Assembly: GCA_963771075.1 (NCBI GenBank)
Contig: CAVYSE010000011.1
Coordinates: forward strand, 224,001-288,000
Origin: a candidate division FCPU426 bacterium
GTDB taxonomy: Bacteria > Oederibacteriota > Muellerivitia > Muellerivitales > Muellerivitaceae
Direction: 5' to 3'
Length of the DNA stretch: 64,000 nucleotides
The stretch's first letter is position 1; each line of letters starts with the position of its first letter. Of this stretch, positions 1-64,000 are shown piece after piece. The notes beneath the pieces are model-generated. The model was not told the DNA's origin and did not search any database. It worked only from the letters and a program-made list of their open reading frames with translations. Both the position numbers and the translations under genes were made by a program.

Positions 1-438
1 GAGCTTCGCCATTTCGGCCCATCCTTCCTCGATATCCCCGTCCGGGTTGGGCCAGTGGATCTGCCAGAGGTCCAGGGCTTCCACTCCCAGCCGGCGAAGG
101 CTGTTTTCGCATTCACGGCGGATGGAATCGGCCTTGAGGCTGTTGTAGATGACCCGGTCATCTCCCCAGACGAGGGAGTTCTTGGTGAAGACATAGGGTT
201 TAGGAGAGAGGCCTTTCAGGGCCTTTCCCACGATCTCTTCCGAATGACCCTTGCCGTAAGCGGGGGCGGTGTCGATCCAGTTGATCCCTAAATCCATGGC
301 CTTGTGGATGGCGGCGATGGAATCCCGGTCGTCCTGCGGGCCCCAGTTCCAATTGCCGTCCGGGCCGCCGATGGCCCAGGTACCGATGCCGATGGGGGTG
401 ATGGGAAGATCCGAGTTTCCGAGCAGGCGGGTTTCCAT
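1..438 (-). CDS. Aldo/keto reductase (runs off the window edge)
   Basis: Manual translation from ATG 438: METRLLGNSDLPITPIGIGTWAIGG...GINWIDTAPAYGKGHSEEIVG...VFTK...SLRRLGVEALDLWQIHWP, with the AKR motifs DTAxxYG, K and IHWP. Confidence 0.92.
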   Translation of the reverse strand, partial: METRLLGNSDLPITPIGIGTWAIGGPDGNWNWGPQDDRDSIAAIHKAMDLGINWIDTAPAYGKGHSEEIVGKALKGLSPKPYVFTKNSLVWGDDRVIYNSLKADSIRRECENSLRRLGVEALDLWQIHWPNPDGDIEEGWAEMAKL

Positions 439-680
439 GGAAAGCTCCTTCGCGAGATGAAAGGGGGATGTAATCGGAAGGCATTTAAAACCCCGAACCC
501 CGGACCGGCAACTGGATAATCGTGAAAGCGTTATTTCAAAGGCACAACGAAGGAAGGCGTAAGGGGACAGAATAAACCCGGACAATGGGTTTAAGATTCC
601 TTGAATTTAGAAAGGTTTTCTCTGTGCCTCTGTGGCCGCCAAAGGCGGCCTGTGGTGAAATTAGGTTTTGTTATAGTCGC

Positions 681-2342
681 TTAGTTGGTGAGAACCATTA
701 ATTTTCCGCTTAACAGCTGCTGGTCTCCGGATCGGACCACGTAAAAATAGATACCTGGCGAAACAAACGCCCCATTGCGGTTTCGGCCATACCAAAGGGC
801 GATGCCGTTCGTCTCCGGGATCTCAACGACCATCTCTCCGCTGACGGTATAGATGGCGATGCTGGAACCCGCGGGCATGAAATAAGCTTTCATCACCCCT
901 CCCACCGAGCGGTTCGGGTTGAAGGGATTGGGCCAGACCAGGAGAGGTGGGACGGGGGTCAGGGTAATCGTGGGCGTCAGGGTGACGGTCGGGGTCAGGG
1001 TAATGGTCGGGGTCAAGGTGGGAGTAAAGGTTTGCGTGGGTGTCATGGTTTGAGTCGGCGTGAAAGTGGCTGTCCAGGTTGGCGTCGAGGTGGGGGTGAA
1101 AGTGGCCGTCCAGGTTGGGGTAAAGGTTTGGGAGGGGGTCAGGGTTGGAGTCGGCGTCAGGGTAACAGTTAGGGTCAGGGTGATCGTGGGAGAGGGTGTG
1201 ATGGTAGGGGATAGGGTCGGGGTACCGGTTACCGTAACGGTGGGCGAAGGGCCATAATTGAATATGCTGACCACGTTGCTGCTCACCGCGCTGACGCCAT
1301 TGGCCGCGACGGCGGCGGTGTTGGAAATATAAGAACCGATCAGGGAATTCACCGTAACGGGGAAACAAACCTGCACAGGCGTGGGGGAGGTGGTCATGCT
1401 GATATTGGGAATGTTGAAATAAACGTTGTTGCCCGAAATGCTTTCCCCGGCCGAACCTCCCGGCACTGGCCCCAGCCCGGGGGGCAGGGGGTCCTGGATG
1501 AGTACATTGGTGAGATTCACTACCGAAGTGCCCAGGGCAGTCATGAAACTGGACCAATCGGAGCTGGTAAGGCTCAGCCAGGTTCCACCTGTCTCCGTGA
1601 CAATCGACACGGGGTTGCAGTTCGTGCAGGCCAGGCCCGAATCCGTGCAAGCAGGGTTTGGGACGCCGCAATTATTCGTGATACCGTCGATGGTGAACCC
1701 GTTCGCGTAAAGGGATTCGGGAAAGGTGAAGATGGAAAGGGTGCTGAGACCGTCGTATTCCAACGAATGGGTTCCCGCGTCGGTGATGAGGATGATCGTG
1801 TGGGAGGCGCCAGGCCGCCAAGCCATAGGTACCGTAGGTTCACCGCAGTAATCGGTGGCGGTAACCGCCGCTTGGATGCCTTCCAAACTCGATTCGGGGA
1901 AGTCGTATCCCCCTCCCGCGGTCTGGGCGCTCACATAAGAAATAAAAGTCGCGTTGTTGGGGGTCAAGGGATAGGTCGCTATATCCGGATTGGGGCTGTA
2001 GCTGCCGCAATAAGCGACATCCCGGAAAGCCACGAGTCCGTTCTGGTAATTGATCCCGGAAGAGGCCAGCGTGTTGGTGAAGGTCGTGATATTGGTTTCA
2101 ATGGCGTTCATTTCGGGTTCCATGGACCCGGTCACGTCCAATACCCAACAGATGTCCGCTTCCGGCGCTTCACTGGCGCTGAGGGTCAGGCAAACCGTGA
2201 CCGTGTCGCCGTAGCTTACCGTGGAAGGCTGCATGCTCTTGGAAATGACGAGGTTTTGGCAAAGGGCTTGGCCCGCGAAAATCCAAAGGAAGACCGGCAA
2301 GAACCGCCGACATAATAAACGGCGAATAAGGTTTAATTTCAT
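681..2342 (-). CDS. Secreted VWA-domain protein with DUF11-like fold, ~100 aa Thr-rich linker and C-terminal FlgD/T9SS-like domain
   Basis: Signal peptide; MIDAS-like DVTGSM and TDA; TPT repeats; C-terminus VWPNPFNP...IYTVSGE...WYGRN...PGIYFYVV...GKLMVLTN. Confidence 0.85.
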   Translation of the reverse strand: MKLNLIRRLLCRRFLPVFLWIFAGQALCQNLVISKSMQPSTVSYGDTVTVCLTLSASEAPEADICWVLDVTGSMEPEMNAIETNITTFTNTLASSGINYQNGLVAFRDVAYCGSYSPNPDIATYPLTPNNATFISYVSAQTAGGGYDFPESSLEGIQAAVTATDYCGEPTVPMAWRPGASHTIILITDAGTHSLEYDGLSTLSIFTFPESLYANGFTIDGITNNCGVPNPACTDSGLACTNCNPVSIVTETGGTWLSLTSSDWSSFMTALGTSVVNLTNVLIQDPLPPGLGPVPGGSAGESISGNNVYFNIPNISMTTSPTPVQVCFPVTVNSLIGSYISNTAAVAANGVSAVSSNVVSIFNYGPSPTVTVTGTPTLSPTITPSPTITLTLTVTLTPTPTLTPSQTFTPTWTATFTPTSTPTWTATFTPTQTMTPTQTFTPTLTPTITLTPTVTLTPTITLTPVPPLLVWPNPFNPNRSVGGVMKAYFMPAGSSIAIYTVSGEMVVEIPETNGIALWYGRNRNGAFVSPGIYFYVVRSGDQQLLSGKLMVLTN

Positions 2343-2458
2343 TCCCAAACTCTTCTTAGGATAAGGTCAAAAATGAGGTTGATTCGGGTGCGTGTCGAAT
2401 AACACCCTAAGTTTACAACGGTTTTAGTTGAATTTCCGCTTCCTTCTCCGAACTCTTT

Positions 2459-3253
2459 TTAAAGTCGCCCGCCGATAGGCCTCTTTTCGACCAAAATGGA
2501 ACGCAGGGTGTCCACTACTTCCAGGGGGGTGACGGGTTTGGGCAGAAGCAGCAAATAGGGATCGTGGTTCAGTTTCTCCCGGAGTTCCTTCGGATTGTCA
2601 TCCGATAGGCCGACCACGGGCCGATGCCGCCAAGCCGCTTGGCGGCGAAGGGATTGGAAAAACACTTCGCGGGGATTGTCCGTCATATCCATGTCCCAAA
2701 CCACCACATCCGCCGCCTGGTACATGATTTCGGAGTAAGCCTGCTTCTCGTCTCCCGCTTCCCGAATCCCCCAGTGGAGATTTTGGCGTTCGATCTCACC
2801 GCGGATGAAATAACGGGTGGTCGCCGAATCCAGTATGAGAAGGATGTTTTTATCGGGCTTGGGAATGTCCCTTTCCCTGGCATCCGTGTGGAGAAAGGCG
2901 CCTTTTTTCCGGGAGATCCACTCGATCAATTCGGGGCGGTTTTGCTTGGGGATCACGGCCTTCACCCCGGTTCGGTTCAGGAAAAGCGGGATGCTGACCA
3001 GGGGGTGGTCGGAATAAAGAAAAACCGGTTTTTGGGTGGCGGCCAGGGATTGAAGCATGGCCTCGCCCACCTGGCCCGCCATGGGCCATTCGGTCACCAG
3101 GATGTCCACCGGAACGCTTTTCAACGCGCCCTGGGCCTGCATGATGTTGTCCACCTCCACCACCTTGTAACCCAAGGCTTCCAAGTGGATGGCCAAAAGC
3201 GCCCGGGCGTCGCTGGGCTCGTCCATGAGCAGGATCGTTTCGGGCTTTTCCAT
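2459..3253 (-). CDS. Response regulator with two receiver domains and no output domain
   Basis: REC1: ILLMDE...DILVTEWPM...IPK. REC2: NILLILDS...DVVVWDMDM...LPKP. Confidence 0.8.
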   Translation of the reverse strand: MEKPETILLMDEPSDARALLAIHLEALGYKVVEVDNIMQAQGALKSVPVDILVTEWPMAGQVGEAMLQSLAATQKPVFLYSDHPLVSIPLFLNRTGVKAVIPKQNRPELIEWISRKKGAFLHTDARERDIPKPDKNILLILDSATTRYFIRGEIERQNLHWGIREAGDEKQAYSEIMYQAADVVVWDMDMTDNPREVFFQSLRRQAAWRHRPVVGLSDDNPKELREKLNHDPYLLLLPKPVTPLEVVDTLRSILVEKRPIGGRL

Positions 3254-3588
3254 CAGGCCTCTTCCAAGGGATTCGATTCTCTTTCATGACAGTACACCGG
3301 GGTTGCCGGGGATACAATGAAGTATGGCGGCAGGACGGTTCCTTTTTGGGAATGGGGTGGAAAACCTTAAACCTACTAAGGATAGGCCATGATAGCGTGT
3401 TTCTTAAAGGTCTTTTGTCTCATTAGATCAAAAGAATTTTATTAATGGTGACCATGAGTTTTTTGATTAAAAACCGTGAACAAAGGAAAAGGGGGGATTG
3501 GAGATTTGTGAAAGCGGGTTATGAAACCCTACCCTAAAAGATTTATTCGGATGGGACGCTATCGATCGGGATTAAGCGAAACCGGGTA

Positions 3589-3879
3589 TTAGTTGGACAC
3601 CCAACCGATCTTCAGCGTGGGGGCGTGAGTCGAAAGGCAAGGCATTCCGCATTTTTCGGTCGTGAGGCATTGGGTCACTTCTAAATCCCACGAGCTGGTT
3701 TTGGAATTGAGTACCACCTTGCCCTCGATAGGAACGAAGTGATTGATCAAATAGCAGTGCCAGTCGCCATGGTAAAGGTCGTTCAAAGTGTTCATTTCGT
3801 CGTGGGTCAGGTGAAGCGGGTTGTAAGCCGGGGGGATATCCGCTGGGGAGGGAAGAAATTCTTCATTCAAGTCGCGCAT
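3589..3879 (-). CDS. Hypothetical protein
   Basis: ~96 aa ORF in the AT-rich islet with no recognised motif; start uncertain. Confidence 0.4.
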   Translation of the reverse strand: MRDLNEEFLPSPADIPPAYNPLHLTHDEMNTLNDLYHGDWHCYLINHFVPIEGKVVLNSKTSSWDLEVTQCLTTEKCGMPCLSTHAPTLKIGWVSN

Positions 3880-4227
3880 GTTTCTGCTTTCAGGCAAAAA
3901 TTATTTTCGCAACTAATGAGAAAAGAATACCGCCGGCGTAAAGATCGGGCAACTTTGTCGAAATTTTTTTAAAAGAATTAACCGCGTATTATCAAGGCCT
4001 TTTGGGTAATTATTACCCGCCCTTTGGTTAATGTTGAACCAGTCCCTCGAAATCCATGGGTTAGGGTCCTTTTGCCTCAAACCCAAAACCAAGGAACCGG
4101 CGGTTCCTTTTGTGTCCAAACCCTTATTTCCCGTCATAGGCCCGCTTTAATCTTTTGACGTCCAACTTTTTCATGTTGAGAAGCGCCCGCATAACCCGGC
4201 CCGACCGTTGAGAGTCCTTGTCCTGCA

Positions 4228-4557
4228 TCATCTTTCCCAGGCCATCGGGAACCAGTTGAAGCTTTCAAAAACCCCATATTCTCTATTACCCCAGGTTTTA
4301 TAAGCGTAAAAAAGCCATTTAACCTTTTCTCCGTCCTTGAGGGCATAATCAAACCCCATTCGGTAAAAGCCCGGTTCCATTCCGCGTGCTAAGTCTGTCC
4401 TTATCTCAATATTTCTGTCGTATCGCATTGAGCATGCAGGGTCGTTGTAATAAATGAAAATGCAATCCATACCATCCATGATTTCCTAATTATGAAAATA
4501 TTCGTGAGGAAACAACATTGGATCAATGGTGGGTAGTGAGTTATTAAAAAAGCCCAT
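4228..4557 (-). pseudogene. Paralog of 4692..5078, interrupted by an in-frame TAG at 4486-4488
   Basis: SD GAGGG upstream of ATG 4557. Translation MGFFNNSLPTIDPMLFPHEYFHN*EIMDGMDCIFIYYND...GMEPGFY...FDYA aligns with the neighbour on both sides of the stop. Confidence 0.65.
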
Positions 4558-4658
4558 TAAGTCCCTCGTGCAATGAAATCGGCATGCTTCGATTTTAACT
4601 AGTTGGCTGGGATTGTCTAGATTCTGATATTAAGGCCTGAAAATTGGGCTTGGGACAA

Positions 4659-4687
4659 TTGTCAGGGGAAAGCTTTCCCCCTGACAA
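4659..4687 (-). terminator. Hairpin / probable intrinsic terminator
   Basis: TTGTCAGGGGAAAGCTTTCCCCCTGACAA inverted repeat right after the stop at 4692. Confidence 0.55.
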
Positions 4688-4691
4688 GAAA

Positions 4692-5078
4692 TTACGCGGA
4701 CCAGATAAATAGGTGCTTTGGTATTTCTCTGGGGTCCCTGACCCAAGGATGATTCACTCCCGAAAAAATTCCAAACTCCATTTTATTGTGATCGTGGTAA
4801 GCGTGCAAAAGCGAATTAGGATCACCATTTGATTCAACGGCATAATCAAAATATGGCAGGTAGAATCCAGGTAACATTCCCGAGCTTAAATTCGCTTTGA
4901 CCTCGATTCTTCGCTTATAGGAAATCTGGCTCCGGGAAAAAAAGTCGTTACCTTTTTTTACATAGTCCCGGTAATAAACAAAAATAGTGTCTTCCCCCAA
5001 GGGATTTTGGAAACGGTTGAAATATCCGACCGGATTTCCTTTTGGATGTAACACTAACGAAGATAGATCGATTACCAT
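4692..5078 (-). CDS. Hypothetical protein (orphan family, IFVYY/GMLPGFY/FDYA motifs)
   Basis: 128 aa ORF, SD-like AAGGGGGG upstream, followed by a hairpin; paralogous to 4228..4557. Confidence 0.7.
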   Translation of the reverse strand: MVIDLSSLVLHPKGNPVGYFNRFQNPLGEDTIFVYYRDYVKKGNDFFSRSQISYKRRIEVKANLSSGMLPGFYLPYFDYAVESNGDPNSLLHAYHDHNKMEFGIFSGVNHPWVRDPREIPKHLFIWSA

Positions 5079-5381
5079 TTGCCCCCCCTTGGAACATTAA
5101 CCAATGAATTTTAATTTAGAAGGGCACAACATTCAGCCAATTTTAGTACAAGGGGTTTGGGCCAAGCCCCAGGAGAAAGGGGTGTGCCGAGGATCGCAAA
5201 AGGCAGCCGAGGCCAGGGGGAAGGCTTTCCCCCACAAAAAGCAATTCAGGATGGATTTATTAAAAAAGTAGCGTTTGCAAATTCTCCCCTTAAGTGAGCT
5301 TTTCTGCAAACGTCGCTTTAAGGGGTTAAAGTCCGATCTTCCAATAAAGTCGCAGGGATGAGTAAAAAGGAGGTTATAAAC

Positions 5382-5422
5382 CGGTCGCAAATCCTTACAC
5401 TTATCGTTATAATCTGCAACCG
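5382..5422 (+). promoter_or_regulatory. Putative AbiEi operator (imperfect inverted repeat) overlapping a -10 TATAAT at 5408-5413
   Basis: CGGTCGCAAAT (5382-5392) versus ATCTGCAACCG (5412-5422) are 9/11 complementary and lie directly before ATG 5425. AbiEi proteins autorepress through promoter inverted repeats. Confidence 0.6.
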
Positions 5423-5424
5423 TA

Positions 5425-6231
5425 ATGAAAACACGAAAATACCCTTTTGCGGGGCAATATATCGAAGACCTTTTGGGCCATGGACGTTATACGTTCCAAA
5501 GGGCTGAAGCCCAGCAAAGCCTTAAAACGGCCCCCGCAACCACTTACATGGCCCTTCACCGCCTAGTCAAGTCGGGCCGCCTCATAATGCCCCGGTCTGG
5601 TTTTTATGTGATCGTGGACCCACAGCACCGTTCCATCGGAACCTTGCCCCCTGAATGGTTGATTAACGACCTCATGAAAAACATGGGCAAGCCCTATTAT
5701 GTAGGGCTTCTCTCGGCGGCCCAACTTTACGGTGCCGCCCATCATCAACCAATGGAATTCCAAGTGATGATCCCTACGCGCTCAATCAGGCCGGTAAAAA
5801 CAGGTAATTATTGGATAAGGTTTTTTGGGAAAGGCCCCTTTGATTGCTCTGATATAACTGATGTTAAAACTCCTACGGGATATCAGAAAGTCTCGACGCC
5901 TGAAACAACCGCTTGGGATTTGGTTCGATATTCCAGTTCGGCGGCGGGGATGGACAACGTCATAACGGTTATCTCTGAACTATCGGAAAAACTGGACCCC
6001 AAAAAATTACTTGCGACCGTAAAGCGTCATAACGACATTCTCACGGCGCAACGCCTTGGATGGTTGCTGGAACGTGCCGGGGCTAAGAGACTTTGCGCTG
6101 GATTGGTTGATTTGATAGGGAAGAAAAATCCGCCTTTACGCCCCCTTCACCCAAAACTTCCGGTAGAAAAAGCGCGCGAAAATCAAAAATGGCATTTATT
6201 GGTGAACGCCAAGCTGGAACCTGAAGCATGA
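5425..6231 (+). CDS. abiEi: Type IV toxin-antitoxin system AbiEi-family antitoxin
   Basis: N-terminal wHTH; YYVGLLSAAQLYGAAHHQP; STPETTAWDL; QRLGWLLE. ATGA overlap with the toxin gene. Confidence 0.9.
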   Translation: MKTRKYPFAGQYIEDLLGHGRYTFQRAEAQQSLKTAPATTYMALHRLVKSGRLIMPRSGFYVIVDPQHRSIGTLPPEWLINDLMKNMGKPYYVGLLSAAQLYGAAHHQPMEFQVMIPTRSIRPVKTGNYWIRFFGKGPFDCSDITDVKTPTGYQKVSTPETTAWDLVRYSSSAAGMDNVITVISELSEKLDPKKLLATVKRHNDILTAQRLGWLLERAGAKRLCAGLVDLIGKKNPPLRPLHPKLPVEKARENQKWHLLVNAKLEPEA

Positions 6232-7016
6232 TTCCTCAAAATTTCATCACGAATTGGAGGAATACCGCCCCTTGGTTCCTAGACTCCCAAGTGGAACAAG
6301 ACCTCATTTTGAGCCGCGCTTTAGTCGAAATATTCCAGGATGGTACGGTTTCCAATAGTTTGGTTTTGAGAGGGGGAACGGCACTCCACAAGCTTTATGT
6401 GGACGAGCCTTTACGTTATTCAGAGGACATTGACCTTGTCCAACACACAGAAGGCCCCATTGGCCCCATCCTGGACGGGCTCCGTGCCCGCCTGGACCCT
6501 TTCCTGGGTAAACCCCGCCGGGAAAGAAATCCAGGAACCGTAACCCTTTTGTACCGCATGGAAACGGAATCTATGCCGGTGAAACCCCTTAAGCTTAAGG
6601 TGGAGATCAATAGTCGGGAGCATTTCGATGTATTTGGAGTCATTGAAAAGAAATTCGAGGTCAAATCACCTTGGTTTAGTGGGGAAGCCAACATCAAAAC
6701 CTATACCCTGGAAGAACTCTTAGGGACCAAATTAAGGGCGTTATACCAACGCCGAAAAGGCCGTGATCTTTTTGACCAATGGGTAGGGCTGGAAAAGAAA
6801 TCAACCCAACCGGCTAAGATTGTTGAAGCCTTTAAACATTACATGAAAGAGGGGAAGACGGAAGTAACTCAAAAAGAATTTAAGAGAAATCTCGAAGAGA
6901 AGATGGACATGGATTTATTTCATGGCGACCTGAAAGGCTTGTTAAAACCAACCGTCGAATATGATCCTGTAAAAGCTTCAAAAATCGTTTCTGACCGGCT
7001 CCTGGATTTGCTTTAA
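6228..7016 (+). CDS. abiEii: AbiEii/AbiGii nucleotidyltransferase toxin
   Basis: QVEQDL, LRGGTALHKLY, RYSEDIDL, KLRALYQRRKGRDLFD motifs. Confidence 0.93.
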   Translation: MIPQNFITNWRNTAPWFLDSQVEQDLILSRALVEIFQDGTVSNSLVLRGGTALHKLYVDEPLRYSEDIDLVQHTEGPIGPILDGLRARLDPFLGKPRRERNPGTVTLLYRMETESMPVKPLKLKVEINSREHFDVFGVIEKKFEVKSPWFSGEANIKTYTLEELLGTKLRALYQRRKGRDLFDQWVGLEKKSTQPAKIVEAFKHYMKEGKTEVTQKEFKRNLEEKMDMDLFHGDLKGLLKPTVEYDPVKASKIVSDRLLDLL

Positions 7017-7128
7017 ACATCCCTTTAATAACAGAAAATTCCAAGTTATTAATTTGCCAAACCTGGTCCCTGCGGTGTTCACCCGGAACGCTGGCCTTCA
7101 TGGACACGTTTGAATTTTTCTAATACAG

Positions 7129-8043
7129 TTAAACTATGGCGTTCACGGAAAATGTCTTTTCAATAAAATAATAACTAAACTTATCGTTAAAAGTGTCTTT
7201 AATAAGAACCCTCAAATTCTTTTCGTCTAAAATTATTTCATCGATGCCATTATCGTTCCCTGTGAAAATATCAAAAGTGTTTTTAGTCACATTATTTATA
7301 TTCAATTTTTCTTTGCGTAAAACCTTACGGTTTGTTTTATCTTCGGGATTCCCCACATAAAAAAACATTCCACCCGTTCCCATGCCGTTAATAAGATGGC
7401 TAGGTTGATTAACGAGCAAAAAACAAGCGTTCCCTTTCTTATCCAAATGCTCATAAATTTTCATTTTGTTTTTTATCGCACCATCGAAGTTATAGATTTC
7501 ATTGTTTTTAATGAGCCACTCTAAAATTTCATCTTTAGTATTATCGCGTTGGTCATCTAGCGGATTAATTTTTACATAAGAAGCAACAGTTGAGTTTAGA
7601 GTGTATGTGCGATGCTCTGAAGCCATAATTTTTTTAAATAGGTCAGACACTCCTTGAATGTCTGACCATTCTTGGAATTTTATTTGTTTATTCACAGTCG
7701 CAAAAAGTAAATCCCAAGAATCATTTGGCCCTTTACTGGAAATCTGCCCTGGTTTGGGGCCATAAAAACAGCTAACTATTTGCCCGAAACCCGTCAACGA
7801 ATCTTCGATAACTAAATTACAATCTTCGCCTGGTTTTTTGTGTTTCTTCGAAAACGCTGAATCGCTATAAACTTCTATTTTTCTATTCTTTAAATTTCCT
7901 AAATCCAATCCCAAACCATAAAAGGCACCGTGTCCGTAGACTGTTTTAATAACTAATCCAACTTGATCTAGTTCTTGCGAGAATAAGCTTCCGCCATTTA
8001 TAAATAAATAAAACATTAGTACTAAATTTATTTTTACTTTCAC
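7129..8043 (-). CDS. Hypothetical exported protein (very AT-rich gene)
   Basis: 304 aa ORF, GTG start with SD GAGG, signal-peptide-like N-terminus. Confidence 0.7.
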   Translation of the reverse strand: MKVKINLVLMFYLFINGGSLFSQELDQVGLVIKTVYGHGAFYGLGLDLGNLKNRKIEVYSDSAFSKKHKKPGEDCNLVIEDSLTGFGQIVSCFYGPKPGQISSKGPNDSWDLLFATVNKQIKFQEWSDIQGVSDLFKKIMASEHRTYTLNSTVASYVKINPLDDQRDNTKDEILEWLIKNNEIYNFDGAIKNKMKIYEHLDKKGNACFLLVNQPSHLINGMGTGGMFFYVGNPEDKTNRKVLRKEKLNINNVTKNTFDIFTGNDNGIDEIILDEKNLRVLIKDTFNDKFSYYFIEKTFSVNAIV

Positions 8044-8079
8044 TGATTCCTCTTTGCTTTTAAAATTTTAATGGCTGTA

Positions 8080-9201
8080 TCAGTTTATAAATTCCCACCA
8101 GTTTTCGGGTATTTTTACAGTTTTGTATGTGTGAAGAATATGTCCCGTGAAGGTATCCACCACATAGGACCAATCCTGATACTGTGGGGATGGACCCCAT
8201 TTATGGATGCATCCAATATGAATGAGTACTCTGTTGTCATCAGGTGAAAAAGCCTGTCCGTCGGATGATGTTTCACAACCCTTGGCATGGGCCATTTGGT
8301 TGTAATCTCGGTTGGTTTCCAAATCCATCGGCCATTCTTTCCCGCCCTTCAAAACATGCATTAAAAGGTTTCGGCAATCCGAGCAAGGTCCATTGTTAAT
8401 GAGTATTAAATCGCCCTTATGGTCCAGGATGGGTAGGATGCTTCGTCCATGGCGAAAATAAAGAAGAGGCTTGGCATCCCCCGGTCTTTGGATAAATTCG
8501 AACCTGCCTTTTTCCCCGCTTTTTTCATCTGTGGACAGGGTCAAAAAAAGACAGTTTTGGCGATTATCAAGGTTTATTCCGATCAAGTTGAGTTCTTGGG
8601 GGATCAGATCGTCGATGGAAAAAGGTTCACCCTTGGTCAACCAAAAATGCCAGGGCCGGATCATGGCGCTGATATAAAAATTCGGGCTTTTTTGAAAAAC
8701 CCCTTCCATCTTTTTTTGGCCATTGTCATACCATTCAGTCCATAAACCGGTTTCGTTTCCTTTGTCGAAGGAACCTTCGCTTTCCAATTGCCCGTTGCCG
8801 TACCAGGACTTCCAAACGCCGGTTTGCTTCCCATCCTCATATTGTCCTTTTTGCATTTTGTTACCCTTGCCATCCAAGGAAGCAAAGAGGCCGGATAATA
8901 GGTCGTTCTCGTAATTCTCAAGTTTATAGGGATGGCCATCCTGGTAATATTCGGTCCATTTCCCCATTTTCATTCCAGCGTGGAAGTTGCCCTTTTCTCG
9001 AATGGTTTTCCCATCGGGGTAGTAAAAGATCCACATGCCCTCTTTTAGGCCGGAAATGGTTTTCCCCTCCCATTCCTTCCGGTTTGTCCCCTTCCAGTTT
9101 TGGACGGAAAATCCGTTTTCCACCCCTTCGTTGCCATTCGCCCAAAGGGAGGTAATGGAACATGAACCGAGAACCATAAACATCAGGAGATATTTCATCA
9201 T
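8080..9201 (-). CDS. Exported MORN-variant repeat (YwqK-like) protein
   Basis: Signal peptide; repeats G.W..YY.DG / G.W..WY.NGQ...EG.F. Confidence 0.85.
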   Translation of the reverse strand: MMKYLLMFMVLGSCSITSLWANGNEGVENGFSVQNWKGTNRKEWEGKTISGLKEGMWIFYYPDGKTIREKGNFHAGMKMGKWTEYYQDGHPYKLENYENDLLSGLFASLDGKGNKMQKGQYEDGKQTGVWKSWYGNGQLESEGSFDKGNETGLWTEWYDNGQKKMEGVFQKSPNFYISAMIRPWHFWLTKGEPFSIDDLIPQELNLIGINLDNRQNCLFLTLSTDEKSGEKGRFEFIQRPGDAKPLLYFRHGRSILPILDHKGDLILINNGPCSDCRNLLMHVLKGGKEWPMDLETNRDYNQMAHAKGCETSSDGQAFSPDDNRVLIHIGCIHKWGPSPQYQDWSYVVDTFTGHILHTYKTVKIPENWWEFIN

Positions 9202-9313
9202 GGGGTTTTCCTTATTGTCTGAAGGCAATAAATTTCTTTGCGTTTCTTTTGTCCAATATGGGTACTTTGTTTTCCATTAATAAGCCCGATTTTACCCCTG
9301 AATGGTACGGGGA

Positions 9314-9462
9314 GTGTCTTTTGATAGACACGCAAAGACACCGGAATGACACGGGGGCACCACCCTTTCGCAATAAGTCGCAGGGGTGTGTCTTTGAAAA
9401 TCAAAGGGTTGTGTCTTAAAGAGTCGCAGGCCTTTTGTGTCTTATACGTGTCTTTGAGTGTC
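9314..9462. repeat. Symmetric GACAC/GTGTC repeat array with an IHF consensus site
   Basis: GACAC at 9327/9337/9348 mirrored by GTGTC at 9437/9448/9458; extra GTGTC at 9314, 9388, 9411; AATCAAAGGGTTG (WATCAANNNNTTR) at 9399-9411. Confidence 0.7.
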
Positions 9463-9509
9463 ATTGAAATCACTTTTTTGTCCTCACATGCCGTCAAAAT
9501 TCATCACCT

Positions 9510-9553
9510 AAAAAAAAGACCCCGCTCTCCAAAAATCGGAGGGCGGGGTCTTT
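9510..9553 (-). terminator. Intrinsic terminator downstream of tRNA-Asn
   Basis: GACCCCGCTCTCC/GGAGGGCGGGGTC stem with an A-run on + strand (U-run on the minus strand). Confidence 0.7.
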
Positions 9554-9667
9554 GTGCTTCGCTGGAAACAGTTATTTTTTTGTTATCTGAGGCCGTTTTT
9601 CGAGGGTTCGCCAATCTCTGCTTAGAAAAAAACCAGACCCCTCGTTGAGAGAAGTCTGGTTCGATAA

Positions 9668-9742
9668 TGGCTCCCCGGGTTGGACTCGAACCAACAGCCC
9701 TGCGATTAACAGTCGCATGCTCCACCATTGAGCTACCGGGGA
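9668..9742 (-). tRNA. tRNA-Asn(GTT)
   Basis: TCCCCGGTAGCTCAATGG...GCGACTGTTAATCGC...GGTTCGAGTCC...GGGGAGCCA cloverleaf with encoded CCA. Confidence 0.97.
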
Positions 9743-9918
9743 ATTTCCCGAAAACACGGGTTTTTTTAAAATTTGTTTGAGGCTAAAAAAGCCCGAAAAC
9801 ATGGGTTTTCGGGGGAGGGATAGTCTAATGAGCCATCCCCAAAAGTCAAGTTTACCCTAAAAGCCCATTTTCATAAATCTTGGATTTAAGGGCGGTGTCG
9901 GAGGGAAAATTTCCGAGA

Positions 9919-10953
9919 TCAACCCGTTGTGCCGTTTCCCCAGGGGTTCCAATCCATGCCCTCGGGCAGGTTAGGCTTCGTCCCTTTTCGGTAGGCCTCG
10001 ATCATCAAGTCCTCGAAGGTGTCTTCCTCCGCTTTCTGGGTCTTTCCGGCTTGTTCCATCCATTCGAACTGGCGGCGCCAGGTCTCGGCCAGGGGCACGG
10101 TGGTCTTGAATCCGAGGTCGCGATTTGCTTTGGCGTTGTCGAAGACAGAAGGATATTGGTAGATGTATTTAACACCCACTGCGCGGTGGGGTGTATGGGA
10201 GTAAAGCCAGTCGGTCGGGATGTGCACGGGATTGAAGGTTCCCCCGACCGCCTGGGCCATGGCCTGGTAGACCCCGTCCCAGGTGGTGTGTTCATCGCTT
10301 GTCGCGTGATAGGCCTGGCCGTAGGCCTTAGGGTTCAAGAGGGAATTCACGAAGGCCCGGCCCACATCGGAAACATGCGCCACCGCCCAGGCGGCACGGC
10401 CGTCGTCCATGACGATGACGGGCAGTCCTTTCCGGAGGCGGTTGGGGAGGCTGTTGTCGAACAGTAACCCGGGGTACTCGGCGCCTTCGCCGGTGGTATA
10501 GGAGGGACGAATAACGGTGGTGTGGAGGCCGTTCTTCCCGTTGGCCGAGAGAAGGATCTGCTCAATCCTGGATTTGTTCTTCCCGTACTCTCCCACGGGC
10601 CGGTGGGGTTCATCGTCGGTGGCGGGCAGTTGGGTCATGGGACCTCCGTAAACGCAGACGGTAGAGCAAACGACGATCTGTTTCACTTTTCCGGTGAAGG
10701 CCCTCAATACCGATTCGGCGTTCTCGGGCGCGAAAGCCACCATGTCGATGACGACGTCAAAGGACGCATCCCGCATTTGGGCCTCGAAGGCCGGGTAGTC
10801 CCATCGGTTGCCCTTGATCTCCTTGACGGTTTTGGGGATTCGCCAGGGGGTGATGCCCCGGTTATAGATGGTTACGTCGTCTCCCCGCTCAACAAGTTGG
10901 TGGACGATGGCCGTGGAAATAAGGCCGGTGCCGCCGAGGATTAGGATTTTCAT
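9919..10953 (-). CDS. NAD-dependent epimerase/dehydratase (extended SDR)
   Basis: GGTGLIS Rossmann motif, YGKNK catalytic motif, HVSDV. Confidence 0.9.
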   Translation of the reverse strand: MKILILGGTGLISTAIVHQLVERGDDVTIYNRGITPWRIPKTVKEIKGNRWDYPAFEAQMRDASFDVVIDMVAFAPENAESVLRAFTGKVKQIVVCSTVCVYGGPMTQLPATDDEPHRPVGEYGKNKSRIEQILLSANGKNGLHTTVIRPSYTTGEGAEYPGLLFDNSLPNRLRKGLPVIVMDDGRAAWAVAHVSDVGRAFVNSLLNPKAYGQAYHATSDEHTTWDGVYQAMAQAVGGTFNPVHIPTDWLYSHTPHRAVGVKYIYQYPSVFDNAKANRDLGFKTTVPLAETWRRQFEWMEQAGKTQKAEEDTFEDLMIEAYRKGTKPNLPEGMDWNPWGNGTTG

Positions 10954-11068
10954 GGGAACTCCCGTTTAGGAATGATCAGGCGGGGCTATTTTAAAGGCAA
11001 AACCGATTCGCCTGAAGCACAACCCGAGGGGGATCGGGTGGAAGCGATTTTATTCAACAAAAAATGAA

Positions 11069-13303
11069 TTATCGAACGAGTGAAGGGAAGAGGGTTCTTA
11101 ATAGGTAGTATTCATTGTAGGGTTTTTCGTCTCGTAGTACGACTCCCGGATTCGCGGCTAAAAGCTTTAGAGGGTCCACTTCCTTTTTCCATTGTTCGTG
11201 GAAAAGACCCAGGGGAACCGCCGCGGCAGGAATGAGTTCAAGTAAGTCGGACTTGGCGCTGGAGGGTATTCGAGATAGAAGTTCCTGGTCCGTCGGCAGC
11301 GGAAGGGGTGAGTCGGAAGCGATAAAATGGTAACCCCATCCCTCGATGGACAGATAAGCCCGAACGTAAGGAAAGGAATCCAGGATAGAGTGTGTGACCG
11401 CGGCGAGCGTTCGGGGGTCATCATACGGGAACCATTGCTGTAGTATCCCGCGCGGTTGGAGATGCGATTTGGCCAATTGATAAAATTCCACCGAGTAAAG
11501 AAGGCTTGACCCCGCCGCCTCCACGGGAGGGGGTGGATCAATCGTGATAACGTCAAATTTTTGTTGGGTCCGCTCGAGAAAACGGCGCCCGTCATCCGCG
11601 ATCCTGCGGCCCCGGGGATTGGGAAATTGACTTTCCTCGCCTGGATAGAAAAAGGAAAAGGCGTGGAATACGCCGGGGTTCAGGTCCACGGCGGTGGTGT
11701 CGAGGCCCCAGCTTAAAAGCGAACGGTAAGTGGTCCCCATTCCAAAACAAATATCCAGCGCGGTTTGGGGAGGGTGGGGGAGAAAGGCGAGGGGAAGATG
11801 GGCCATCATTTTCGGCAGGGGCGTTAGGCCTGTCATGCTGATCCCGTTTACGAAGAGCCGCTCGTAATTTCCGTTCGCTCCCGCCACAACGGTGGCGGCA
11901 TAGTCGCGGAAGGTCTTGGTTTTCGGGAAATACAGGCTCAAGCGTTCCTCGTAACTGACGGTCCCGAACCACCCCAGGGCGGAGAGGGCCAGGGTGATGG
12001 ATAACGCGGCGACGGTCCAGGGGGAGTTTTTTTCCGATTTCGGGGCGGGGAAAAAAAGCATCAGGGAGAGAAAGAGCAAAGCCAGCAGGATCATCCCGGT
12101 CTTGGACCCCATGCCGGGAAGGACGAGGTAGGAAGCGGCCAAGGGTCCCAGGATGCATCCCAGGATATTGACGGCATAAGCCCCGCCCGCTTTTTGGGGG
12201 TCGCCATTCGAATAATGATCGGTCAATTTGGGAGTTAGATATCCCAGCAGAAACGACAGGGGGACCAGGCTTACCAAGACCCCGGCCGCGGAGGATTGAA
12301 TCCGTTGGTCGTTGAAAACAACCGGAATCAATGAGGCTATCGGAAGATAAGCCAGGAGTTGGGTGAAGGAAAGGTCTTTGCCGAGGCGCAAGTCCCTTCG
12401 ATAAAAAGCCGTTCCGATGACGGTGCCCAGAAGGTATGTGAATAAGAGGCTGGCGAATGAATAAACCTGGGTCCGTAAAATGACGGTGAATGCCCGGGTC
12501 CAGATCACTTCAAGCGCCATGGCGGCGAAACCGGTCGTGAAGAGAATCAAGAGCATCCAGTTTCCTTTCGTGTGGTTTTCAAGCTGCGGAATCGGGTCTT
12601 CGGGGATGGGGGAGGCGGAAACGGAATAAGCCGGTCCCTGGTTTGGTTGATAGGCCAGCCCCATCGCGGTCAAACCTACCGCGAAATTCAAACAGGAGGT
12701 CAGCCCGAGGGTTCCTTTGAAACCGAATAATTCGATGAGCGCGACGGACACGACCGCTACCCCCGTGAGGGCGCCCGAGGTATTGGCGATATAGAGGAAA
12801 CTGAAGCTGTTTTTTGAAAAATCATTATTCCGTCTCAAATGAGCCATCATGAGGGGAAGAGTGGCACCCATGCAAAAACACCAAGCCAGGAGCGAGAGGG
12901 TGATGACGGCGGAGGAAAAAAACAAATAGGAAGCTGAGTCGGCCTCTCCCAAGGAAAGGAGGAGGCCCCGGCCCCATTGAAAGCTGACAGGGACGCAAAA
13001 AGCCCCGATGCCAATGAGAATTTCGCACAAACCATAGGCGAACAGGGTTCCCTGGGGGAATCGATCCCCCAGGAACGAGCCCAGCTTTCCCCCGGCCCAG
13101 GAACCCAGGGCCAGCCCCGCCATGAAGACGGATAGAACGACGGATAAAACAGGGGTGGTAATGCCGAAAGCGGCGTAAGCCAACCGCAGCCAGATGGTTT
13201 GGTAAATCAACGCGCAAAACCCCGAGACGAAGAAGAAAACCGCCACCCAGGGAATGAGCAAATGTTTGGATTTCAAACCGTCCGCCTTTTCGGCTTTACT
13301 CAA
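11069..13303 (-). CDS. Fused multi-TM / spermidine synthase-like protein
   Basis: About 13 TM segments (SGFCALIYQTIW...), then ICFGMGTT, DDGRRFL, FDVITIDPPPP. Confidence 0.88.
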   Translation of the reverse strand: MSKAEKADGLKSKHLLIPWVAVFFFVSGFCALIYQTIWLRLAYAAFGITTPVLSVVLSVFMAGLALGSWAGGKLGSFLGDRFPQGTLFAYGLCEILIGIGAFCVPVSFQWGRGLLLSLGEADSASYLFFSSAVITLSLLAWCFCMGATLPLMMAHLRRNNDFSKNSFSFLYIANTSGALTGVAVVSVALIELFGFKGTLGLTSCLNFAVGLTAMGLAYQPNQGPAYSVSASPIPEDPIPQLENHTKGNWMLLILFTTGFAAMALEVIWTRAFTVILRTQVYSFASLLFTYLLGTVIGTAFYRRDLRLGKDLSFTQLLAYLPIASLIPVVFNDQRIQSSAAGVLVSLVPLSFLLGYLTPKLTDHYSNGDPQKAGGAYAVNILGCILGPLAASYLVLPGMGSKTGMILLALLFLSLMLFFPAPKSEKNSPWTVAALSITLALSALGWFGTVSYEERLSLYFPKTKTFRDYAATVVAGANGNYERLFVNGISMTGLTPLPKMMAHLPLAFLPHPPQTALDICFGMGTTYRSLLSWGLDTTAVDLNPGVFHAFSFFYPGEESQFPNPRGRRIADDGRRFLERTQQKFDVITIDPPPPVEAAGSSLLYSVEFYQLAKSHLQPRGILQQWFPYDDPRTLAAVTHSILDSFPYVRAYLSIEGWGYHFIASDSPLPLPTDQELLSRIPSSAKSDLLELIPAAAVPLGLFHEQWKKEVDPLKLLAANPGVVLRDEKPYNEYYLLRTLFPSLVR

Positions 13304-13351
13304 AGCGAGCGTGCAAGTTTAACAAAAACATCGGGGAAATCCGAAAGGGAT

Positions 13352-14422
13352 TCAGTTCCACCCCAAGTATTTTCGGATGACCGGCACCAATAGATCCGCC
13401 AAGTGCCGATGCGCCACCGCGAGTGGATGGTAATCGCACCCGAGTTCCGAAAGGGGAACGCTGGCGTAGCCAACGAACAACACTTTCTTGTCGCCCCAGC
13501 GGTTCGCGCTATCCACGGTTTCCCGGACGAGGGGACTGAAGTAGGGCCAGCCCGTGGTGGTAAAGCAGAAGATCCAAGCCTGGGGATAAGCGGCGCGGAC
13601 CTGCTGAAGGAGTTGCCGGTACCGGTCCATGAAGAATTGTGGATCGGCGCGGGGCGGGGAAGAGAAGTCGTTCAAGCCCAAATGGATCACAACCGCGTCC
13701 GGAATCCATCGGTGAAAATCCCACGGGCAATCGGTCGATTCCACCAGGGTGCGGGCCCAGAGGGCATCGAAAGGTTCTTTTGAAGCCGTTGACGGATCAC
13801 CGTAATTGCGGACGACACCCCGACCGGAAAAGGCGGTCAGGTGGGCTTCGGCGTTCAGCTCCCGCGCGGCCTGCGCGCCAAAAGCCAGGTCGGCGTTCTC
13901 GAAAGGCCGCAGGTCCTTGCAGTGAAGGGTGGTCGCTTCGTCCCCATAGCCGCAAATCCAGGAATCCCCGAGGAACTCGATCCGGCGCGTTGGCGCGCTC
14001 GGAGGCGTCCGGGCTTCACCCCGGGGTCCCAAGATCATTCCCTTAAATAAAACCGGCCCGAACAGACCCTCCGTTCGTTTGATGATCTCCAACCGGTGCC
14101 ATCCCGGCGAAAGATTCCGGACCCAATAGGGGGCGAGGGCTGGACCGCAGACCCAGGTGGTCACCGGTTTCCCATCCACCTTGACCCAAAGGTTGTTTCG
14201 AGCACCGTCGAGAAGAAAACCAACTTCGGTTTCCTTGATATCCACTTGGAAGGAAACTCCCGGCCAGTCGAAGATCGCGCCTCGGGTTTTATTCTCGATC
14301 ACCCGGCCGGTGTATTGGATGAGGGGCGAATCGGGGGGGATGATCCCGCTGGCAAAGAGGGTCGGGGGAAGCAAGGCCAAGCAACCGGCCCATCCCATAA
14401 AGACCAGGCGGAGAGGTTTCAT
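13352..14422 (-). CDS. Secreted SGNH/GDSL esterase (CE2-like)
   Basis: FDWPG, FLGDSWICGYG, LGLND, DYHP motifs; signal peptide. Confidence 0.88.
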   Translation of the reverse strand: MKPLRLVFMGWAGCLALLPPTLFASGIIPPDSPLIQYTGRVIENKTRGAIFDWPGVSFQVDIKETEVGFLLDGARNNLWVKVDGKPVTTWVCGPALAPYWVRNLSPGWHRLEIIKRTEGLFGPVLFKGMILGPRGEARTPPSAPTRRIEFLGDSWICGYGDEATTLHCKDLRPFENADLAFGAQAARELNAEAHLTAFSGRGVVRNYGDPSTASKEPFDALWARTLVESTDCPWDFHRWIPDAVVIHLGLNDFSSPPRADPQFFMDRYRQLLQQVRAAYPQAWIFCFTTTGWPYFSPLVRETVDSANRWGDKKVLFVGYASVPLSELGCDYHPLAVAHRHLADLLVPVIRKYLGWN

Positions 14423-14525
14423 GTTCCTCCTAGTAGTTTACGGTGCCCTTTCTGGGTTTTGAGGAAAATAGACTTGCGCCATTTTTCGATAAGTCGTTCA
14501 AGGAATATGGTACTGGATCGACATC

Positions 14526-15128
14526 CTATAATTCCCTTCGCCCTTCCAGGGCTTTGAGGAGAGTCGATTCGTCCGCGTATTCCACGTCGCCCCCCGAGGG
14601 CAGGCCGCGGGCGAGGCGGGTGACCTTGACGCCGGACTGCTTCAAGAGGTGCTGGATATAAAGCCCGGTGGAATCCCCTTCCACCGTGGGATCGGTGGCG
14701 ACGATGATCTCCTTGAAATCGCCCTTGGTTTTCACCCTTTCCACCAGGGAATTCAAATTCAAATCTCCCGGGCCCCGGCCTTCCAGGGGCGATAGATTCC
14801 CGCCCAAAACATGGTAGAGTCCGCGAAACTCATGAGTACGTTCGAACGCAATGACGTCACTGGGGTCCTCTACCACCAGGATCACCTGACGGTCCCTTCC
14901 GGTGGAAAGGCAAATCCTGCACAGGGTTTCCTCGGTCAAGTTATGGCAATCCTGGCAGGGATGAAGCTTGGTGCGGGCCTCGACCAGGCCGTGGGCCAGG
15001 AGCTTGGAATTCTCCATGGGTTGTTTTAAGAGGTGAAAAGCCAGGCGTTGGGCGGAACGCGGCCCGACCCCGGGAAGTTTTTCCAATTCGTGCAGCAATT
15101 TTTCGAGGGAAGGAGGATAGTCCGGCAT
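14526..15128 (-). CDS. recR: Recombination mediator RecR
   Basis: LPGVGPRSAQRLAFHL, C4 zinc finger, TOPRIM (ATDPTVEGDST), LARGLPSGGDVEYAD. Confidence 0.97.
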   Translation of the reverse strand: MPDYPPSLEKLLHELEKLPGVGPRSAQRLAFHLLKQPMENSKLLAHGLVEARTKLHPCQDCHNLTEETLCRICLSTGRDRQVILVVEDPSDVIAFERTHEFRGLYHVLGGNLSPLEGRGPGDLNLNSLVERVKTKGDFKEIIVATDPTVEGDSTGLYIQHLLKQSGVKVTRLARGLPSGGDVEYADESTLLKALEGRREL

Positions 15129-15228
15129 GGCACCCGCAGTCTATCGGTAATGAGATGTGGGGATTATAGGGCGTTTAACCCGGGAAAAAACCGCCCGGAA
15201 AAGGAAAAAATAAAAACCCTTCCTTTCA

Positions 15229-15540
15229 TTAAAGAAGGCCGGGAATGCCCAGGCCGCCGGTCATGCGGTTGACTTCTTCTTTCACCTTATTGTTCACTTC
15301 CTGGCCGGCGTTGTTGATGGCGGTCTTCACAAGGTTCTCAATCTGTTCCTGGTTTCCCGAGGCGATCAGTTTGGAACTGATCGTGATGCTTTGAACCTCA
15401 TGCTTTCCGTTCACGATGACGTTCACCGCGTTGCCCCCCGCAGAACCCTCGAACTCCTGAGTTTCCATCTCTTTCTGGAACGTGGCCATCTTTTCCTTCA
15501 TCAGTTGGGCTTGGCGGAAAAGGCTGAGCATGTCAGGCAT
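15229..15540 (-). CDS. ybaB: YbaB/EbfC nucleoid-associated protein
   Basis: EGSAGGNAVNVIVNG...AINNA...MTGGLGIPGL; located between dnaX and recR. Confidence 0.93.
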   Translation of the reverse strand: MPDMLSLFRQAQLMKEKMATFQKEMETQEFEGSAGGNAVNVIVNGKHEVQSITISSKLIASGNQEQIENLVKTAINNAGQEVNNKVKEEVNRMTGGLGIPGLL

Positions 15541-15610
15541 GGGACTCTCCATCAACTTGGGATGCAACCTTTATAAAGCCTTTCAGGTCAATAATTAACC
15601 CGAAAAATGA

Positions 15611-17338
15611 TTACTTGTTTTGCGGATTGTTCCGTTTGATTTCGACAATTTTCCCGCCGAACATTTTCAGGGCGGCGGCAACGATGGGTTCCTCTTTTTC
15701 AAGTTCTTTGGTGTCGATTTTAGGGACGGAGAGGGGTTTGGGCGCGCGGGGCCCGTTGGGTTTGGCGGTGTCCACCGGGGCGGGACCCGCGAGAACCGGA
15801 ACGAGATGGATGGGCCTCCCCGTTTCTTCCTCCAAGATTTTTTCAACGATGATCTTGTTTTCCGTTTTGGCCATCTGTTCCTGATGGAAAGGGCCGAGAC
15901 AGGCGAGTACCAGGGTGTCCTCATCCATCTTTTTGGGATGGGTATCGCGCAAAATGGCTTCCAGTGCCTTTTTCTGGCCAGCGACCTTTTCCAGGATCTC
16001 CCGCCAGCGGCCCTTGATCTTCGAGAATTCGGGGCTGGAACCGCTCTCGGGGGCGTCCTCGATCTCGCTTACCGCCAGGGTGGGTTCGCCCTCGGAAGCT
16101 TGGTCGGATAGGGGCACGGGTGCTTCGTAAGGAAGGATCGACACGGCGGAGGAACCGGAGGGTATGGGATTGGTGGCGCGCGTCGAAGAAGTAGAAAGCT
16201 TGAGGCTGCCCTTATCCCCCTGCCTCAGTAAATCGCCCAACGAAACCAGAGAACCCATCCTGCAAAGTTCCAGGACCACGGTTTCGATCACGATCATGGG
16301 GTTTCCCGATTTTCGAACGTGCCATTCCTGCTCGATCAGCAGGCGCAGGGAGGATAGGATCTGGGCCTCGTCCATTCCCGCCGCCAAATCCACCAGGCGT
16401 TGGACCTCCTCGGCGGAAAGTGGGATAAGACTCGCGGCGGCGGAGGGGTGGGCCTTGGCGACCGCCAGGTGACGGAAGGTTTCCAAAAGGCCGAAATAGA
16501 AATATTCAAGGTCTTTCCCGCTGTCGAGGACGGAGCGCACCAGGGCCAATCCCGCGGGGGCATTTTGGTCCAGGGCGGCTTGCGCCAGGTTGAGGAACAC
16601 CTCCACCTCAATGGTGCCCAACACCATCCGAATGTCTTCCAGCGTGACTTTCTTGCCCGAGAAAGCGACGATCTGGTCCAGGGTTCGCTGTCCGTCCCGC
16701 ATGGAACCGTTCGCGGCCCGCGCGACCTGGTAAAGGGACTTGTCGTCGATCTCGATCTTCTCGGCTTCGCTGATGTGGCGCAGTTGGCGCACCAGGGTGT
16801 CCATCCCCATGGAGCGGAACTCGAAACGCTGGCAGCGCGACTGGACGGTGGGGGGGAATTGGTGAATCTCGGTGGAAGCCAGGATGAAGATGACATGGGC
16901 GGGTGGCTCTTCCAGGGTTTTCAAAAAGGCGTCGAAACCCTGTTTCGTGATCCGGTGGGCCTCGTCGAAAATGTACACCTTGTAACGGGCTTTGGCGGGA
17001 TAGGTTCCCACCTGCTCCTGCAGGTTGCGAATGTCTTCCACGCGGTTAAAGGAAGCCGCGTCGATTTCGATCACGTCCATGGCCGACCCCGCATTCACCT
17101 CCTCGCAGAGGTCGCAGGTGTTGCAGGGTTCCGCGTCCTTGGGGTTTCGGCAGTTCAGCGCCTTGGCGAAGATGCGGGCGGTAGTTGTTTTGCCCACGCC
17201 CCTGGGCCCGGCGAAAATATAGGCGTGGGCGATCCGGTTGGCCTTGATGGCGTTTTGAAGGGTGCGGGTGACTTGCTCCTGGCCCACCATGTCCGCGAAG
17301 GTCTGGGGGCGCCACTTAAGAGCCATGACTTGAGGCAT
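15611..17338 (-). CDS. dnaX: DNA polymerase III subunit gamma/tau
   Basis: KWRPQTFADMVGQ, GPRGVGKTT, DEAH, SRC; SD GGAG before ATG 17338. Confidence 0.97.
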   Translation of the reverse strand: MPQVMALKWRPQTFADMVGQEQVTRTLQNAIKANRIAHAYIFAGPRGVGKTTTARIFAKALNCRNPKDAEPCNTCDLCEEVNAGSAMDVIEIDAASFNRVEDIRNLQEQVGTYPAKARYKVYIFDEAHRITKQGFDAFLKTLEEPPAHVIFILASTEIHQFPPTVQSRCQRFEFRSMGMDTLVRQLRHISEAEKIEIDDKSLYQVARAANGSMRDGQRTLDQIVAFSGKKVTLEDIRMVLGTIEVEVFLNLAQAALDQNAPAGLALVRSVLDSGKDLEYFYFGLLETFRHLAVAKAHPSAAASLIPLSAEEVQRLVDLAAGMDEAQILSSLRLLIEQEWHVRKSGNPMIVIETVVLELCRMGSLVSLGDLLRQGDKGSLKLSTSSTRATNPIPSGSSAVSILPYEAPVPLSDQASEGEPTLAVSEIEDAPESGSSPEFSKIKGRWREILEKVAGQKKALEAILRDTHPKKMDEDTLVLACLGPFHQEQMAKTENKIIVEKILEEETGRPIHLVPVLAGPAPVDTAKPNGPRAPKPLSVPKIDTKELEKEEPIVAAALKMFGGKIVEIKRNNPQNK

Positions 17339-17349
17339 CCACAACTCCA

Positions 17350-17431
17350 ATTCGCGGTTTGCAGTTCGCCGTTCGCAGCGGACGATTGTCTTAAATGCTT
17401 AACGGCCGGCTGCGAACCGTCAACTGTCAGT
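17350..17431. repeat. Inverted arrays of degenerate 7-mer repeats between ffs and dnaX
   Basis: ATTCGCG-GTTTGCA-GTTCGCC-GTTCGCA, then GGCCGGC-TGCGAAC-CGTCAAC-TGTCAGT. Confidence 0.55.
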
Positions 17432-17438
17432 TGATTTT

Positions 17439-17570
17439 GGCCCACCCCGTCGTGGAAGCCAGGTGACCCACAACACCCGGGCTCTGACCTTACCGTTGCT
17501 TCCTTCCGGACCTAGCGGAGTTAGGGCCCGCCCGCCGTATGGGACCCGACTTCCACGCTGAGGTGGGGTC
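17439..17570 (-). ncRNA. ffs: Signal recognition particle RNA
   Basis: Minus strand contains CCGCTAGGTCCGGAAGGAAGCAACGG (domain IV) within a long closing stem; typical position upstream of dnaX. Confidence 0.92.
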
Positions 17571-17651
17571 AACATCTTAATCGAAAGGTTGGAGCTTTTT
17601 CCATGATGGAGGTGATGCCTGAGTTAAGAAAAAGAAATGAATGATCAAAAA

Positions 17652-17800
17652 ATGGCGGAGAGAAAGGGATTAGAACCCGCGCAAAGCGCTCACAGGGGAA
17701 AATACCCCTGTGTACCCCATTCTAACGACCGGGGAAACGTTATTTCCCCGCACCCCTTCCAGTGTTCAAATCCTAGTATTAATTTTTGCTTCGCAAAATA
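17652..17800 (-). repeat. tRNA-linked structured element ending in a copy of the tRNA-Ser 3' end
   Basis: 17652-17678 ATGGCGGAGAGAAAGGGATTAGAACCC matches 17800-17826 at 26/27 positions; internal hairpins. Confidence 0.8.
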
Positions 17801-17891
17801 TGGCGGAGAGAAAGGGATTCGAACCCTTGAGACCCTTTTGGAGCCTACACGCTTTCCAGGCGTGCGCCTTCGACCGCTCGGCCATCTCTCC
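17801..17891 (-). tRNA. tRNA-Ser(GGA)
   Basis: GGAGAGATGGCCGAGCGG...CACGCCTGGAAAGCGTG, long variable arm, TCTCTCCGCCA end. Confidence 0.97.
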
Positions 17892-18048
17892 GTAAACAAA
17901 AAAAGGGCTGAGGGTACCCTCACCCAAAGGAAATCCTTAAAAAAATTGATGCCTCGATAGGTTTTTAAAGTTTAACAATGTCACCATCGGGACGTGCCAA
18001 TTTCTTTTAAATATTGGAACCTGTCGTGTTCCAATTCGAAAGAAAAAT

Positions 18049-18124
18049 TGGTGGAGATGAGCGGGATCGAACCGCCGACCTTCTCGTTGCGAACGAGACG
18101 CTCTCCCAACTGAGCTACATCCCC
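18049..18124 (-). tRNA. tRNA-Ala(CGC)
   Basis: GGGGATGTAGCTCAGTTGGG...TCTCGTTCGCAACGAGA...CATCTCCACCA; G3:U70 pair. Confidence 0.97.
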
Positions 18125-18131
18125 ACTTTCG

Positions 18132-18614
18132 TCACTTTTGGGCCCGCAAAGTCCTGAAGAAGTCCTTGAGGACCCGCGAACATTCTTCATTTAATATACC
18201 ATCCGAGATTTGAACCCGGTGGTTCAATTTCCCATTGTCCATCACCTGGGCCGTACTGACCACCGCCCCCGCCTTGGGGTCGGCCGCGCCGAACACCAGC
18301 CTCCGGATTCTTGAAAGAACAATGGCCCCCGCGCACATCGTACAGGGCTCCAATGTTACGTATAAATCGCAGCCAGCCAACCGCCAGTTTTTCAACTTTC
18401 TTGAGGCCTTAGCCATTGCTCCCAATTCCGCGTGGGTCAAGACACTTTTGCGTTTCTCGGTCAGGTTATGTCCCCGGCCGATGATTTTACCCTCATATAC
18501 AACAATTGCCCCCACGGGCACCTCTCCCTTTTGGGCGGCTTTGTCCGCTTCTTTCAGGGCTTCCCGCATGAAGGACTCGTCGGAGGGGAGCAGTAGACAC
18601 CTCGAATGAATCAA
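18132..18614 (-). CDS. tadA: tRNA adenosine(34) deaminase (start uncertain, could be as late as ATG 18569)
   Basis: GEVPVGA, HAE, TLEPCTMCAGA, DPKAGA, LNH motifs. Confidence 0.93.
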   Translation of the reverse strand: MIHSRCLLLPSDESFMREALKEADKAAQKGEVPVGAIVVYEGKIIGRGHNLTEKRKSVLTHAELGAMAKASRKLKNWRLAGCDLYVTLEPCTMCAGAIVLSRIRRLVFGAADPKAGAVVSTAQVMDNGKLNHRVQISDGILNEECSRVLKDFFRTLRAQK

Positions 18615-18730
18615 AGAAAAGTTTGGTGCGCGCCTATTTTCAATGGAGCGTCTTTAAAATGAACTGGTTGCCACGCCAATCCCATATCCATTTGCACCAG
18701 AATAAAATTTGATGCCCTTTGATATGAAAG

Positions 18731-18806
18731 TGGTGCGCCTGGAGGGACTCGAACCCCCAACCTACTGATCCGTAGTCAGTTGCTCTATCCATTGAGCCAC
18801 AGGCGC
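18731..18806 (-). tRNA. tRNA-Arg(ACG)
   Basis: GCGCCTGTGGCTCAATGGATAGAGC...CTGACTACGGATCAG...GGTTCGAGTCC...CAGGCGCACCA. Confidence 0.97.
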
Positions 18807-18899
18807 ATCGGTTTCTTGCCCGGAAGGCCGGGAAAGGACGAGTATATTACCCAAAACGGCTTTTTACCCGCAAGTTAAAAGGGTTTTCAAGAAGGGGAG

Positions 18900-19514
18900 C
18901 TATTTGTTCCAATAACCGGCCAACAAAAGGACACCCACCGAGAAAAAGGCCAGGGCAGCGACTTTGTGGAGATAATTCGGATTTAAAAGCTTACGGGCTC
19001 GATATCCAATCCAGATCATAAATGCGGAGCAGGCCCAAAGAGCCAGGGTGGAGGCGAGGAAGATCGTCCAAGTATCGCGCCATTTGGCGATCAAGGTTAC
19101 GGTGGCGAGTTGTGTCAGATCCCCCCACTCCGCGACAAAGATCACTAAAAAGGAGGCGGACACGGTTTTCCAGAATGTCTCTTGGTGGGCATACCTGGGA
19201 TTTTCATGGATTTCATCGTGGTGCCGCCAAACCACGTAGGCGAAGATCAAAAAGAGTATTCCGGCGCAGGTGTGAACCATGGCGGCTGGCAAGAGGCCGA
19301 TCATCCCGCCGAAGAATACCGCAACCAGGTTTTGAACGACATAGGCGCCCGCCACCCCCACAAAAACCCCAAAAGGTTTTTGGCGGCTGGCCAGGAGGAT
19401 AGTGGCCAGTGCGGTTTTATCCGGCAGTTCGGCGATAAATATAAGGCCGAAAGTGGAGGCGAAAAGGGCAAAGTTGATGGTGATATGGGTTAAAAATGGG
19501 AAATTCATCCGCAC
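18900..19514 (-). CDS. TMEM165/GDT1 (UPF0016) Mn2+/Ca2+ transporter
   Basis: Two copies of the family motif: AELPDKTALAT and AEWGDLTQLAT. Confidence 0.9.
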   Translation of the reverse strand: MRMNFPFLTHITINFALFASTFGLIFIAELPDKTALATILLASRQKPFGVFVGVAGAYVVQNLVAVFFGGMIGLLPAAMVHTCAGILFLIFAYVVWRHHDEIHENPRYAHQETFWKTVSASFLVIFVAEWGDLTQLATVTLIAKWRDTWTIFLASTLALWACSAFMIWIGYRARKLLNPNYLHKVAALAFFSVGVLLLAGYWNK

Positions 19515-19659
19515 AGCTTAATGGCAGCTAATAGTGGACGCAACAGGAAGTGGAGTTCCCAAAAGGGAATCACCATGGACCGGAATATTGGCAGGTTATA
19601 AACCGGTCATATAACTTTTAACACGAAGATGCGAAGATCCCAAGAAAAGCAAAGTTTTA

Positions 19660-19992
19660 TTATGCCCACTTTTTAAAGACAAAGAAGACGGCCACCACCA
19701 TGAAAGCGAACCCCACCAGGTAGTTCCACTTCAGGCTCTCCTTCAAGTAGAAGACCGAGAACCCGCAAAAGACGACCAGGGTGATGACTTCCTGGATCGT
19801 CTTGAGTTGGGCGGTGGTGAACTCATAGCTCCCAATGCGGTTGGCCGGCACCTGCAGGCAGTATTCGAAAAAGGCGATACCCCAGGACGCCAGGATGGCG
19901 ATCCAAAGGGGAGAGGTCCGGAACTTCAAGTGGCCGTACCAGGCGAAGGTCATGAAGATGTTGGAAAACAACAGTAAAATCACAGTGTGCAT
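19660..19992 (-). CDS. Small DMT-superfamily membrane protein (DMT_6-like)
   Basis: SNIFMTFAWYGHLK, SWGIAFFEYCLQVPANRIG, QLKTIQEVITL. Confidence 0.88.
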   Translation of the reverse strand: MHTVILLLFSNIFMTFAWYGHLKFRTSPLWIAILASWGIAFFEYCLQVPANRIGSYEFTTAQLKTIQEVITLVVFCGFSVFYLKESLKWNYLVGFAFMVVAVFFVFKKWA

Positions 19993-20143
19993 GGCGGTTC
20001 TCCTTAAGAATATAGCCAATTGAAAATAATCTTTTGCCTGACGGATCGCAACCATCATCCGGCTCCTGGTCGGATGGCTCCTTGAAGGCGTCCTTAAAAC
20101 GGCCTAAACTGTCGCTCCTTCAATAACAAACAAGGAAAAAACC

Positions 20144-23100
20144 ATGCCCCGGCCATTATTTTTGGATGCCCTCAAAGAAAAGGTCCTCATCTTCGACGGG
20201 GCCATGGGTACCAATCTTCAGGTCTACAACCTCACAAAAGAGGATTTCGGCGGAAAAGAAGGCCTGAACGATTACCTGGTGATTACCAAACCCCAAGTGG
20301 TCCGGGAAGTTCATGAGGGCTTTTTGAAGGTGGGGGTCGATTGCCTTGAAACGAACACCTTTGGGTCCAACCGCCTGAAACTGGCCGAGTATGGCCTGGC
20401 GGATCGGATCGTGGAGATCAACACCGCCGCCGTGAAACTGGCTCGTGAATTGGCGGACAAGTATTCCACCCCGGACCAGCCCCGCTTTGTCGTGGGCTCC
20501 CTTGGTCCCACGGGCATGCTTCCCGCTTCGGAAGACCCGGATTTGGGCAAGATTAGCGTTGATGAGTTGGAAGCCATCTACTACGAGCAGGCCTGCATCA
20601 TGATCGACGCGGGGGTAGACGCCCTTTTGGTCGAGACCAGCCAGGATATCCTCGAAATGCGCGCGGCGGTTTTTGGATGCCACCGGGCCCGTACAGAAAA
20701 GACATCCCCCGTCGGGTTGATGGCCCAGACCACCTTGGATACCACGGGCCGGATGCTCTTGGGCACCGACATCGGTTCGGTCCTTTCCACCTTCTCCCGC
20801 CTTCCTATAGACGTCATCGGCATGAACTGTTCCACCGGTCCCAAGGAAATGAAGGATTCGGTGCGGTACCTTTCCCAATATTCCGAGATACCCATTTCAA
20901 CCATCCCCAACGCGGGTCTTCCCGAAAACCGCGGCGGCCAGGCGGTTTACCCCCTCAAGCCCGAGGCTTTGGCCGCGGCCTTGAAGGAATTCGTTGAGGA
21001 ATATCGGGGTCAACGTGGTGGGGGGCTGCTGCGGCACCAGTCACGAACACCTGCGCCAGGTGGTGGCGACCCTCGGCAAACAAAAACCCCGCAAGCGGGA
21101 GATCACCCACGCCTGCAACGCTTCTTCCATGATCAAGTCCGTTTCCCTGGACCAGGACCCCAAGCCCCTTATCGTGGGCGAACGGGTGAACGCGCAAGGA
21201 TCGCGCAAGATCAAGCAACTGCTCCTTGCGGACGATTATGAGGGCATGGTGGCGGTGGGTCGGGGTCAGGCCGAAGGTGGGGCGCATGTGCTGGATGTTT
21301 GCGTGGCAGTGACCGAGAGGATCGACGAGAAGGACCAGATGATGAAGGTGGTCAAGAAGCTGGCCCTGGGGGTCGATACCCCGCTGATGATCGATTCCAC
21401 CGAATCGGAAGTCATCGAAGCGGCGTTGAAGATATATCCGGGCCGGGCCCTGATCAATTCCATCAACCTGGAAGGCGACGGCTCGCGCATCAAAAAGCTC
21501 TGCCCCCTGGCCAAGAAATACGGTTCCGCCCTGGTGGCCATGACCATCGACGACCTCTATTACGACAAGTCCAAGCCGCAGGAAAAGGGTATGGCGAAAA
21601 CAGCGGCCCGCAAGCTGGAAGTGGCCAAGAAGATCGCTGAAATCTGCCAAAACGAATACGGCATACCCGCCGAGGACCTGGTCTTTGACGCGCTCACTTT
21701 CACCCTCGCGACCGGCGAGGAAGAATTCAGGAATTCGGCGGTCGAAACGATGGAAGGAATCCGGGCCATCAAGCGGGAAATTCCGGGGGTGCGCACCATC
21801 CTGGGCCTCTCCAACGTTTCCTTCGGCTTGAGCAAGCCCGCCCGTGAGGTCTTGAACTCCGTGTTCCTTTACCACTGCGTGCAGGCGGGGCTGGATATGG
21901 CCATCCTGAACCCGGCGGACATCAAGCCCTACTCCTCCATCGCCGAGGAAGAACGAAAGATGGCGGATGACCTGGTATTCAACCGGGATCCCCAGGCTTT
22001 GGCCAAGTTCATCCAGCATTTCGCGGGCAAGGCCCCCTTGGAATCACAGGGCCCCGCCGATCCCACCGAAGGCATGAGCCCCGCCCGGAAGGTGCATTGG
22101 AAGATCGTCAACCGCAAGGGAGACAAGATCGAGGAAAACCTGGCTGAGGTGATGAAGGAAAAAACCGCGGTCGAAACGCTGAACACCGTGCTTTTGCCCG
22201 CCATGAAGGAAGTGGGGGACAAGTTCGGCGCAGGGGAATTGATTTTGCCCTTCGTGCTTCAGTCCGCCGAGGTCATGAAGAGGGCCGTGGCTTATGTGGA
22301 GCAATTCCTGGATAAATCGACCGCCACCACGAAGGGTACCGTGGTTTTGGCGACCGTCTATGGCGACGTGCACGACATTGGAAAAAACCTGGTAAGAACC
22401 ATCCTATCCAACAACGGATATACCGTGCACGACCTGGGAAAGCAGGTTCCCGTTTCAACCATTATCGCCAAGGCACAGGAAGTGAAGGCGGACGCCATCG
22501 GCTTGTCGGCCCTTCTGGTCGTCACTTCCAAACAGATGCCCATATGCGTGCAGGAACTTGAGAAGATGGGGGCCTCATTTCCGGTGGTGGTCGGCGGGGC
22601 CGCCATCAACCGCCGCTACGGATATCGCATCAGCTTCGTGGATGAGAAACTCTATGAGCCGGGAGTCTACTACGCCAAGGACGCCTTCGAGGGGCTGGAT
22701 ATCCTGAACGCCTTGTCGGATTTGGCCAGTCGGGAAACATTCCGCAACCGTGTTAAGGAAGAGGCCCTGAAATCGAAGGCTGCGGGCTTCGCCGAAATGA
22801 AGGTGATAGAGGGAGAGGCGACACCGGAAGAGTTCCCCCCGACGGTGAAGCCGGCTCTTTCAATCCCGAAGAACCCCTTCACGGGAACCTCCATCATCAA
22901 CAAGGTGCCCTTAAGGGAAGTCTGGCCCTATTTGGACCTGACCCAGCTCTACAAGCTTAATTGGGGCGTGAAGGGCAAGGATTCGGAAGAATATAAGAAG
23001 CTCATCAAGGACCAGTTCGAGCCCATGCGCCTCAAGATGCAGGATGAGATTTTGGTCAAGAATTGGTTCGAGCCCAAGCTGGTTTACGGATTCTTTTTGG

Positions 23101-23618
23101 CCAATTCCGAGGGGAATGACCTCGTTATATATGATGGAAAGGACCCGAAAAAGGAGCTGGAACGGTTCAAGTTTCCCCGCCAAAGGGTGGGAAGACATTT
23201 ATGCCTTTCCGATTATTTCAAATCCGCTTCATCGGGCGAAAAAGACGTGGTGGCGTTCCAAGTCGTCACCATCGGCAACAAGGCCACCGAAATCATCGAA
23301 CAATTAAACAAAGACGGGAAATACACCGACAGCTATTATCTGCATGGCCTGGCGGTCCAGACCGCGGAAGCCATGGCCGAATGGATTCACAGGCGTATCC
23401 GAAAAGAGTGGGACCTGCCGATTGGCCAGGGGAAGCGCTACTCGCCGGGTTACCCCGCCTGCCCCGAGCAATCGGACCAGGAAAAGTATTTCAGGTTGCT
23501 GGACGCCACCAAGGCCATCGGCATCACCCTGACGGAGGCCTTCATGATGGTGCCCGAGCAATCCACTAGCGCCATCGTGATCCACCATCCCGAGTGCGAG
23601 TATTTCGCGGTGAGGTAG
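20144..23618 (+). CDS. metH: Cobalamin-dependent methionine synthase, split by a +1 frameshift near 21005
   Basis: DGAMGT, ETNTFG and MNCSTGP in the first frame; GGCCGT, pterin domain, GDVHDIGKNLV and RYSPGYPACP in the second. Removing one base in GAATATCGGGGTC restores EYGVNVVGGCCGT. Confidence 0.93.
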
Positions 23619-23626
23619 CGCTAGAC

Positions 23627-23669
23627 AAGAAAAGACGCCCGATCCAGGGGACCGGGCGTCTTTTCTTTT
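23627..23669. terminator. Bidirectional intrinsic terminator
   Basis: AAGAAAAGACGCCCG...CGGGCGTCTTTTCTTTT between convergent genes. Confidence 0.8.
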
Positions 23670-23686
23670 GACTAGAAAAGCGGTTT

Positions 23687-24610
23687 TTAAAAAATCGAAA
23701 CGATCGACTTGAAGAGATCAATACCCTGCTTAACGCCGGGAGCCTTGGCGACGATGTTGATCACCGTCTTCACGGAAGACACCGTCGTCATAATGATGCC
23801 TTTCGCGGCCGTCCCCGCCGTGTCAATGATCTTGCCAGTGGTATATACCGCCCCTTCGACGTTGTTCAGGACGTCGGCCTCCACCTGGGCCGAGATCGAA
23901 TCATCCCTCTTCTCGTTCTCCTGCTCCAGGCTTGCGCCCTTGAGGTTATTTTGCTTCCTCAGCATGGCGATTTTTTCCTCGTGCTGCTGCTTTATCGCGG
24001 CCGCCTGGGACATGAGGGATTTATACCGGGCTTCCCTTCCGGCGTTGACGGGGTGGAAGCAATAACTGAAAGTGTCCGCGTGATCCGCTTGGAAGGAAGC
24101 GAAGTTGTCCTCCAGAACGGTGCTGCGGCCGGTCCTGTTCCATTCCACGCCGTTGGTGGCGTTCGCGACCTCGTGAAAGAGAATGATTTGGCCCTTGGTG
24201 TCCCTCAAGGCCAGGGTGATGTCAAAATCCATGTCCTTGAACTTGTCCAGGACGGAGCCCGAGAAGATATAAGTTCCATCCCGCTTGAAGGTCAAACTCA
24301 TTTCTCCCTTGACCGCGGCAAATTGGAAATGACGGGTAATGGAACCCGCCGCGGGCGGTTGCTTCACCAGGGGCCTCTCCTCGCCTGCCGGGGGCGGCTG
24401 GGTTACCTTGGGCCCCGCGTTATTGGCCGGCGGCGGCTGGACAACCTTGGGCCCCGCGTTGCCTACGGGCATCCCGCCCTGCGACGCGGATGACTTGTTC
24501 TCCTGGGGCGCGTTGCCTACTGGCATCTGGGCCTTCACCGGCTGAATCCACAGGGCTGAAACAGCCCCCGTTAACATCAAAACCCAAAACGTTTGTTTGA
24601 AATTAAACAT
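23687..24610 (-). CDS. Hypothetical secreted protein with Pro-rich N-terminal repeats
   Basis: SD GAGG before ATG 24610; signal peptide ending VKA; MPVGNA x2; (AG)PKVxQPPPA x2-3. Confidence 0.75.
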   Translation of the reverse strand: MFNFKQTFWVLMLTGAVSALWIQPVKAQMPVGNAPQENKSSASQGGMPVGNAGPKVVQPPPANNAGPKVTQPPPAGEERPLVKQPPAAGSITRHFQFAAVKGEMSLTFKRDGTYIFSGSVLDKFKDMDFDITLALRDTKGQIILFHEVANATNGVEWNRTGRSTVLEDNFASFQADHADTFSYCFHPVNAGREARYKSLMSQAAAIKQQHEEKIAMLRKQNNLKGASLEQENEKRDDSISAQVEADVLNNVEGAVYTTGKIIDTAGTAAKGIIMTTVSSVKTVINIVAKAPGVKQGIDLFKSIVSIF

Positions 24611-24871
24611 AAATGCCTCTTTTAATTGATCGCTGGGGATTTTCAAGCGTCTTTCCCGAAAAGACCGCCGCAGTTTAAAACGAGATCCAATCGGCCTCCC
24701 CCGCCTATGGAAATCTTTCATATACAACAGTCTTATTCGCCCTTAGGCCTTCGCGCCAAGGCGAAGGACCGCCGTCCGACCAAAGCCGAATGGCGAGACA
24801 TGTTAATCCGGGAATGGCTTTTAAAGAGTTCAACGGCGAACATTTAACAATCATTTATTCTTGGAAAGAGG

Positions 24872-25032
24872 TGACCTGCCCCCCAAAAACTAGTCCACCT
24901 GAATGGGTATAATACCTCGAAAGGCAGACTGAAAAAGGGGGCTTTATGCCCAGAAAGAAACACAGTGCCGAGCAGATTATTTCGATTCTTTGTCAAGCCG
25001 AGGTTGATTTTTTTTCAACGCAATTCACTTAA
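24872..25032 (+). mobile_element. IS3-family remnant: left end plus the first ~21 codons of OrfA
   Basis: Begins TGACCTGCCCCCCAAAAACTAGTCCA (IS3-type IRL); ORF 24946-25032 MPRKKHSAEQIISILCQAEV resembles an IS3 OrfA N-terminus and then breaks off. Confidence 0.8.
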
Positions 25033-25042
25033 GGAGGAGAAA

Positions 25043-25486
25043 ATGGTTGATCTTAATTCGATGATTCGTGATAACGAAAAAGAACGCGAGAGGCTCATCA
25101 AGCTCATGGCACGCCTCAAGGAAACGGAATTAAGAAAGCGGCTTCCCAACGGTTGGTCCGTTTCCGTGGCCTTGGCCCACCTGGCCTTTTGGGATTTTTA
25201 CCAGGTCAACACGCTTCAACGCTGGATCATGGAAGGCCGCAAACCCGATTCGACGGATTCCCTGATCGTGAACGATTCCTTGAGTCTTCTCTCCGAGGCG
25301 ATCCCATCCCCAACGGTTGTGAAATTCACCCAAGCGGCGGCGGAAATGGCGGACAAGCTGGTGGAAAAGTTGACCCAGGCCCAAGCGGATGAATTTCTGA
25401 AGGTGGGCTCGGAACGGTTGTTGCACCGCGCCCTGCACCGGCGGATGCACCTAGACAAGATCGAGCAAGCGCTCCAAGCGAAATAA
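25043..25486 (+). CDS. DinB/MDMPI-superfamily protein
   Basis: Strong SD AAGGAGG; GWSVSVALAHLAFWD and HRRMHLDKI metal-ligand motifs. Confidence 0.82.
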   Translation: MVDLNSMIRDNEKERERLIKLMARLKETELRKRLPNGWSVSVALAHLAFWDFYQVNTLQRWIMEGRKPDSTDSLIVNDSLSLLSEAIPSPTVVKFTQAAAEMADKLVEKLTQAQADEFLKVGSERLLHRALHRRMHLDKIEQALQAK

Positions 25487-25490
25487 AAGA

Positions 25491-27566
25491 TTATTTCGTG
25501 GTGGGAAAGGCAGTGACCCTCAGTTTCGTCGAACCATAAGGCACTAGTGCCAGGTTCACGGGTGGATTCGTACTGGTGACCGGGCTTTGGGGCGGTGGAA
25601 GCAGGGCCCCATGATCGAAATTCCATTCGATACTTTTCCCCTGCACCATGACCCGCGACGGGGCGCCTTCCAAAGTAAAGGGATTACCGGTTAGGGCGGC
25701 TCCAACAAAGGTGAGGTATTGATCCGGGTGGTTCGGGTCCAAGATGAGCGCGTAGTTCCAATTGCTTTGGGGTAGAACCATATAGTCGTTCTTTTTCATT
25801 CCCGGCGGCTGCTGCTTGAAGGGCATGAATACCTTCCACTCCTCCTTGAGGCCCAAACTGTAGACCAGGGGCCCATGTTCAACACTCAGTGAGTCGTTGT
25901 ATCCCTTGCGTACTTGAAAGTGCATGGGCAGGTGCAGGACAACCGTGTCATTCCCGCTCCAATGACGAGAAAGTTTGTTGAATGTTCCCGGGCCCAAGGT
26001 CCGCATATCCCCGCCCGGCAAATCCACCCGGGCCCCCTGGCACCAGGCGGGAACCCTTAAATAGAGTGGAAATTCCAACGGCTTTTCGGTGGTCACCTTA
26101 AAGGTCAAGGTCTCGCTGAAGGGATAGTCGGTGACCAGCTCGATATGGACGGGGATTCCCCCTATGTTGGCGGTCACTTGGCTGGGGGCGTAAGCGACTG
26201 CGGCCAAACCGTTGTCGGGTGTGGACATCCAAAGATGGGAGGTGAACTTGGGCCAGCCCTGGTGGAAATTGGCCAGGCAGCATCCGAACTGGGGTTCCAA
26301 CCCGAATAGATTGGCGTCGCCCCGGTTGGTCGTATAAACGGGTTCCGGGTAGTAAACGCAGGCAACCTGGTTGGATTGCTCGTCATATTGGTGCCCCCAG
26401 AAATCATGCGTGATGGCGGCGGGCAGGGCGTTGAAGGCGACTTTTTCCAGGCGGTCGGCGAATTTCACCTCGCCCGTCATGGACACCAGGTTTTCCATGG
26501 AAAACATGGTTTCCACGATGGCGCATAGTTCCGTGCCCTGCGAGGGGCTCAATCCAGCCAGGCACTCGTCGCCGCTCATCAATCCGTTAGGCTCGCCGTG
26601 GTATCGGTCCAGGTTTTCGAGTTCATGGTCGGTCGACTTCTTAAAATAGCGTTCGCCCGTCAACCGATAGAGCAGGGCGGGAGTCTTGAGCCCCATGGCG
26701 TTGTTCACCACGTGCCCCAGCCAGTTCCAGCGGGGGGAACGGTCTTTTACCGGCAGGTTGTCGAAATGGCTGGCCCAGTTGTAACCCTTGCTGGCCACCT
26801 TGCGCTCGAAATCCAAAAGCCAGATTTCGCCGGTTTGGTCGAAAAGCCAATTGATGGTCAAGGCCAGGTCGCCCCATCGGAAGAAATTCCAGGCGTAAAG
26901 CTCCTGCCCATTCACCTGGCCGTTTTTATCCATTTGGGCGCTGATGGCTTGCATGTCCCTTTCCATGGCGGGAATGATCCGGGGGTCGCCCGTGGCTTCC
27001 GAATATTGGGCCAAGACCTTCAATATGACGAATTGAGGCCAGGGATCGCGGGGGGGAGGCGCCTCGCCATGGCTTCCGAAGGGGGGAGGGCTGTTTTCAG
27101 GTCCCAGCCAACCATCTTTCAGCTGGTGTTTGAGGATATAGTCGATCCAGCGGGCCGCTTTTTGTTTGAGCTTCTCATCGCCGGTCAGAAAGGCAAGGGG
27201 AACCATTCCATCCAACCAGTAGGGAGCCCTTTCCCAACCCTCGTATTTGCCGCCGATCCAACCGCTGCCTTTCACGTCAGGCCAAAACTCGTCCAGATGC
27301 CCGGTCAACCCGGAGGCCTGAAGCTTCAATTGGTCCAAGAGCCAGCCCTCGGGTTTGATGGTAGTTAATGGAAGGGGCCGGAATACCAGTGGATCTAGGG
27401 CGGTCATGTGGTACAAGGCCCTGTTTTCCTCGGCACGATGGAATAGGGCCCAAGCTAATATGCCGGAAACCACTAGGATCAATAAGATAAGAGGGAACAT
27501 CAAGGATCTGGGTTTGGTGGGGGATGGGGGAATGGGCGATTGGGGAGCGGGGTTGGTTTCGGCCAT
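25491..27566 (-). CDS. GH127/GH146-like beta-L-arabinofuranosidase with N-terminal membrane anchor
   Basis: WERAPYWLDG, HVVN, GTELCAIVE, ADRLEKVAFNALP, GCCLANFHQGWPK. Confidence 0.88.
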   Translation of the reverse strand: MAETNPAPQSPIPPSPTKPRSLMFPLILLILVVSGILAWALFHRAEENRALYHMTALDPLVFRPLPLTTIKPEGWLLDQLKLQASGLTGHLDEFWPDVKGSGWIGGKYEGWERAPYWLDGMVPLAFLTGDEKLKQKAARWIDYILKHQLKDGWLGPENSPPPFGSHGEAPPPRDPWPQFVILKVLAQYSEATGDPRIIPAMERDMQAISAQMDKNGQVNGQELYAWNFFRWGDLALTINWLFDQTGEIWLLDFERKVASKGYNWASHFDNLPVKDRSPRWNWLGHVVNNAMGLKTPALLYRLTGERYFKKSTDHELENLDRYHGEPNGLMSGDECLAGLSPSQGTELCAIVETMFSMENLVSMTGEVKFADRLEKVAFNALPAAITHDFWGHQYDEQSNQVACVYYPEPVYTTNRGDANLFGLEPQFGCCLANFHQGWPKFTSHLWMSTPDNGLAAVAYAPSQVTANIGGIPVHIELVTDYPFSETLTFKVTTEKPLEFPLYLRVPAWCQGARVDLPGGDMRTLGPGTFNKLSRHWSGNDTVVLHLPMHFQVRKGYNDSLSVEHGPLVYSLGLKEEWKVFMPFKQQPPGMKKNDYMVLPQSNWNYALILDPNHPDQYLTFVGAALTGNPFTLEGAPSRVMVQGKSIEWNFDHGALLPPPQSPVTSTNPPVNLALVPYGSTKLRVTAFPTTK

Positions 27567-27879
27567 GGATTCCTCTGTAGGGTTAGGTCTGTTATTTATA
27601 AACGATTATTTGTGTGTCTGGGGTATTTAAAAGAGCCATTTTTCACAGAAAACATGACCCTTTCATATTTGCCACAATAGAAATCCCCTAATTCGTTTAA
27701 CCCCATTCGGATATATTTTTCTAGAAAAGCTAAAGCTGGCGGCAATAGAATTAAACGCTACCCTTTTTCAAATCCAACAAAGCGTTTATTCCCACCGCAT
27801 TTGAAACCGGTTTAATAAAAGCGCTTTCGCTTGGATTATGGGGATTGAACAGACCGCCTGCAAGCGGTAAGGAAAATTA

Positions 27880-30800
27880 ATGTTTGTTTTGGAAAAATTT
27901 TTTACCCACTTGATTGGAGTTGTTGTTTTTTTAATAGCCCTTTCCGTTCAGGCCAATGTTCCGGGTGGCGGCACGGGTACTGGCGGCAATGTCACCGTCA
28001 CGACCAACGGCACGAACGTGACACTGGCCAACGGCATCGTCTCCTTCACCATCAATACGACCAACGGAAACGTCACAAATTTTACCTATAACGGGACGAA
28101 CCTTTTGACGGGGGGAAATGGCGGCGGCTACTTTTACTTCGATGGGTCCGGCGGGCCCACATTGGCAAACCCCACCTACACCTTGACCGTGAATCCCGCT
28201 AATAACGGCGGTAACCAGGCGGAAGTATTTCTCCAGACGATCGCCAGCCCCATGGACATGGGAGTTTATTACGATCTGCTGCGGGGACAGCAGGGAATTT
28301 ACAATACGCTGGTTCTCACACACGAGGCCAGCTACGTCGACTATCCCGGTGCGGAGCTACGCTCAAATGTCTATGTAGGTTCCGCCTTCGATTGGATCGT
28401 CATAGATCCCTATCGTTTCCGGCAAATGGCCTCGCCCTCGGACACTTACATTGCCACTCCCGGCGCTCCCGCGGAAGTGTTTGATTTTACCAGTGGCATT
28501 TACAGCGGCACGACAGGCTGCAAATATTCCTACAGCGACCCGCTGGGGGAGCTCAATACATGGGGTTGGGCTTCCACGACTTCCCAAAACGGAATTTGGC
28601 AGGTCGTCCCCAGCCACGAGTATTACGATGGAGGGCCTCTGCACCGGGAGCTCACCGCCCACCTTGGGAATACCCTGTTGAATATGTTCGGCGGCGGGCA
28701 CTACGGTTTTGGCCTGACCCAAGACCAGCCCGCGGGCACATTCTCGTCCAAGACATTCGGGCCGGCTTTCATTTACGCCAACACCTATACCGGTTCCGCC
28801 AGCGATCCCGTTTCCCTCAAAGCCCGTACCCTTTGGGCCGACTCCCAAGCCCAAGCCGTCGCCGAGCAGGGCGCCTGGCCCTACACTTGGTTCAATCCCC
28901 AGCCCTTACCGGGAAGCGGCGGTTCGGCCTACCCGCAAGCTTCCGGCCGAGGCACGGTGAGCGGCACCCTGACAATCAACGACCCCTACAATTCGGGTGC
29001 CTCGCCGGTCAGCCTGTGGGTGGGGATGGCCCCCGTTGATGGAGGGGTGGACTTTCAACAGCAATACTTGACTTACCAGTTCTGGGTTAGGACCGGCGCC
29101 GGAGGGACCTTTACCATTCCCAACGTGGTTCCTGGAACCTATAACTTGTGGGCTTTCGGTCCAGGTGGGGTCGGCACATATGAAGACGCGAACCTGACCG
29201 TAAACGCGGGTCAGTCCTTGAACCTAGGAACTTTGACTTGGGCGCCCCTGCGCCTGGGCCCCACAGTGTGGGAGATCGGAACCCCTGACAGGGATTCCAA
29301 CGAATTCAACAATGGGGACCATGACGTGGCACCCTATAGCAGCGTCCTGCCTCCCTACGCCGGAGGTGCCCCCTATAACACCCCCGCGGACTGGGCCGCT
29401 TTCCTGGACTATGCGACCCAATATCCCAACGGGGTCAGCTATGTCGTAGGCACCAGTCATTACTCTACGGATTGGAATTATTGCCAGCCGACTACCCTCG
29501 ACGCCGCGACCACCACCTATGGGGGCACGACTTCCAAGATCTATTTCAATTTGGCGACAGCGCCCACAGCGGCCCAGAACGCCCGCCTTTACATCGCTTT
29601 TGCGTCCGTTTTTGACGCGGCTTGCATCCTTACGATCAATGGGACCGTCCAAACCGCATCGGTCATGGGCTCCACGGATGGTACTTATGCCACGATCACC
29701 AACGCGACCACCGGTTTTTACCCTCCCAACGTGAGTTTCGACTCCATCGTGCGCCTGGGTACCCAAGGTTCCTGGGGGGACGCCTACCTGGATTTCGCGG
29801 GCAACAAGCTGAAGGCGGGGACAAATGAGATCGACATTGGTATGAGGGCGACCGGCGGCGCCGGAAACGGAAACGGATTCGAGTACGACTATGTGCGGCT
29901 TGAACTGACCGGATATGCAACATCTACTCCCACGCCTTCGGGTGCAAATACCGCCACCTACACCACTACCCCAACCAAGACGGGTACGCCGACGGCGACC
30001 AACACCAGCACTGCGACCCGAACGTGGACGACCACCTATACAACCACTAGAACCCCGACCGCGACCATGACCCAAACCTACACGGCCACCTGGACTAACA
30101 CGCCAACCGCTTCCTTGACGCGCACGGCGACTGGTACCCCGACCCGAACCCTGACCTCCACCGCGACCCAGACCAATACCTCAACACCCGCTTTTACCAC
30201 TACCAATAGTCCGACAGCCACATGGACCAGCACTTCGACGGCTTCTTTCACGCGTTCGGCGACCTCAACTTGGACCTCATCGTCCACCCCCACAGCGACC
30301 GAGACCAGTTCATTTACCGCTTCTTTCACCCGTTCCGCCACACCCACCCTGACGGGGACTGACTCCCCGACCGTCACCGCGACTTTGACCTATTCTTCCA
30401 CACCGTCAAAAACATTCACGGCTTTGAATACGACGACGTCCACTTCCACCCCGAGCGTTACCCCCACTCCAACCATGACTTCCACGGCCACCCCAAGCTC
30501 CACGGCGACATCCACAAGGACCTTTGCATCAACCCCAACGGCGACTGAGACCAGTTCATTCACTGCTTCTTTCACCCGTTCCGCCACACCCACTCTGACG
30601 GGGACTTACTCCCCGACCGCCACCGCGACCTTGACCTATTCCTTCACGGCGACCAAGACTTCCACCCCCGTGAACACACCGACGATCACATCCACCCCGG
30701 TCTTGACCCCCAGCGTCACGCTCACCTATTCGATGACGTCGACATCAACCCAAACCCGCACACCGACTTGGACCCCCACGGCCACCGCTACAGGCACGGT

Positions 30801-31896
30801 AACGGGCACCTGGACTGCGACCGATACGGCCTCTTGGACCCATACCCCGGTTTCCACTCCTTCCGCCACATCCTCTTCTACCAGCTCACCCACACCCATC
30901 TTCACGACAACCCAGACCCTTATTCCCGTGAATACCGTCTCGCCAACCGTGACCTCAACCCCGTCCAGTTCTTCCACCCATACCGCCACCGCGACCCAAA
31001 CTGAAACCTCAACGCCCAATGACACGGTCACCACCACACCGACGGTTACGCTGACGATTAGCTCCTCCCCCACGAATACATCCGTTTGGAGCCCTACTCC
31101 GAGCTTTACCCATACCGGGACCGCTACGCCGACCTGGAGTTTCACCTCGTCCTCGACCCCGACGCCTAGCGCGACCTGGACCACGACTTTATCCCCGGTC
31201 TTCACACCGACGTCCACGCCGACAGGTACGATGACGACTACGGTCACCTTGACCGCTACCCCCTCTTCTTCGCTGACCCCCACCCATCCCTACACAAGCA
31301 CCCAAACCCTGACGGCTACCTCCACTCCGACGCCTAGCGTGACTTGGACCAGGACTCCCACGGTCACCTCAACCCTTTCCTGGACGTCGACGAATTCCTT
31401 TACACCCACCTTTACCTCCACCCTCACCGCGACCTCGACGCCGACTTGGACCCTGACCTATACGCCAACCGTTACCTCGACCTGGACTTCAACCCAAACG
31501 ACCACCTGGACGAATACTCCGACCTTCACCCCCACGGTTACGGTCACCGCGACGGCCGTGCCTTGGACGCCAACCGCTACCTCAACCCCGACAGGCACTT
31601 CGACTCCCGGCCAAACGCCATCGGCGGTGATCTATCCCAACCCGGCTCCAGGGCCTGGGCCTATTACGCTGCAATTAACTCTGCCCAAGCCCGAATCCCA
31701 GGTGACGATCTCGGTCTATACAACCGCCTACCGGCGGGTGAACGAGATCATCCTAAACAATGTTCAGGCGGGGACCACGGAAGTGCCCTTACCTTTGACG
31801 AGTAAATACGGCACCGCCTTGGCGAACGGCCTTTATTACGTGGTGGTCAAGTACCCCCAGGGACAAATCATCCTCAAATTATTGGTCTTGCGGTGA
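27880..31896 (+). CDS. Secreted PL4 rhamnogalacturonan lyase + ~570 aa Thr-rich stalk + C-terminal sorting-like domain
   Basis: KY, E..GGP..ELTAH, GGHYG, WPY.W, YQFW, VWEIGTPDR, YDYVRLE; C-terminus IYPNP...ANGLYYVVV...KLLVLR. Confidence 0.88.
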   Translation: MFVLEKFFTHLIGVVVFLIALSVQANVPGGGTGTGGNVTVTTNGTNVTLANGIVSFTINTTNGNVTNFTYNGTNLLTGGNGGGYFYFDGSGGPTLANPTYTLTVNPANNGGNQAEVFLQTIASPMDMGVYYDLLRGQQGIYNTLVLTHEASYVDYPGAELRSNVYVGSAFDWIVIDPYRFRQMASPSDTYIATPGAPAEVFDFTSGIYSGTTGCKYSYSDPLGELNTWGWASTTSQNGIWQVVPSHEYYDGGPLHRELTAHLGNTLLNMFGGGHYGFGLTQDQPAGTFSSKTFGPAFIYANTYTGSASDPVSLKARTLWADSQAQAVAEQGAWPYTWFNPQPLPGSGGSAYPQASGRGTVSGTLTINDPYNSGASPVSLWVGMAPVDGGVDFQQQYLTYQFWVRTGAGGTFTIPNVVPGTYNLWAFGPGGVGTYEDANLTVNAGQSLNLGTLTWAPLRLGPTVWEIGTPDRDSNEFNNGDHDVAPYSSVLPPYAGGAPYNTPADWAAFLDYATQYPNGVSYVVGTSHYSTDWNYCQPTTLDAATTTYGGTTSKIYFNLATAPTAAQNARLYIAFASVFDAACILTINGTVQTASVMGSTDGTYATITNATTGFYPPNVSFDSIVRLGTQGSWGDAYLDFAGNKLKAGTNEIDIGMRATGGAGNGNGFEYDYVRLELTGYATSTPTPSGANTATYTTTPTKTGTPTATNTSTATRTWTTTYTTTRTPTATMTQTYTATWTNTPTASLTRTATGTPTRTLTSTATQTNTSTPAFTTTNSPTATWTSTSTASFTRSATSTWTSSSTPTATETSSFTASFTRSATPTLTGTDSPTVTATLTYSSTPSKTFTALNTTTSTSTPSVTPTPTMTSTATPSSTATSTRTFASTPTATETSSFTASFTRSATPTLTGTYSPTATATLTYSFTATKTSTPVNTPTITSTPVLTPSVTLTYSMTSTSTQTRTPTWTPTATATGTVTGTWTATDTASWTHTPVSTPSATSSSTSSPTPIFTTTQTLIPVNTVSPTVTSTPSSSSTHTATATQTETSTPNDTVTTTPTVTLTISSSPTNTSVWSPTPSFTHTGTATPTWSFTSSSTPTPSATWTTTLSPVFTPTSTPTGTMTTTVTLTATPSSSLTPTHPYTSTQTLTATSTPTPSVTWTRTPTVTSTLSWTSTNSFTPTFTSTLTATSTPTWTLTYTPTVTSTWTSTQTTTWTNTPTFTPTVTVTATAVPWTPTATSTPTGTSTPGQTPSAVIYPNPAPGPGPITLQLTLPKPESQVTISVYTTAYRRVNEIILNNVQAGTTEVPLPLTSKYGTALANGLYYVVVKYPQGQIILKLLVLR
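30549..31894 (+). repeat. Copy 1 of a ~1.35 kb near-identical repeat (stalk + CTD); copy 2 at 33541-34886
   Basis: Constant offset of 2992; only one mismatch noticed (near 30594); identity ends inside the stop codon (TGA vs TAA). Confidence 0.92.
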
Positions 31897-31900
31897 AGAA

Positions 31901-34888
31901 ATGAAGCGAATGAAGCTTTCATGGGCTCGGATCGGTAATTCCGCGATCCTTGGGGTAGTTCTTCTGGCTTCCGCGGGCCTTACGCCTTCATTCGGACAAA
32001 CTATCAACATCACTTCCGCCCCCTATAACGCCTCGACCGGAAGCGCCGACAATGCCGCCGCCATCCAAGCGGCTGTCAACGCGGTCGGAAGTGGAGGGAC
32101 TGTGCTGGTTCCGGCTGGAACCTTTTTGAGCGGTCCGGTAACGCTTAAAAGCAACATGACCTTCCAGCTTTCCGCGGGCGCCACACTGCAAATGACCGCG
32201 ATGGGGACATTCCCGACGACGGGGGATTTGCTATATGGGTCCAGTTTGACAAATATCACGATCAATGGAAGCGGCGTCATGGACGGGCAGGGGGCGGCCT
32301 GGTGGGCCGCTTTTAACGCCGATAGTTCCACCGCCAGGCCTGCCGCCATGATCTATTTGACCAATTGCACGGGCGTGACCCTCACCGGGATCACGGTGCA
32401 GAATTCACCCATGTTCCATATCCAACTCCTGGGAAACGGCAGCAATATTTACGCCTCGGGCTTGAGCATTACGGCGGCCTGGCCTTCACCCAATACCGAT
32501 GGGATCGATTTACGGGGTAAGAACGTATTGATCGAGAATTGTTATATCAGTGACGGGGATGATTTGATTCAACTGGGAGGGACCCAGGCGGTCCAAGGAG
32601 TCACGATCCAAAATTGCACCTTTGGAACAGGGCACGGCCTTTCCATCGGGGGTTATACCCAAGGCGGGGTCCAGGACCTTTTGGTGAACAATTGCACCTT
32701 CAACGGCACCCAATACGGCATACGATGGAAATCCGGCCGCGACAGGGGAGGAACGAATACAAACCTGACATACTCCAACATTACCATGACCGGAATCCTG
32801 GATTATCCCTTTTATCTTACCAGCTGGTACCCCGCCAATCTTCCTCCCGCGTCGGATACCGCCGCTCCCGTTTCCGCGACCACGCCCTATTGGGAAAATA
32901 TCACTTTGCGGAACATCACGGCCTCGACCGCTTCCGGGGCCAAGGGACCCGGTATTTTCTGGCCCGTGCCCGAAGCGCCGGTGACAAACCTGTTGTTCGA
33001 CGGGGTCACGGTGACCGGACCCAGTGGAATTACTTTCGACATCCATCATGGGCGGGCGGTCACCTTTACCTGCACCTGCCGGATTGACGGGGCCCAGCCT
33101 CCGACCAATGTGGGCTCTTACGACGCGGATATTGTTTATCCCGCCTGTGGGTCCAACCCAACGGCCACCATGACGGGTCCGATACCAACGTTAACCTTAA
33201 CCCGTACGGGTACGCCGACCGCGACCTCCACCAGCACTGCGACCCGAACGTGGACGACCACCTATACAACCACTAGAACCCCGACCGCGACTGCGACCTT
33301 CACCCTGACCCATACCTCCACGGCCACCTGGACTAACACGCCAACCACTTCCTTGACGCGCACGGCGACTGCTACCCCGACCCGAACCCTGACCTCCACC
33401 TCGACCCAGACCTATACCTCAACACCCGCTTTTACCACTACCAATAGTCCGACAGCCACATGGACCAGCATTTCGACGTCTACCTTCACCCGTACGGCGA
33501 CTTCTACATGGACCTCATCGACCACCCCCACGGCGACCCAGACCAGTTCATTCACTGCTTCTTTCACCCGTTCCGCCACACCCACCCTGACGGGGACTTA
33601 CTCCCCGACCGCCACCGCGACCTTGACCTATTCCTTCACGGCGACCAAGACTTCCACCCCCGTGAACACACCGACGATCACATCCACCCCGGTCTTGACC
33701 CCCAGCGTCACGCTCACCTATTCGATGACGTCGACATCAACCCAAACCCGCACACCGACTTGGACCCCCACGGCCACCGCTACAGGCACGGTAACGGGCA
33801 CCTGGACTGCGACCGATACGGCCTCTTGGACCCATACCCCGGTTTCCACTCCTTCCGCCACATCCTCTTCTACCAGCTCACCCACACCCATCTTCACGAC
33901 AACCCAGACCCTTATTCCCGTGAATACCGTCTCGCCAACCGTGACCTCAACCCCGTCCAGTTCTTCCACCCATACCGCCACCGCGACCCAAACTGAAACC
34001 TCAACGCCCAATGACACGGTCACCACCACACCGACGGTTACGCTGACGATTAGCTCCTCCCCCACGAATACATCCGTTTGGAGCCCTACTCCGAGCTTTA
34101 CCCATACCGGGACCGCTACGCCGACCTGGAGTTTCACCTCGTCCTCGACCCCGACGCCTAGCGCGACCTGGACCACGACTTTATCCCCGGTCTTCACACC
34201 GACGTCCACGCCGACAGGTACGATGACGACTACGGTCACCTTGACCGCTACCCCCTCTTCTTCGCTGACCCCCACCCATCCCTACACAAGCACCCAAACC
34301 CTGACGGCTACCTCCACTCCGACGCCTAGCGTGACTTGGACCAGGACTCCCACGGTCACCTCAACCCTTTCCTGGACGTCGACGAATTCCTTTACACCCA
34401 CCTTTACCTCCACCCTCACCGCGACCTCGACGCCGACTTGGACCCTGACCTATACGCCAACCGTTACCTCGACCTGGACTTCAACCCAAACGACCACCTG
34501 GACGAATACTCCGACCTTCACCCCCACGGTTACGGTCACCGCGACGGCCGTGCCTTGGACGCCAACCGCTACCTCAACCCCGACAGGCACTTCGACTCCC
34601 GGCCAAACGCCATCGGCGGTGATCTATCCCAACCCGGCTCCAGGGCCTGGGCCTATTACGCTGCAATTAACTCTGCCCAAGCCCGAATCCCAGGTGACGA
34701 TCTCGGTCTATACAACCGCCTACCGGCGGGTGAACGAGATCATCCTAAACAATGTTCAGGCGGGGACCACGGAAGTGCCCTTACCTTTGACGAGTAAATA
34801 CGGCACCGCCTTGGCGAACGGCCTTTATTACGTGGTGGTCAAGTACCCCCAGGGACAAATCATCCTCAAATTATTGGTCTTGCGGTAA
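31901..34888 (+). CDS. Secreted GH28 polygalacturonase-like enzyme + ~490 aa stalk + C-terminal domain
   Basis: PNTDG, GDD, GHGLSIG and RWKS (variant of RIK) GH28 motifs. Confidence 0.9.
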   Translation: MKRMKLSWARIGNSAILGVVLLASAGLTPSFGQTINITSAPYNASTGSADNAAAIQAAVNAVGSGGTVLVPAGTFLSGPVTLKSNMTFQLSAGATLQMTAMGTFPTTGDLLYGSSLTNITINGSGVMDGQGAAWWAAFNADSSTARPAAMIYLTNCTGVTLTGITVQNSPMFHIQLLGNGSNIYASGLSITAAWPSPNTDGIDLRGKNVLIENCYISDGDDLIQLGGTQAVQGVTIQNCTFGTGHGLSIGGYTQGGVQDLLVNNCTFNGTQYGIRWKSGRDRGGTNTNLTYSNITMTGILDYPFYLTSWYPANLPPASDTAAPVSATTPYWENITLRNITASTASGAKGPGIFWPVPEAPVTNLLFDGVTVTGPSGITFDIHHGRAVTFTCTCRIDGAQPPTNVGSYDADIVYPACGSNPTATMTGPIPTLTLTRTGTPTATSTSTATRTWTTTYTTTRTPTATATFTLTHTSTATWTNTPTTSLTRTATATPTRTLTSTSTQTYTSTPAFTTTNSPTATWTSISTSTFTRTATSTWTSSTTPTATQTSSFTASFTRSATPTLTGTYSPTATATLTYSFTATKTSTPVNTPTITSTPVLTPSVTLTYSMTSTSTQTRTPTWTPTATATGTVTGTWTATDTASWTHTPVSTPSATSSSTSSPTPIFTTTQTLIPVNTVSPTVTSTPSSSSTHTATATQTETSTPNDTVTTTPTVTLTISSSPTNTSVWSPTPSFTHTGTATPTWSFTSSSTPTPSATWTTTLSPVFTPTSTPTGTMTTTVTLTATPSSSLTPTHPYTSTQTLTATSTPTPSVTWTRTPTVTSTLSWTSTNSFTPTFTSTLTATSTPTWTLTYTPTVTSTWTSTQTTTWTNTPTFTPTVTVTATAVPWTPTATSTPTGTSTPGQTPSAVIYPNPAPGPGPITLQLTLPKPESQVTISVYTTAYRRVNEIILNNVQAGTTEVPLPLTSKYGTALANGLYYVVVKYPQGQIILKLLVLR
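33541..34886 (+). repeat. Copy 2 of the ~1.35 kb near-identical repeat
   Basis: See 30549-31894. Confidence 0.92.
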
Positions 34889-35361
34889 AAGCGGCATTTG
34901 ACTTTGGAAAATGGAAGGAAAGATGAAATTTTTTTTGGGGATCTTATTTGTGTCGGGGTTTTGGGTTTGAGTTGGTTGTGTGCGTTCCATCAAAGTTACT
35001 CTTACCTACCTATCCGAATCTTAAACCAACAGAGACTTCCACGCCTTCGAGCACAATGACTTCCGCTCCAACCGAAAGCTTTTCAACCCTGGCCACCATT
35101 AGCTTTTCGCCAACTCCCTCTCTTTCTACGACCCTTTAATCATAAAAAGGGTCTGTGTGAGGGCATTTTGGGATGTTTTTTTATTTCCTTAAAATTGCAT
35201 TGAAATTAGATAAGGTAAACCGTGAAACAAACTAGTGTTTTTACCCCTGAAAATGGAATAATTCGGTAAACTTTGGTACCGGTACAAATCGTTATAAGCT
35301 TTCAATGTAACCGGTTTAAAACGATTTTAATTTGAGTAAAAAAGGTTTTACGGCTGTGAAC

Positions 35362-38300
35362 ATGAGATTGAAGTCTCAAATAATTCAAAAAGTCCTGACC
35401 TTAGGTTTAGTCCTAGTGAGTGGACCAGTTTTGGGCCAAACCACCATAACCATAAATGCCGCTACCACCCTGGTCACGATTCCCAACACCATTTATGGCA
35501 ACAACGCCCAATTCTACAACGCGCACAATAATGGGGCGGATACCACTTATAACACCGCCATGCAGGTATCCGGCTGTCGTAGTATCCGTTGGCCGGGAGG
35601 TTCCGAAGCCGACCAATCCGATTGGAACAATCTCGTTTGCTGGGACGCGGGGGCGGCTACAACCCCCCAGTTCATTACTTTTCTCCAAACCTTCGGCGGA
35701 ACAATGCAGCCCATCGTGAATGGCAGCGGCATATGGTGCAGTGGAGGCTCCGGGGCCGGCGCGCCCACGACCTTTACCCACGCCGCGGCCGTGAGTCTGG
35801 CGGAGGCTTGGGTTACCTGGAACATGACCAACACGGGTTCGGCCAGGGCTAAGTATTGGGAAGTGGCGAACGAAATCTATGGAAATTGGGAAGTCGGCGG
35901 CCAAGGATCAACCGGAAGCAACCTGACCGGCACCCTATACGGGACTGACTTCGCGGATTATTACAAAGGGATGAAGGCCATCGATTCCACCATCCAGGTC
36001 GGGGCGGTGGCCTCACCCGGATCGGGGGATTACAGCAACTGGACACCCAACATGCTCGCCGCCGCCAAGGCGGCCGGGGTTGTGCCCGACTTTCTCATTA
36101 TCCACAATTATCCCGTCGCGTCCGGCGGGGCGGGCCAGGCCACGGACTCCCTAATCCTGAGTTATCCGTCGACCGTCGCGACCCAAACGGCCAGCCTGAA
36201 CAGCATCGTTTCATCCTCCCTTGGAAGTTCTTACGTCGGGCAAGTCAAATACTTCATGACCGAGTTTAATTCCACTCTGGGTCCCCTCGCCCAAAGCGAC
36301 GAGTACGTGAACGCCATGTTCGTGGCCGAATGGGTCATGGAGTGCGCGAAAAACGGATGGATCGGCGCCAACCTGTGGGCCACTGAGAACGGGGGGACCC
36401 CCGACTATGGTTTCCTCAACACGACAACGGATGTCCCTTTCCCGGATTATTACTCTTACGCAATGTTGACGAGCAAATTTGGGGTTACCATGGTTTCCTG
36501 CTCCAGCAGCGCCGCGACGGTGAGTTCCTACGCGGCCATGAATACCTCGGGGAATCTGACCCTATTCATGGTCAATAACAATCCTAGTGCCACCGAGACG
36601 GCGACCATTAATATTTCCGGATTTACACCGGGCGCTTCGGGCACGGCCTGGGTCATGCTGCCTTCCGGCGCTACCGGAGGTGTTAGTCAGGAAGCAACGG
36701 GAATTCTCGTTAATGGGACCGCCAACCCGGCGCCCAGCGCCATCACTGGCATCGCGGGAACGACCCAGACCACCAGCACCTCTTTCACGGTGACTCTGCA
36801 ACCCAATGAGATGTACCTGATCGTTATACCCGGCACCTCCAGCTCCAACCCAACCCCCACCCCGACCAAGACCAACACATTGACCTCGACCCCTACCCGG
36901 ACTTCTACCGCGACCTCGACCGCAACCCCGACCCCCACCCGGACTTTCACGTCCTCCCCCACCACTAGTGTCACCTCTAGCCCCACGGTAACAACCACCA
37001 AAACCTCTACTTCAGCCTCGACAGCTACAGCCAGCTGGACCCCGACCCGGACTCCCACGCCGACTCTGACCCCGACCTTGACCCTGACGCGGACCAACAC
37101 CGCCTCGAATACCCCCACGAATTCCACCACCGCCACACCCACCTTGACCAATACCCGGACGCCTACCGCGACTTCAACCAATAGGGTGATGAATACCTCC
37201 ACGGCCACATGGACGATCACTGGGACCGCTACCTCAACATCCACCTTTACCCCAACTCCGACGCGGACCTTCACGAATACGGCGACCGCCACCGCCACTA
37301 ATACCCCCCCGAATACAACCACCCTGACCCCGACGATTACTTTGACAAGCACCTCGACCGCGACGCGCACCTCGACTGTGACCTCCACTTCCACGGTTAC
37401 CTCAACCGCTACGAACACATCGGTGAATACCACCACGCTCACACCCACCCGTACGGTGACATCGACCTATACTTCGAGCTCTTCTCCCACCGCCACCCGC
37501 ACTTCAACCGCGTCCTCGACCGCCACGACCACGGGCACTTCTACCGTGACGCCCTTGTTTACGGCCTCTAGTAGCACCACGCCGTCCGTCACCCTCTCTT
37601 GGACGGCAACAAACACCCCCACCGCCTCCGGGACATTGACCCGAACCTTCACAACCACCTCTACCCCGACTCTTACCTCGACCCATACCAATACGATCAC
37701 ATCCAGCCCGACCGCCACGGGAACACCGACCCAGACTCCGACCGCGACGGCCACTTTGCAGTTGAGCGCGACGAATACGCTTTCGCCAACGGTTACGTTG
37801 ACCTCTACGGAGACCAACACCTTTAGCTCAACGAGGACCTGGACGACGACGATCACCCCGACCTCGACCTTTACCGCGACTTCATCGGCGTCTACGACCC
37901 CGACTACGACGGCAAGCTCCACGAGGACTTCAACCGCGACTTCCACCTCGACGGCCTCGGGCACTCCCACCCTTACGGAAACAGCCACATCCACCTTCCC
38001 GCTGAGCCCGACCATTACCTTGACCCCGACCCTCACCCTTTCATCGACCGCGACGCAGACCCACCCCCCCACGGATACCTCGACTCAAACCTTGACGGCT
38101 ACTTTGACCTCCACCCTGACCCCAACCCGTACCCCGACGTCGACCTATACGACAACCGATACGGCCACGGGAACACCCACCCCAACCGGAACGCTGACGG
38201 CCACGATTCCCTTTAGTCCGACCGTGACGGCATCCCCCACGGTCACTTCGAGCTCAACCATGACATCCACGACGACAGCGACCCTTACGTCGACATGGAC

Positions 38301-39363
38301 GCCGACTTGGACGGTGACCAACAGTTCCACCGCCACAAGTTCGGTGACGAATACCCCGACGCTTTCCTATACCCCGGTTTTTACGAATACCCATACCTTT
38401 ACGGCGGTTCCGCCGACCAGCACACTGAGCATTACCCCCACGGCGACTCCAACCCAGACCGCGAGTTCGACCCCAACCGCCAGTTCCACGCCCACTTCGG
38501 CGACCCTGAACATGACTTCGTCCACATCCACTTTGAGTACTCTTTCGGGAACCGCCGGTGTCACGGCAGTATCCGCGAACCTCAGCGATCCAAGCGCATT
38601 AGGGGTCAACCTCACGAATATCACGGTCAGCGACCTGGGAGGCAACGCGGGGAATGTCACATCCGTCAGTGTTTATTTGAATGGAATACTGCAGGCTTCT
38701 GTTCCGGGATTCACCGGCAATACGGCCACGCTGAGCCTGAACAACGACTTGATCACGTCTACCTCCAACAGCCTGCAGGTCCTGGTGGACTTCTCGGGTA
38801 CGGCGGTTGGGACCTATGAGTTCTCGATCAGCGGCCTGACGGGAACCAGTACGAATAACGGGGGACAGCCGGTGTCGATCACGGGATTGCCGGTTTCAGG
38901 CAATACGGTGAACTGCCAGCAAGCCACGTCCACGCCCACCCAAACCTCCATACCGACCCACACCTATACCTATACCGCCACACCGACGCTGACCCCCTCG
39001 GTGACATGGACCGCGACCTCCACCTGGACGATTTCGGCCACGACGACCGGAACGATCACCCCGACCTTTACGCAAACGCCGGTACCCCAAAAGATACCGA
39101 TCCTTTATCCCAATCCTGTGACCGGACCGACGGTGAATGTGCTTCCGCCCAGTTACACGGGAATCTCGACGGTGAGGGTGGAGATCTTCACGGTGAATTA
39201 TCGAAAGGTAGTGGATGAGACCTTCTATTCGGTGCCCTCGGGAACGAGCGTTAACGTCAACCTGACGGGCCGGGGAGGGAATCCCTTAGCCAACGGAATT
39301 TACTACGTAGTGGTCACGGTCAATGGCCAACGCTCCATCGGGAAACTACTGGTTCTGCGGTAA
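35362..39363 (+). CDS. Secreted clan GH-A hydrolase (GH51-like alpha-L-arabinofuranosidase) + ~555 aa stalk + Ig-like insert + CTD
   Basis: RWPGGS..D, YWEVANEIYGNWE (acid/base), MTEFN (nucleophile); ends GKLLVLR. Confidence 0.8.
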   Translation: MRLKSQIIQKVLTLGLVLVSGPVLGQTTITINAATTLVTIPNTIYGNNAQFYNAHNNGADTTYNTAMQVSGCRSIRWPGGSEADQSDWNNLVCWDAGAATTPQFITFLQTFGGTMQPIVNGSGIWCSGGSGAGAPTTFTHAAAVSLAEAWVTWNMTNTGSARAKYWEVANEIYGNWEVGGQGSTGSNLTGTLYGTDFADYYKGMKAIDSTIQVGAVASPGSGDYSNWTPNMLAAAKAAGVVPDFLIIHNYPVASGGAGQATDSLILSYPSTVATQTASLNSIVSSSLGSSYVGQVKYFMTEFNSTLGPLAQSDEYVNAMFVAEWVMECAKNGWIGANLWATENGGTPDYGFLNTTTDVPFPDYYSYAMLTSKFGVTMVSCSSSAATVSSYAAMNTSGNLTLFMVNNNPSATETATINISGFTPGASGTAWVMLPSGATGGVSQEATGILVNGTANPAPSAITGIAGTTQTTSTSFTVTLQPNEMYLIVIPGTSSSNPTPTPTKTNTLTSTPTRTSTATSTATPTPTRTFTSSPTTSVTSSPTVTTTKTSTSASTATASWTPTRTPTPTLTPTLTLTRTNTASNTPTNSTTATPTLTNTRTPTATSTNRVMNTSTATWTITGTATSTSTFTPTPTRTFTNTATATATNTPPNTTTLTPTITLTSTSTATRTSTVTSTSTVTSTATNTSVNTTTLTPTRTVTSTYTSSSSPTATRTSTASSTATTTGTSTVTPLFTASSSTTPSVTLSWTATNTPTASGTLTRTFTTTSTPTLTSTHTNTITSSPTATGTPTQTPTATATLQLSATNTLSPTVTLTSTETNTFSSTRTWTTTITPTSTFTATSSASTTPTTTASSTRTSTATSTSTASGTPTLTETATSTFPLSPTITLTPTLTLSSTATQTHPPTDTSTQTLTATLTSTLTPTRTPTSTYTTTDTATGTPTPTGTLTATIPFSPTVTASPTVTSSSTMTSTTTATLTSTWTPTWTVTNSSTATSSVTNTPTLSYTPVFTNTHTFTAVPPTSTLSITPTATPTQTASSTPTASSTPTSATLNMTSSTSTLSTLSGTAGVTAVSANLSDPSALGVNLTNITVSDLGGNAGNVTSVSVYLNGILQASVPGFTGNTATLSLNNDLITSTSNSLQVLVDFSGTAVGTYEFSISGLTGTSTNNGGQPVSITGLPVSGNTVNCQQATSTPTQTSIPTHTYTYTATPTLTPSVTWTATSTWTISATTTGTITPTFTQTPVPQKIPILYPNPVTGPTVNVLPPSYTGISTVRVEIFTVNYRKVVDETFYSVPSGTSVNVNLTGRGGNPLANGIYYVVVTVNGQRSIGKLLVLR

Positions 39364-39566
39364 CGATCCAGGGTTGAACCGGTTCGAATCAAAGACAATC
39401 TCCCGTTTGTCACGAGAAACCCCGCTATAAAAGCTCTTTTATAAATTTGTGCCCACCAACAAAAAAATTATTTCATGATCATCGAACGTATTCTTGGATA
39501 GGCTCTTATTGGTGATACAATTTCGTATCAAGCTATTGTTCTTAGATCGGGGAAGGTGAATATTCC

Positions 39567-42026
39567 TTGAAAATGACGCTACAAATATATCTTCGGAACT
39601 TCCTATTTCTACTGTTCGCGGGATTAATCGTTTCGGTTGTCCAAGCCCAAACCACTTCGACCTGTTCCCAATACCAAAGCGTGACCGTGGGTTCTTATAT
39701 CGTCCAAACGAATTATTGGAACCAGGGCACCTGCCCAGGAACTCAATGTGTGACCGTGGATAATACCACCGGAGCCTGGGGGGTGACCGAAGCCTCCTTT
39801 ACCTGCGCGCCCAATGTGGGCAGTTATCCTTCCATCTATTACGGGTGCCATTACGGTTCCGCCAGCCCCGGAACCAACTTGCCGATGCTCGAAAGCAGCC
39901 TCCAGTGCGTCACATCGAGTTGGAGCTTTTCGGTTCCCGCGGCCACCGGCGATTCCTACGACGTTGCTTATGACATCTGGTTCGCTCCCGCGTCCAAACC
40001 CACCTGCGCCAATGACAGCGGAGGCTATGCCAACGGCGCGGAGCTGATGATCTGGCTGAACTACATGGGCAATGTCCCGCTTCCGAATAATTCAGTGACG
40101 GTGACCACCGGATTATCCTTGGATGGTTATACCTGGAACCTCTACGAAACCCCTTCCGCCACCCTGGGGTGGACTTATATGTCCTACCAGATCACTTCCA
40201 ACGTTACTTCCGTCACCAACCTGGACCTGATGGCTTTTTTTAAGGACGCCCTCGCGCGCGGATTCATCCAATCTACCTGGTACCTCGCCGCGGTCGAGGC
40301 GGGAGACGAGATCCGGACGGGCGGTATCCCCTTTATTAGCAATTCCTTTTCTTGCGCGGTCAATAACGCCTGCCCCAACACGTTCACTCCGACTCAAACT
40401 CCTGTTTTGTCCTACACTCCAACTTTCACGCGCACCCCCACCCGCACGATAACATCGACACCGACTCCCTCGGTAACCCCAACGTCTTCCTCCACGGCCA
40501 CCCTGAGCCAGACCTATACCCTTTCTCCAACCCGGACGATTACCCCGCCCGGGACTTCCACGAATACCGTTACTTTTACCCCGACTTTCTCAAGCACGAG
40601 AACTTTCACCTATACCTTGACTACGACACCCACGGGAACCATCACCCAAACCGTTTCAAGGACTCCTACGGTTTCCATGACCCCCATCCTATCAACCACT
40701 TCAACCGTCACCCCCACCCATACCAATACGGTGACGAACACCCCCGTTTGGACCGGAACTTTTACGGCGACCCTTGTCAGTACAGCGACGCCAACCGCCT
40801 CGCCGACCCCAACTTTCACCGCGACCCTTACCCCTACCCTCACCCGTTCTTCCACCCCTACCTCAACCAGTACTCCGACCGCGACTGTCGTTTCGACCAC
40901 GACTACCACGCCGACACCCACTTCCACCTATTCCCGTACCATGACTAACACCTTCACCCCAACACCTTCTTCGACCCGAACCATAACCTTTACCCCGTCT
41001 ATTAGTTCCACTTATTCCCTAACCCCAACCACGACCCCTAGCGCCACTTCGACGAATACCCCGGTTTTGACCCCGACGGTGACCCGCACCTTTAGCCTCT
41101 CACCCGTTTCGACTTTGACTTCCACTGCGACTTTTACCTTTTCTGAGACAGCTTCTGCCACACCTACCTTGTCTCAAACGGCGACTCCGACAATTTCTCC
41201 CAGTCCCTCCCCAACCCATTCACCCACGCCCAGTTGGACCTTGACCTCCACTCCCATTTGGACGGGTACCATGACCCCATCAACGACGACAACCATGACG
41301 GATACCCCTTCCGCTACCTCCACGATGACCTCGACAGCCACCTCTTCGATGACCTTCACGAGGACCGTAACGCCGACGAACACCTTTACTCCCATCGCCC
41401 CCAACACGGTGACCGCAACCCAAACCCTAACTTCGACGCTTGTTTTTACGTCTTCAATGACCGCTACCTACACTGGCACCGCGACCACCACAAAAACTCC
41501 CACGTCGACTTCGACCCCAACCCGTACCGATACTGAGTCGCCGACGGCCACCTTCACAGGAACAACCACATCCACCGCCACCTCTACCTTAACCTCAATA
41601 TGGACCGGAACGGGTACCGCAACCGGAACCTTGACTCCGGTGAATTCGCCCACACCTTCGTTCACGGTGACCGCGTCCTTTACGATCACTCCCATCTTTA
41701 CGTCGACCCCCACCCCGACCCGGTTCTTTACACCTGTTGCGACGGCCATACCCGGCCGTCTGTGGATTTATCCCAACCCCGCGCCAGGAAACACGGTCCA
41801 GGTCCTGCCCGCTCCCTATTCCATCACCTCCAACGTCCGAATTGAGATCATCACCCTCGCTTTCCGGAAGGTGCAGGACATCACCTTTCCCCTGATTCCG
41901 CCTGGTACGGCAGTGACCTTGAACCTGACCGACCGTTCGGGCAATCTCCTTTCCGATGGCCTTTATTACCTGGTAGTGACGGTGAATGGAAACCAGACGA
42001 TCGGTAAACTATTGATCCTCAGGTAG
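39567..42026 (+). CDS. Secreted GH12 endoglucanase/xyloglucanase + ~460 aa stalk + CTD
   Basis: NYW, SYPSIYYGCHYG, YDVAYDIW, ELMIWLN, AVEAGDE; ends GKLLILR. Confidence 0.9.
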   Translation: MKMTLQIYLRNFLFLLFAGLIVSVVQAQTTSTCSQYQSVTVGSYIVQTNYWNQGTCPGTQCVTVDNTTGAWGVTEASFTCAPNVGSYPSIYYGCHYGSASPGTNLPMLESSLQCVTSSWSFSVPAATGDSYDVAYDIWFAPASKPTCANDSGGYANGAELMIWLNYMGNVPLPNNSVTVTTGLSLDGYTWNLYETPSATLGWTYMSYQITSNVTSVTNLDLMAFFKDALARGFIQSTWYLAAVEAGDEIRTGGIPFISNSFSCAVNNACPNTFTPTQTPVLSYTPTFTRTPTRTITSTPTPSVTPTSSSTATLSQTYTLSPTRTITPPGTSTNTVTFTPTFSSTRTFTYTLTTTPTGTITQTVSRTPTVSMTPILSTTSTVTPTHTNTVTNTPVWTGTFTATLVSTATPTASPTPTFTATLTPTLTRSSTPTSTSTPTATVVSTTTTTPTPTSTYSRTMTNTFTPTPSSTRTITFTPSISSTYSLTPTTTPSATSTNTPVLTPTVTRTFSLSPVSTLTSTATFTFSETASATPTLSQTATPTISPSPSPTHSPTPSWTLTSTPIWTGTMTPSTTTTMTDTPSATSTMTSTATSSMTFTRTVTPTNTFTPIAPNTVTATQTLTSTLVFTSSMTATYTGTATTTKTPTSTSTPTRTDTESPTATFTGTTTSTATSTLTSIWTGTGTATGTLTPVNSPTPSFTVTASFTITPIFTSTPTPTRFFTPVATAIPGRLWIYPNPAPGNTVQVLPAPYSITSNVRIEIITLAFRKVQDITFPLIPPGTAVTLNLTDRSGNLLSDGLYYLVVTVNGNQTIGKLLILR

Positions 42027-42148
42027 TTGCCAGGATTCGGTTTTTATTAGGCGCGGATTCAGTGGTTTTTCCTTATTCCGCAAACCTCGATCCTCCCAGA
42101 ATAAAATCTTACGTGACTATTTTTCGTGAAGCGGGTTAACCTGGGGGC

Positions 42149-43954
42149 ATGGCTAAACGCCCTTCCGAACCCTTCAAGAATATTTTTGAGTATGAAAGCT
42201 TCCTGACCATCCTTCGGTATTACGTCGACCTGAATTGTTTCGTTATTCCCGCCGACCCCGGGACGGGGGCGAAGGACTGGCTGGCGGTGAACTATCACCA
42301 GCGACAGGCCTCCCTGTTCGATTTCGAGAAAAAATACAACTGGAAATTTAATTGGGACAAATTAGTCGATCCCCTTTATGAGAGCCAACAGGGTAAGCAT
42401 CAACCGCTTCTCCTCGAGACACTGGGTTTTTACGATATTTTCATGCCCATCCGCCGGGGAAGGGAAAGGCTGGGGACCGTTTTTTCGGGAGCTTTCGCCA
42501 AGGGCGAAGTGACCTATCCCCTATTGCGGTCGAGTTGGAATCAATTGACAAGACAAACGGCGTCCCCTGAAAACGCGGAATTCCGGCAATTCGCGCGGGT
42601 GATGCTGGAAACCCCGGTATTCGATGACCCAACCCTCAATGCCTACCGGGAAGCCCTTGAATTGTTTGCCCGCGTGATGGCCTATGAGAACAATCCCCAC
42701 ACGGCCAAGAGGCTCCAGGAATTATTAACCCGGGTTTTCTCCAAGCGGTTTGTCCACAGTTACTTCATGGGTTGGGCCCTTGGGATTTCCACCCGCCAGG
42801 CCACACCGATTTGGAACATCGGCTTGGAAAAGATGGACTGGATCAAAACCGAAATCGGTATCACCCGTATCCCCACTTGCGTCCTGGCGGTCATCCCTTT
42901 AAATACCGCCGGAAAAAAGCGGGACGCGGTAGAGGAAATGATCCGGATCTACCGGTTTCAACGGCGCAGTTTCATGTTTGCCCAAACGCTTCCCCAAACC
43001 GTCGGAGGTCCACTCGAAAACTACGGGGCTCTTTTCGTTACCTCCCCCGACCCCGCCCCCAGCCGGCTCCAAAGGCGCAGGCGAATTTCCGACATCGCCG
43101 AACGAATCCATCAATTCGCCATGGAAGAGCTGGGCGGCCCGGTCCTAGTCGGGATCGGGGAGTCGGTTACTCCTGGAGAAATTTTAAGCGAATCCTACCG
43201 GCAGGCGGTATTGGCCCTGCACCTGGAAAGGGGGACGAGCAGCGGGGTGGCCTTTTTCAATCAGGGCCGAAAGGAAAAAAAAGAGGGTATATTGGAAATC
43301 ATGCGGTTGGTCCGTGAATTGAGCGGCCACATTATGAGTGCTTCCTACTCAAGCACGGACGCCGTTTTGGATGAGTTCCTCCAGCAGGTTCTCACCCTAT
43401 CCATGCAAGATCCGGAAGAAATACGCCGGCATTTACAATACGCGTTGATCCAATTGATCGAGGCGGTGAAAACCCGGGTTGGTTACCAGGATAAACTCTC
43501 CGACCAGCTGCGTGAACAACTGGTCCTTTCGCTGGAAAAAGCGGGGACCACGCAGGACACGGTCTTGGTATTCAAGGACGCGCTGGAAAAACTTTTGTAC
43601 ATGACCCAAGGACCGGGGACTTTGAACGCGGTGTTCTCCATGGAGGAAGTCCGGGCTTTCGTGGATGGACACTTCCGGGAACCGATCAAGCTCAAACGAC
43701 TGGCAAAGATGGCAAAGGTGTCCGTCTCAACCCTCAGCCGAAGGTTCAAGGCGGCGACCGGCGTGGGTTTGGAAAATTATCTCCAGAACTTGAAGTTGGA
43801 GGAGGCTCGGCGTTTGTTGAAGACCGGAAGCCTTCCGGTCGCCCAAGTGGCGAAGTTTTGCGGATTCAAGCCCGGCTCCCATTTTTCCAGATTTTTCAGA
43901 AAAAAAACGGGTATTTCCCCTCAACTGTTCCGAGTTAAGTCTCCGCGCGGTTAA
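42149..43954 (+). CDS. AraC-family regulator with a large N-terminal sensory region
   Basis: C-terminal double HTH (LAKMAKVSVSTLSRRFK; VAKFCGF...HFSRFFRKKTGISP); CdaR-like middle region VGIG...SYRQA. Confidence 0.88.
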   Translation: MAKRPSEPFKNIFEYESFLTILRYYVDLNCFVIPADPGTGAKDWLAVNYHQRQASLFDFEKKYNWKFNWDKLVDPLYESQQGKHQPLLLETLGFYDIFMPIRRGRERLGTVFSGAFAKGEVTYPLLRSSWNQLTRQTASPENAEFRQFARVMLETPVFDDPTLNAYREALELFARVMAYENNPHTAKRLQELLTRVFSKRFVHSYFMGWALGISTRQATPIWNIGLEKMDWIKTEIGITRIPTCVLAVIPLNTAGKKRDAVEEMIRIYRFQRRSFMFAQTLPQTVGGPLENYGALFVTSPDPAPSRLQRRRRISDIAERIHQFAMEELGGPVLVGIGESVTPGEILSESYRQAVLALHLERGTSSGVAFFNQGRKEKKEGILEIMRLVRELSGHIMSASYSSTDAVLDEFLQQVLTLSMQDPEEIRRHLQYALIQLIEAVKTRVGYQDKLSDQLREQLVLSLEKAGTTQDTVLVFKDALEKLLYMTQGPGTLNAVFSMEEVRAFVDGHFREPIKLKRLAKMAKVSVSTLSRRFKAATGVGLENYLQNLKLEEARRLLKTGSLPVAQVAKFCGFKPGSHFSRFFRKKTGISPQLFRVKSPRG

Positions 43955-44229
43955 ACGAGAAAATTTCCTGATTGAACCGGTTACTTTTCGCATGAAATAT
44001 AAGTCCATATGAATGACGTTTTTAGACCAACCACCTTTTCGGCTGACGTTGTGCCTTGTTTTACTTAGCGGTATCTTTTGAAAGCCGGGGATTTCCTTTA
44101 TTGAATAAAAGCGCTTCCTTGGCTTAAAAGGAAATCGTTTTTGGGAATGAGAAAGGCTGAATCCTTTCTCCGAAAAACAGAACGGGTCAAGACCGATAGT
44201 CCCGTCTAACTAAATGGAATGGTTCCAAA

Positions 44230-47200
44230 ATGATTTTTAAATCGAAACTTTGCCTAGTTTCGGCTTTTATACTAGGTATCTTCGGGGGAATGCTTTCGGG
44301 CGAGAACCGTGCCGAGGCGCAAACCGTCACGGTCACCTCCGGCACGACTTATCAAACCATCTCGGGTTTCGGCGCGTCCAGCCAATGGGACAACACCTTC
44401 TCATCCTCGCTCGCGGACACCTTCTGGTCGGACGATTCGAGCCAGCCTCCCGCCAGCCAGGTGAACGGCAATGTCGGTCTTTCCATCCTCCGCCTCGGAA
44501 TTGACGACTCCGGCAACGCCAACTGGGGTTCCCAATGCGCCTTCGCGACCCAGGCGCTGGGCATCAACCCCAACGTCAGGGTCTTCGGCAGCCCCTGGAG
44601 CCCGCCGGCCAAGTGGAAGAACAACAACAGCGTGGACGGCAATAACACCGGCAGCGACGGCTTCAATCCCGGCGCCAACACCAACCAGCTCAACACCGCG
44701 GAATTACGGCAGACTATGCCACCTACCTAACCAGCTTCGCCACCGCCTGCAAGAACACCTACGGCTTTACGCCCTACGCGATCTCGGTCCAGAATGAACC
44801 GGACTACGACCCCAGCTACGACGCCTGCCTTTGGTCGCCCTCGGCCATTGACACCTTCATCGGGACTTATCTCGGCCCGGACCTCAATGCCGCCGGCTTC
44901 ACCAACATCGTCATGATGCCGGAATCCTTCGCGGACAACTTGACCGGGGCCAACACCGCCATGGGAGATTCGAACGCGGCGAAATACGTGAAGGTCATCG
45001 GCATGCACCTCTACGGCGGCGGCCCCAACACCATCCCGTCCAGCTATTCCACCACGGCCGGCCACACCGTCGAAAGCTGGTGCACCGAAATCTCGGAAAA
45101 AACCAGCGACAACAACATCGACAGCGGCGTTTACTACGCCGGCCAGCTTCACAGCTGCATCGTGGACCACAATTTCAACGCCTATTGCTACTGGTGGCTC
45201 GTCCCAACCGGAACCGACGACGAGGGGCTCTGCGACAGAGCAGGCAACCCCACCAAGCGCCTCTACTACGATCGGCAATTACAGCAAGTTCATCCGCCCG
45301 GGTTACGTGCGCATCGGCGCCACCGAGGTGCCCTCGGCGGGCGTTTCCGTTTCCGCCTACTACAGCTCTACCGATGGGTAAGGTCGTGATCGTGGCCATC
45401 AACAGCAATACCGGCTCCACCGAGAGCGAGAACTTTCAACTACAGCGACCTGAACGTGTCTACGGTCTATCCCTGGATCACGGACTCGACCGATAACCTG
45501 GTCCAGCAGACGTCGGTGGCCGTCAGCGGAGGAAAATTTACCTATACCCTGCCGGCGGAAAGCGTGTGTCAGTTTCGTGGCATCGGTTTCCGGAGGCTCG
45601 ACCCCGACTACGACCCCCACCCCGACCCTGACTGGGACGAGAACGGGAACGCCTACCTATTCCTCCACTCCCACCGTCACCCGGACGTTGACTCCTGCCA
45701 ACTCCCCAACTTCGACCTTTACGAGGACCTTGACGGTTACCAGCACTTCCACACCGACCCAAACGACCACCCTCACCTCCACGGTGACTTCGACTCGCAG
45801 TTCCAGCCCGACATCGACCAACACTCCTTCTTCTACTTTCACAAACACAGTGTCTTATACAGCGACCCCCACCCGAACCTTGACGCCAGGAAACACCCCG
45901 ACATTAACGCCCACTTCCTCATCGACCCTGACAGCCACCCCGGTTTTCACGGCCACCGCGACGCCCACCCGGACTTCAACCGCGACGAATACCTCGACCG
46001 TTACTTGGACTTCCACTTCGACGCCCCCATTCACCCCGAGCGCTACTTTATCCTTCACGCCCTCACCCACCCAATCCACGACTCGGACTTTTACGGCGAC
46101 CAACAGCCCTTCCGCGACAACGACCTTCACCTCAACGAATACCCCGACTTCCACGAATACCACGACCCCAACCCGCACCCTGACTCCCACGGTCACCGGA
46201 ACCTCAACCGCCACTTTCCCCTTCAGCCCGACGGTGACTTTGTCTCCAACCTCCACCTTTACCGGCACTATGACCGCAACCCACACCTCCACAGGAACGT
46301 TCACGGGTACGGCAACATCCACCTCAACCTTTACCCCGACCCATACCTCCACCGCTACTTATACAGGTACCGGAACCTCCACGCCGACGGCCACCCATAC
46401 CTTGACGCCCACAAATTCCGCAACATCCACCGTAACGGGTACCTCCACGGCCACCTTCCCCTTCAGCCCTACGATTACCCTATCGCCGACGGTAACGCTG
46501 ACACCTACCTCGTCTTCCACTCCGACCGCCACCACCACCTTGACTTCGAGTTCTACCCCGACCTCGACCCATAGCCTAACGCCCACCGATACATCGACTG
46601 CCACGAAAACTCCGACCTTTACGCCGACGGCAACCAACACCCAGACGTGGTCGCCTACGGCCACCTTCCCCTATAGTCCGACGGTGACCCTGTCCCCCAC
46701 AACCACTTACACTGGCACGGATACGGCGACCCCCACTTGGACTTTCACCTCAACCTCCACCTTTACTTCGACTTCGACTCACACCTTCACGGCCACCGCC
46801 ACGGCCACCCCAACATCGACCCCCACTTCAACTTCGACGGCCAGTCATACTTTCACCGCCACTTCGACGCCAACCTCCACCCCCACCTTTACCACGACCC
46901 CCACGGTGACCTCGACGCGGACCTTTACCCCCACTTCAACCATGACTTCGACCTATACGTCGACCGCCACCGCGACCACGACCTTCACCCCGACCGAGAC
47001 TTTCACGCCCACCTCGGCCATCGTGAATATCAGCTCAACCTCATCCACCTTCAATACACTTTCCGGGTCCGCCGGCGTCACGGCAGTATCCGCGAACCTC
47101 AGCGATCCAAGCGCATTAGGGGTCAACCTCACGAATATCACGGTCAGCGACCTGGGCGGCAACGCGGCGAATGTCACATCCATCAGTGTTTATTTGAACG

Positions 47201-47880
47201 GAATACTTCAGTCTACCGTCTCCGGGTTCACCGGCAATACGGCCACGCTGAGTCTGGGTAATTTCCTGGTCTCGTCCTCGCCGGTCAATGTACAGGTATT
47301 GGTGAACTTCTCCCCCTCCGCCTTTGGCACCTATGAGTTCTCCGTCAGTGGGTTGACGGGAACCAGCGCCAATAACGGGGGACAGCCGGTGTCGATCACG
47401 GGCCTGCCGGTTTCGGGCAACACGGTGAACTGCCAGCAAGCCACGTCCACGCCCACCCAAACCTCCACACCCACCCACACCTACACCTATACCGCCACAC
47501 CGACGCTGACCCCCTCGGTGACATGGACCGCGACCTCCACCTGGACGATCTCGGCCACCAGGACCGGAACGATCACCCCGACCTTTACGCAAACGCCGGT
47601 ACCCCAAAAGATACCGATCCTTTATCCCAACCCGGTGACCGGACCGACGGTGAATGTGCTTCCGCCCAGTTACACGGGAATCTCGACGGTGAGGGTGGAG
47701 ATCTTCACGGTGAATTACCGGATGGTCGTGGATGAGACCTTCTATTCCGTACCCTCCGGAACCAGTGTGACCGTCAACCTGACGAGCAAATGGGGAAGCA
47801 CCCTGGCGAACGGATTGTATTACGTTGCCGTAACGGTGGATGGTCACCGTAGTATCGGAAAATTACTCGTATTGAGATAA
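44230..47880 (+). CDS. Secreted GH30 (xylanase-like) hydrolase + ~475 aa stalk + Ig-like insert + CTD, broken by about six +1 frameshifts
   Basis: YQTISGFGAS, GLSILR, SPWSPPAKWK, SVQNEPDY, WCTE, AYCYWW and SKFIRPG are recovered across changing frames; ends GKLLVLR. Confidence 0.85.
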
Positions 47881-47944
47881 GCAAGGCCAATCACGCGGGA
47901 TTTGAAGATCCCGCCGGGCCAACCATAGACAAGGGCCTTCGTGC

Positions 47945-50848
47945 ATGGAACCCGTCCGGCGAAACCGACATATTTTGAATGGTTCCTTTTTTGCCATTCT
48001 ACCATTGGCCCTGTTCCTTGGAACGGTTACACCAGCCCGGGCGGCCAACAAAAATTATTGCGTGAACGTCGATTATTCGGCTGTCCCTACCCTGTGTAAT
48101 TACGAGAAGATCACCCTGATCGTCAACGTGGGCACCTGCGCCTCCGTGGCGGTCACGGCCGACGGGGCCGCGGTGACAGGCGCCACCTACAATTCCTCCG
48201 CCGGAACAGCCATGTTCACTACCACGGGCAAATCCATCGTGGTGACCGCGCAAAATTGGACAACGGGCGGGACGGGCGCGGCTACCAAGGCCACGCTCTA
48301 CAATAATTTTCATTGGGCCTACTCCCTCACCTTTGACGATGGCAGGCTCACCCAATACGAATACGGCAAACCTCTTTTGGATGCGTTGGGCTGGAGGGCC
48401 GGGTCGGCGGTTGTAGCTTCCTGGGCCAACACGGGCGGAGGACCCGGGAGCGGCAATTACTATATGAATTGGGCAACCTTGCAGGCCTTGAGAACGGCAG
48501 GATGGGATATCTTCAACCATTCCTACGATCATCCCAGCCCTGGATTGACCTGCACCAACATGGTCACCGAGTTCGGGCAGAACCAAACTTTCCTTCAAAC
48601 CAACTTTCCGGGCTTCAACGTCACCCATGTGGTTTTTCCCTATGAAACCGACGCGGCGCTGCCCTGTACCGGCTTCCCCCCCACCTATATCCTCTCGGGG
48701 GAATGCGGAGGCGGTTCCTATAACTATGTGGATACCAACGTCAATTCCACGCTCATATTCCAACGCGGCGGCATGTTTGGAACCGACGACACCGCTTGGA
48801 AATCGCTGGCGGCCGCCGCGGAAAGCCAGACCCGGTCCACCTGGCTCATTGAATATACCCATAGCGTCTCGCAGGGCAGCGGGGCCGCGGCCGACGCCTA
48901 CAGTACCAACCAGACCACCCTGACGGACCTGTTCAACTACTTGAACACGAATTTCGCCGCCTCGGGCAATAACAGCATGTGGTTCGCGCCCGCCGCGGAA
49001 GTACGGGACTACCTCTTCACCCGGGACAACGCGGTGGTGACCACCTGCACCGTGAATACGCCCACCTTTACCTCCACCCCGAGTTCCACCGCAACAGCGA
49101 CGAGGACGAACACCCCGGCCAATACCGCTACCCTCAACTCGACCCCGACCAAGACCTCCACTCCAACTTCAATCTCAACCTGGACCCCAACCCGAACCAA
49201 TACCCCCACCCAGTCCATGACGCTATCCCCAACGGCGACCTTGACTCCGACCTTTTCTCTTACCCTGACCCGGACCAACACCGTCTCATATACCCCCGCG
49301 AATTCCACCACCGCCACGCCCACCTTGACCAATACCCGGACGCCTACCGCGACTTCAACCAATACGGTGATGAATACTTCCACGGCCACATGGACGATCA
49401 CTGGGACCGCTACCTCGACATTAACCTATACCCCGACGCGAACCTTCACGAATACGGCGACCGCCACCGCCACCAATACCCCCCCGAATACAACCACCCT
49501 GACCCCGACGATTACTTTGACAAGCACCTCGACCGCGACGCGCACCTCGACGGTAACTTCCACTTCCACGGTTACCTCAACCGCCACGAACACATCGGTG
49601 AATTCCACTACCTCCACACCCACCCGTACGGTGACATTGACCTATACTTCGAGTTCTTCTCCCACCGCCTCCCGCACTTTAACCGCATCATCGACTGCCA
49701 CGTCCACGGGCACTTCTACTGCGACGCCCTTGTTTACGGTTTCCATTACCTCCACGGCTTCCGCCACCCCGAGCGCCACACCCACAACGGTTTTTACCCG
49801 GACAGTGACCGAAACCTTGACCCGCACTCCGGTGAACACCCTGACGATCACCTCCACTTCCACCTACCCCGCGACGCCGACCGGAACCTTCACTTCATCA
49901 CCTACCCAACCCCCATCGCCCTCCGAAACCCCCACCTTCTCGTTTACTTCGACGGGGACCGCTTCCGAAACAACCACACCAACGCCGCCTTTTACGCCGA
50001 CACACACGGCAACGTCCGTTTATACGATCACCTACAGCCCGACCCTGAGCTCCACCCCTACCCTAACTGACACCCTGACCTGGACCGCCACTGAAAGCCC
50101 CAACCCTAGCCAAACCCCGACCCCGTCTTTCACCTGGAGTTCGACAGTGGTATTCACCTTGAGCGCCACCCAGACCTTTACCCCCAGTTCTACAGCCTCT
50201 TTCACCCCCACCGGCTCCCACACGGGAACCCCTACGATGACCCCCACGGCTACCCTTTCATTGACACCCACCCTTACCCCAACCTCCAGCTTGACCACCA
50301 CACAAACATGGACCCGAACAACCACCCTGACTCTCACCAACACCGGGACCCCCACGGTAAGTTGCACATCCACCTACACTTCAACCGCCACACCCACCCC
50401 GACCCTTACCCGAACCTATACTTCAACTCCGTTTCCCACGGTCACTTCCACCCCAACCCTCACCTCCACCCTCACGTTTACGGCCACCCTGACCTTCACC
50501 CTTACCCAAACCCATACCCCAACTTCCACCGAGGTTAATACCCATACCGCGACCCCGGTTCCTTCCGTACCGCCGGGCACGTTAGGGCTTTATCCCAACC
50601 CCGTCACGGGACCGACGGTGAATGTCCTTCCCCCGGATTACACGGGGCCCGCGAATGTTCGGGCGGAGATTTTCACGGTGAATTTCCGGAAGGTGTACGA
50701 TCGTACTTTCGATTCCATCCCAACCGGAACGGCTATATCCGTCACTTTGACCAGCTGGGGCGGGAACGGGCTCTCCAATGGGCTTTATTACGTGGTGGTG
50801 ACGGTGGATGGGAAACGAACCATCGGGAAACTCTTGATCTTGAGATAA
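47945..50848 (+). CDS. Secreted CE4 polysaccharide deacetylase + ~510 aa stalk + CTD
   Basis: LTFDDG, NHSYDH, FPY NodB motifs; ends GKLLILR. Confidence 0.87.
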   Translation: MEPVRRNRHILNGSFFAILPLALFLGTVTPARAANKNYCVNVDYSAVPTLCNYEKITLIVNVGTCASVAVTADGAAVTGATYNSSAGTAMFTTTGKSIVVTAQNWTTGGTGAATKATLYNNFHWAYSLTFDDGRLTQYEYGKPLLDALGWRAGSAVVASWANTGGGPGSGNYYMNWATLQALRTAGWDIFNHSYDHPSPGLTCTNMVTEFGQNQTFLQTNFPGFNVTHVVFPYETDAALPCTGFPPTYILSGECGGGSYNYVDTNVNSTLIFQRGGMFGTDDTAWKSLAAAAESQTRSTWLIEYTHSVSQGSGAAADAYSTNQTTLTDLFNYLNTNFAASGNNSMWFAPAAEVRDYLFTRDNAVVTTCTVNTPTFTSTPSSTATATRTNTPANTATLNSTPTKTSTPTSISTWTPTRTNTPTQSMTLSPTATLTPTFSLTLTRTNTVSYTPANSTTATPTLTNTRTPTATSTNTVMNTSTATWTITGTATSTLTYTPTRTFTNTATATATNTPPNTTTLTPTITLTSTSTATRTSTVTSTSTVTSTATNTSVNSTTSTPTRTVTLTYTSSSSPTASRTLTASSTATSTGTSTATPLFTVSITSTASATPSATPTTVFTRTVTETLTRTPVNTLTITSTSTYPATPTGTFTSSPTQPPSPSETPTFSFTSTGTASETTTPTPPFTPTHTATSVYTITYSPTLSSTPTLTDTLTWTATESPNPSQTPTPSFTWSSTVVFTLSATQTFTPSSTASFTPTGSHTGTPTMTPTATLSLTPTLTPTSSLTTTQTWTRTTTLTLTNTGTPTVSCTSTYTSTATPTPTLTRTYTSTPFPTVTSTPTLTSTLTFTATLTFTLTQTHTPTSTEVNTHTATPVPSVPPGTLGLYPNPVTGPTVNVLPPDYTGPANVRAEIFTVNFRKVYDRTFDSIPTGTAISVTLTSWGGNGLSNGLYYVVVTVDGKRTIGKLLILR

Positions 50849-50876
50849 GGAAATGGAAGGGCCAGGGTAAAACTCA

Positions 50877-50904
50877 TCCCCAGCCGGTGGGACCGGGCTG
50901 GGGA
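50877..50904. terminator. Hairpin between convergent genes
   Basis: ATCCCCAGCC...GGCTGGGGAT inverted repeat. Confidence 0.6.
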
Positions 50905-50938
50905 TTATTGTTTTTGGGGAAAATCAACAGTTAAGGGA

Positions 50939-52276
50939 TCAGGGATTCGGCGGGGGAATCGTGCCCGCTCCCGGATCCTCAGTTGGAATCGTCCCGGGTT
51001 GCATCGCGGTGGTTTCCAGCGGGTTCCCCTGCAGGTCGAAATAGTTCAGGGTGCCGTCCGAAAGGGTTACGTCGATCTCCATGGCCCCCCCATCCCCCGG
51101 GTCCACGAATTCCACCTTTTGAACCTTGGAAGCCAGGTAAACGGGGTTGAAGTCGGGGGGTACGGCCGTGTCGTAAAGAAACGCGTCCTGGCCCGCGCCC
51201 ATTACCTTAACCACCCTTGTTCCATCGGCGTTGGCGGTTACCACCGGGTTGGGCAGGCCCACGGTGGTGACCTCGACCTGGTCGTTGGCGGAATTGCAGG
51301 GGATGTATTGTGCCCCGTTGTAAAAATACAAGTCGCCCACATGGTAGGGGTCCTGCCACCACCACCACCCGTCATTCCAAAAGCACCAGCGGTTGAAATC
51401 CGAGTCGTACCACCACCAATGGTCACCGTAGCAACGGGTCCAGAAATAGCTGCCGCCCGAATACCAGCCGTACCATTGATTGCCCGAGGCGTCGAGAAAA
51501 TGGCAAATATTGAAGCTTTTGTCCTTGTGCCAGTAGTAATGGTTCGGTTTCACCTCGGACAGGTTCCATTGGTTGATGGACTTGCGCCAGGGGTCCTGGT
51601 CGATCAGCGACATGGGGCCCCGCACCAACTCGTCATTATATTCCCGGGGGGACATGGGCTTGGCCGCCAGGGACCGGTGATCGGGGCCTTTGCGGGGCGC
51701 GCGGATGATGGAATGGGCCCGGTCGTCGTCCAATAGCTGGGCGCGGTTGGCGAGGGGGTAGGGGATGCTGGCCACCCCGAGTTTTTGAAGTTTTTTCCGA
51801 ACGTAGCCGGGTTGATAGGGGTGGTGCTGGTGGTGGGCGCTGCTCCTCACGGTAGGGGCGCCGGTTGGGGAGCCGGAGTCCGCCGGGTTGATACGCAGGG
51901 TCGTGTCGGAGGTGGCGTTCAGGTCCTGGGGGACGAACTCGGTTTGGACCTGGGGCGCATAGACTTGGCTGTCCCAGGTTCCGCTGGGTTGGCTAACGTC
52001 GATCTGAACCGCCCGGCTTTCGTTCCATTGGTTGATGGGTGTGGAGGGCCGGACGGGACGGGGAATCGAGAAATTAGTACCCGCCGAAGGCCGGGACACC
52101 GGTATGGGCCTTGCCGGGGATTGGGTTTGGACTTGAGGTTGCGGCTTGGTGACCGCCTGGGGGATGGCGGTGGGCTGGTCTTTAACCGGCGCGGGCCGGT
52201 TCACCTGCTGGGCCCAAAGGAAAGAGGGGAAAGACGCCCCCAAAATTAAAAGACCCGATGCGAACCAACGGTTCAT
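50939..52276 (-). CDS. Hypothetical secreted protein with Pro/Gln-rich N-terminus and Trp-rich domain
   Basis: SD GAGGAG; signal peptide ending LWA; WYGWY...WWWY...WCFWNDGWWWWQD. Confidence 0.8.
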   Translation of the reverse strand: MNRWFASGLLILGASFPSFLWAQQVNRPAPVKDQPTAIPQAVTKPQPQVQTQSPARPIPVSRPSAGTNFSIPRPVRPSTPINQWNESRAVQIDVSQPSGTWDSQVYAPQVQTEFVPQDLNATSDTTLRINPADSGSPTGAPTVRSSAHHQHHPYQPGYVRKKLQKLGVASIPYPLANRAQLLDDDRAHSIIRAPRKGPDHRSLAAKPMSPREYNDELVRGPMSLIDQDPWRKSINQWNLSEVKPNHYYWHKDKSFNICHFLDASGNQWYGWYSGGSYFWTRCYGDHWWWYDSDFNRWCFWNDGWWWWQDPYHVGDLYFYNGAQYIPCNSANDQVEVTTVGLPNPVVTANADGTRVVKVMGAGQDAFLYDTAVPPDFNPVYLASKVQKVEFVDPGDGGAMEIDVTLSDGTLNYFDLQGNPLETTAMQPGTIPTEDPGAGTIPPPNP

Positions 52277-52364
52277 GGAAAACACTCCTCTTCAGCGATC
52301 CAACGGTAGGATAGGGTTTAGACGCCTTTCAGAGGGCCTTCCCCCCGCCGGTTAGAAGGCCATC

Positions 52365-52772
52365 CTATAGCAGGCCGATGGCCTTTTTCCATTCGGGAGT
52401 GGGGCGAATGAGTTTACGGGTTTTCAAGTCAAATAAGCCGATCACAAAGGTTCCTTCCGCGCCGACCTGCCCGTCCTCTTTCACCATTTCCTGGTAAACG
52501 AAACTGAGCAGGCCCTTTTGTTCCTGAAGGCGGGTCGTGACGAGGATCTTTTCCCTTAATTTGATTTCCCGCTTAAAACGGATGGAGGCCTCTAAAAGCA
52601 CCGGGCCGAACCCGTAACCTTGGATCTTCTCAACCCCGAATCCGTTCGGGGTAATCCATTCCCAACGGGCTTCCTCAAAGAGCACCATATAGGCTGCGTT
52701 GTTGACGTGTCCATAGGCGTCCAGGTGCTGTTCCCGGATGATGATTTCGTGAATGTGCCCGGAAGAGGCCAT
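52365..52772 (-). CDS. Acyl-CoA thioesterase (4HBT/YbgC hotdog fold)
   Basis: HLDAYGHVNNAAY...FEEAR. Confidence 0.9.
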   Translation of the reverse strand: MASSGHIHEIIIREQHLDAYGHVNNAAYMVLFEEARWEWITPNGFGVEKIQGYGFGPVLLEASIRFKREIKLREKILVTTRLQEQKGLLSFVYQEMVKEDGQVGAEGTFVIGLFDLKTRKLIRPTPEWKKAIGLL

Positions 52773-52853
52773 TGGCGTTCCTTCGTTTGGGTGGTTCAAA
52801 TGAGCGCCCCTTTTCCTGTCTATTCCCGCGCGAATTAGTTTTATTTGGTTAAA

Positions 52854-52889
52854 TCTTAACGGAATTTTAATGGGCCTCCCCAGTAAAAT
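52854..52889 (+). promoter_or_regulatory. Putative KdpE-type direct-repeat box plus -10 (copy 1)
   Basis: TCTTAAC-GGAA-TTTTAAT, 12 nt, then TAAAAT. Confidence 0.6.
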
Positions 52890-52921
52890 CCGAATGAGTT
52901 TACTTAATGGGGAGGTAAAAC

Positions 52922-52993
52922 ATGGATGCCATCTATTCCGTTGTCATCATGGTTGGGTTACTAGCCTTGTCGATCTATTACCTAAACAGCTAA
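52922..52993 (+). CDS. Unannotated 23 aa membrane micropeptide MDAIYSVVIMVGLLALSIYYLNS
   Basis: SD GGGGAGGT; single hydrophobic helix; terminator hairpin at ~53012-53046; paralog at 57053. Confidence 0.7.
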   Translation: MDAIYSVVIMVGLLALSIYYLNS

Positions 52994-53071
52994 AACCCCC
53001 TTTGAATGATCAAAAAGGCTCCCTGTCCAAGCGGGGGGCCTTTTTGTTTGGTAGTGGTTCATTTTGAATAA

Positions 53072-53159
53072 TTCCCCACTTTGAAAGGGGGGACAGGAGG
53101 GTATTAGACTTTAACGACAAGGCTAACTCCCCCTTAATCCCCCTCTTTCAGAGGGGGAA
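53072..53159. repeat. Inverted pair of REP-like palindromes
   Basis: TTCCCCACTTTGAAAGGGGGGACAGGAGGG ... CCCCCTTAATCCCCCTCTTTCAGAGGGGGAA. Confidence 0.55.
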
Positions 53160-53258
53160 AAAGAAGGCCCGCCATCAAACTGATCCACTACCTTTTGTTT
53201 TAAGTCGCCGCGTTGAAATCCCCGGCTTTAGCCGGGGACGTGCGAATTACGCACGAGG

Positions 53259-53954
53259 TTATTCCACCTTCAGGCGGTAACCCACGCCCGATTCGGTGAG
53301 GATATACTGGGGCCGGTCGGGGTCGGCCTCGATCTTGTGGCGTAATTGATAGATATATATGCGGAGGTACTGGATCTGGTCCCCGCTGGCGGGCCCCCAA
53401 ACTTCCTTCAAAATTTGTTTCTGGGTCACGACTTTGCCCGCGAATCGAATCAAAACCGCCAACAAATCGTATTCGTTGGGGGTTAGGTGCACTTCCTGCC
53501 CCCGGACTGTCACCACCCTAGCGGCCATGTCCACCCTGAAATCGGGCGTCTCGAACACTGATTCTTCCCGGCCCTGCTTGACTCTTTGGGAATGCCGCAA
53601 GGCAACCCGAAGGCGGGCCATAAGCTCCCCCACGCCGAAGGGCTTGGTCAGGTAGTCGTCGGCCCCCGCGTCCAGCCCGGCGATCTTGTCTTTTTCCTTG
53701 CCCCGGGCGGTGATAATGATCACGGGTACCGTGGACCATTCCCGGAGCCGCCTCAAGACCTCCAGGCCATCCAGGTCGGGAAGCCCCAAGTCCAAAAGTA
53801 CCAGGTCGGGGTTATGGGAACTGGCCAAGGATAGGCCTTCTTCCCCGGTTTCCGCCTCCAGGAACTTGAATCCCTGGCTGGTCAGGGTGGGCTTCAGGAA
53901 GCGGCGAATAGGTTGTTCATCCTCAATGAGTAAAATGGTTCCCGTATCGACCAT
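53259..53954 (-). CDS. kdpE: KdpE response regulator (copy 1)
   Basis: IEDE, LLDLGLPD, GADDYLTKPF, VHLTPNEY, EVWG, TESGVGYR; SD AAGGAG before ATG 53954. Confidence 0.92.
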   Translation of the reverse strand: MVDTGTILLIEDEQPIRRFLKPTLTSQGFKFLEAETGEEGLSLASSHNPDLVLLDLGLPDLDGLEVLRRLREWSTVPVIIITARGKEKDKIAGLDAGADDYLTKPFGVGELMARLRVALRHSQRVKQGREESVFETPDFRVDMAARVVTVRGQEVHLTPNEYDLLAVLIRFAGKVVTQKQILKEVWGPASGDQIQYLRIYIYQLRHKIEADPDRPQYILTESGVGYRLKVE

Positions 53955-54052
53955 AAGGTCTCCTTGATACCGCGACTGGTCCCCGTTTTGGTGAGTCGGT
54001 TCCAAACTATTTCTCCCCTTATTTTATGAAGAAACAAACGGCTTCGCCCGGA

Positions 54053-56740
54053 TTAATCCGCCTTTTCCGGCGGCGGCTGGAGCGGAATGGTAAAGCGGAA
54101 GACCGCCCCGCCCCCCGGCCGGTTCCTCGCTTGGATGGAACCTCCGTGGATTTCCACGATGCCCTTGCAGATCGCCAGCCCTAACCCCGCCCCTCCGCGC
54201 TTTTCCTTTTGGGGACCGCGATAGAATTTTTCGAACACTTTTTCCAGGTCCTCTTCGGGAAGCCCGGGGCCCTTGTCCATGACCTCGACCGCCACTTGCC
54301 CCTCTTCCAGCCGGAGGGATATCTCGATGGGGTTTTCGGCGGGCGTGTATTTGATGGCGTTTTCGACCAGGTTCACCAATACCTGCTCGATCAGCAAGGC
54401 GTCCATGGGCACCAGGGGCAGGTCGGGTTCGATATGGGTCTCCAGCTTCCGGTCCCCCAGCTTTTTCTCCAGCCGCATGATGGCCGAACCCACGACTTCC
54501 CCGGGGTACTGTTGTTCCAGGCGGGGTTTCACCGCCTTGGCCTCGAGTTTGGTCATTTCCAACAGGTTGTTCACCAGGCGTTCCAGCCGCTCGCTTTCGT
54601 CGTAAACATTCAAGAGCAGGTCGCTCCGGGTGCCCTCGTCCATTTTCTTGCCGTTCTCCAAAAGGCTGGAAATGGAACCCGTGATGGCGGCCAGGGGAGT
54701 GCGCAGGTCGTGGGAAAGGGAACTCAGGAGGGAACTGCGAAGCTTCTCCGCCTCCATCTGCATTTGGGTGTCCCTTTGCTTGTCCTCCAGCTTGTCCCCG
54801 GCCACGGCCAGGGCGGTCTGGTGGGCGAAAGCCTCCAACAAATGCAATTGCTCGGGGATGAAAAGCCGGTCGGCTTCCTTCGGCTTGACCCCCAACGCGC
54901 CTACGGGAGCGCCGGAAGCCAGCAAGGGCACGTAAAGAGCCTCGGTGGAAGGCAGGGTGTCGGTGCCCCGTCCGGCCATCTGGCCCAGGTCATAGGCCCA
55001 GTGGGCCACGCCTATTTCTTTCGGGGTGAGGTCGAAATCCTTCTGGTCGCCGCATTGGATCTTCAGGCGGCCCTCCGCGTCGGGCAGGAAGGCGATGACG
55101 GAACTTTCAAACACTTCGGCGATGTGCTTCACGGCGATTTCCAGGAGCTCGGCCGTGCCGCGGGTGGAGGCCAGTTCCCGGGAAAGGGCGTAGAGGGCGG
55201 CGGTGCGCCGTTCCCTCAGGCGGGAAACCTGGGCCTGGCGCCGGACCCTCACCGTCAGGTTGCTGATGGAAAGTCCCACCAATAACATCACCAGGAACAT
55301 GAATAAATATTGGGTGTCACTCACCGCGAAGGAAAACCGGGGCGGAACGAAAAAGAAATCGAAAGCGATGACGCTCAAAAAGGACGCCATGGTCGAGGGC
55401 CCGAAACCCAGTTTCGAGGACACGGCCAGGATGCCCAGAAGATAGACCATGATGAGGTTGGCTAGGTCCACGCCGGGGTAAAAGATCCAGGCCAGGCCGG
55501 TGCTGAGCCCCACGGCCAGGAGGGCCCAAAAATAACCCGCGGGTTTGAAGACGGCGCGGGCGCCCGGGGAGGCGGCGGCCCTTTTTTCCCGGGGGTCGGC
55601 CGATTCCCCCTGGGTTGTGTAGACATCGATGTCGCCGCTGAGACGGATCAAGAGGTCAATGGGGGAGGGCCGAAACAGGGATAGCCAGCCTCGCTTCAAG
55701 GGCTTTCCCACGAATATCTTGGTGACATTTCGGTGACGGGCGTAATCCATGACCTCTTCGGCGAAGAAGGATCCGCTGACAACGGCTGTTTCCGCCCCCA
55801 ACTGCTCGGCCAGGCGAAGGTTCTGGATGGCCTTGGAGCGGGTTTCATCCCCCTGGCGGGCCAGGTTCGGCGTTTCCACATAAAGGGCGATCCAGGGGGA
55901 CCTGAGGCTTTTCGCCATGCGGTGGGTGGCGCGCACCAGGCTGGCCGAGGAAGGGCTCGGCCCCACGCAAACCAGCAGGCGGTCCGCCGTCGCCCAGGTT
56001 TGGGTGATGGATTTGTCCCGGCGGTACACCTGAACCTGGTCGTTGACCCGGTCGGCGGTGGTCCTGAGGGCGATTTCCCTAAGGGCGATCAAGTTGCCCT
56101 TGCGGAAGAAATTCTGGGAAGCACGTTGGGCCGCGTCCGGCAGGTAGACTTTGCCGTCCCCCAGGCGCTTCAAAAGGTCGTCCGGCGGCAGGTCGATCAG
56201 CTCCACCTCATCCGCCATCTGCATGACCTTGTCGGGAAGGGTTTCCCGCACCACGATTCCCGTGATCTGGGCAACGATGTCGTTGAGGCTTTCCAGGTGC
56301 TGGACATTCAGGGTCGAGTAGACGTTCACGCCCAAATCCAGCAATTCCTGCACGTCCTGCCAGCGTTTCAGATGGCGGGATCCTTCCGCGTTGGTATGGG
56401 CCAGTTCATCCACCAGGAGCAGGCCGGGTTTGCGCGCCAGGGCGCCGTCGATGTCGAATTCATCCAGGCGGGTCCCGCGGTAGTCCACTTCCCGGGGAGG
56501 AAGAACCTCCAGGCCCGCCACCAGGGCGGCCGTTTCCTTCCGGCCGTGTGTCTCCACGAGGCCCACCACCACGTCCAGCCCTTCGGCCTTTTTGGCGCGG
56601 GCGGCCTCCAGCATGGAATAGGTCTTGCCCACGCCCGGGCAGGCACCGAAAAATATCTTCAGTTTCCCCTTTTTCTGGGCTAATTCTTCCGCCTGGACTT
56701 TTTCTAAGAGCTTGTCCGGGTCGGGTCTTTGGTTGTTCAT
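54053..56740 (-). CDS. kdpD: KdpD sensor histidine kinase (copy 1)
   Basis: RPDPD, PGVGKT, ETHGRKET, VDELAHTN, Usp domain, 4 TM, GAF, SHDLRTPL, HATPase. Confidence 0.95.
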   Translation of the reverse strand: MNNQRPDPDKLLEKVQAEELAQKKGKLKIFFGACPGVGKTYSMLEAARAKKAEGLDVVVGLVETHGRKETAALVAGLEVLPPREVDYRGTRLDEFDIDGALARKPGLLLVDELAHTNAEGSRHLKRWQDVQELLDLGVNVYSTLNVQHLESLNDIVAQITGIVVRETLPDKVMQMADEVELIDLPPDDLLKRLGDGKVYLPDAAQRASQNFFRKGNLIALREIALRTTADRVNDQVQVYRRDKSITQTWATADRLLVCVGPSPSSASLVRATHRMAKSLRSPWIALYVETPNLARQGDETRSKAIQNLRLAEQLGAETAVVSGSFFAEEVMDYARHRNVTKIFVGKPLKRGWLSLFRPSPIDLLIRLSGDIDVYTTQGESADPREKRAAASPGARAVFKPAGYFWALLAVGLSTGLAWIFYPGVDLANLIMVYLLGILAVSSKLGFGPSTMASFLSVIAFDFFFVPPRFSFAVSDTQYLFMFLVMLLVGLSISNLTVRVRRQAQVSRLRERRTAALYALSRELASTRGTAELLEIAVKHIAEVFESSVIAFLPDAEGRLKIQCGDQKDFDLTPKEIGVAHWAYDLGQMAGRGTDTLPSTEALYVPLLASGAPVGALGVKPKEADRLFIPEQLHLLEAFAHQTALAVAGDKLEDKQRDTQMQMEAEKLRSSLLSSLSHDLRTPLAAITGSISSLLENGKKMDEGTRSDLLLNVYDESERLERLVNNLLEMTKLEAKAVKPRLEQQYPGEVVGSAIMRLEKKLGDRKLETHIEPDLPLVPMDALLIEQVLVNLVENAIKYTPAENPIEISLRLEEGQVAVEVMDKGPGLPEEDLEKVFEKFYRGPQKEKRGGAGLGLAICKGIVEIHGGSIQARNRPGGGAVFRFTIPLQPPPEKAD

Positions 56741-56944
56741 GGAAAACACCTAAGGCCAAAAAAGTTAAACCCAATCCAACAAAAAGCCGCTATGCCACAA
56801 GGAAAACCCAAACCCACCCCCGGGTGCCTCGTATTTACTCATTTTCACTTTAAACGGATCTTCGTGCCTTTGTGTTGAAACTTCCTAGCTTAATTTTACC
56901 CTTCAAATCCGGGGGGGAACAGGGGAAGCATCGAAACTTGAGTG

Positions 56945-57012
56945 TTTTAATTTTTCCTTAATTGTTAGTGAAACCCTCTTAACAGCATCTTAATTGGCCG
57001 TTCATTTATCAT
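56945..57012 (+). promoter_or_regulatory. Putative KdpE-type box (four phased heptamers) plus -10 (copy 2)
   Basis: TTTTAAT 56945, CCTTAAT 56956, TCTTAAC 56977, TCTTAAT 56988, 12 nt, then TATCAT at 57007. Confidence 0.6.
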
Positions 57013-57052
57013 TCGCCTCGAGGTTCGAATTGATCCCTAGGGGAGGTTTGGC

Positions 57053-57163
57053 ATGGACAGCCTATGGCTTCCGGCAGGAATCGTTTTGGTTCTCTTGGCC
57101 TTAAGCGTTTATTACCTGGTGCAGATCGAAAAGATAGAGCTGAAGAAGGAGTCGGACACTTAA
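57053..57163 (+). CDS. Unannotated 36 aa membrane micropeptide MDSLWLPAGIVLVLLALSVYYLVQIEKIELKKESDT
   Basis: SD GGGGAGGT; shares MD...LLALS[IV]YYL with the 52922 peptide; hairpin at 57195-57240 downstream. Confidence 0.72.
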   Translation: MDSLWLPAGIVLVLLALSVYYLVQIEKIELKKESDT

Positions 57164-57258
57164 AAAAATTTAAAACCAATTGATGCGTCAGGGGAGGCGC
57201 GAGGGAACGGAAATGTAGACCATTTCCTTCCCACGCGCCTTTGCTATTTAAAGGGGCG

Positions 57259-57400
57259 GTTAGGGATTTGTTAGTTTCAAAAAATCGAGCGTTAGCTTTT
57301 CGTTAAGTTTTAGTTAGGAAGGAATGGAAAAGGAAAAACGGGCCGATCATTCGTTAATTTTTTATTAACGAACGAACTTTTTTCGTTAGGACCAAGTTAG
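57259..57400 (+). repeat. Helically phased GTTA(G/A) array
   Basis: Copies at 57259, 57270, 57291, 57302, 57313, 57353, (ATTAA 57364), 57385, 57396. Confidence 0.65.
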
Positions 57401-57511
57401 GTTTCGGAGCGGGAAAAACAATTTAGTGTCATCTACACAAAAGTGCCCCGCGTGTTTCGCCCGTGAAAATAAATTTGGTTGTTAACAAAGCGTTTGTTAG
57501 GAAACGGAAAG

Positions 57512-57527
57512 TGGCACGAGGTTTGCT
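57512..57527 (+). promoter_or_regulatory. Sigma-54 (-24/-12) promoter
   Basis: TGGCAC-GAGGT-TTGCT matches the TGGCAC-N5-TTGCW consensus exactly, ~215 bp upstream of the porin gene. Confidence 0.75.
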
Positions 57528-57740
57528 TTTCGTAACGCCGAAAAGGGGCCGCCGAAAATTTGGCGCCTCATCGGAGTAGAAAATGGAAGGAAAATTTAAT
57601 AATTTTTTGAACCTCGTTTCCTGGGTTTTAGGAGAGATGTGGGAAACGTTGTTCTGAAGTCGAGCCGGGCCCTGAAAAATCGGAAAACCGGTTCGTAATT
57701 AATTTTGCTGGTCCCGGGAAACCGGGGAAAGGGGTGGGTT

Positions 57741-59366
57741 ATGAAAGCCGAAAGTTGGGTTCGGATCTTTAGAAAAGGAGCTGCTTTCCTGTTCGTGGTG
57801 TTGTTGCTCGCCGTGACAGGAAGGGCGCTTGCGGATAGCGCAACGCCGGTAGCAACTGCTGCGGCGACGCCGGCCGCTGCGCCATCAAGTCTGCAAGGGT
57901 TCATGAATTACGCGGACTTCACTTGGGTGAATGGGAATACGCGCGAACATGATTTCCCGCTGGACGGGAAGTTCTTTTCGCCCGAACTGCTGTTTGACAC
58001 TAATTACACCTACAATTTCGCCAATCCGAAAGACAACGTAGTCGACGGTTCCACTTGCGTGGAGCATTCAGGCCAGGTGGACGTCGAACACATCGGCGTC
58101 GGGGGTGATTTCCATATCCCGGTCGGGGACGGCGGGGATTACGTGAGAGCCCGGCTCATGACGGAATTCGGCAATTACGCCGAGCAGATCCCGCGCGATG
58201 ACGAAACTCCGGCCAAGGGCGCCTGGAATGTCATTCCGGGGGTACAATACCTTACGGAAGCCTACGGCGGCTATCACATCGCCATACCCGGAACGGATGG
58301 CATGAACATCGACATGGGCCAGTTCCCCTCTTACGTCGGGCTTTTCAGCTTTTACGATTCGGAAAACTGGTGCTACCAGGCTTCGTATGTTTCCTCAAAT
58401 ACGCCCTGGTTCTTCACGGGAATGCGCATCCAGTTTTTCCCCAATGATACCCTTAAGATCGAGCCCTGGCTGATCAACGGCTGGCAAACCTACGGGTCGT
58501 TCAACAACGGGGTTTATGGTCTTCCCATGGACTTGGGAATGGAAATCCGTTGGGCTCCGAATCCGAGCTTGGTGCTTATCTTCAACAACTACGCGGGAGC
58601 GGACAACCCGAATTCACCCGATTGCGTCAAGTACCACACGGATGACAGCGCCGTTGTCAAGTACATGGACGATCCGAAATCGGACGGCATCACTAAGATG
58701 GCCTTTTCCCTTACCTGCGACGCGGGGATGCAAACAGGGCCTATGTACGTAGGCTTTGCAAGCGGGGTTGGACCTGCTGGCACCACAAACGGTTCGGGTG
58801 GAGCCCTTTCCCCAACCGGCGGTGCTTATGTCGGGGCGGGCGCTAGTGGCAACGGCATTTTTGGAACCGGCGAATACGCCAATTCCCAAGGTTACGTGAA
58901 CGTGGGTCCTAACGGGCAAAACGGGGAAAGCTTCCTGGGGGCCATGTTCTACAACAGGATTTGGTTCGCCCACGATACCTGGGCCTTTACTTTCGGTGGC
59001 GGTGCGATGGAAAACCAAGGCGCTTATCTGGCCCTGCTTCCGCCGATTAACGGGGATACGGGGGCTAATTATTTCGGTGATACAAATGCCGTCGCGGCTT
59101 TCGGGGAATACCCGGGTGAGGCCTGGACAGCATGGGATTATGACTTTGGCCTGCAGTTCATGCCGGACCAGTACTTTACCGTCGACTTGGAATACACCCA
59201 CCGCGCTTCCAGTCTCAATTACTTCGTTGGGCCGGGCGGGATCACTTCCACGGATGGTTGGGGTCCCGGGGCGGGTACGGGTTCAACCCAAGTCAATGGG
59301 GGTTATTCACCGAACCTGGTTCAGACTGAGGACTTAATCATGAGCTCCATCATGGTGCACATATAA
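57741..59366 (+). CDS. Outer-membrane beta-barrel porin-like protein (BBP2/DUF1597-like)
   Basis: Signal peptide (ALA); ADFTWVNGN, EAYGGYH, SYVGLFSFY..ENW.YQ.SYVSSNTPWFF.GMRIQ, INGWQTYG. Confidence 0.75.
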   Translation: MKAESWVRIFRKGAAFLFVVLLLAVTGRALADSATPVATAAATPAAAPSSLQGFMNYADFTWVNGNTREHDFPLDGKFFSPELLFDTNYTYNFANPKDNVVDGSTCVEHSGQVDVEHIGVGGDFHIPVGDGGDYVRARLMTEFGNYAEQIPRDDETPAKGAWNVIPGVQYLTEAYGGYHIAIPGTDGMNIDMGQFPSYVGLFSFYDSENWCYQASYVSSNTPWFFTGMRIQFFPNDTLKIEPWLINGWQTYGSFNNGVYGLPMDLGMEIRWAPNPSLVLIFNNYAGADNPNSPDCVKYHTDDSAVVKYMDDPKSDGITKMAFSLTCDAGMQTGPMYVGFASGVGPAGTTNGSGGALSPTGGAYVGAGASGNGIFGTGEYANSQGYVNVGPNGQNGESFLGAMFYNRIWFAHDTWAFTFGGGAMENQGAYLALLPPINGDTGANYFGDTNAVAAFGEYPGEAWTAWDYDFGLQFMPDQYFTVDLEYTHRASSLNYFVGPGGITSTDGWGPGAGTGSTQVNGGYSPNLVQTEDLIMSSIMVHI

Positions 59367-59466
59367 CCTGGATTGCGGAAGGATGATTTAGCGGGAAAAG
59401 AACATGCGGCGATGGGCCTGGTTTCAGGGACCCGGCTCAACGCCCTCCTAACCAACTTTTGGGGAG

Positions 59467-59498
59467 AGGGACGGCCCGCCAAGCCGTCCCTTTTTTTT
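59467..59498 (+). terminator. Intrinsic terminator after the porin gene
   Basis: AGGGACGGC...GCCGTCCC followed by a T-run. Confidence 0.75.
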
Positions 59499-59549
59499 GG
59501 CCCGGTTTGAGTTGCTTGGTCCTTAAGCCGGGGGGGTGGAGTCCATGAA

Positions 59550-59585
59550 CTTTGATGAATTTTTAATGGGCACAGGTTGGATAAT
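59550..59585 (+). promoter_or_regulatory. Putative KdpE-type box plus -10 (copy 3) before kdpE copy 2
   Basis: CTTTGAT-GAAT-TTTTAAT, 12 nt, then GATAAT. Confidence 0.55.
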
Positions 59586-59612
59586 GATCCAGTCGATAAT
59601 GAGGTGAGAACA

Positions 59613-60332
59613 ATGCAAAACAAAAACGTGATTTTAATGATCGAGGATGAGCAACCCATCCGCCGTTTTTTGAAACCCTATCTGGAAAGCCATGACTTCA
59701 AGGTTTTGGAGGCCGGGACGGGGGAAGAGGGCCTCGCCATGGCCTCTTCCCACAAGCCGGACATCATCCTGCTTGATTTGGGCTTGCCGGACCTGGACGG
59801 CTTAGTCGTTCTCAAACGCTTGCGGGAATGGGCGTCGATTCCCATCATCATCCTGACCGCCCGGGGCAAGGAAAAAGAAAAGGTCGAGGGGTTGGACGCG
59901 GGCGCGGACGATTACCTGGCCAAGCCTTTTGATACAGAGGAACTGATGGCCCGGGTCAGGGTGGCTTTGCGCCACGTTATGCGGCTCAAACAGGGCGGCG
60001 AAGAAACGGTCTTCGAGACGCCGGATTTCAAGGTCGATATGGCGGCCCGAACCGTTCATGTGAGGGGAAAGGAAGTCCACCTCACACCCAATGAATACGA
60101 CTTATTGGTTTTGCTCATCCGCTATGTAGGCAAGGTAGTCACCCAAAAGCAGATTATGCAGGAGGTTTGGGGGCCCAACAGCACCGAACAGGGAACCTCC
60201 CTGCGGCTTTATATCCACCAATTGCGGCAGAAGATCGAGGCCAAGCCCGCCCACCCGAAATATATCCTGACCGAGCAGGGTGTGGGGTACCGGTTGAAAT
60301 ACGAGGAACCGTCCGTCTCGCCTTCCAAATAA
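59613..60332 (+). CDS. kdpE: KdpE response regulator (copy 2)
   Basis: Same motifs as copy 1; SD GAGGTG before ATG 59613. Confidence 0.92.
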   Translation: MQNKNVILMIEDEQPIRRFLKPYLESHDFKVLEAGTGEEGLAMASSHKPDIILLDLGLPDLDGLVVLKRLREWASIPIIILTARGKEKEKVEGLDAGADDYLAKPFDTEELMARVRVALRHVMRLKQGGEETVFETPDFKVDMAARTVHVRGKEVHLTPNEYDLLVLLIRYVGKVVTQKQIMQEVWGPNSTEQGTSLRLYIHQLRQKIEAKPAHPKYILTEQGVGYRLKYEEPSVSPSK

Positions 60333-60659
60333 GAAGCTCAAACAGAAACGCATTTAACCGCCAAGACACAAAGTTCGCCATGCCGACCTACAATAAAATA
60401 GTTTAAAGAGGTCGGTAGAGTAACGATTCCCACATTAGTTTTATGGTAAATCGGCACAAGGAAGAAAAAACGATAATTTTAGACTTTTTTCTGGTTTTCC
60501 TATCCTTATTTGTTCTAGGCGGTCTTGGCGTCTTGGTGGTGAAAAAATGTTTTCGTTTTGATTCTTGTTAGGGTCTCAAAGATTCTCCGGGCCTTTACAA
60601 CCCGGAATCCGATGGTATTTCAATGGTATTATTCCCGAAGCAAATCCTAGGTGGTTTTC

Positions 60660-63347
60660 ATGACTGATCAACGACCCGATCCCGATGCCCTCTTAAGGCG
60701 TTTCAGGGATGAGGAAGAAAGCAAAAACCGGGGAAAACTCAGGATATTTTTCGGTTATGCCCCGGGGGTGGGCAAAACCTACGCCATGCTCCAAGCCGCG
60801 CAGGCCAAGAAGGCCCAAGGCGGGGATGTGGTGGTGGGAATCGTGGAAACCCACGGCCACCCCGGGATGACGGCCCTCCTGGAGGGATTAGAGATCATCC
60901 CTCCCTTGGAAATTCATCAAGATAACCAACCCTGGAAGGAACTGGATTTGGACGGGGCCTTGAGCCGCAAGCCCCGGCTGTTATTGGTGGACGACCTGGC
61001 CACCATCAACGCGAAGGGGTCCCGCCACTTGAAGCGATGGCAGGATATCCAGGAGCTTCTTCTCAGTGGTATTAATGTCTATACCACCCTCAATGTCCAG
61101 CACCTGGAAAGCCTGAACGATATCATCAACCGGATCACGGGAACCATCGTTTGGGAAACCCTTCCGGACTCGGTCTTGGAAAAGGCGGATGAGGTGGAGC
61201 TGGTCGACCTTCCCCCCGACGATTTGATCGAGAGGCTCGCGGAAGGGAAGGTGGACATCTCGGCGCAAGACCCCCGGGCCATGCAAAATTTCTTCCAAAA
61301 AGCGAACCTGGTGGCCCTGCGGGAGATGACCTTCCGCATGGTCGCGGACCGCTTGAACGACCAGGTCCAGGCGTTAAGGCGGGACCAGGCGGCCATCCCG
61401 AACTGGGAAACCCAGGATCACCTGCTGGTCTGCGTGGGCCCTACCCTTTCCTCGGCGAACCTGGTGCGGACCGCCCACCGCATGGCCAAGGCCCTCCGGG
61501 TCGACTGGATCGCAGTCTACGTTGAAACACCGGCCCAAGCCCGGCAGGCGGAAGCCGAATCCCGGGCGATCCTGAATCTTCGCCTCGCCGAACAATTGGG
61601 AGGGGAAGCGGTGCTCTTGAGCGGGGTAGATTTCGCGGAGGAAGTCATCGACTTCGCCAAGGCCCGTAAAGTCTCGAAGATTTTGGTGGGCCAGCCGAGA
61701 GAAAGGCCCTGGTGGAAAATCCTCAGCCGATCGCCCGTGGACCAGCTTTTACACCAAGGCCCCGATATCGACATCTACGTCACCAAATGGGAGACACCCT
61801 TTACGCCCAAACCACCGGGCCGGGGGAAACCCTTGAAAATAAACTGGTTGGGATACGGCTTGGCCGCGGTTTGCACGGCCGTTTGCACCGGGCTGGCTTG
61901 GCTGATTTTCCCGCCGGAACTGAAAACCAACCTGGACCTGCCCAACGACACCATGGTCTTCCTCCTGGGCAGCCTGGCCTTCGCCGCCATGCAGGAAATC
62001 GGGCCTTCGATATTTTTTTCCATCCTGAGCGTGCTGTGCCTCGACTTCTTCTTCACCCCACCCCTCTTCGAGTTCGACGTATCCGATAACCGTTATATAT
62101 TGGTTTTTTTCGTCATGCTTTTCGTCTCCCTTTCCATTAACGGCCTGATGTTGAGGGTGAGGGCCCAGGCCCGCCTTTCCCGTATCCAGGAACGGCGCAC
62201 GACCGCGCTTTACGGCCTATCCCGGGACCTGGCTTCCAACCGGGGGACGGACGAGCTGCTCATGATCGCCATCAAGCATATCTCCGATTTCTTCGAGAGC
62301 TCGGTGGTGGCTCTCTTGCCCGACGAAAAGGGTGTCCTGAGGGCGCGAGGCGGGGACCTGGCAGACTTTAATTTATCCTCGAAGGAAATGGCGACCGCTC
62401 ACTGGACCTTCGACCTTGGCCAGATGGCCGGCCGGGGTACGGAAACCCTGCCGGGCGCCGAGGCCCTTTACCTGCCCCTCTTGGCCACGGGGGCGCCGGT
62501 GGGCGTGCTGGCCGTCAAGCCCCGCTTCACGGAAAAGTCCTTTATCCCCGAGCAACTTCATCTTTTGGAGGCCTTCGCCCACCAGACGGCCCTGGCCGTG
62601 GCCGGGGACGAGTTGGCGGAAAAGCAGAAACAAACCCAGGTCGAGATAGAAACGGAAAAGCTCCGGAGCTCGCTTCTCAGTTCCGTTTCCCACGACCTGC
62701 GAACCCCCCTGGCCACGATCAAGGGTTCCATTGGCGGATTGCTGGAAGCGGGGGAACAACTGGGGGCGGCGACCCGGCGGGATTTCCTCGAGAACATCCA
62801 CGATGAGGCCGACCGGCTGGAACGACTGGTCAATAACCTGCTGGAAATGACCAAACTGGAGTCGGGGGCCATCCAGGCGGTCAAGGTCGCCAATTATCCC
62901 GAGGAGGTCATTGGGTCGGCCATTTCACGGGTCGAAAAGAGGCTCGGGAACCGAACTCTCAATACCCGGATCCCGTCTGATCTCCCAACCGTCCCCATGG
63001 ACGGTCTTTTGATTGAGCAGGTTTTGGTGAACCTATTGGATAATGCCTTGAAGTACACCGCGTCCGAGGCTGCCATCGAAATTTCCACTTGGACCTGGAA
63101 AAATCAATGGTTCGTGAGGGTGTCCGACTCGGGCCCGGGGGTCAAAGAGGAAAACCTCCCGAAGTTGTTCGACAAGTTTTTCCGCGGGGACCAATCGGGC
63201 AAAAAAACAGGTGCCGGTTTAGGTTTGGCCATCTGCAAGGGTATTATTGATATTCATGGGGGTGAATTAAGGGCGGAAAACCGGCCCGGAGGCGGGTTGT
63301 CCTTTGAATTCTTTTTGCCCATCGCTAGCTCAAACCCAATCACCTAA
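60660..63347 (+). CDS. kdpD: KdpD sensor histidine kinase (copy 2, divergent N-terminal domain)
   Basis: RPDPD, PGVGKT, TTLNVQHLESLND, 4 TM, SHDLRTPL, HATPase. Confidence 0.93.
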   Translation: MTDQRPDPDALLRRFRDEEESKNRGKLRIFFGYAPGVGKTYAMLQAAQAKKAQGGDVVVGIVETHGHPGMTALLEGLEIIPPLEIHQDNQPWKELDLDGALSRKPRLLLVDDLATINAKGSRHLKRWQDIQELLLSGINVYTTLNVQHLESLNDIINRITGTIVWETLPDSVLEKADEVELVDLPPDDLIERLAEGKVDISAQDPRAMQNFFQKANLVALREMTFRMVADRLNDQVQALRRDQAAIPNWETQDHLLVCVGPTLSSANLVRTAHRMAKALRVDWIAVYVETPAQARQAEAESRAILNLRLAEQLGGEAVLLSGVDFAEEVIDFAKARKVSKILVGQPRERPWWKILSRSPVDQLLHQGPDIDIYVTKWETPFTPKPPGRGKPLKINWLGYGLAAVCTAVCTGLAWLIFPPELKTNLDLPNDTMVFLLGSLAFAAMQEIGPSIFFSILSVLCLDFFFTPPLFEFDVSDNRYILVFFVMLFVSLSINGLMLRVRAQARLSRIQERRTTALYGLSRDLASNRGTDELLMIAIKHISDFFESSVVALLPDEKGVLRARGGDLADFNLSSKEMATAHWTFDLGQMAGRGTETLPGAEALYLPLLATGAPVGVLAVKPRFTEKSFIPEQLHLLEAFAHQTALAVAGDELAEKQKQTQVEIETEKLRSSLLSSVSHDLRTPLATIKGSIGGLLEAGEQLGAATRRDFLENIHDEADRLERLVNNLLEMTKLESGAIQAVKVANYPEEVIGSAISRVEKRLGNRTLNTRIPSDLPTVPMDGLLIEQVLVNLLDNALKYTASEAAIEISTWTWKNQWFVRVSDSGPGVKEENLPKLFDKFFRGDQSGKKTGAGLGLAICKGIIDIHGGELRAENRPGGGLSFEFFLPIASSNPIT

Positions 63348-63370
63348 GACCTATGGAAGGGTCCTTTTGA

Positions 63371-64000
63371 ATGGAAAATTATTTTAAAAAATGGATATGG
63401 GTTATTTCGCTGTTTGCATGTATTTTTAAACCCGTGTTTGCCCAGGACATCTCAAATGTCCGGGTTCGCCTGGATTCTGGACAAAAACAAGTAGTTATTT
63501 CCTATGACCTAAGCGGATCAGGGGCCGTTGAAGGTGATTTAGTTCTTCAATTATCAAATGACCAGGGCAAGAGCTGGTCGGTGCTACCCCACGATGGATC
63601 GATCAGTGGAGATGTAGGAAGGGGAGTCCAATCCGGAATAGGCAAAAAAATTGTTTGGCAGGCGAGGGAAGACTTCAATGGATTAGTTCCCGATAATTTC
63701 ATGGCCCGATTATCCGTGGAAAAACTGGTTTCATCGGCCTCCTCGGGGCAATCTCCAGCGGAACTCCAACCCACTCTTGGCTTGGGGGAACAAGAAAAAG
63801 AAAATCAGGCCGAACTGGAAAAGAACCAGATTCTACCCCCGACCATGATTGGCAAGGATGGAGCCAACCGGATCTTGATCCCCGCCGGATATTTCATGAT
63901 GGGCTCGCCTGCCGGCAAGGGAGAGAAGAATGAGCAACCCCAGCACCGGGTTTGGATCAGCTCCTTTTATATGGATCGAAAGCTTGTAACTTTCGACCAG
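63371..64000 (+). CDS. Secreted formylglycine-generating-enzyme (SUMF1/EgtB/PvdO) domain protein, runs off the window edge
   Basis: Manual translation: MENYFKKWIW...FAQDISNVRV...VVISYDL...IPAGYFMMGS...EQPQHRVWISSFYMDRKLVTFDQ. Confidence 0.85.
   Translation, partial: MENYFKKWIWVISLFACIFKPVFAQDISNVRVRLDSGQKQVVISYDLSGSGAVEGDLVLQLSNDQGKSWSVLPHDGSISGDVGRGVQSGIGKKIVWQAREDFNGLVPDNFMARLSVEKLVSSASSGQSPAELQPTLGLGEQEKENQAELEKNQILPPTMIGKDGANRILIPAGYFMMGSPAGKGEKNEQPQHRVWISSFYMDRKLVTFDQ

Follow-up and report, generated by a model that had tools for sequence, protein, structure and literature searches.

Stalked carbohydrate-active enzymes of an FCPU426-type bacterium as probable cargo of a reduced type IX secretion route with SprA and PorV-family carriers

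The window analysed here is a stretch of 64,000 nucleotides from the genome (G000, 96.7% complete) of a bacterium described as an uncultured soil organism, whose relatives in the phylum are soil and peat bacteria. Six genes for stalked carbohydrate-active enzymes (CAZymes) lie on its forward strand, largely as a sequence-only reading of the DNA had described them, and all six follow the plan proposed there: putative signal peptide, enzyme, (Thr-X)n stalk of 460-760 residues and C-terminal tail of ~88 residues. Gene 1 (27880..31896) encodes a putative signal peptide, a PL4 rhamnogalacturonan lyase extending to about residue 675 (PF14683 and PF14686), a Thr-rich stalk of ~575 aa and a type A-like C-terminal domain (CTD, 31627..31893) that is identical to the CTD of gene 2 and scores 25 bits against TIGR04183 on the last 90 aa. 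Gene 2 (31901..34888) encodes a putative signal peptide, a GH28 polygalacturonase (PF00295, E 8e-50), a stalk of ~490 aa and a CTD (34619..34885; FlgD_ig 28.8 bits). Gene 3 (35332..39363, probably starting at the ATG at 35362) has a stalk of ~760 aa, including a ~125-aa non-repetitive insert also present in gene 5, and the CTD used for the folded model (39100..39360; TIGR04183 28 bits). Its head had been named GH51-like; it matches no Pfam family, reaches E 0.027 with NF051901 and lies closer to GH39 (E 7.5e-6) than to GH51 (E 0.003) in the PDB, and by these matches is better called an unassigned GH39/GH51-like head. Gene 4 (39567..42026, probably starting at the ATG at 39573) joins a GH12 head (PF01670) to a stalk of ~460 aa and a CTD at 41763-42023. 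Gene 5 (44230..47880) has a broken GH30 head (NF052681 on the gene pieces, PF02055 on an intact relative), a stalk and a CTD at 47617-47877, and gene 6 (47945..50848) a CE4 polysaccharide deacetylase head (PF01522), a stalk of ~520 aa and a CTD at 50585-50845. An AraC-type regulator (42149..43954, forward strand) sits inside this run, and in two relatives (G033 and G021) its orthologues have cargo genes of this kind around them. On the reverse strand are a seventh tagged gene (681..2348; vWA domain, short stalk, divergent CTD) and a divergent neighbour (25491..27566) whose product, a GH127 beta-L-arabinofuranosidase, lacks a CTD and has a hydrophobic anchor at its N-terminus.

The head of gene 5 is interrupted by six single extra bases (44699, 44712, 45267, 45376, 45433 and 45567), as compared with a 90%-identical intact relative; related contigs cover four of these sites and lack the extra base, and the breaks are either an assembly error or recent decay. 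Genes 1 and 2 have 1396 bp in common at 99% (stalk and tail, the last 1396 bp of gene 2) and genes 3 and 5 have 916 bp in common at 85%, which means that the six tails cannot be counted as independent of one another. The occurrence of near-identical cassettes behind unrelated heads shows that heads have been swapped onto common stalk-and-tail cassettes by recombination. The genes had been called Shine-Dalgarno-led; judged by eye, such a sequence is clear before gene 1 and the picture is mixed before the others. The N-termini look signal-like by eye, and a crude hydrophobicity test is passed by 71% of 85 tagged ORFs vs 42% of 1741 others.

All six tails end in KLL[IV]LR-stop. This terminus is invariant in the window as claimed, but of the genome's 105 tagged ORFs 21 have it, which makes it a local subtype, and the middle part of the longer motif proposed for the tail ([VL]V.V) is not an exact fit in genes 1, 2 and 5. 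A Lys six residues from the end is found in 84 of the 105 tagged ORFs and in all six window genes, and K82 is conserved in at least 90% of 46 aligned tails. Against TIGR04183 (curated cut-off 23 bits), four of the six cut-out tails score above the cut-off (25, 25, 28 and 26.4 bits) and two below (19.3 and 20.5), whereas none of the six full-length ORFs exceeds it (10.5-20.1 bits). With 36 of the 46 aligned tails matching TIGR04183 at E<=0.01, the suggestion of a sharply distinct CTD subfamily is not upheld. The closest matches in both sequence and fold are the Porphyromonas gingivalis tails of PorU (carried on PorV) and PorZ (carried on PorQ; PDB 6ZA2, 5M11), which lead the comparison of the tail profile with the PDB (E 6e-10 and 4e-7) and are followed by NucA. 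The gene 3 tail is predicted to be an Ig-like beta-sandwich (pLDDT 95.8), with the PorU tail as best structural match (Z 11.7, rmsd 1.8, 85 residues aligned) and the mirolase tail at Z 10.4. By sequence and predicted fold, the tail is a type IX secretion system (T9SS) CTD of type A.

A generic FlgD-type Ig domain or carbohydrate- or surface-binding module without an export role, with exit by another path such as a type IV pilus secretin, is a very unlikely alternative. FlgD_ig matches genes 1 and 2 at 26.6-28.8 bits, FlgD itself has a tail-type fold by profile comparison, and that fold occurs as tandem internal repeats in many proteins of other organisms; G000 also has what we take, by eye and from sequence motifs, to be a pilB/pilT/pilC/pilM-Q-like locus. 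However, 99 of 102 tail domains in G000 are terminal, those of the window all at the extreme C-terminus, and they keep the final Lys strand that most internal repeats lack (these cover profile positions 5-77 only). The same tail is attached to proteases, propellers and enzymes for different sugars, and tagged genes show linkage to porV and sprA, as described below. T9SS tails make up five of the top seven structural rows, and the lower rank of carbohydrate-binding modules (Z 7.7-7.8) disfavours that reading.

The six genes do not form a special battery, for about 100 genes of G000 have this design (102 domain hits; 105 tagged ORFs), and tail matches number 15-123 per phylum genome. Among 40 sampled cargo heads, 13 are CAZymes and 3 are proteases, by which the tagged cargo looks extracellular.

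As had been suspected from the gene order, the host is not a member of the Bacteroidota, and we infer an FCPU426/Goldbacteria-type phylum. In a RecR check the nearest named genomes are 50-57% identical and the tree does not group the host with the Bacteroidota row; the phylum assignment itself comes not from RecR but from the SprA of a same-phylum genome (G012), which is 99.95% identical to an NCBI protein labelled candidate division FCPU426. The reported lack of a SusD or dockerin was borne out across G000, with no match to either and matches to both in control genomes.

A sprA homologue was found in 58 of 61 phylum genomes, although only 5 of the 61 exceed the model cut-off. The phylum's SprA (~1970 aa, with an FN3-like N-terminal part that matches PF00041 in relatives) is collinear with PDB 6h3i (E 1e-15), and the intact G033 protein passes the TIGR04189 cut-off (205.8 vs 200). 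A model of its last 1175 residues has ~26 long strands; its best match is SprA, at E 1e-35, followed by one at 3e-5. In a second structure ranking by Z, MtrB (17.6) precedes SprA (16.7), but only SprA aligns over ~1000 residues. SprA clusters scored 0.92 in a protein-cluster feature search, with no informative taxa, and the SprA tree follows the host families. On this sequence and model evidence, the host protein is a true SprA homologue. The G000 gene is split at a G8 run and is intact in all 12 relatives read, and in 9 of these 12 loci a tagged FN3 gene follows sprA. A SprA match is absent from three genomes (G037, G053 and G057; 120-270 contigs each) despite 36-66 tail matches.

PorV-family ORFs number 23 in G000, and matches occur in 26 of 26 phylum genomes. 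The PorV-family profile matches F. johnsoniae PorV at E 6e-29; the paralogues pass the family model NF033709 and stay below the PorV and PorQ equivalog cut-offs. Eleven of the 23 lie directly behind a tagged gene, compared with 44 of 3866 other ORFs (Fisher p 2e-15), and none of the five scanned among these 11 cargo genes was recognised as a CAZyme. No carrier gene of their own accompanies the six window genes. The likeliest shared carrier of their tails is a stand-alone PorV (G000:C1:153808) that has an orthologue in every other family genome searched.

Remaining components were judged against the TXSScan set (10.1101/031039), and no canonical T9SS was recovered: SprA and PorV were present, but neither PorU nor GldK/L/M/N. 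GldM gave no match in any of 26 phylum genomes; the search was positive in 7 of 31 Bacteroidota genomes. GldL, Plug and PorP/SprF each gave no match in three phylum genomes and were found in the G096 control. GldN matched in 0 of 26 phylum genomes, although no control genome matched either; a profile from six true GldN sequences, like the purpose-built GldL and GldM profiles, had no match in G000. A weak GldL match of a three-sequence profile proved to be a coiled coil resembling chemotaxis receptors and was lost once the profile comprised six sequences. PorU exceeded its cut-off in 0 of 15 genomes and in both controls (24 candidates scored per genome). A C25 domain was found in none of 11 genomes of the host's family and present in 4 of 26 phylum genomes (families f10 and f7), so the lack of a tail-cutter applies to the host's family and not to the whole phylum. 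In a control genome (G064) comparable with the Ignavibacterium and Melioribacter set discussed below, PorU, a PorZ-like gene and Plug were found and GldL/M/N were not. Since SprA and PorV homologues are present, the exporter is T9SS-related, one of the two options that had been raised, and not novel.

It is also conceivable, but quite improbable, that the host's T9SS is complete and that its motor, hub and sortase have diverged too far for profiles to detect, with powered ejection, tail cleavage and LPS anchoring. Other parts could be missed because SprA itself is ~25% alike and mostly under its cut-off, the C25 domains of f10 and f7 point the same way, and a Skp gene lies ~8.5 kb from sprA. 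The best G000 match of the SprE/PorW model (53 bits vs a cut-off of 250) is a partial one to a 1010-aa generic TPR protein; G096 has a similar weakly scoring 1010-aa TPR protein beside its true SprE, and the G000 protein therefore probably belongs to that other TPR family. Against divergence, GldK exceeded its cut-off in 0 of 61 phylum genomes and gave no first-look candidate in the near-complete genomes G015, G012, G036, G041 and G005, and G000 matches of the PorZ model are confined to the tail region. G000 has a single GldK-like match, to an FGE-domain protein of 401 aa whose gene is not part of any gldKLMN-like operon.

From these results we propose, with a probability of about 0.72, that the six enzymes are cargo of a reduced T9SS route made of SprA and PorV-family carriers. 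The enzymes would leave the cytoplasm by Sec through their putative N-terminal signal peptides, after which the terminal beta-sandwich would act as a type A CTD. By homology with F. johnsoniae, the tail would attach to loops of a PorV-family barrel seated in the SprA pore, and exit would be through the SprA lateral gate, both parts being present. With PorU undetected, cleavage of the tail is improbable. By analogy with PorU on PorV and PorZ on PorQ, the enzyme could well stay docked on PorV, the (Thr-X)n stalk carrying its head outward, for which we put the chances just short of even; shedding of the whole enzyme is only slightly less likely, and processing of the tail by an unrecognised enzyme is unlikely. 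In F. johnsoniae, cargo gets stuck on SprA when the motor is missing (available text of PMC10994853), so a motor-less route requires an extra release step. Carrier and cargo might be ejected by an energiser other than GldLM or leave by passive carrier exchange, both of which we favour over an unrecognisably diverged GldLM.

A specific version of this best explanation, though an unlikely one, has the SprA/PorV route driven by an ExbB-ExbD-TonB set after rpsA, joined by a TPR protein of ~1000 aa and a barrel-like protein of ~600 aa. The locus is kept in G000 (rpsA and tonB aside), G015, G008 and G027, ExbB and ExbD are confirmed, and no G000 protein matches the SprE model better than the TPR protein. 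Yet the locus is unlinked to sprA or porV, the G012 region examined had a different ExbB locus, other ExbB/MotA genes of G000 adjoin receptor-like or flagellar genes, and the TPR matches are unspecific.

The proposed SprA and PorV-family route shares with the Bacteroidota type A system (F. johnsoniae SprA-PorV; PDB 6H3I, 8GL6, 8GL8; TIGR04183/PF18962) a terminal Ig-like tail with near-terminal Lys, the SprA barrel, a PorV-family barrel and many hydrolase cargoes. It differs in having no detectable GldK/L/M/N, PorU, PorZ, Plug or PorP/SprF, in the FN3-like part of its long SprA and its many PorV paralogues, in tails of ~88 rather than 75 aa, and in a host that does not belong to the FCB group. 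P. gingivalis keeps the tails of PorU and PorZ, which remain attached to their barrel (PMC10202324, in the part available), but there uncleaved tails anchor two machinery proteins, whereas this tail type is found on ~100 cargo proteins of the host. In type B cargo (SprB-SprF) the cargo gene is linked to its own PorP/SprF carrier gene, according to the accessible text of PMC12618676; eleven host cargo genes likewise stand beside their own carrier gene, although the carriers are PorV-family, the tails type A-like and no PorP/SprF was found. Ignavibacterium and Melioribacter are described in the available portion of PMC11705866 as having SprA, PorV and Plug only, without other T9SS proteins; unlike the host's family, which has no PorU, PorZ or Plug, they lie inside the FCB group and have Plug.

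Reviews, in their available sections, confine the T9SS to the Bacteroidota or the FCB group (PMC10202324, PMC11205867), and in the literature covered (few subscription papers; main texts rather than supplements) there is no report on FCPU426, Goldbacteria or Elusimicrobia that describes SprA, PorV or CTD cargo. The CAZyme-rich Ca. Cellulosimonas argentiregionis, whose Goldbacteria cellulases are described in the accessible part of PMC7031533, is probably in the same phylum-level group as the host; the main text of that paper, as far as available, mentions no T9SS, stalks or linkers and leaves the export route unaddressed.

We tentatively suggest, as possible yet somewhat doubtful, that SprA, PorV and CTD form an ancient motor-free T9SS core, vertically inherited in the phylum, with the gliding motor, hub and sortase as later additions in Bacteroidota. 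If so, the core would also be common to Elusimicrobia-like lineages, and the host's family would work with neither known motor nor sortase. There, uncut tails would remain seated in an expanded PorV set and hold ~100 enzymes on stalks of up to 150-250 nm when fully extended; next to PULs and cellulosomes, this would be a third means of building a coat of plant-wall-degrading enzymes that stays on the cell. Such a history would be at odds with the proposed origin of the T9SS within gliding machinery (PMC12635249).

The GldLM motor is considered necessary for cargo to leave SprA (PMC10994853, as far as its text is available), and a phylum outside FCB that has SprA and PorV barrels by the tens without detectable motor, hub or, in the host's family, sortase lets the minimal cargo-release needs of the translocon be tested. 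The same phylum makes testable which came first, pore or motor. The finding offers an export route for the many CAZymes of these bacteria from soil and peat, and it points to a simple system for surface display.

Six plus-strand genes at 27880-50848 of the window encode proteins of one design, in which an N-terminus resembling a signal peptide leads into a catalytic head, then a long Thr/Ser/Pro region and lastly a tail of ~88 residues terminating in KLL[IV]LR; they are probably cargo of a reduced type 9 secretion system (T9SS) in a phylum outside the FCB group. The PL4, GH28, GH12 and CE4 heads proposed by the sequence-only reading were each confirmed by Pfam; the third, called GH51-like, has no Pfam family and only weak likeness to GH39 and GH51 structures. 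The fifth has the expected GH30 head but is in pieces, with six single extra bases relative to a 90%-identical intact relative in genome G021. Four of these places are covered by related contigs of other samples, none of which has the extra base; the breakage is therefore either very recent decay or an error in the consensus. The run also includes an AraC-type regulator, and genomes G033 and G021 carry the same heads (61-91% identical; no GH12 in the stretches retrieved), rearranged into different clusters together with the same regulator. A seventh tail-bearing (tagged) gene was found at 681-2348. The six are a typical sample of the roughly 100 tagged genes, and the interest lies in the system. 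The window also encodes a secreted-looking protein of 448 aa that is rich in Trp and Tyr over one region and unmatched in Pfam and NCBIfam (50939-52285, minus strand; the rest of the genome has about eight paralogous stretches); a BBP2 porin gene between two divergent KdpD sensor kinases (54053-56749, minus; 60651-63347, plus) that come with response regulators; and an AbiEi/AbiEii type IV toxin-antitoxin pair (5425-7016, plus).

In the 4.39-Mb host genome (G000), an iterated profile found the tail in 107 ORFs, with a terminal match in 105; a 46-row profile gave 104 matches, with 99 of 102 domain matches terminal. All 29 phylum genomes searched hold 15-123 tail matches, including three without a SprA match. 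TIGR04183 was passed by four of the six cut-out window tails and by none of the six whole ORFs; of 46 aligned tails, 36 matched it at E<=0.01. The closest solved relatives by sequence are the PorU and PorZ tails, and for the AlphaFold model (pLDDT 95.8) both Foldseek and VIA rank the PorU tail first (Z 11.7, rmsd 1.8). On sequence and predicted structure the tail is thus a type A C-terminal domain (CTD) of long form. FlgD is related more weakly, and the fold recurs elsewhere as internal repeats, most of which lack the last strand. The tails of PorU and PorZ are described as the known uncleaved ones, remaining bound to PorV and PorQ, respectively (PMC10202324). Among a random 40 of 73 eligible host heads, 13 were CAZymes (seven GH5, GH8, GH9, GH16, GH30, GH44 and one esterase), three proteases, six propellers, two weak propeller-model matches, three other and 13 without a family. 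A second cargo class has three tandem terminal tail-like domains closing with ...IGH.[ND]LK[IL]VVVR (C1:62486, C10:16176, C14:85747, C22:3470 and others). A tagged GH5 gene of 1494 aa occurs in two inverted copies with identical tails (C17:145828-150309, minus; C17:154591-159072, plus), either a duplication or an assembly artefact; near-identical cargo tails also occur on C8 and C11.

The stalks of the six genes span 460-760 residues (about 40% Thr, 15% Ser, 11% Pro), and Thr occupies alternate positions (recurrence 0.73-0.79 at lag 2 vs 0.06-0.09 at lag 1). This pattern points to an extended chain that would present Thr along one face and is likely to be a substrate for glycosylation; presumably the stalks resemble serine-rich repeat proteins. 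At least 100 stalk residues are present in 70 of 89 tagged ORFs (at least 300 aa) vs 47 of 1737 ORFs without the tail, the 47 including several missed or frameshifted cargo genes. Genes 1 and 2 have 1396 bp in common at 99%, and genes 3 and 5 have 916 bp at 85%; a GH5-headed gene on C14 is 98% identical to gene 3 over 2261 bp. Stalk and tail travel together as cassettes, and because these are near-identical between genes, the previously claimed invariance of the terminal KLL[IV]LR, although seen, partly reflects recent copying.

A homologue of SprA, the T9SS outer-membrane pore, lies at C20:131568-137530, split at a G8 run (apparent frameshift near C20:134800); each of the 12 relatives read has it intact (1851-2177 aa). 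A flagellar hook-like gene (C7:46000-49300) is apparently frameshift-split too, and the assembly thus carries indel errors. Host SprA aligns collinearly with F. johnsoniae SprA, the G033 copy exceeds the TIGR04189 cut-off, and a model of its last 1175 residues shows about 26 long strands with an end-to-end SprA match (E 1e-35). Of 61 phylum genomes sampled, 58 have a SprA match. Next after sprA comes a tagged FN3-repeat gene (C20:137464-142113), as in nine of the 12 relatives' loci across classes (L089-L094, L098-L100); its 750-1680-aa product with a terminal CTD may be a dedicated translocon partner: a lid, plug substitute or coat protein. Over C20:122567-131587, sprA adjoins skp, lipid A genes, lptF/lptG-like genes, which flank sprA in nine of the 12 relatives' loci, and a LytTR-type two-component pair; these names, Skp excepted, were assigned by eye.

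The host has 23 genes of the PorV (carrier barrel) family, 11 directly behind a tagged gene vs 44 of 3866 other ORFs. The paired cargoes within the head sample (n=5) are proteases, propellers or unassigned, with no CAZymes. A stand-alone PorV (C1:153808) is matched at 69-93% over its N-terminal piece, and at 59-86% over the mature protein, in 10 of 10 other family genomes and G027, and is a candidate shared carrier of the window enzymes. Two PorV-family genes with long C-terminal extensions lie within a flagellar gene cluster (C7:30325-34102).

The remaining T9SS parts were sought by profile searches, on which their absences rest, in a genome 96.7% complete. GldM was found in 0/26 phylum genomes (7/31 Bacteroidota genomes were positive), GldK exceeded its cut-off in 0/61, and GldN was found in 0/26, its controls being silent as well. 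GldL, Plug and PorP/SprF were each found in 0/3 phylum genomes; all three were detected in control genome G096. Profiles from six true gldKLMN operons recovered from the host a single FGE-domain protein. This sole GldK-like match, a 401-aa secreted FGE-sulfatase-domain protein (window 63371-64000, plus, continuing to C11:288573), lies outside any gldKLMN-like operon. PorU exceeded its cut-off in 0/15 genomes; the PorZ model matched the host through the tail only, and the SprE model gave only generic TPR scores. C25 (gingipain-family) domains occur in 0/11 family and 4/26 phylum genomes, within ~1200-aa proteins of families f10 and f7 only (G012:C2:433497, G036, G041, G019); some of the phylum may thereby have relatives of the sortase. 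SusD and dockerin are both absent from the host genome.

After Sec export, the folded tail would bind PorV loops within the SprA lumen, a step reported for F. johnsoniae to require no energy (PMC10994853), and carrier and cargo would exit through the lateral gate. Because PorU is absent, the tail would be retained, leaving the enzyme docked with its head at the stalk tip or shed whole. Ejection might be driven by an ExbB/ExbD/TonB set encoded next to a large TPR protein (conserved across four genomes of the order, unlinked to sprA) or by some other motor, or might proceed by passive carrier exchange. The ExbB/ExbD locus (C6:128508-134934; L175, L177, L178, L180) encodes a ~1000-aa TPR protein, a barrel-like protein (~600-700 aa, no family), ExbB and ExbD, with rpsA before and a TonB-like gene after in the relatives read.

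The system would work like the T9SS type A pathway, but falls short of the canonical T9SS on motor (GldLM), hub (GldKN) and sortase (PorU). Ignavibacterium and Melioribacter are reported with SprA, PorV and Plug only (PMC11705866), and in control genome G064 PorU, Plug and a PorZ-like gene occur without GldL, M or N; a motor-less translocon is therefore not unique to the host lineage, which differs in also lacking PorU, PorZ and Plug, in its expanded PorV family and in lying outside FCB. Cargo-carrier gene pairs are described for type B cargo (PMC12618676), and CTD-dependent, LPS-dependent anchoring for C. hutchinsonii cellulases (PMC12860637).

Host RecR stands apart from the Bacteroidota row, with no named relative above 57%, and SprA of G012 (same GTDB phylum) shares 99.95% identity with a protein that carries the label candidate division FCPU426. 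That cluster is placed with Goldbacteria, beside Firestonebacteria and Elusimicrobia (Doud et al., PMC7031533), and the sequencing runs in which the DNA is best represented are soil and bog metagenomes. In a 29-row SprA FastTree (midpoint root, long-branch warning), phylum rows group by genus and family, beside a clade with an Elusimicrobia-labelled protein and distant from a row that bears the name 'cell surface protein SprA'. Reviews treat the T9SS as confined to Bacteroidota or FCB (PMC10202324, PMC11205867, 10.1101/031039), and our search found no literature on a SprA/PorV/CTD export system in the host phylum. Liu et al. propose that the T9SS arose within the gliding machinery (PMC12635249); if SprA is vertical in this phylum, its distribution would challenge that origin.
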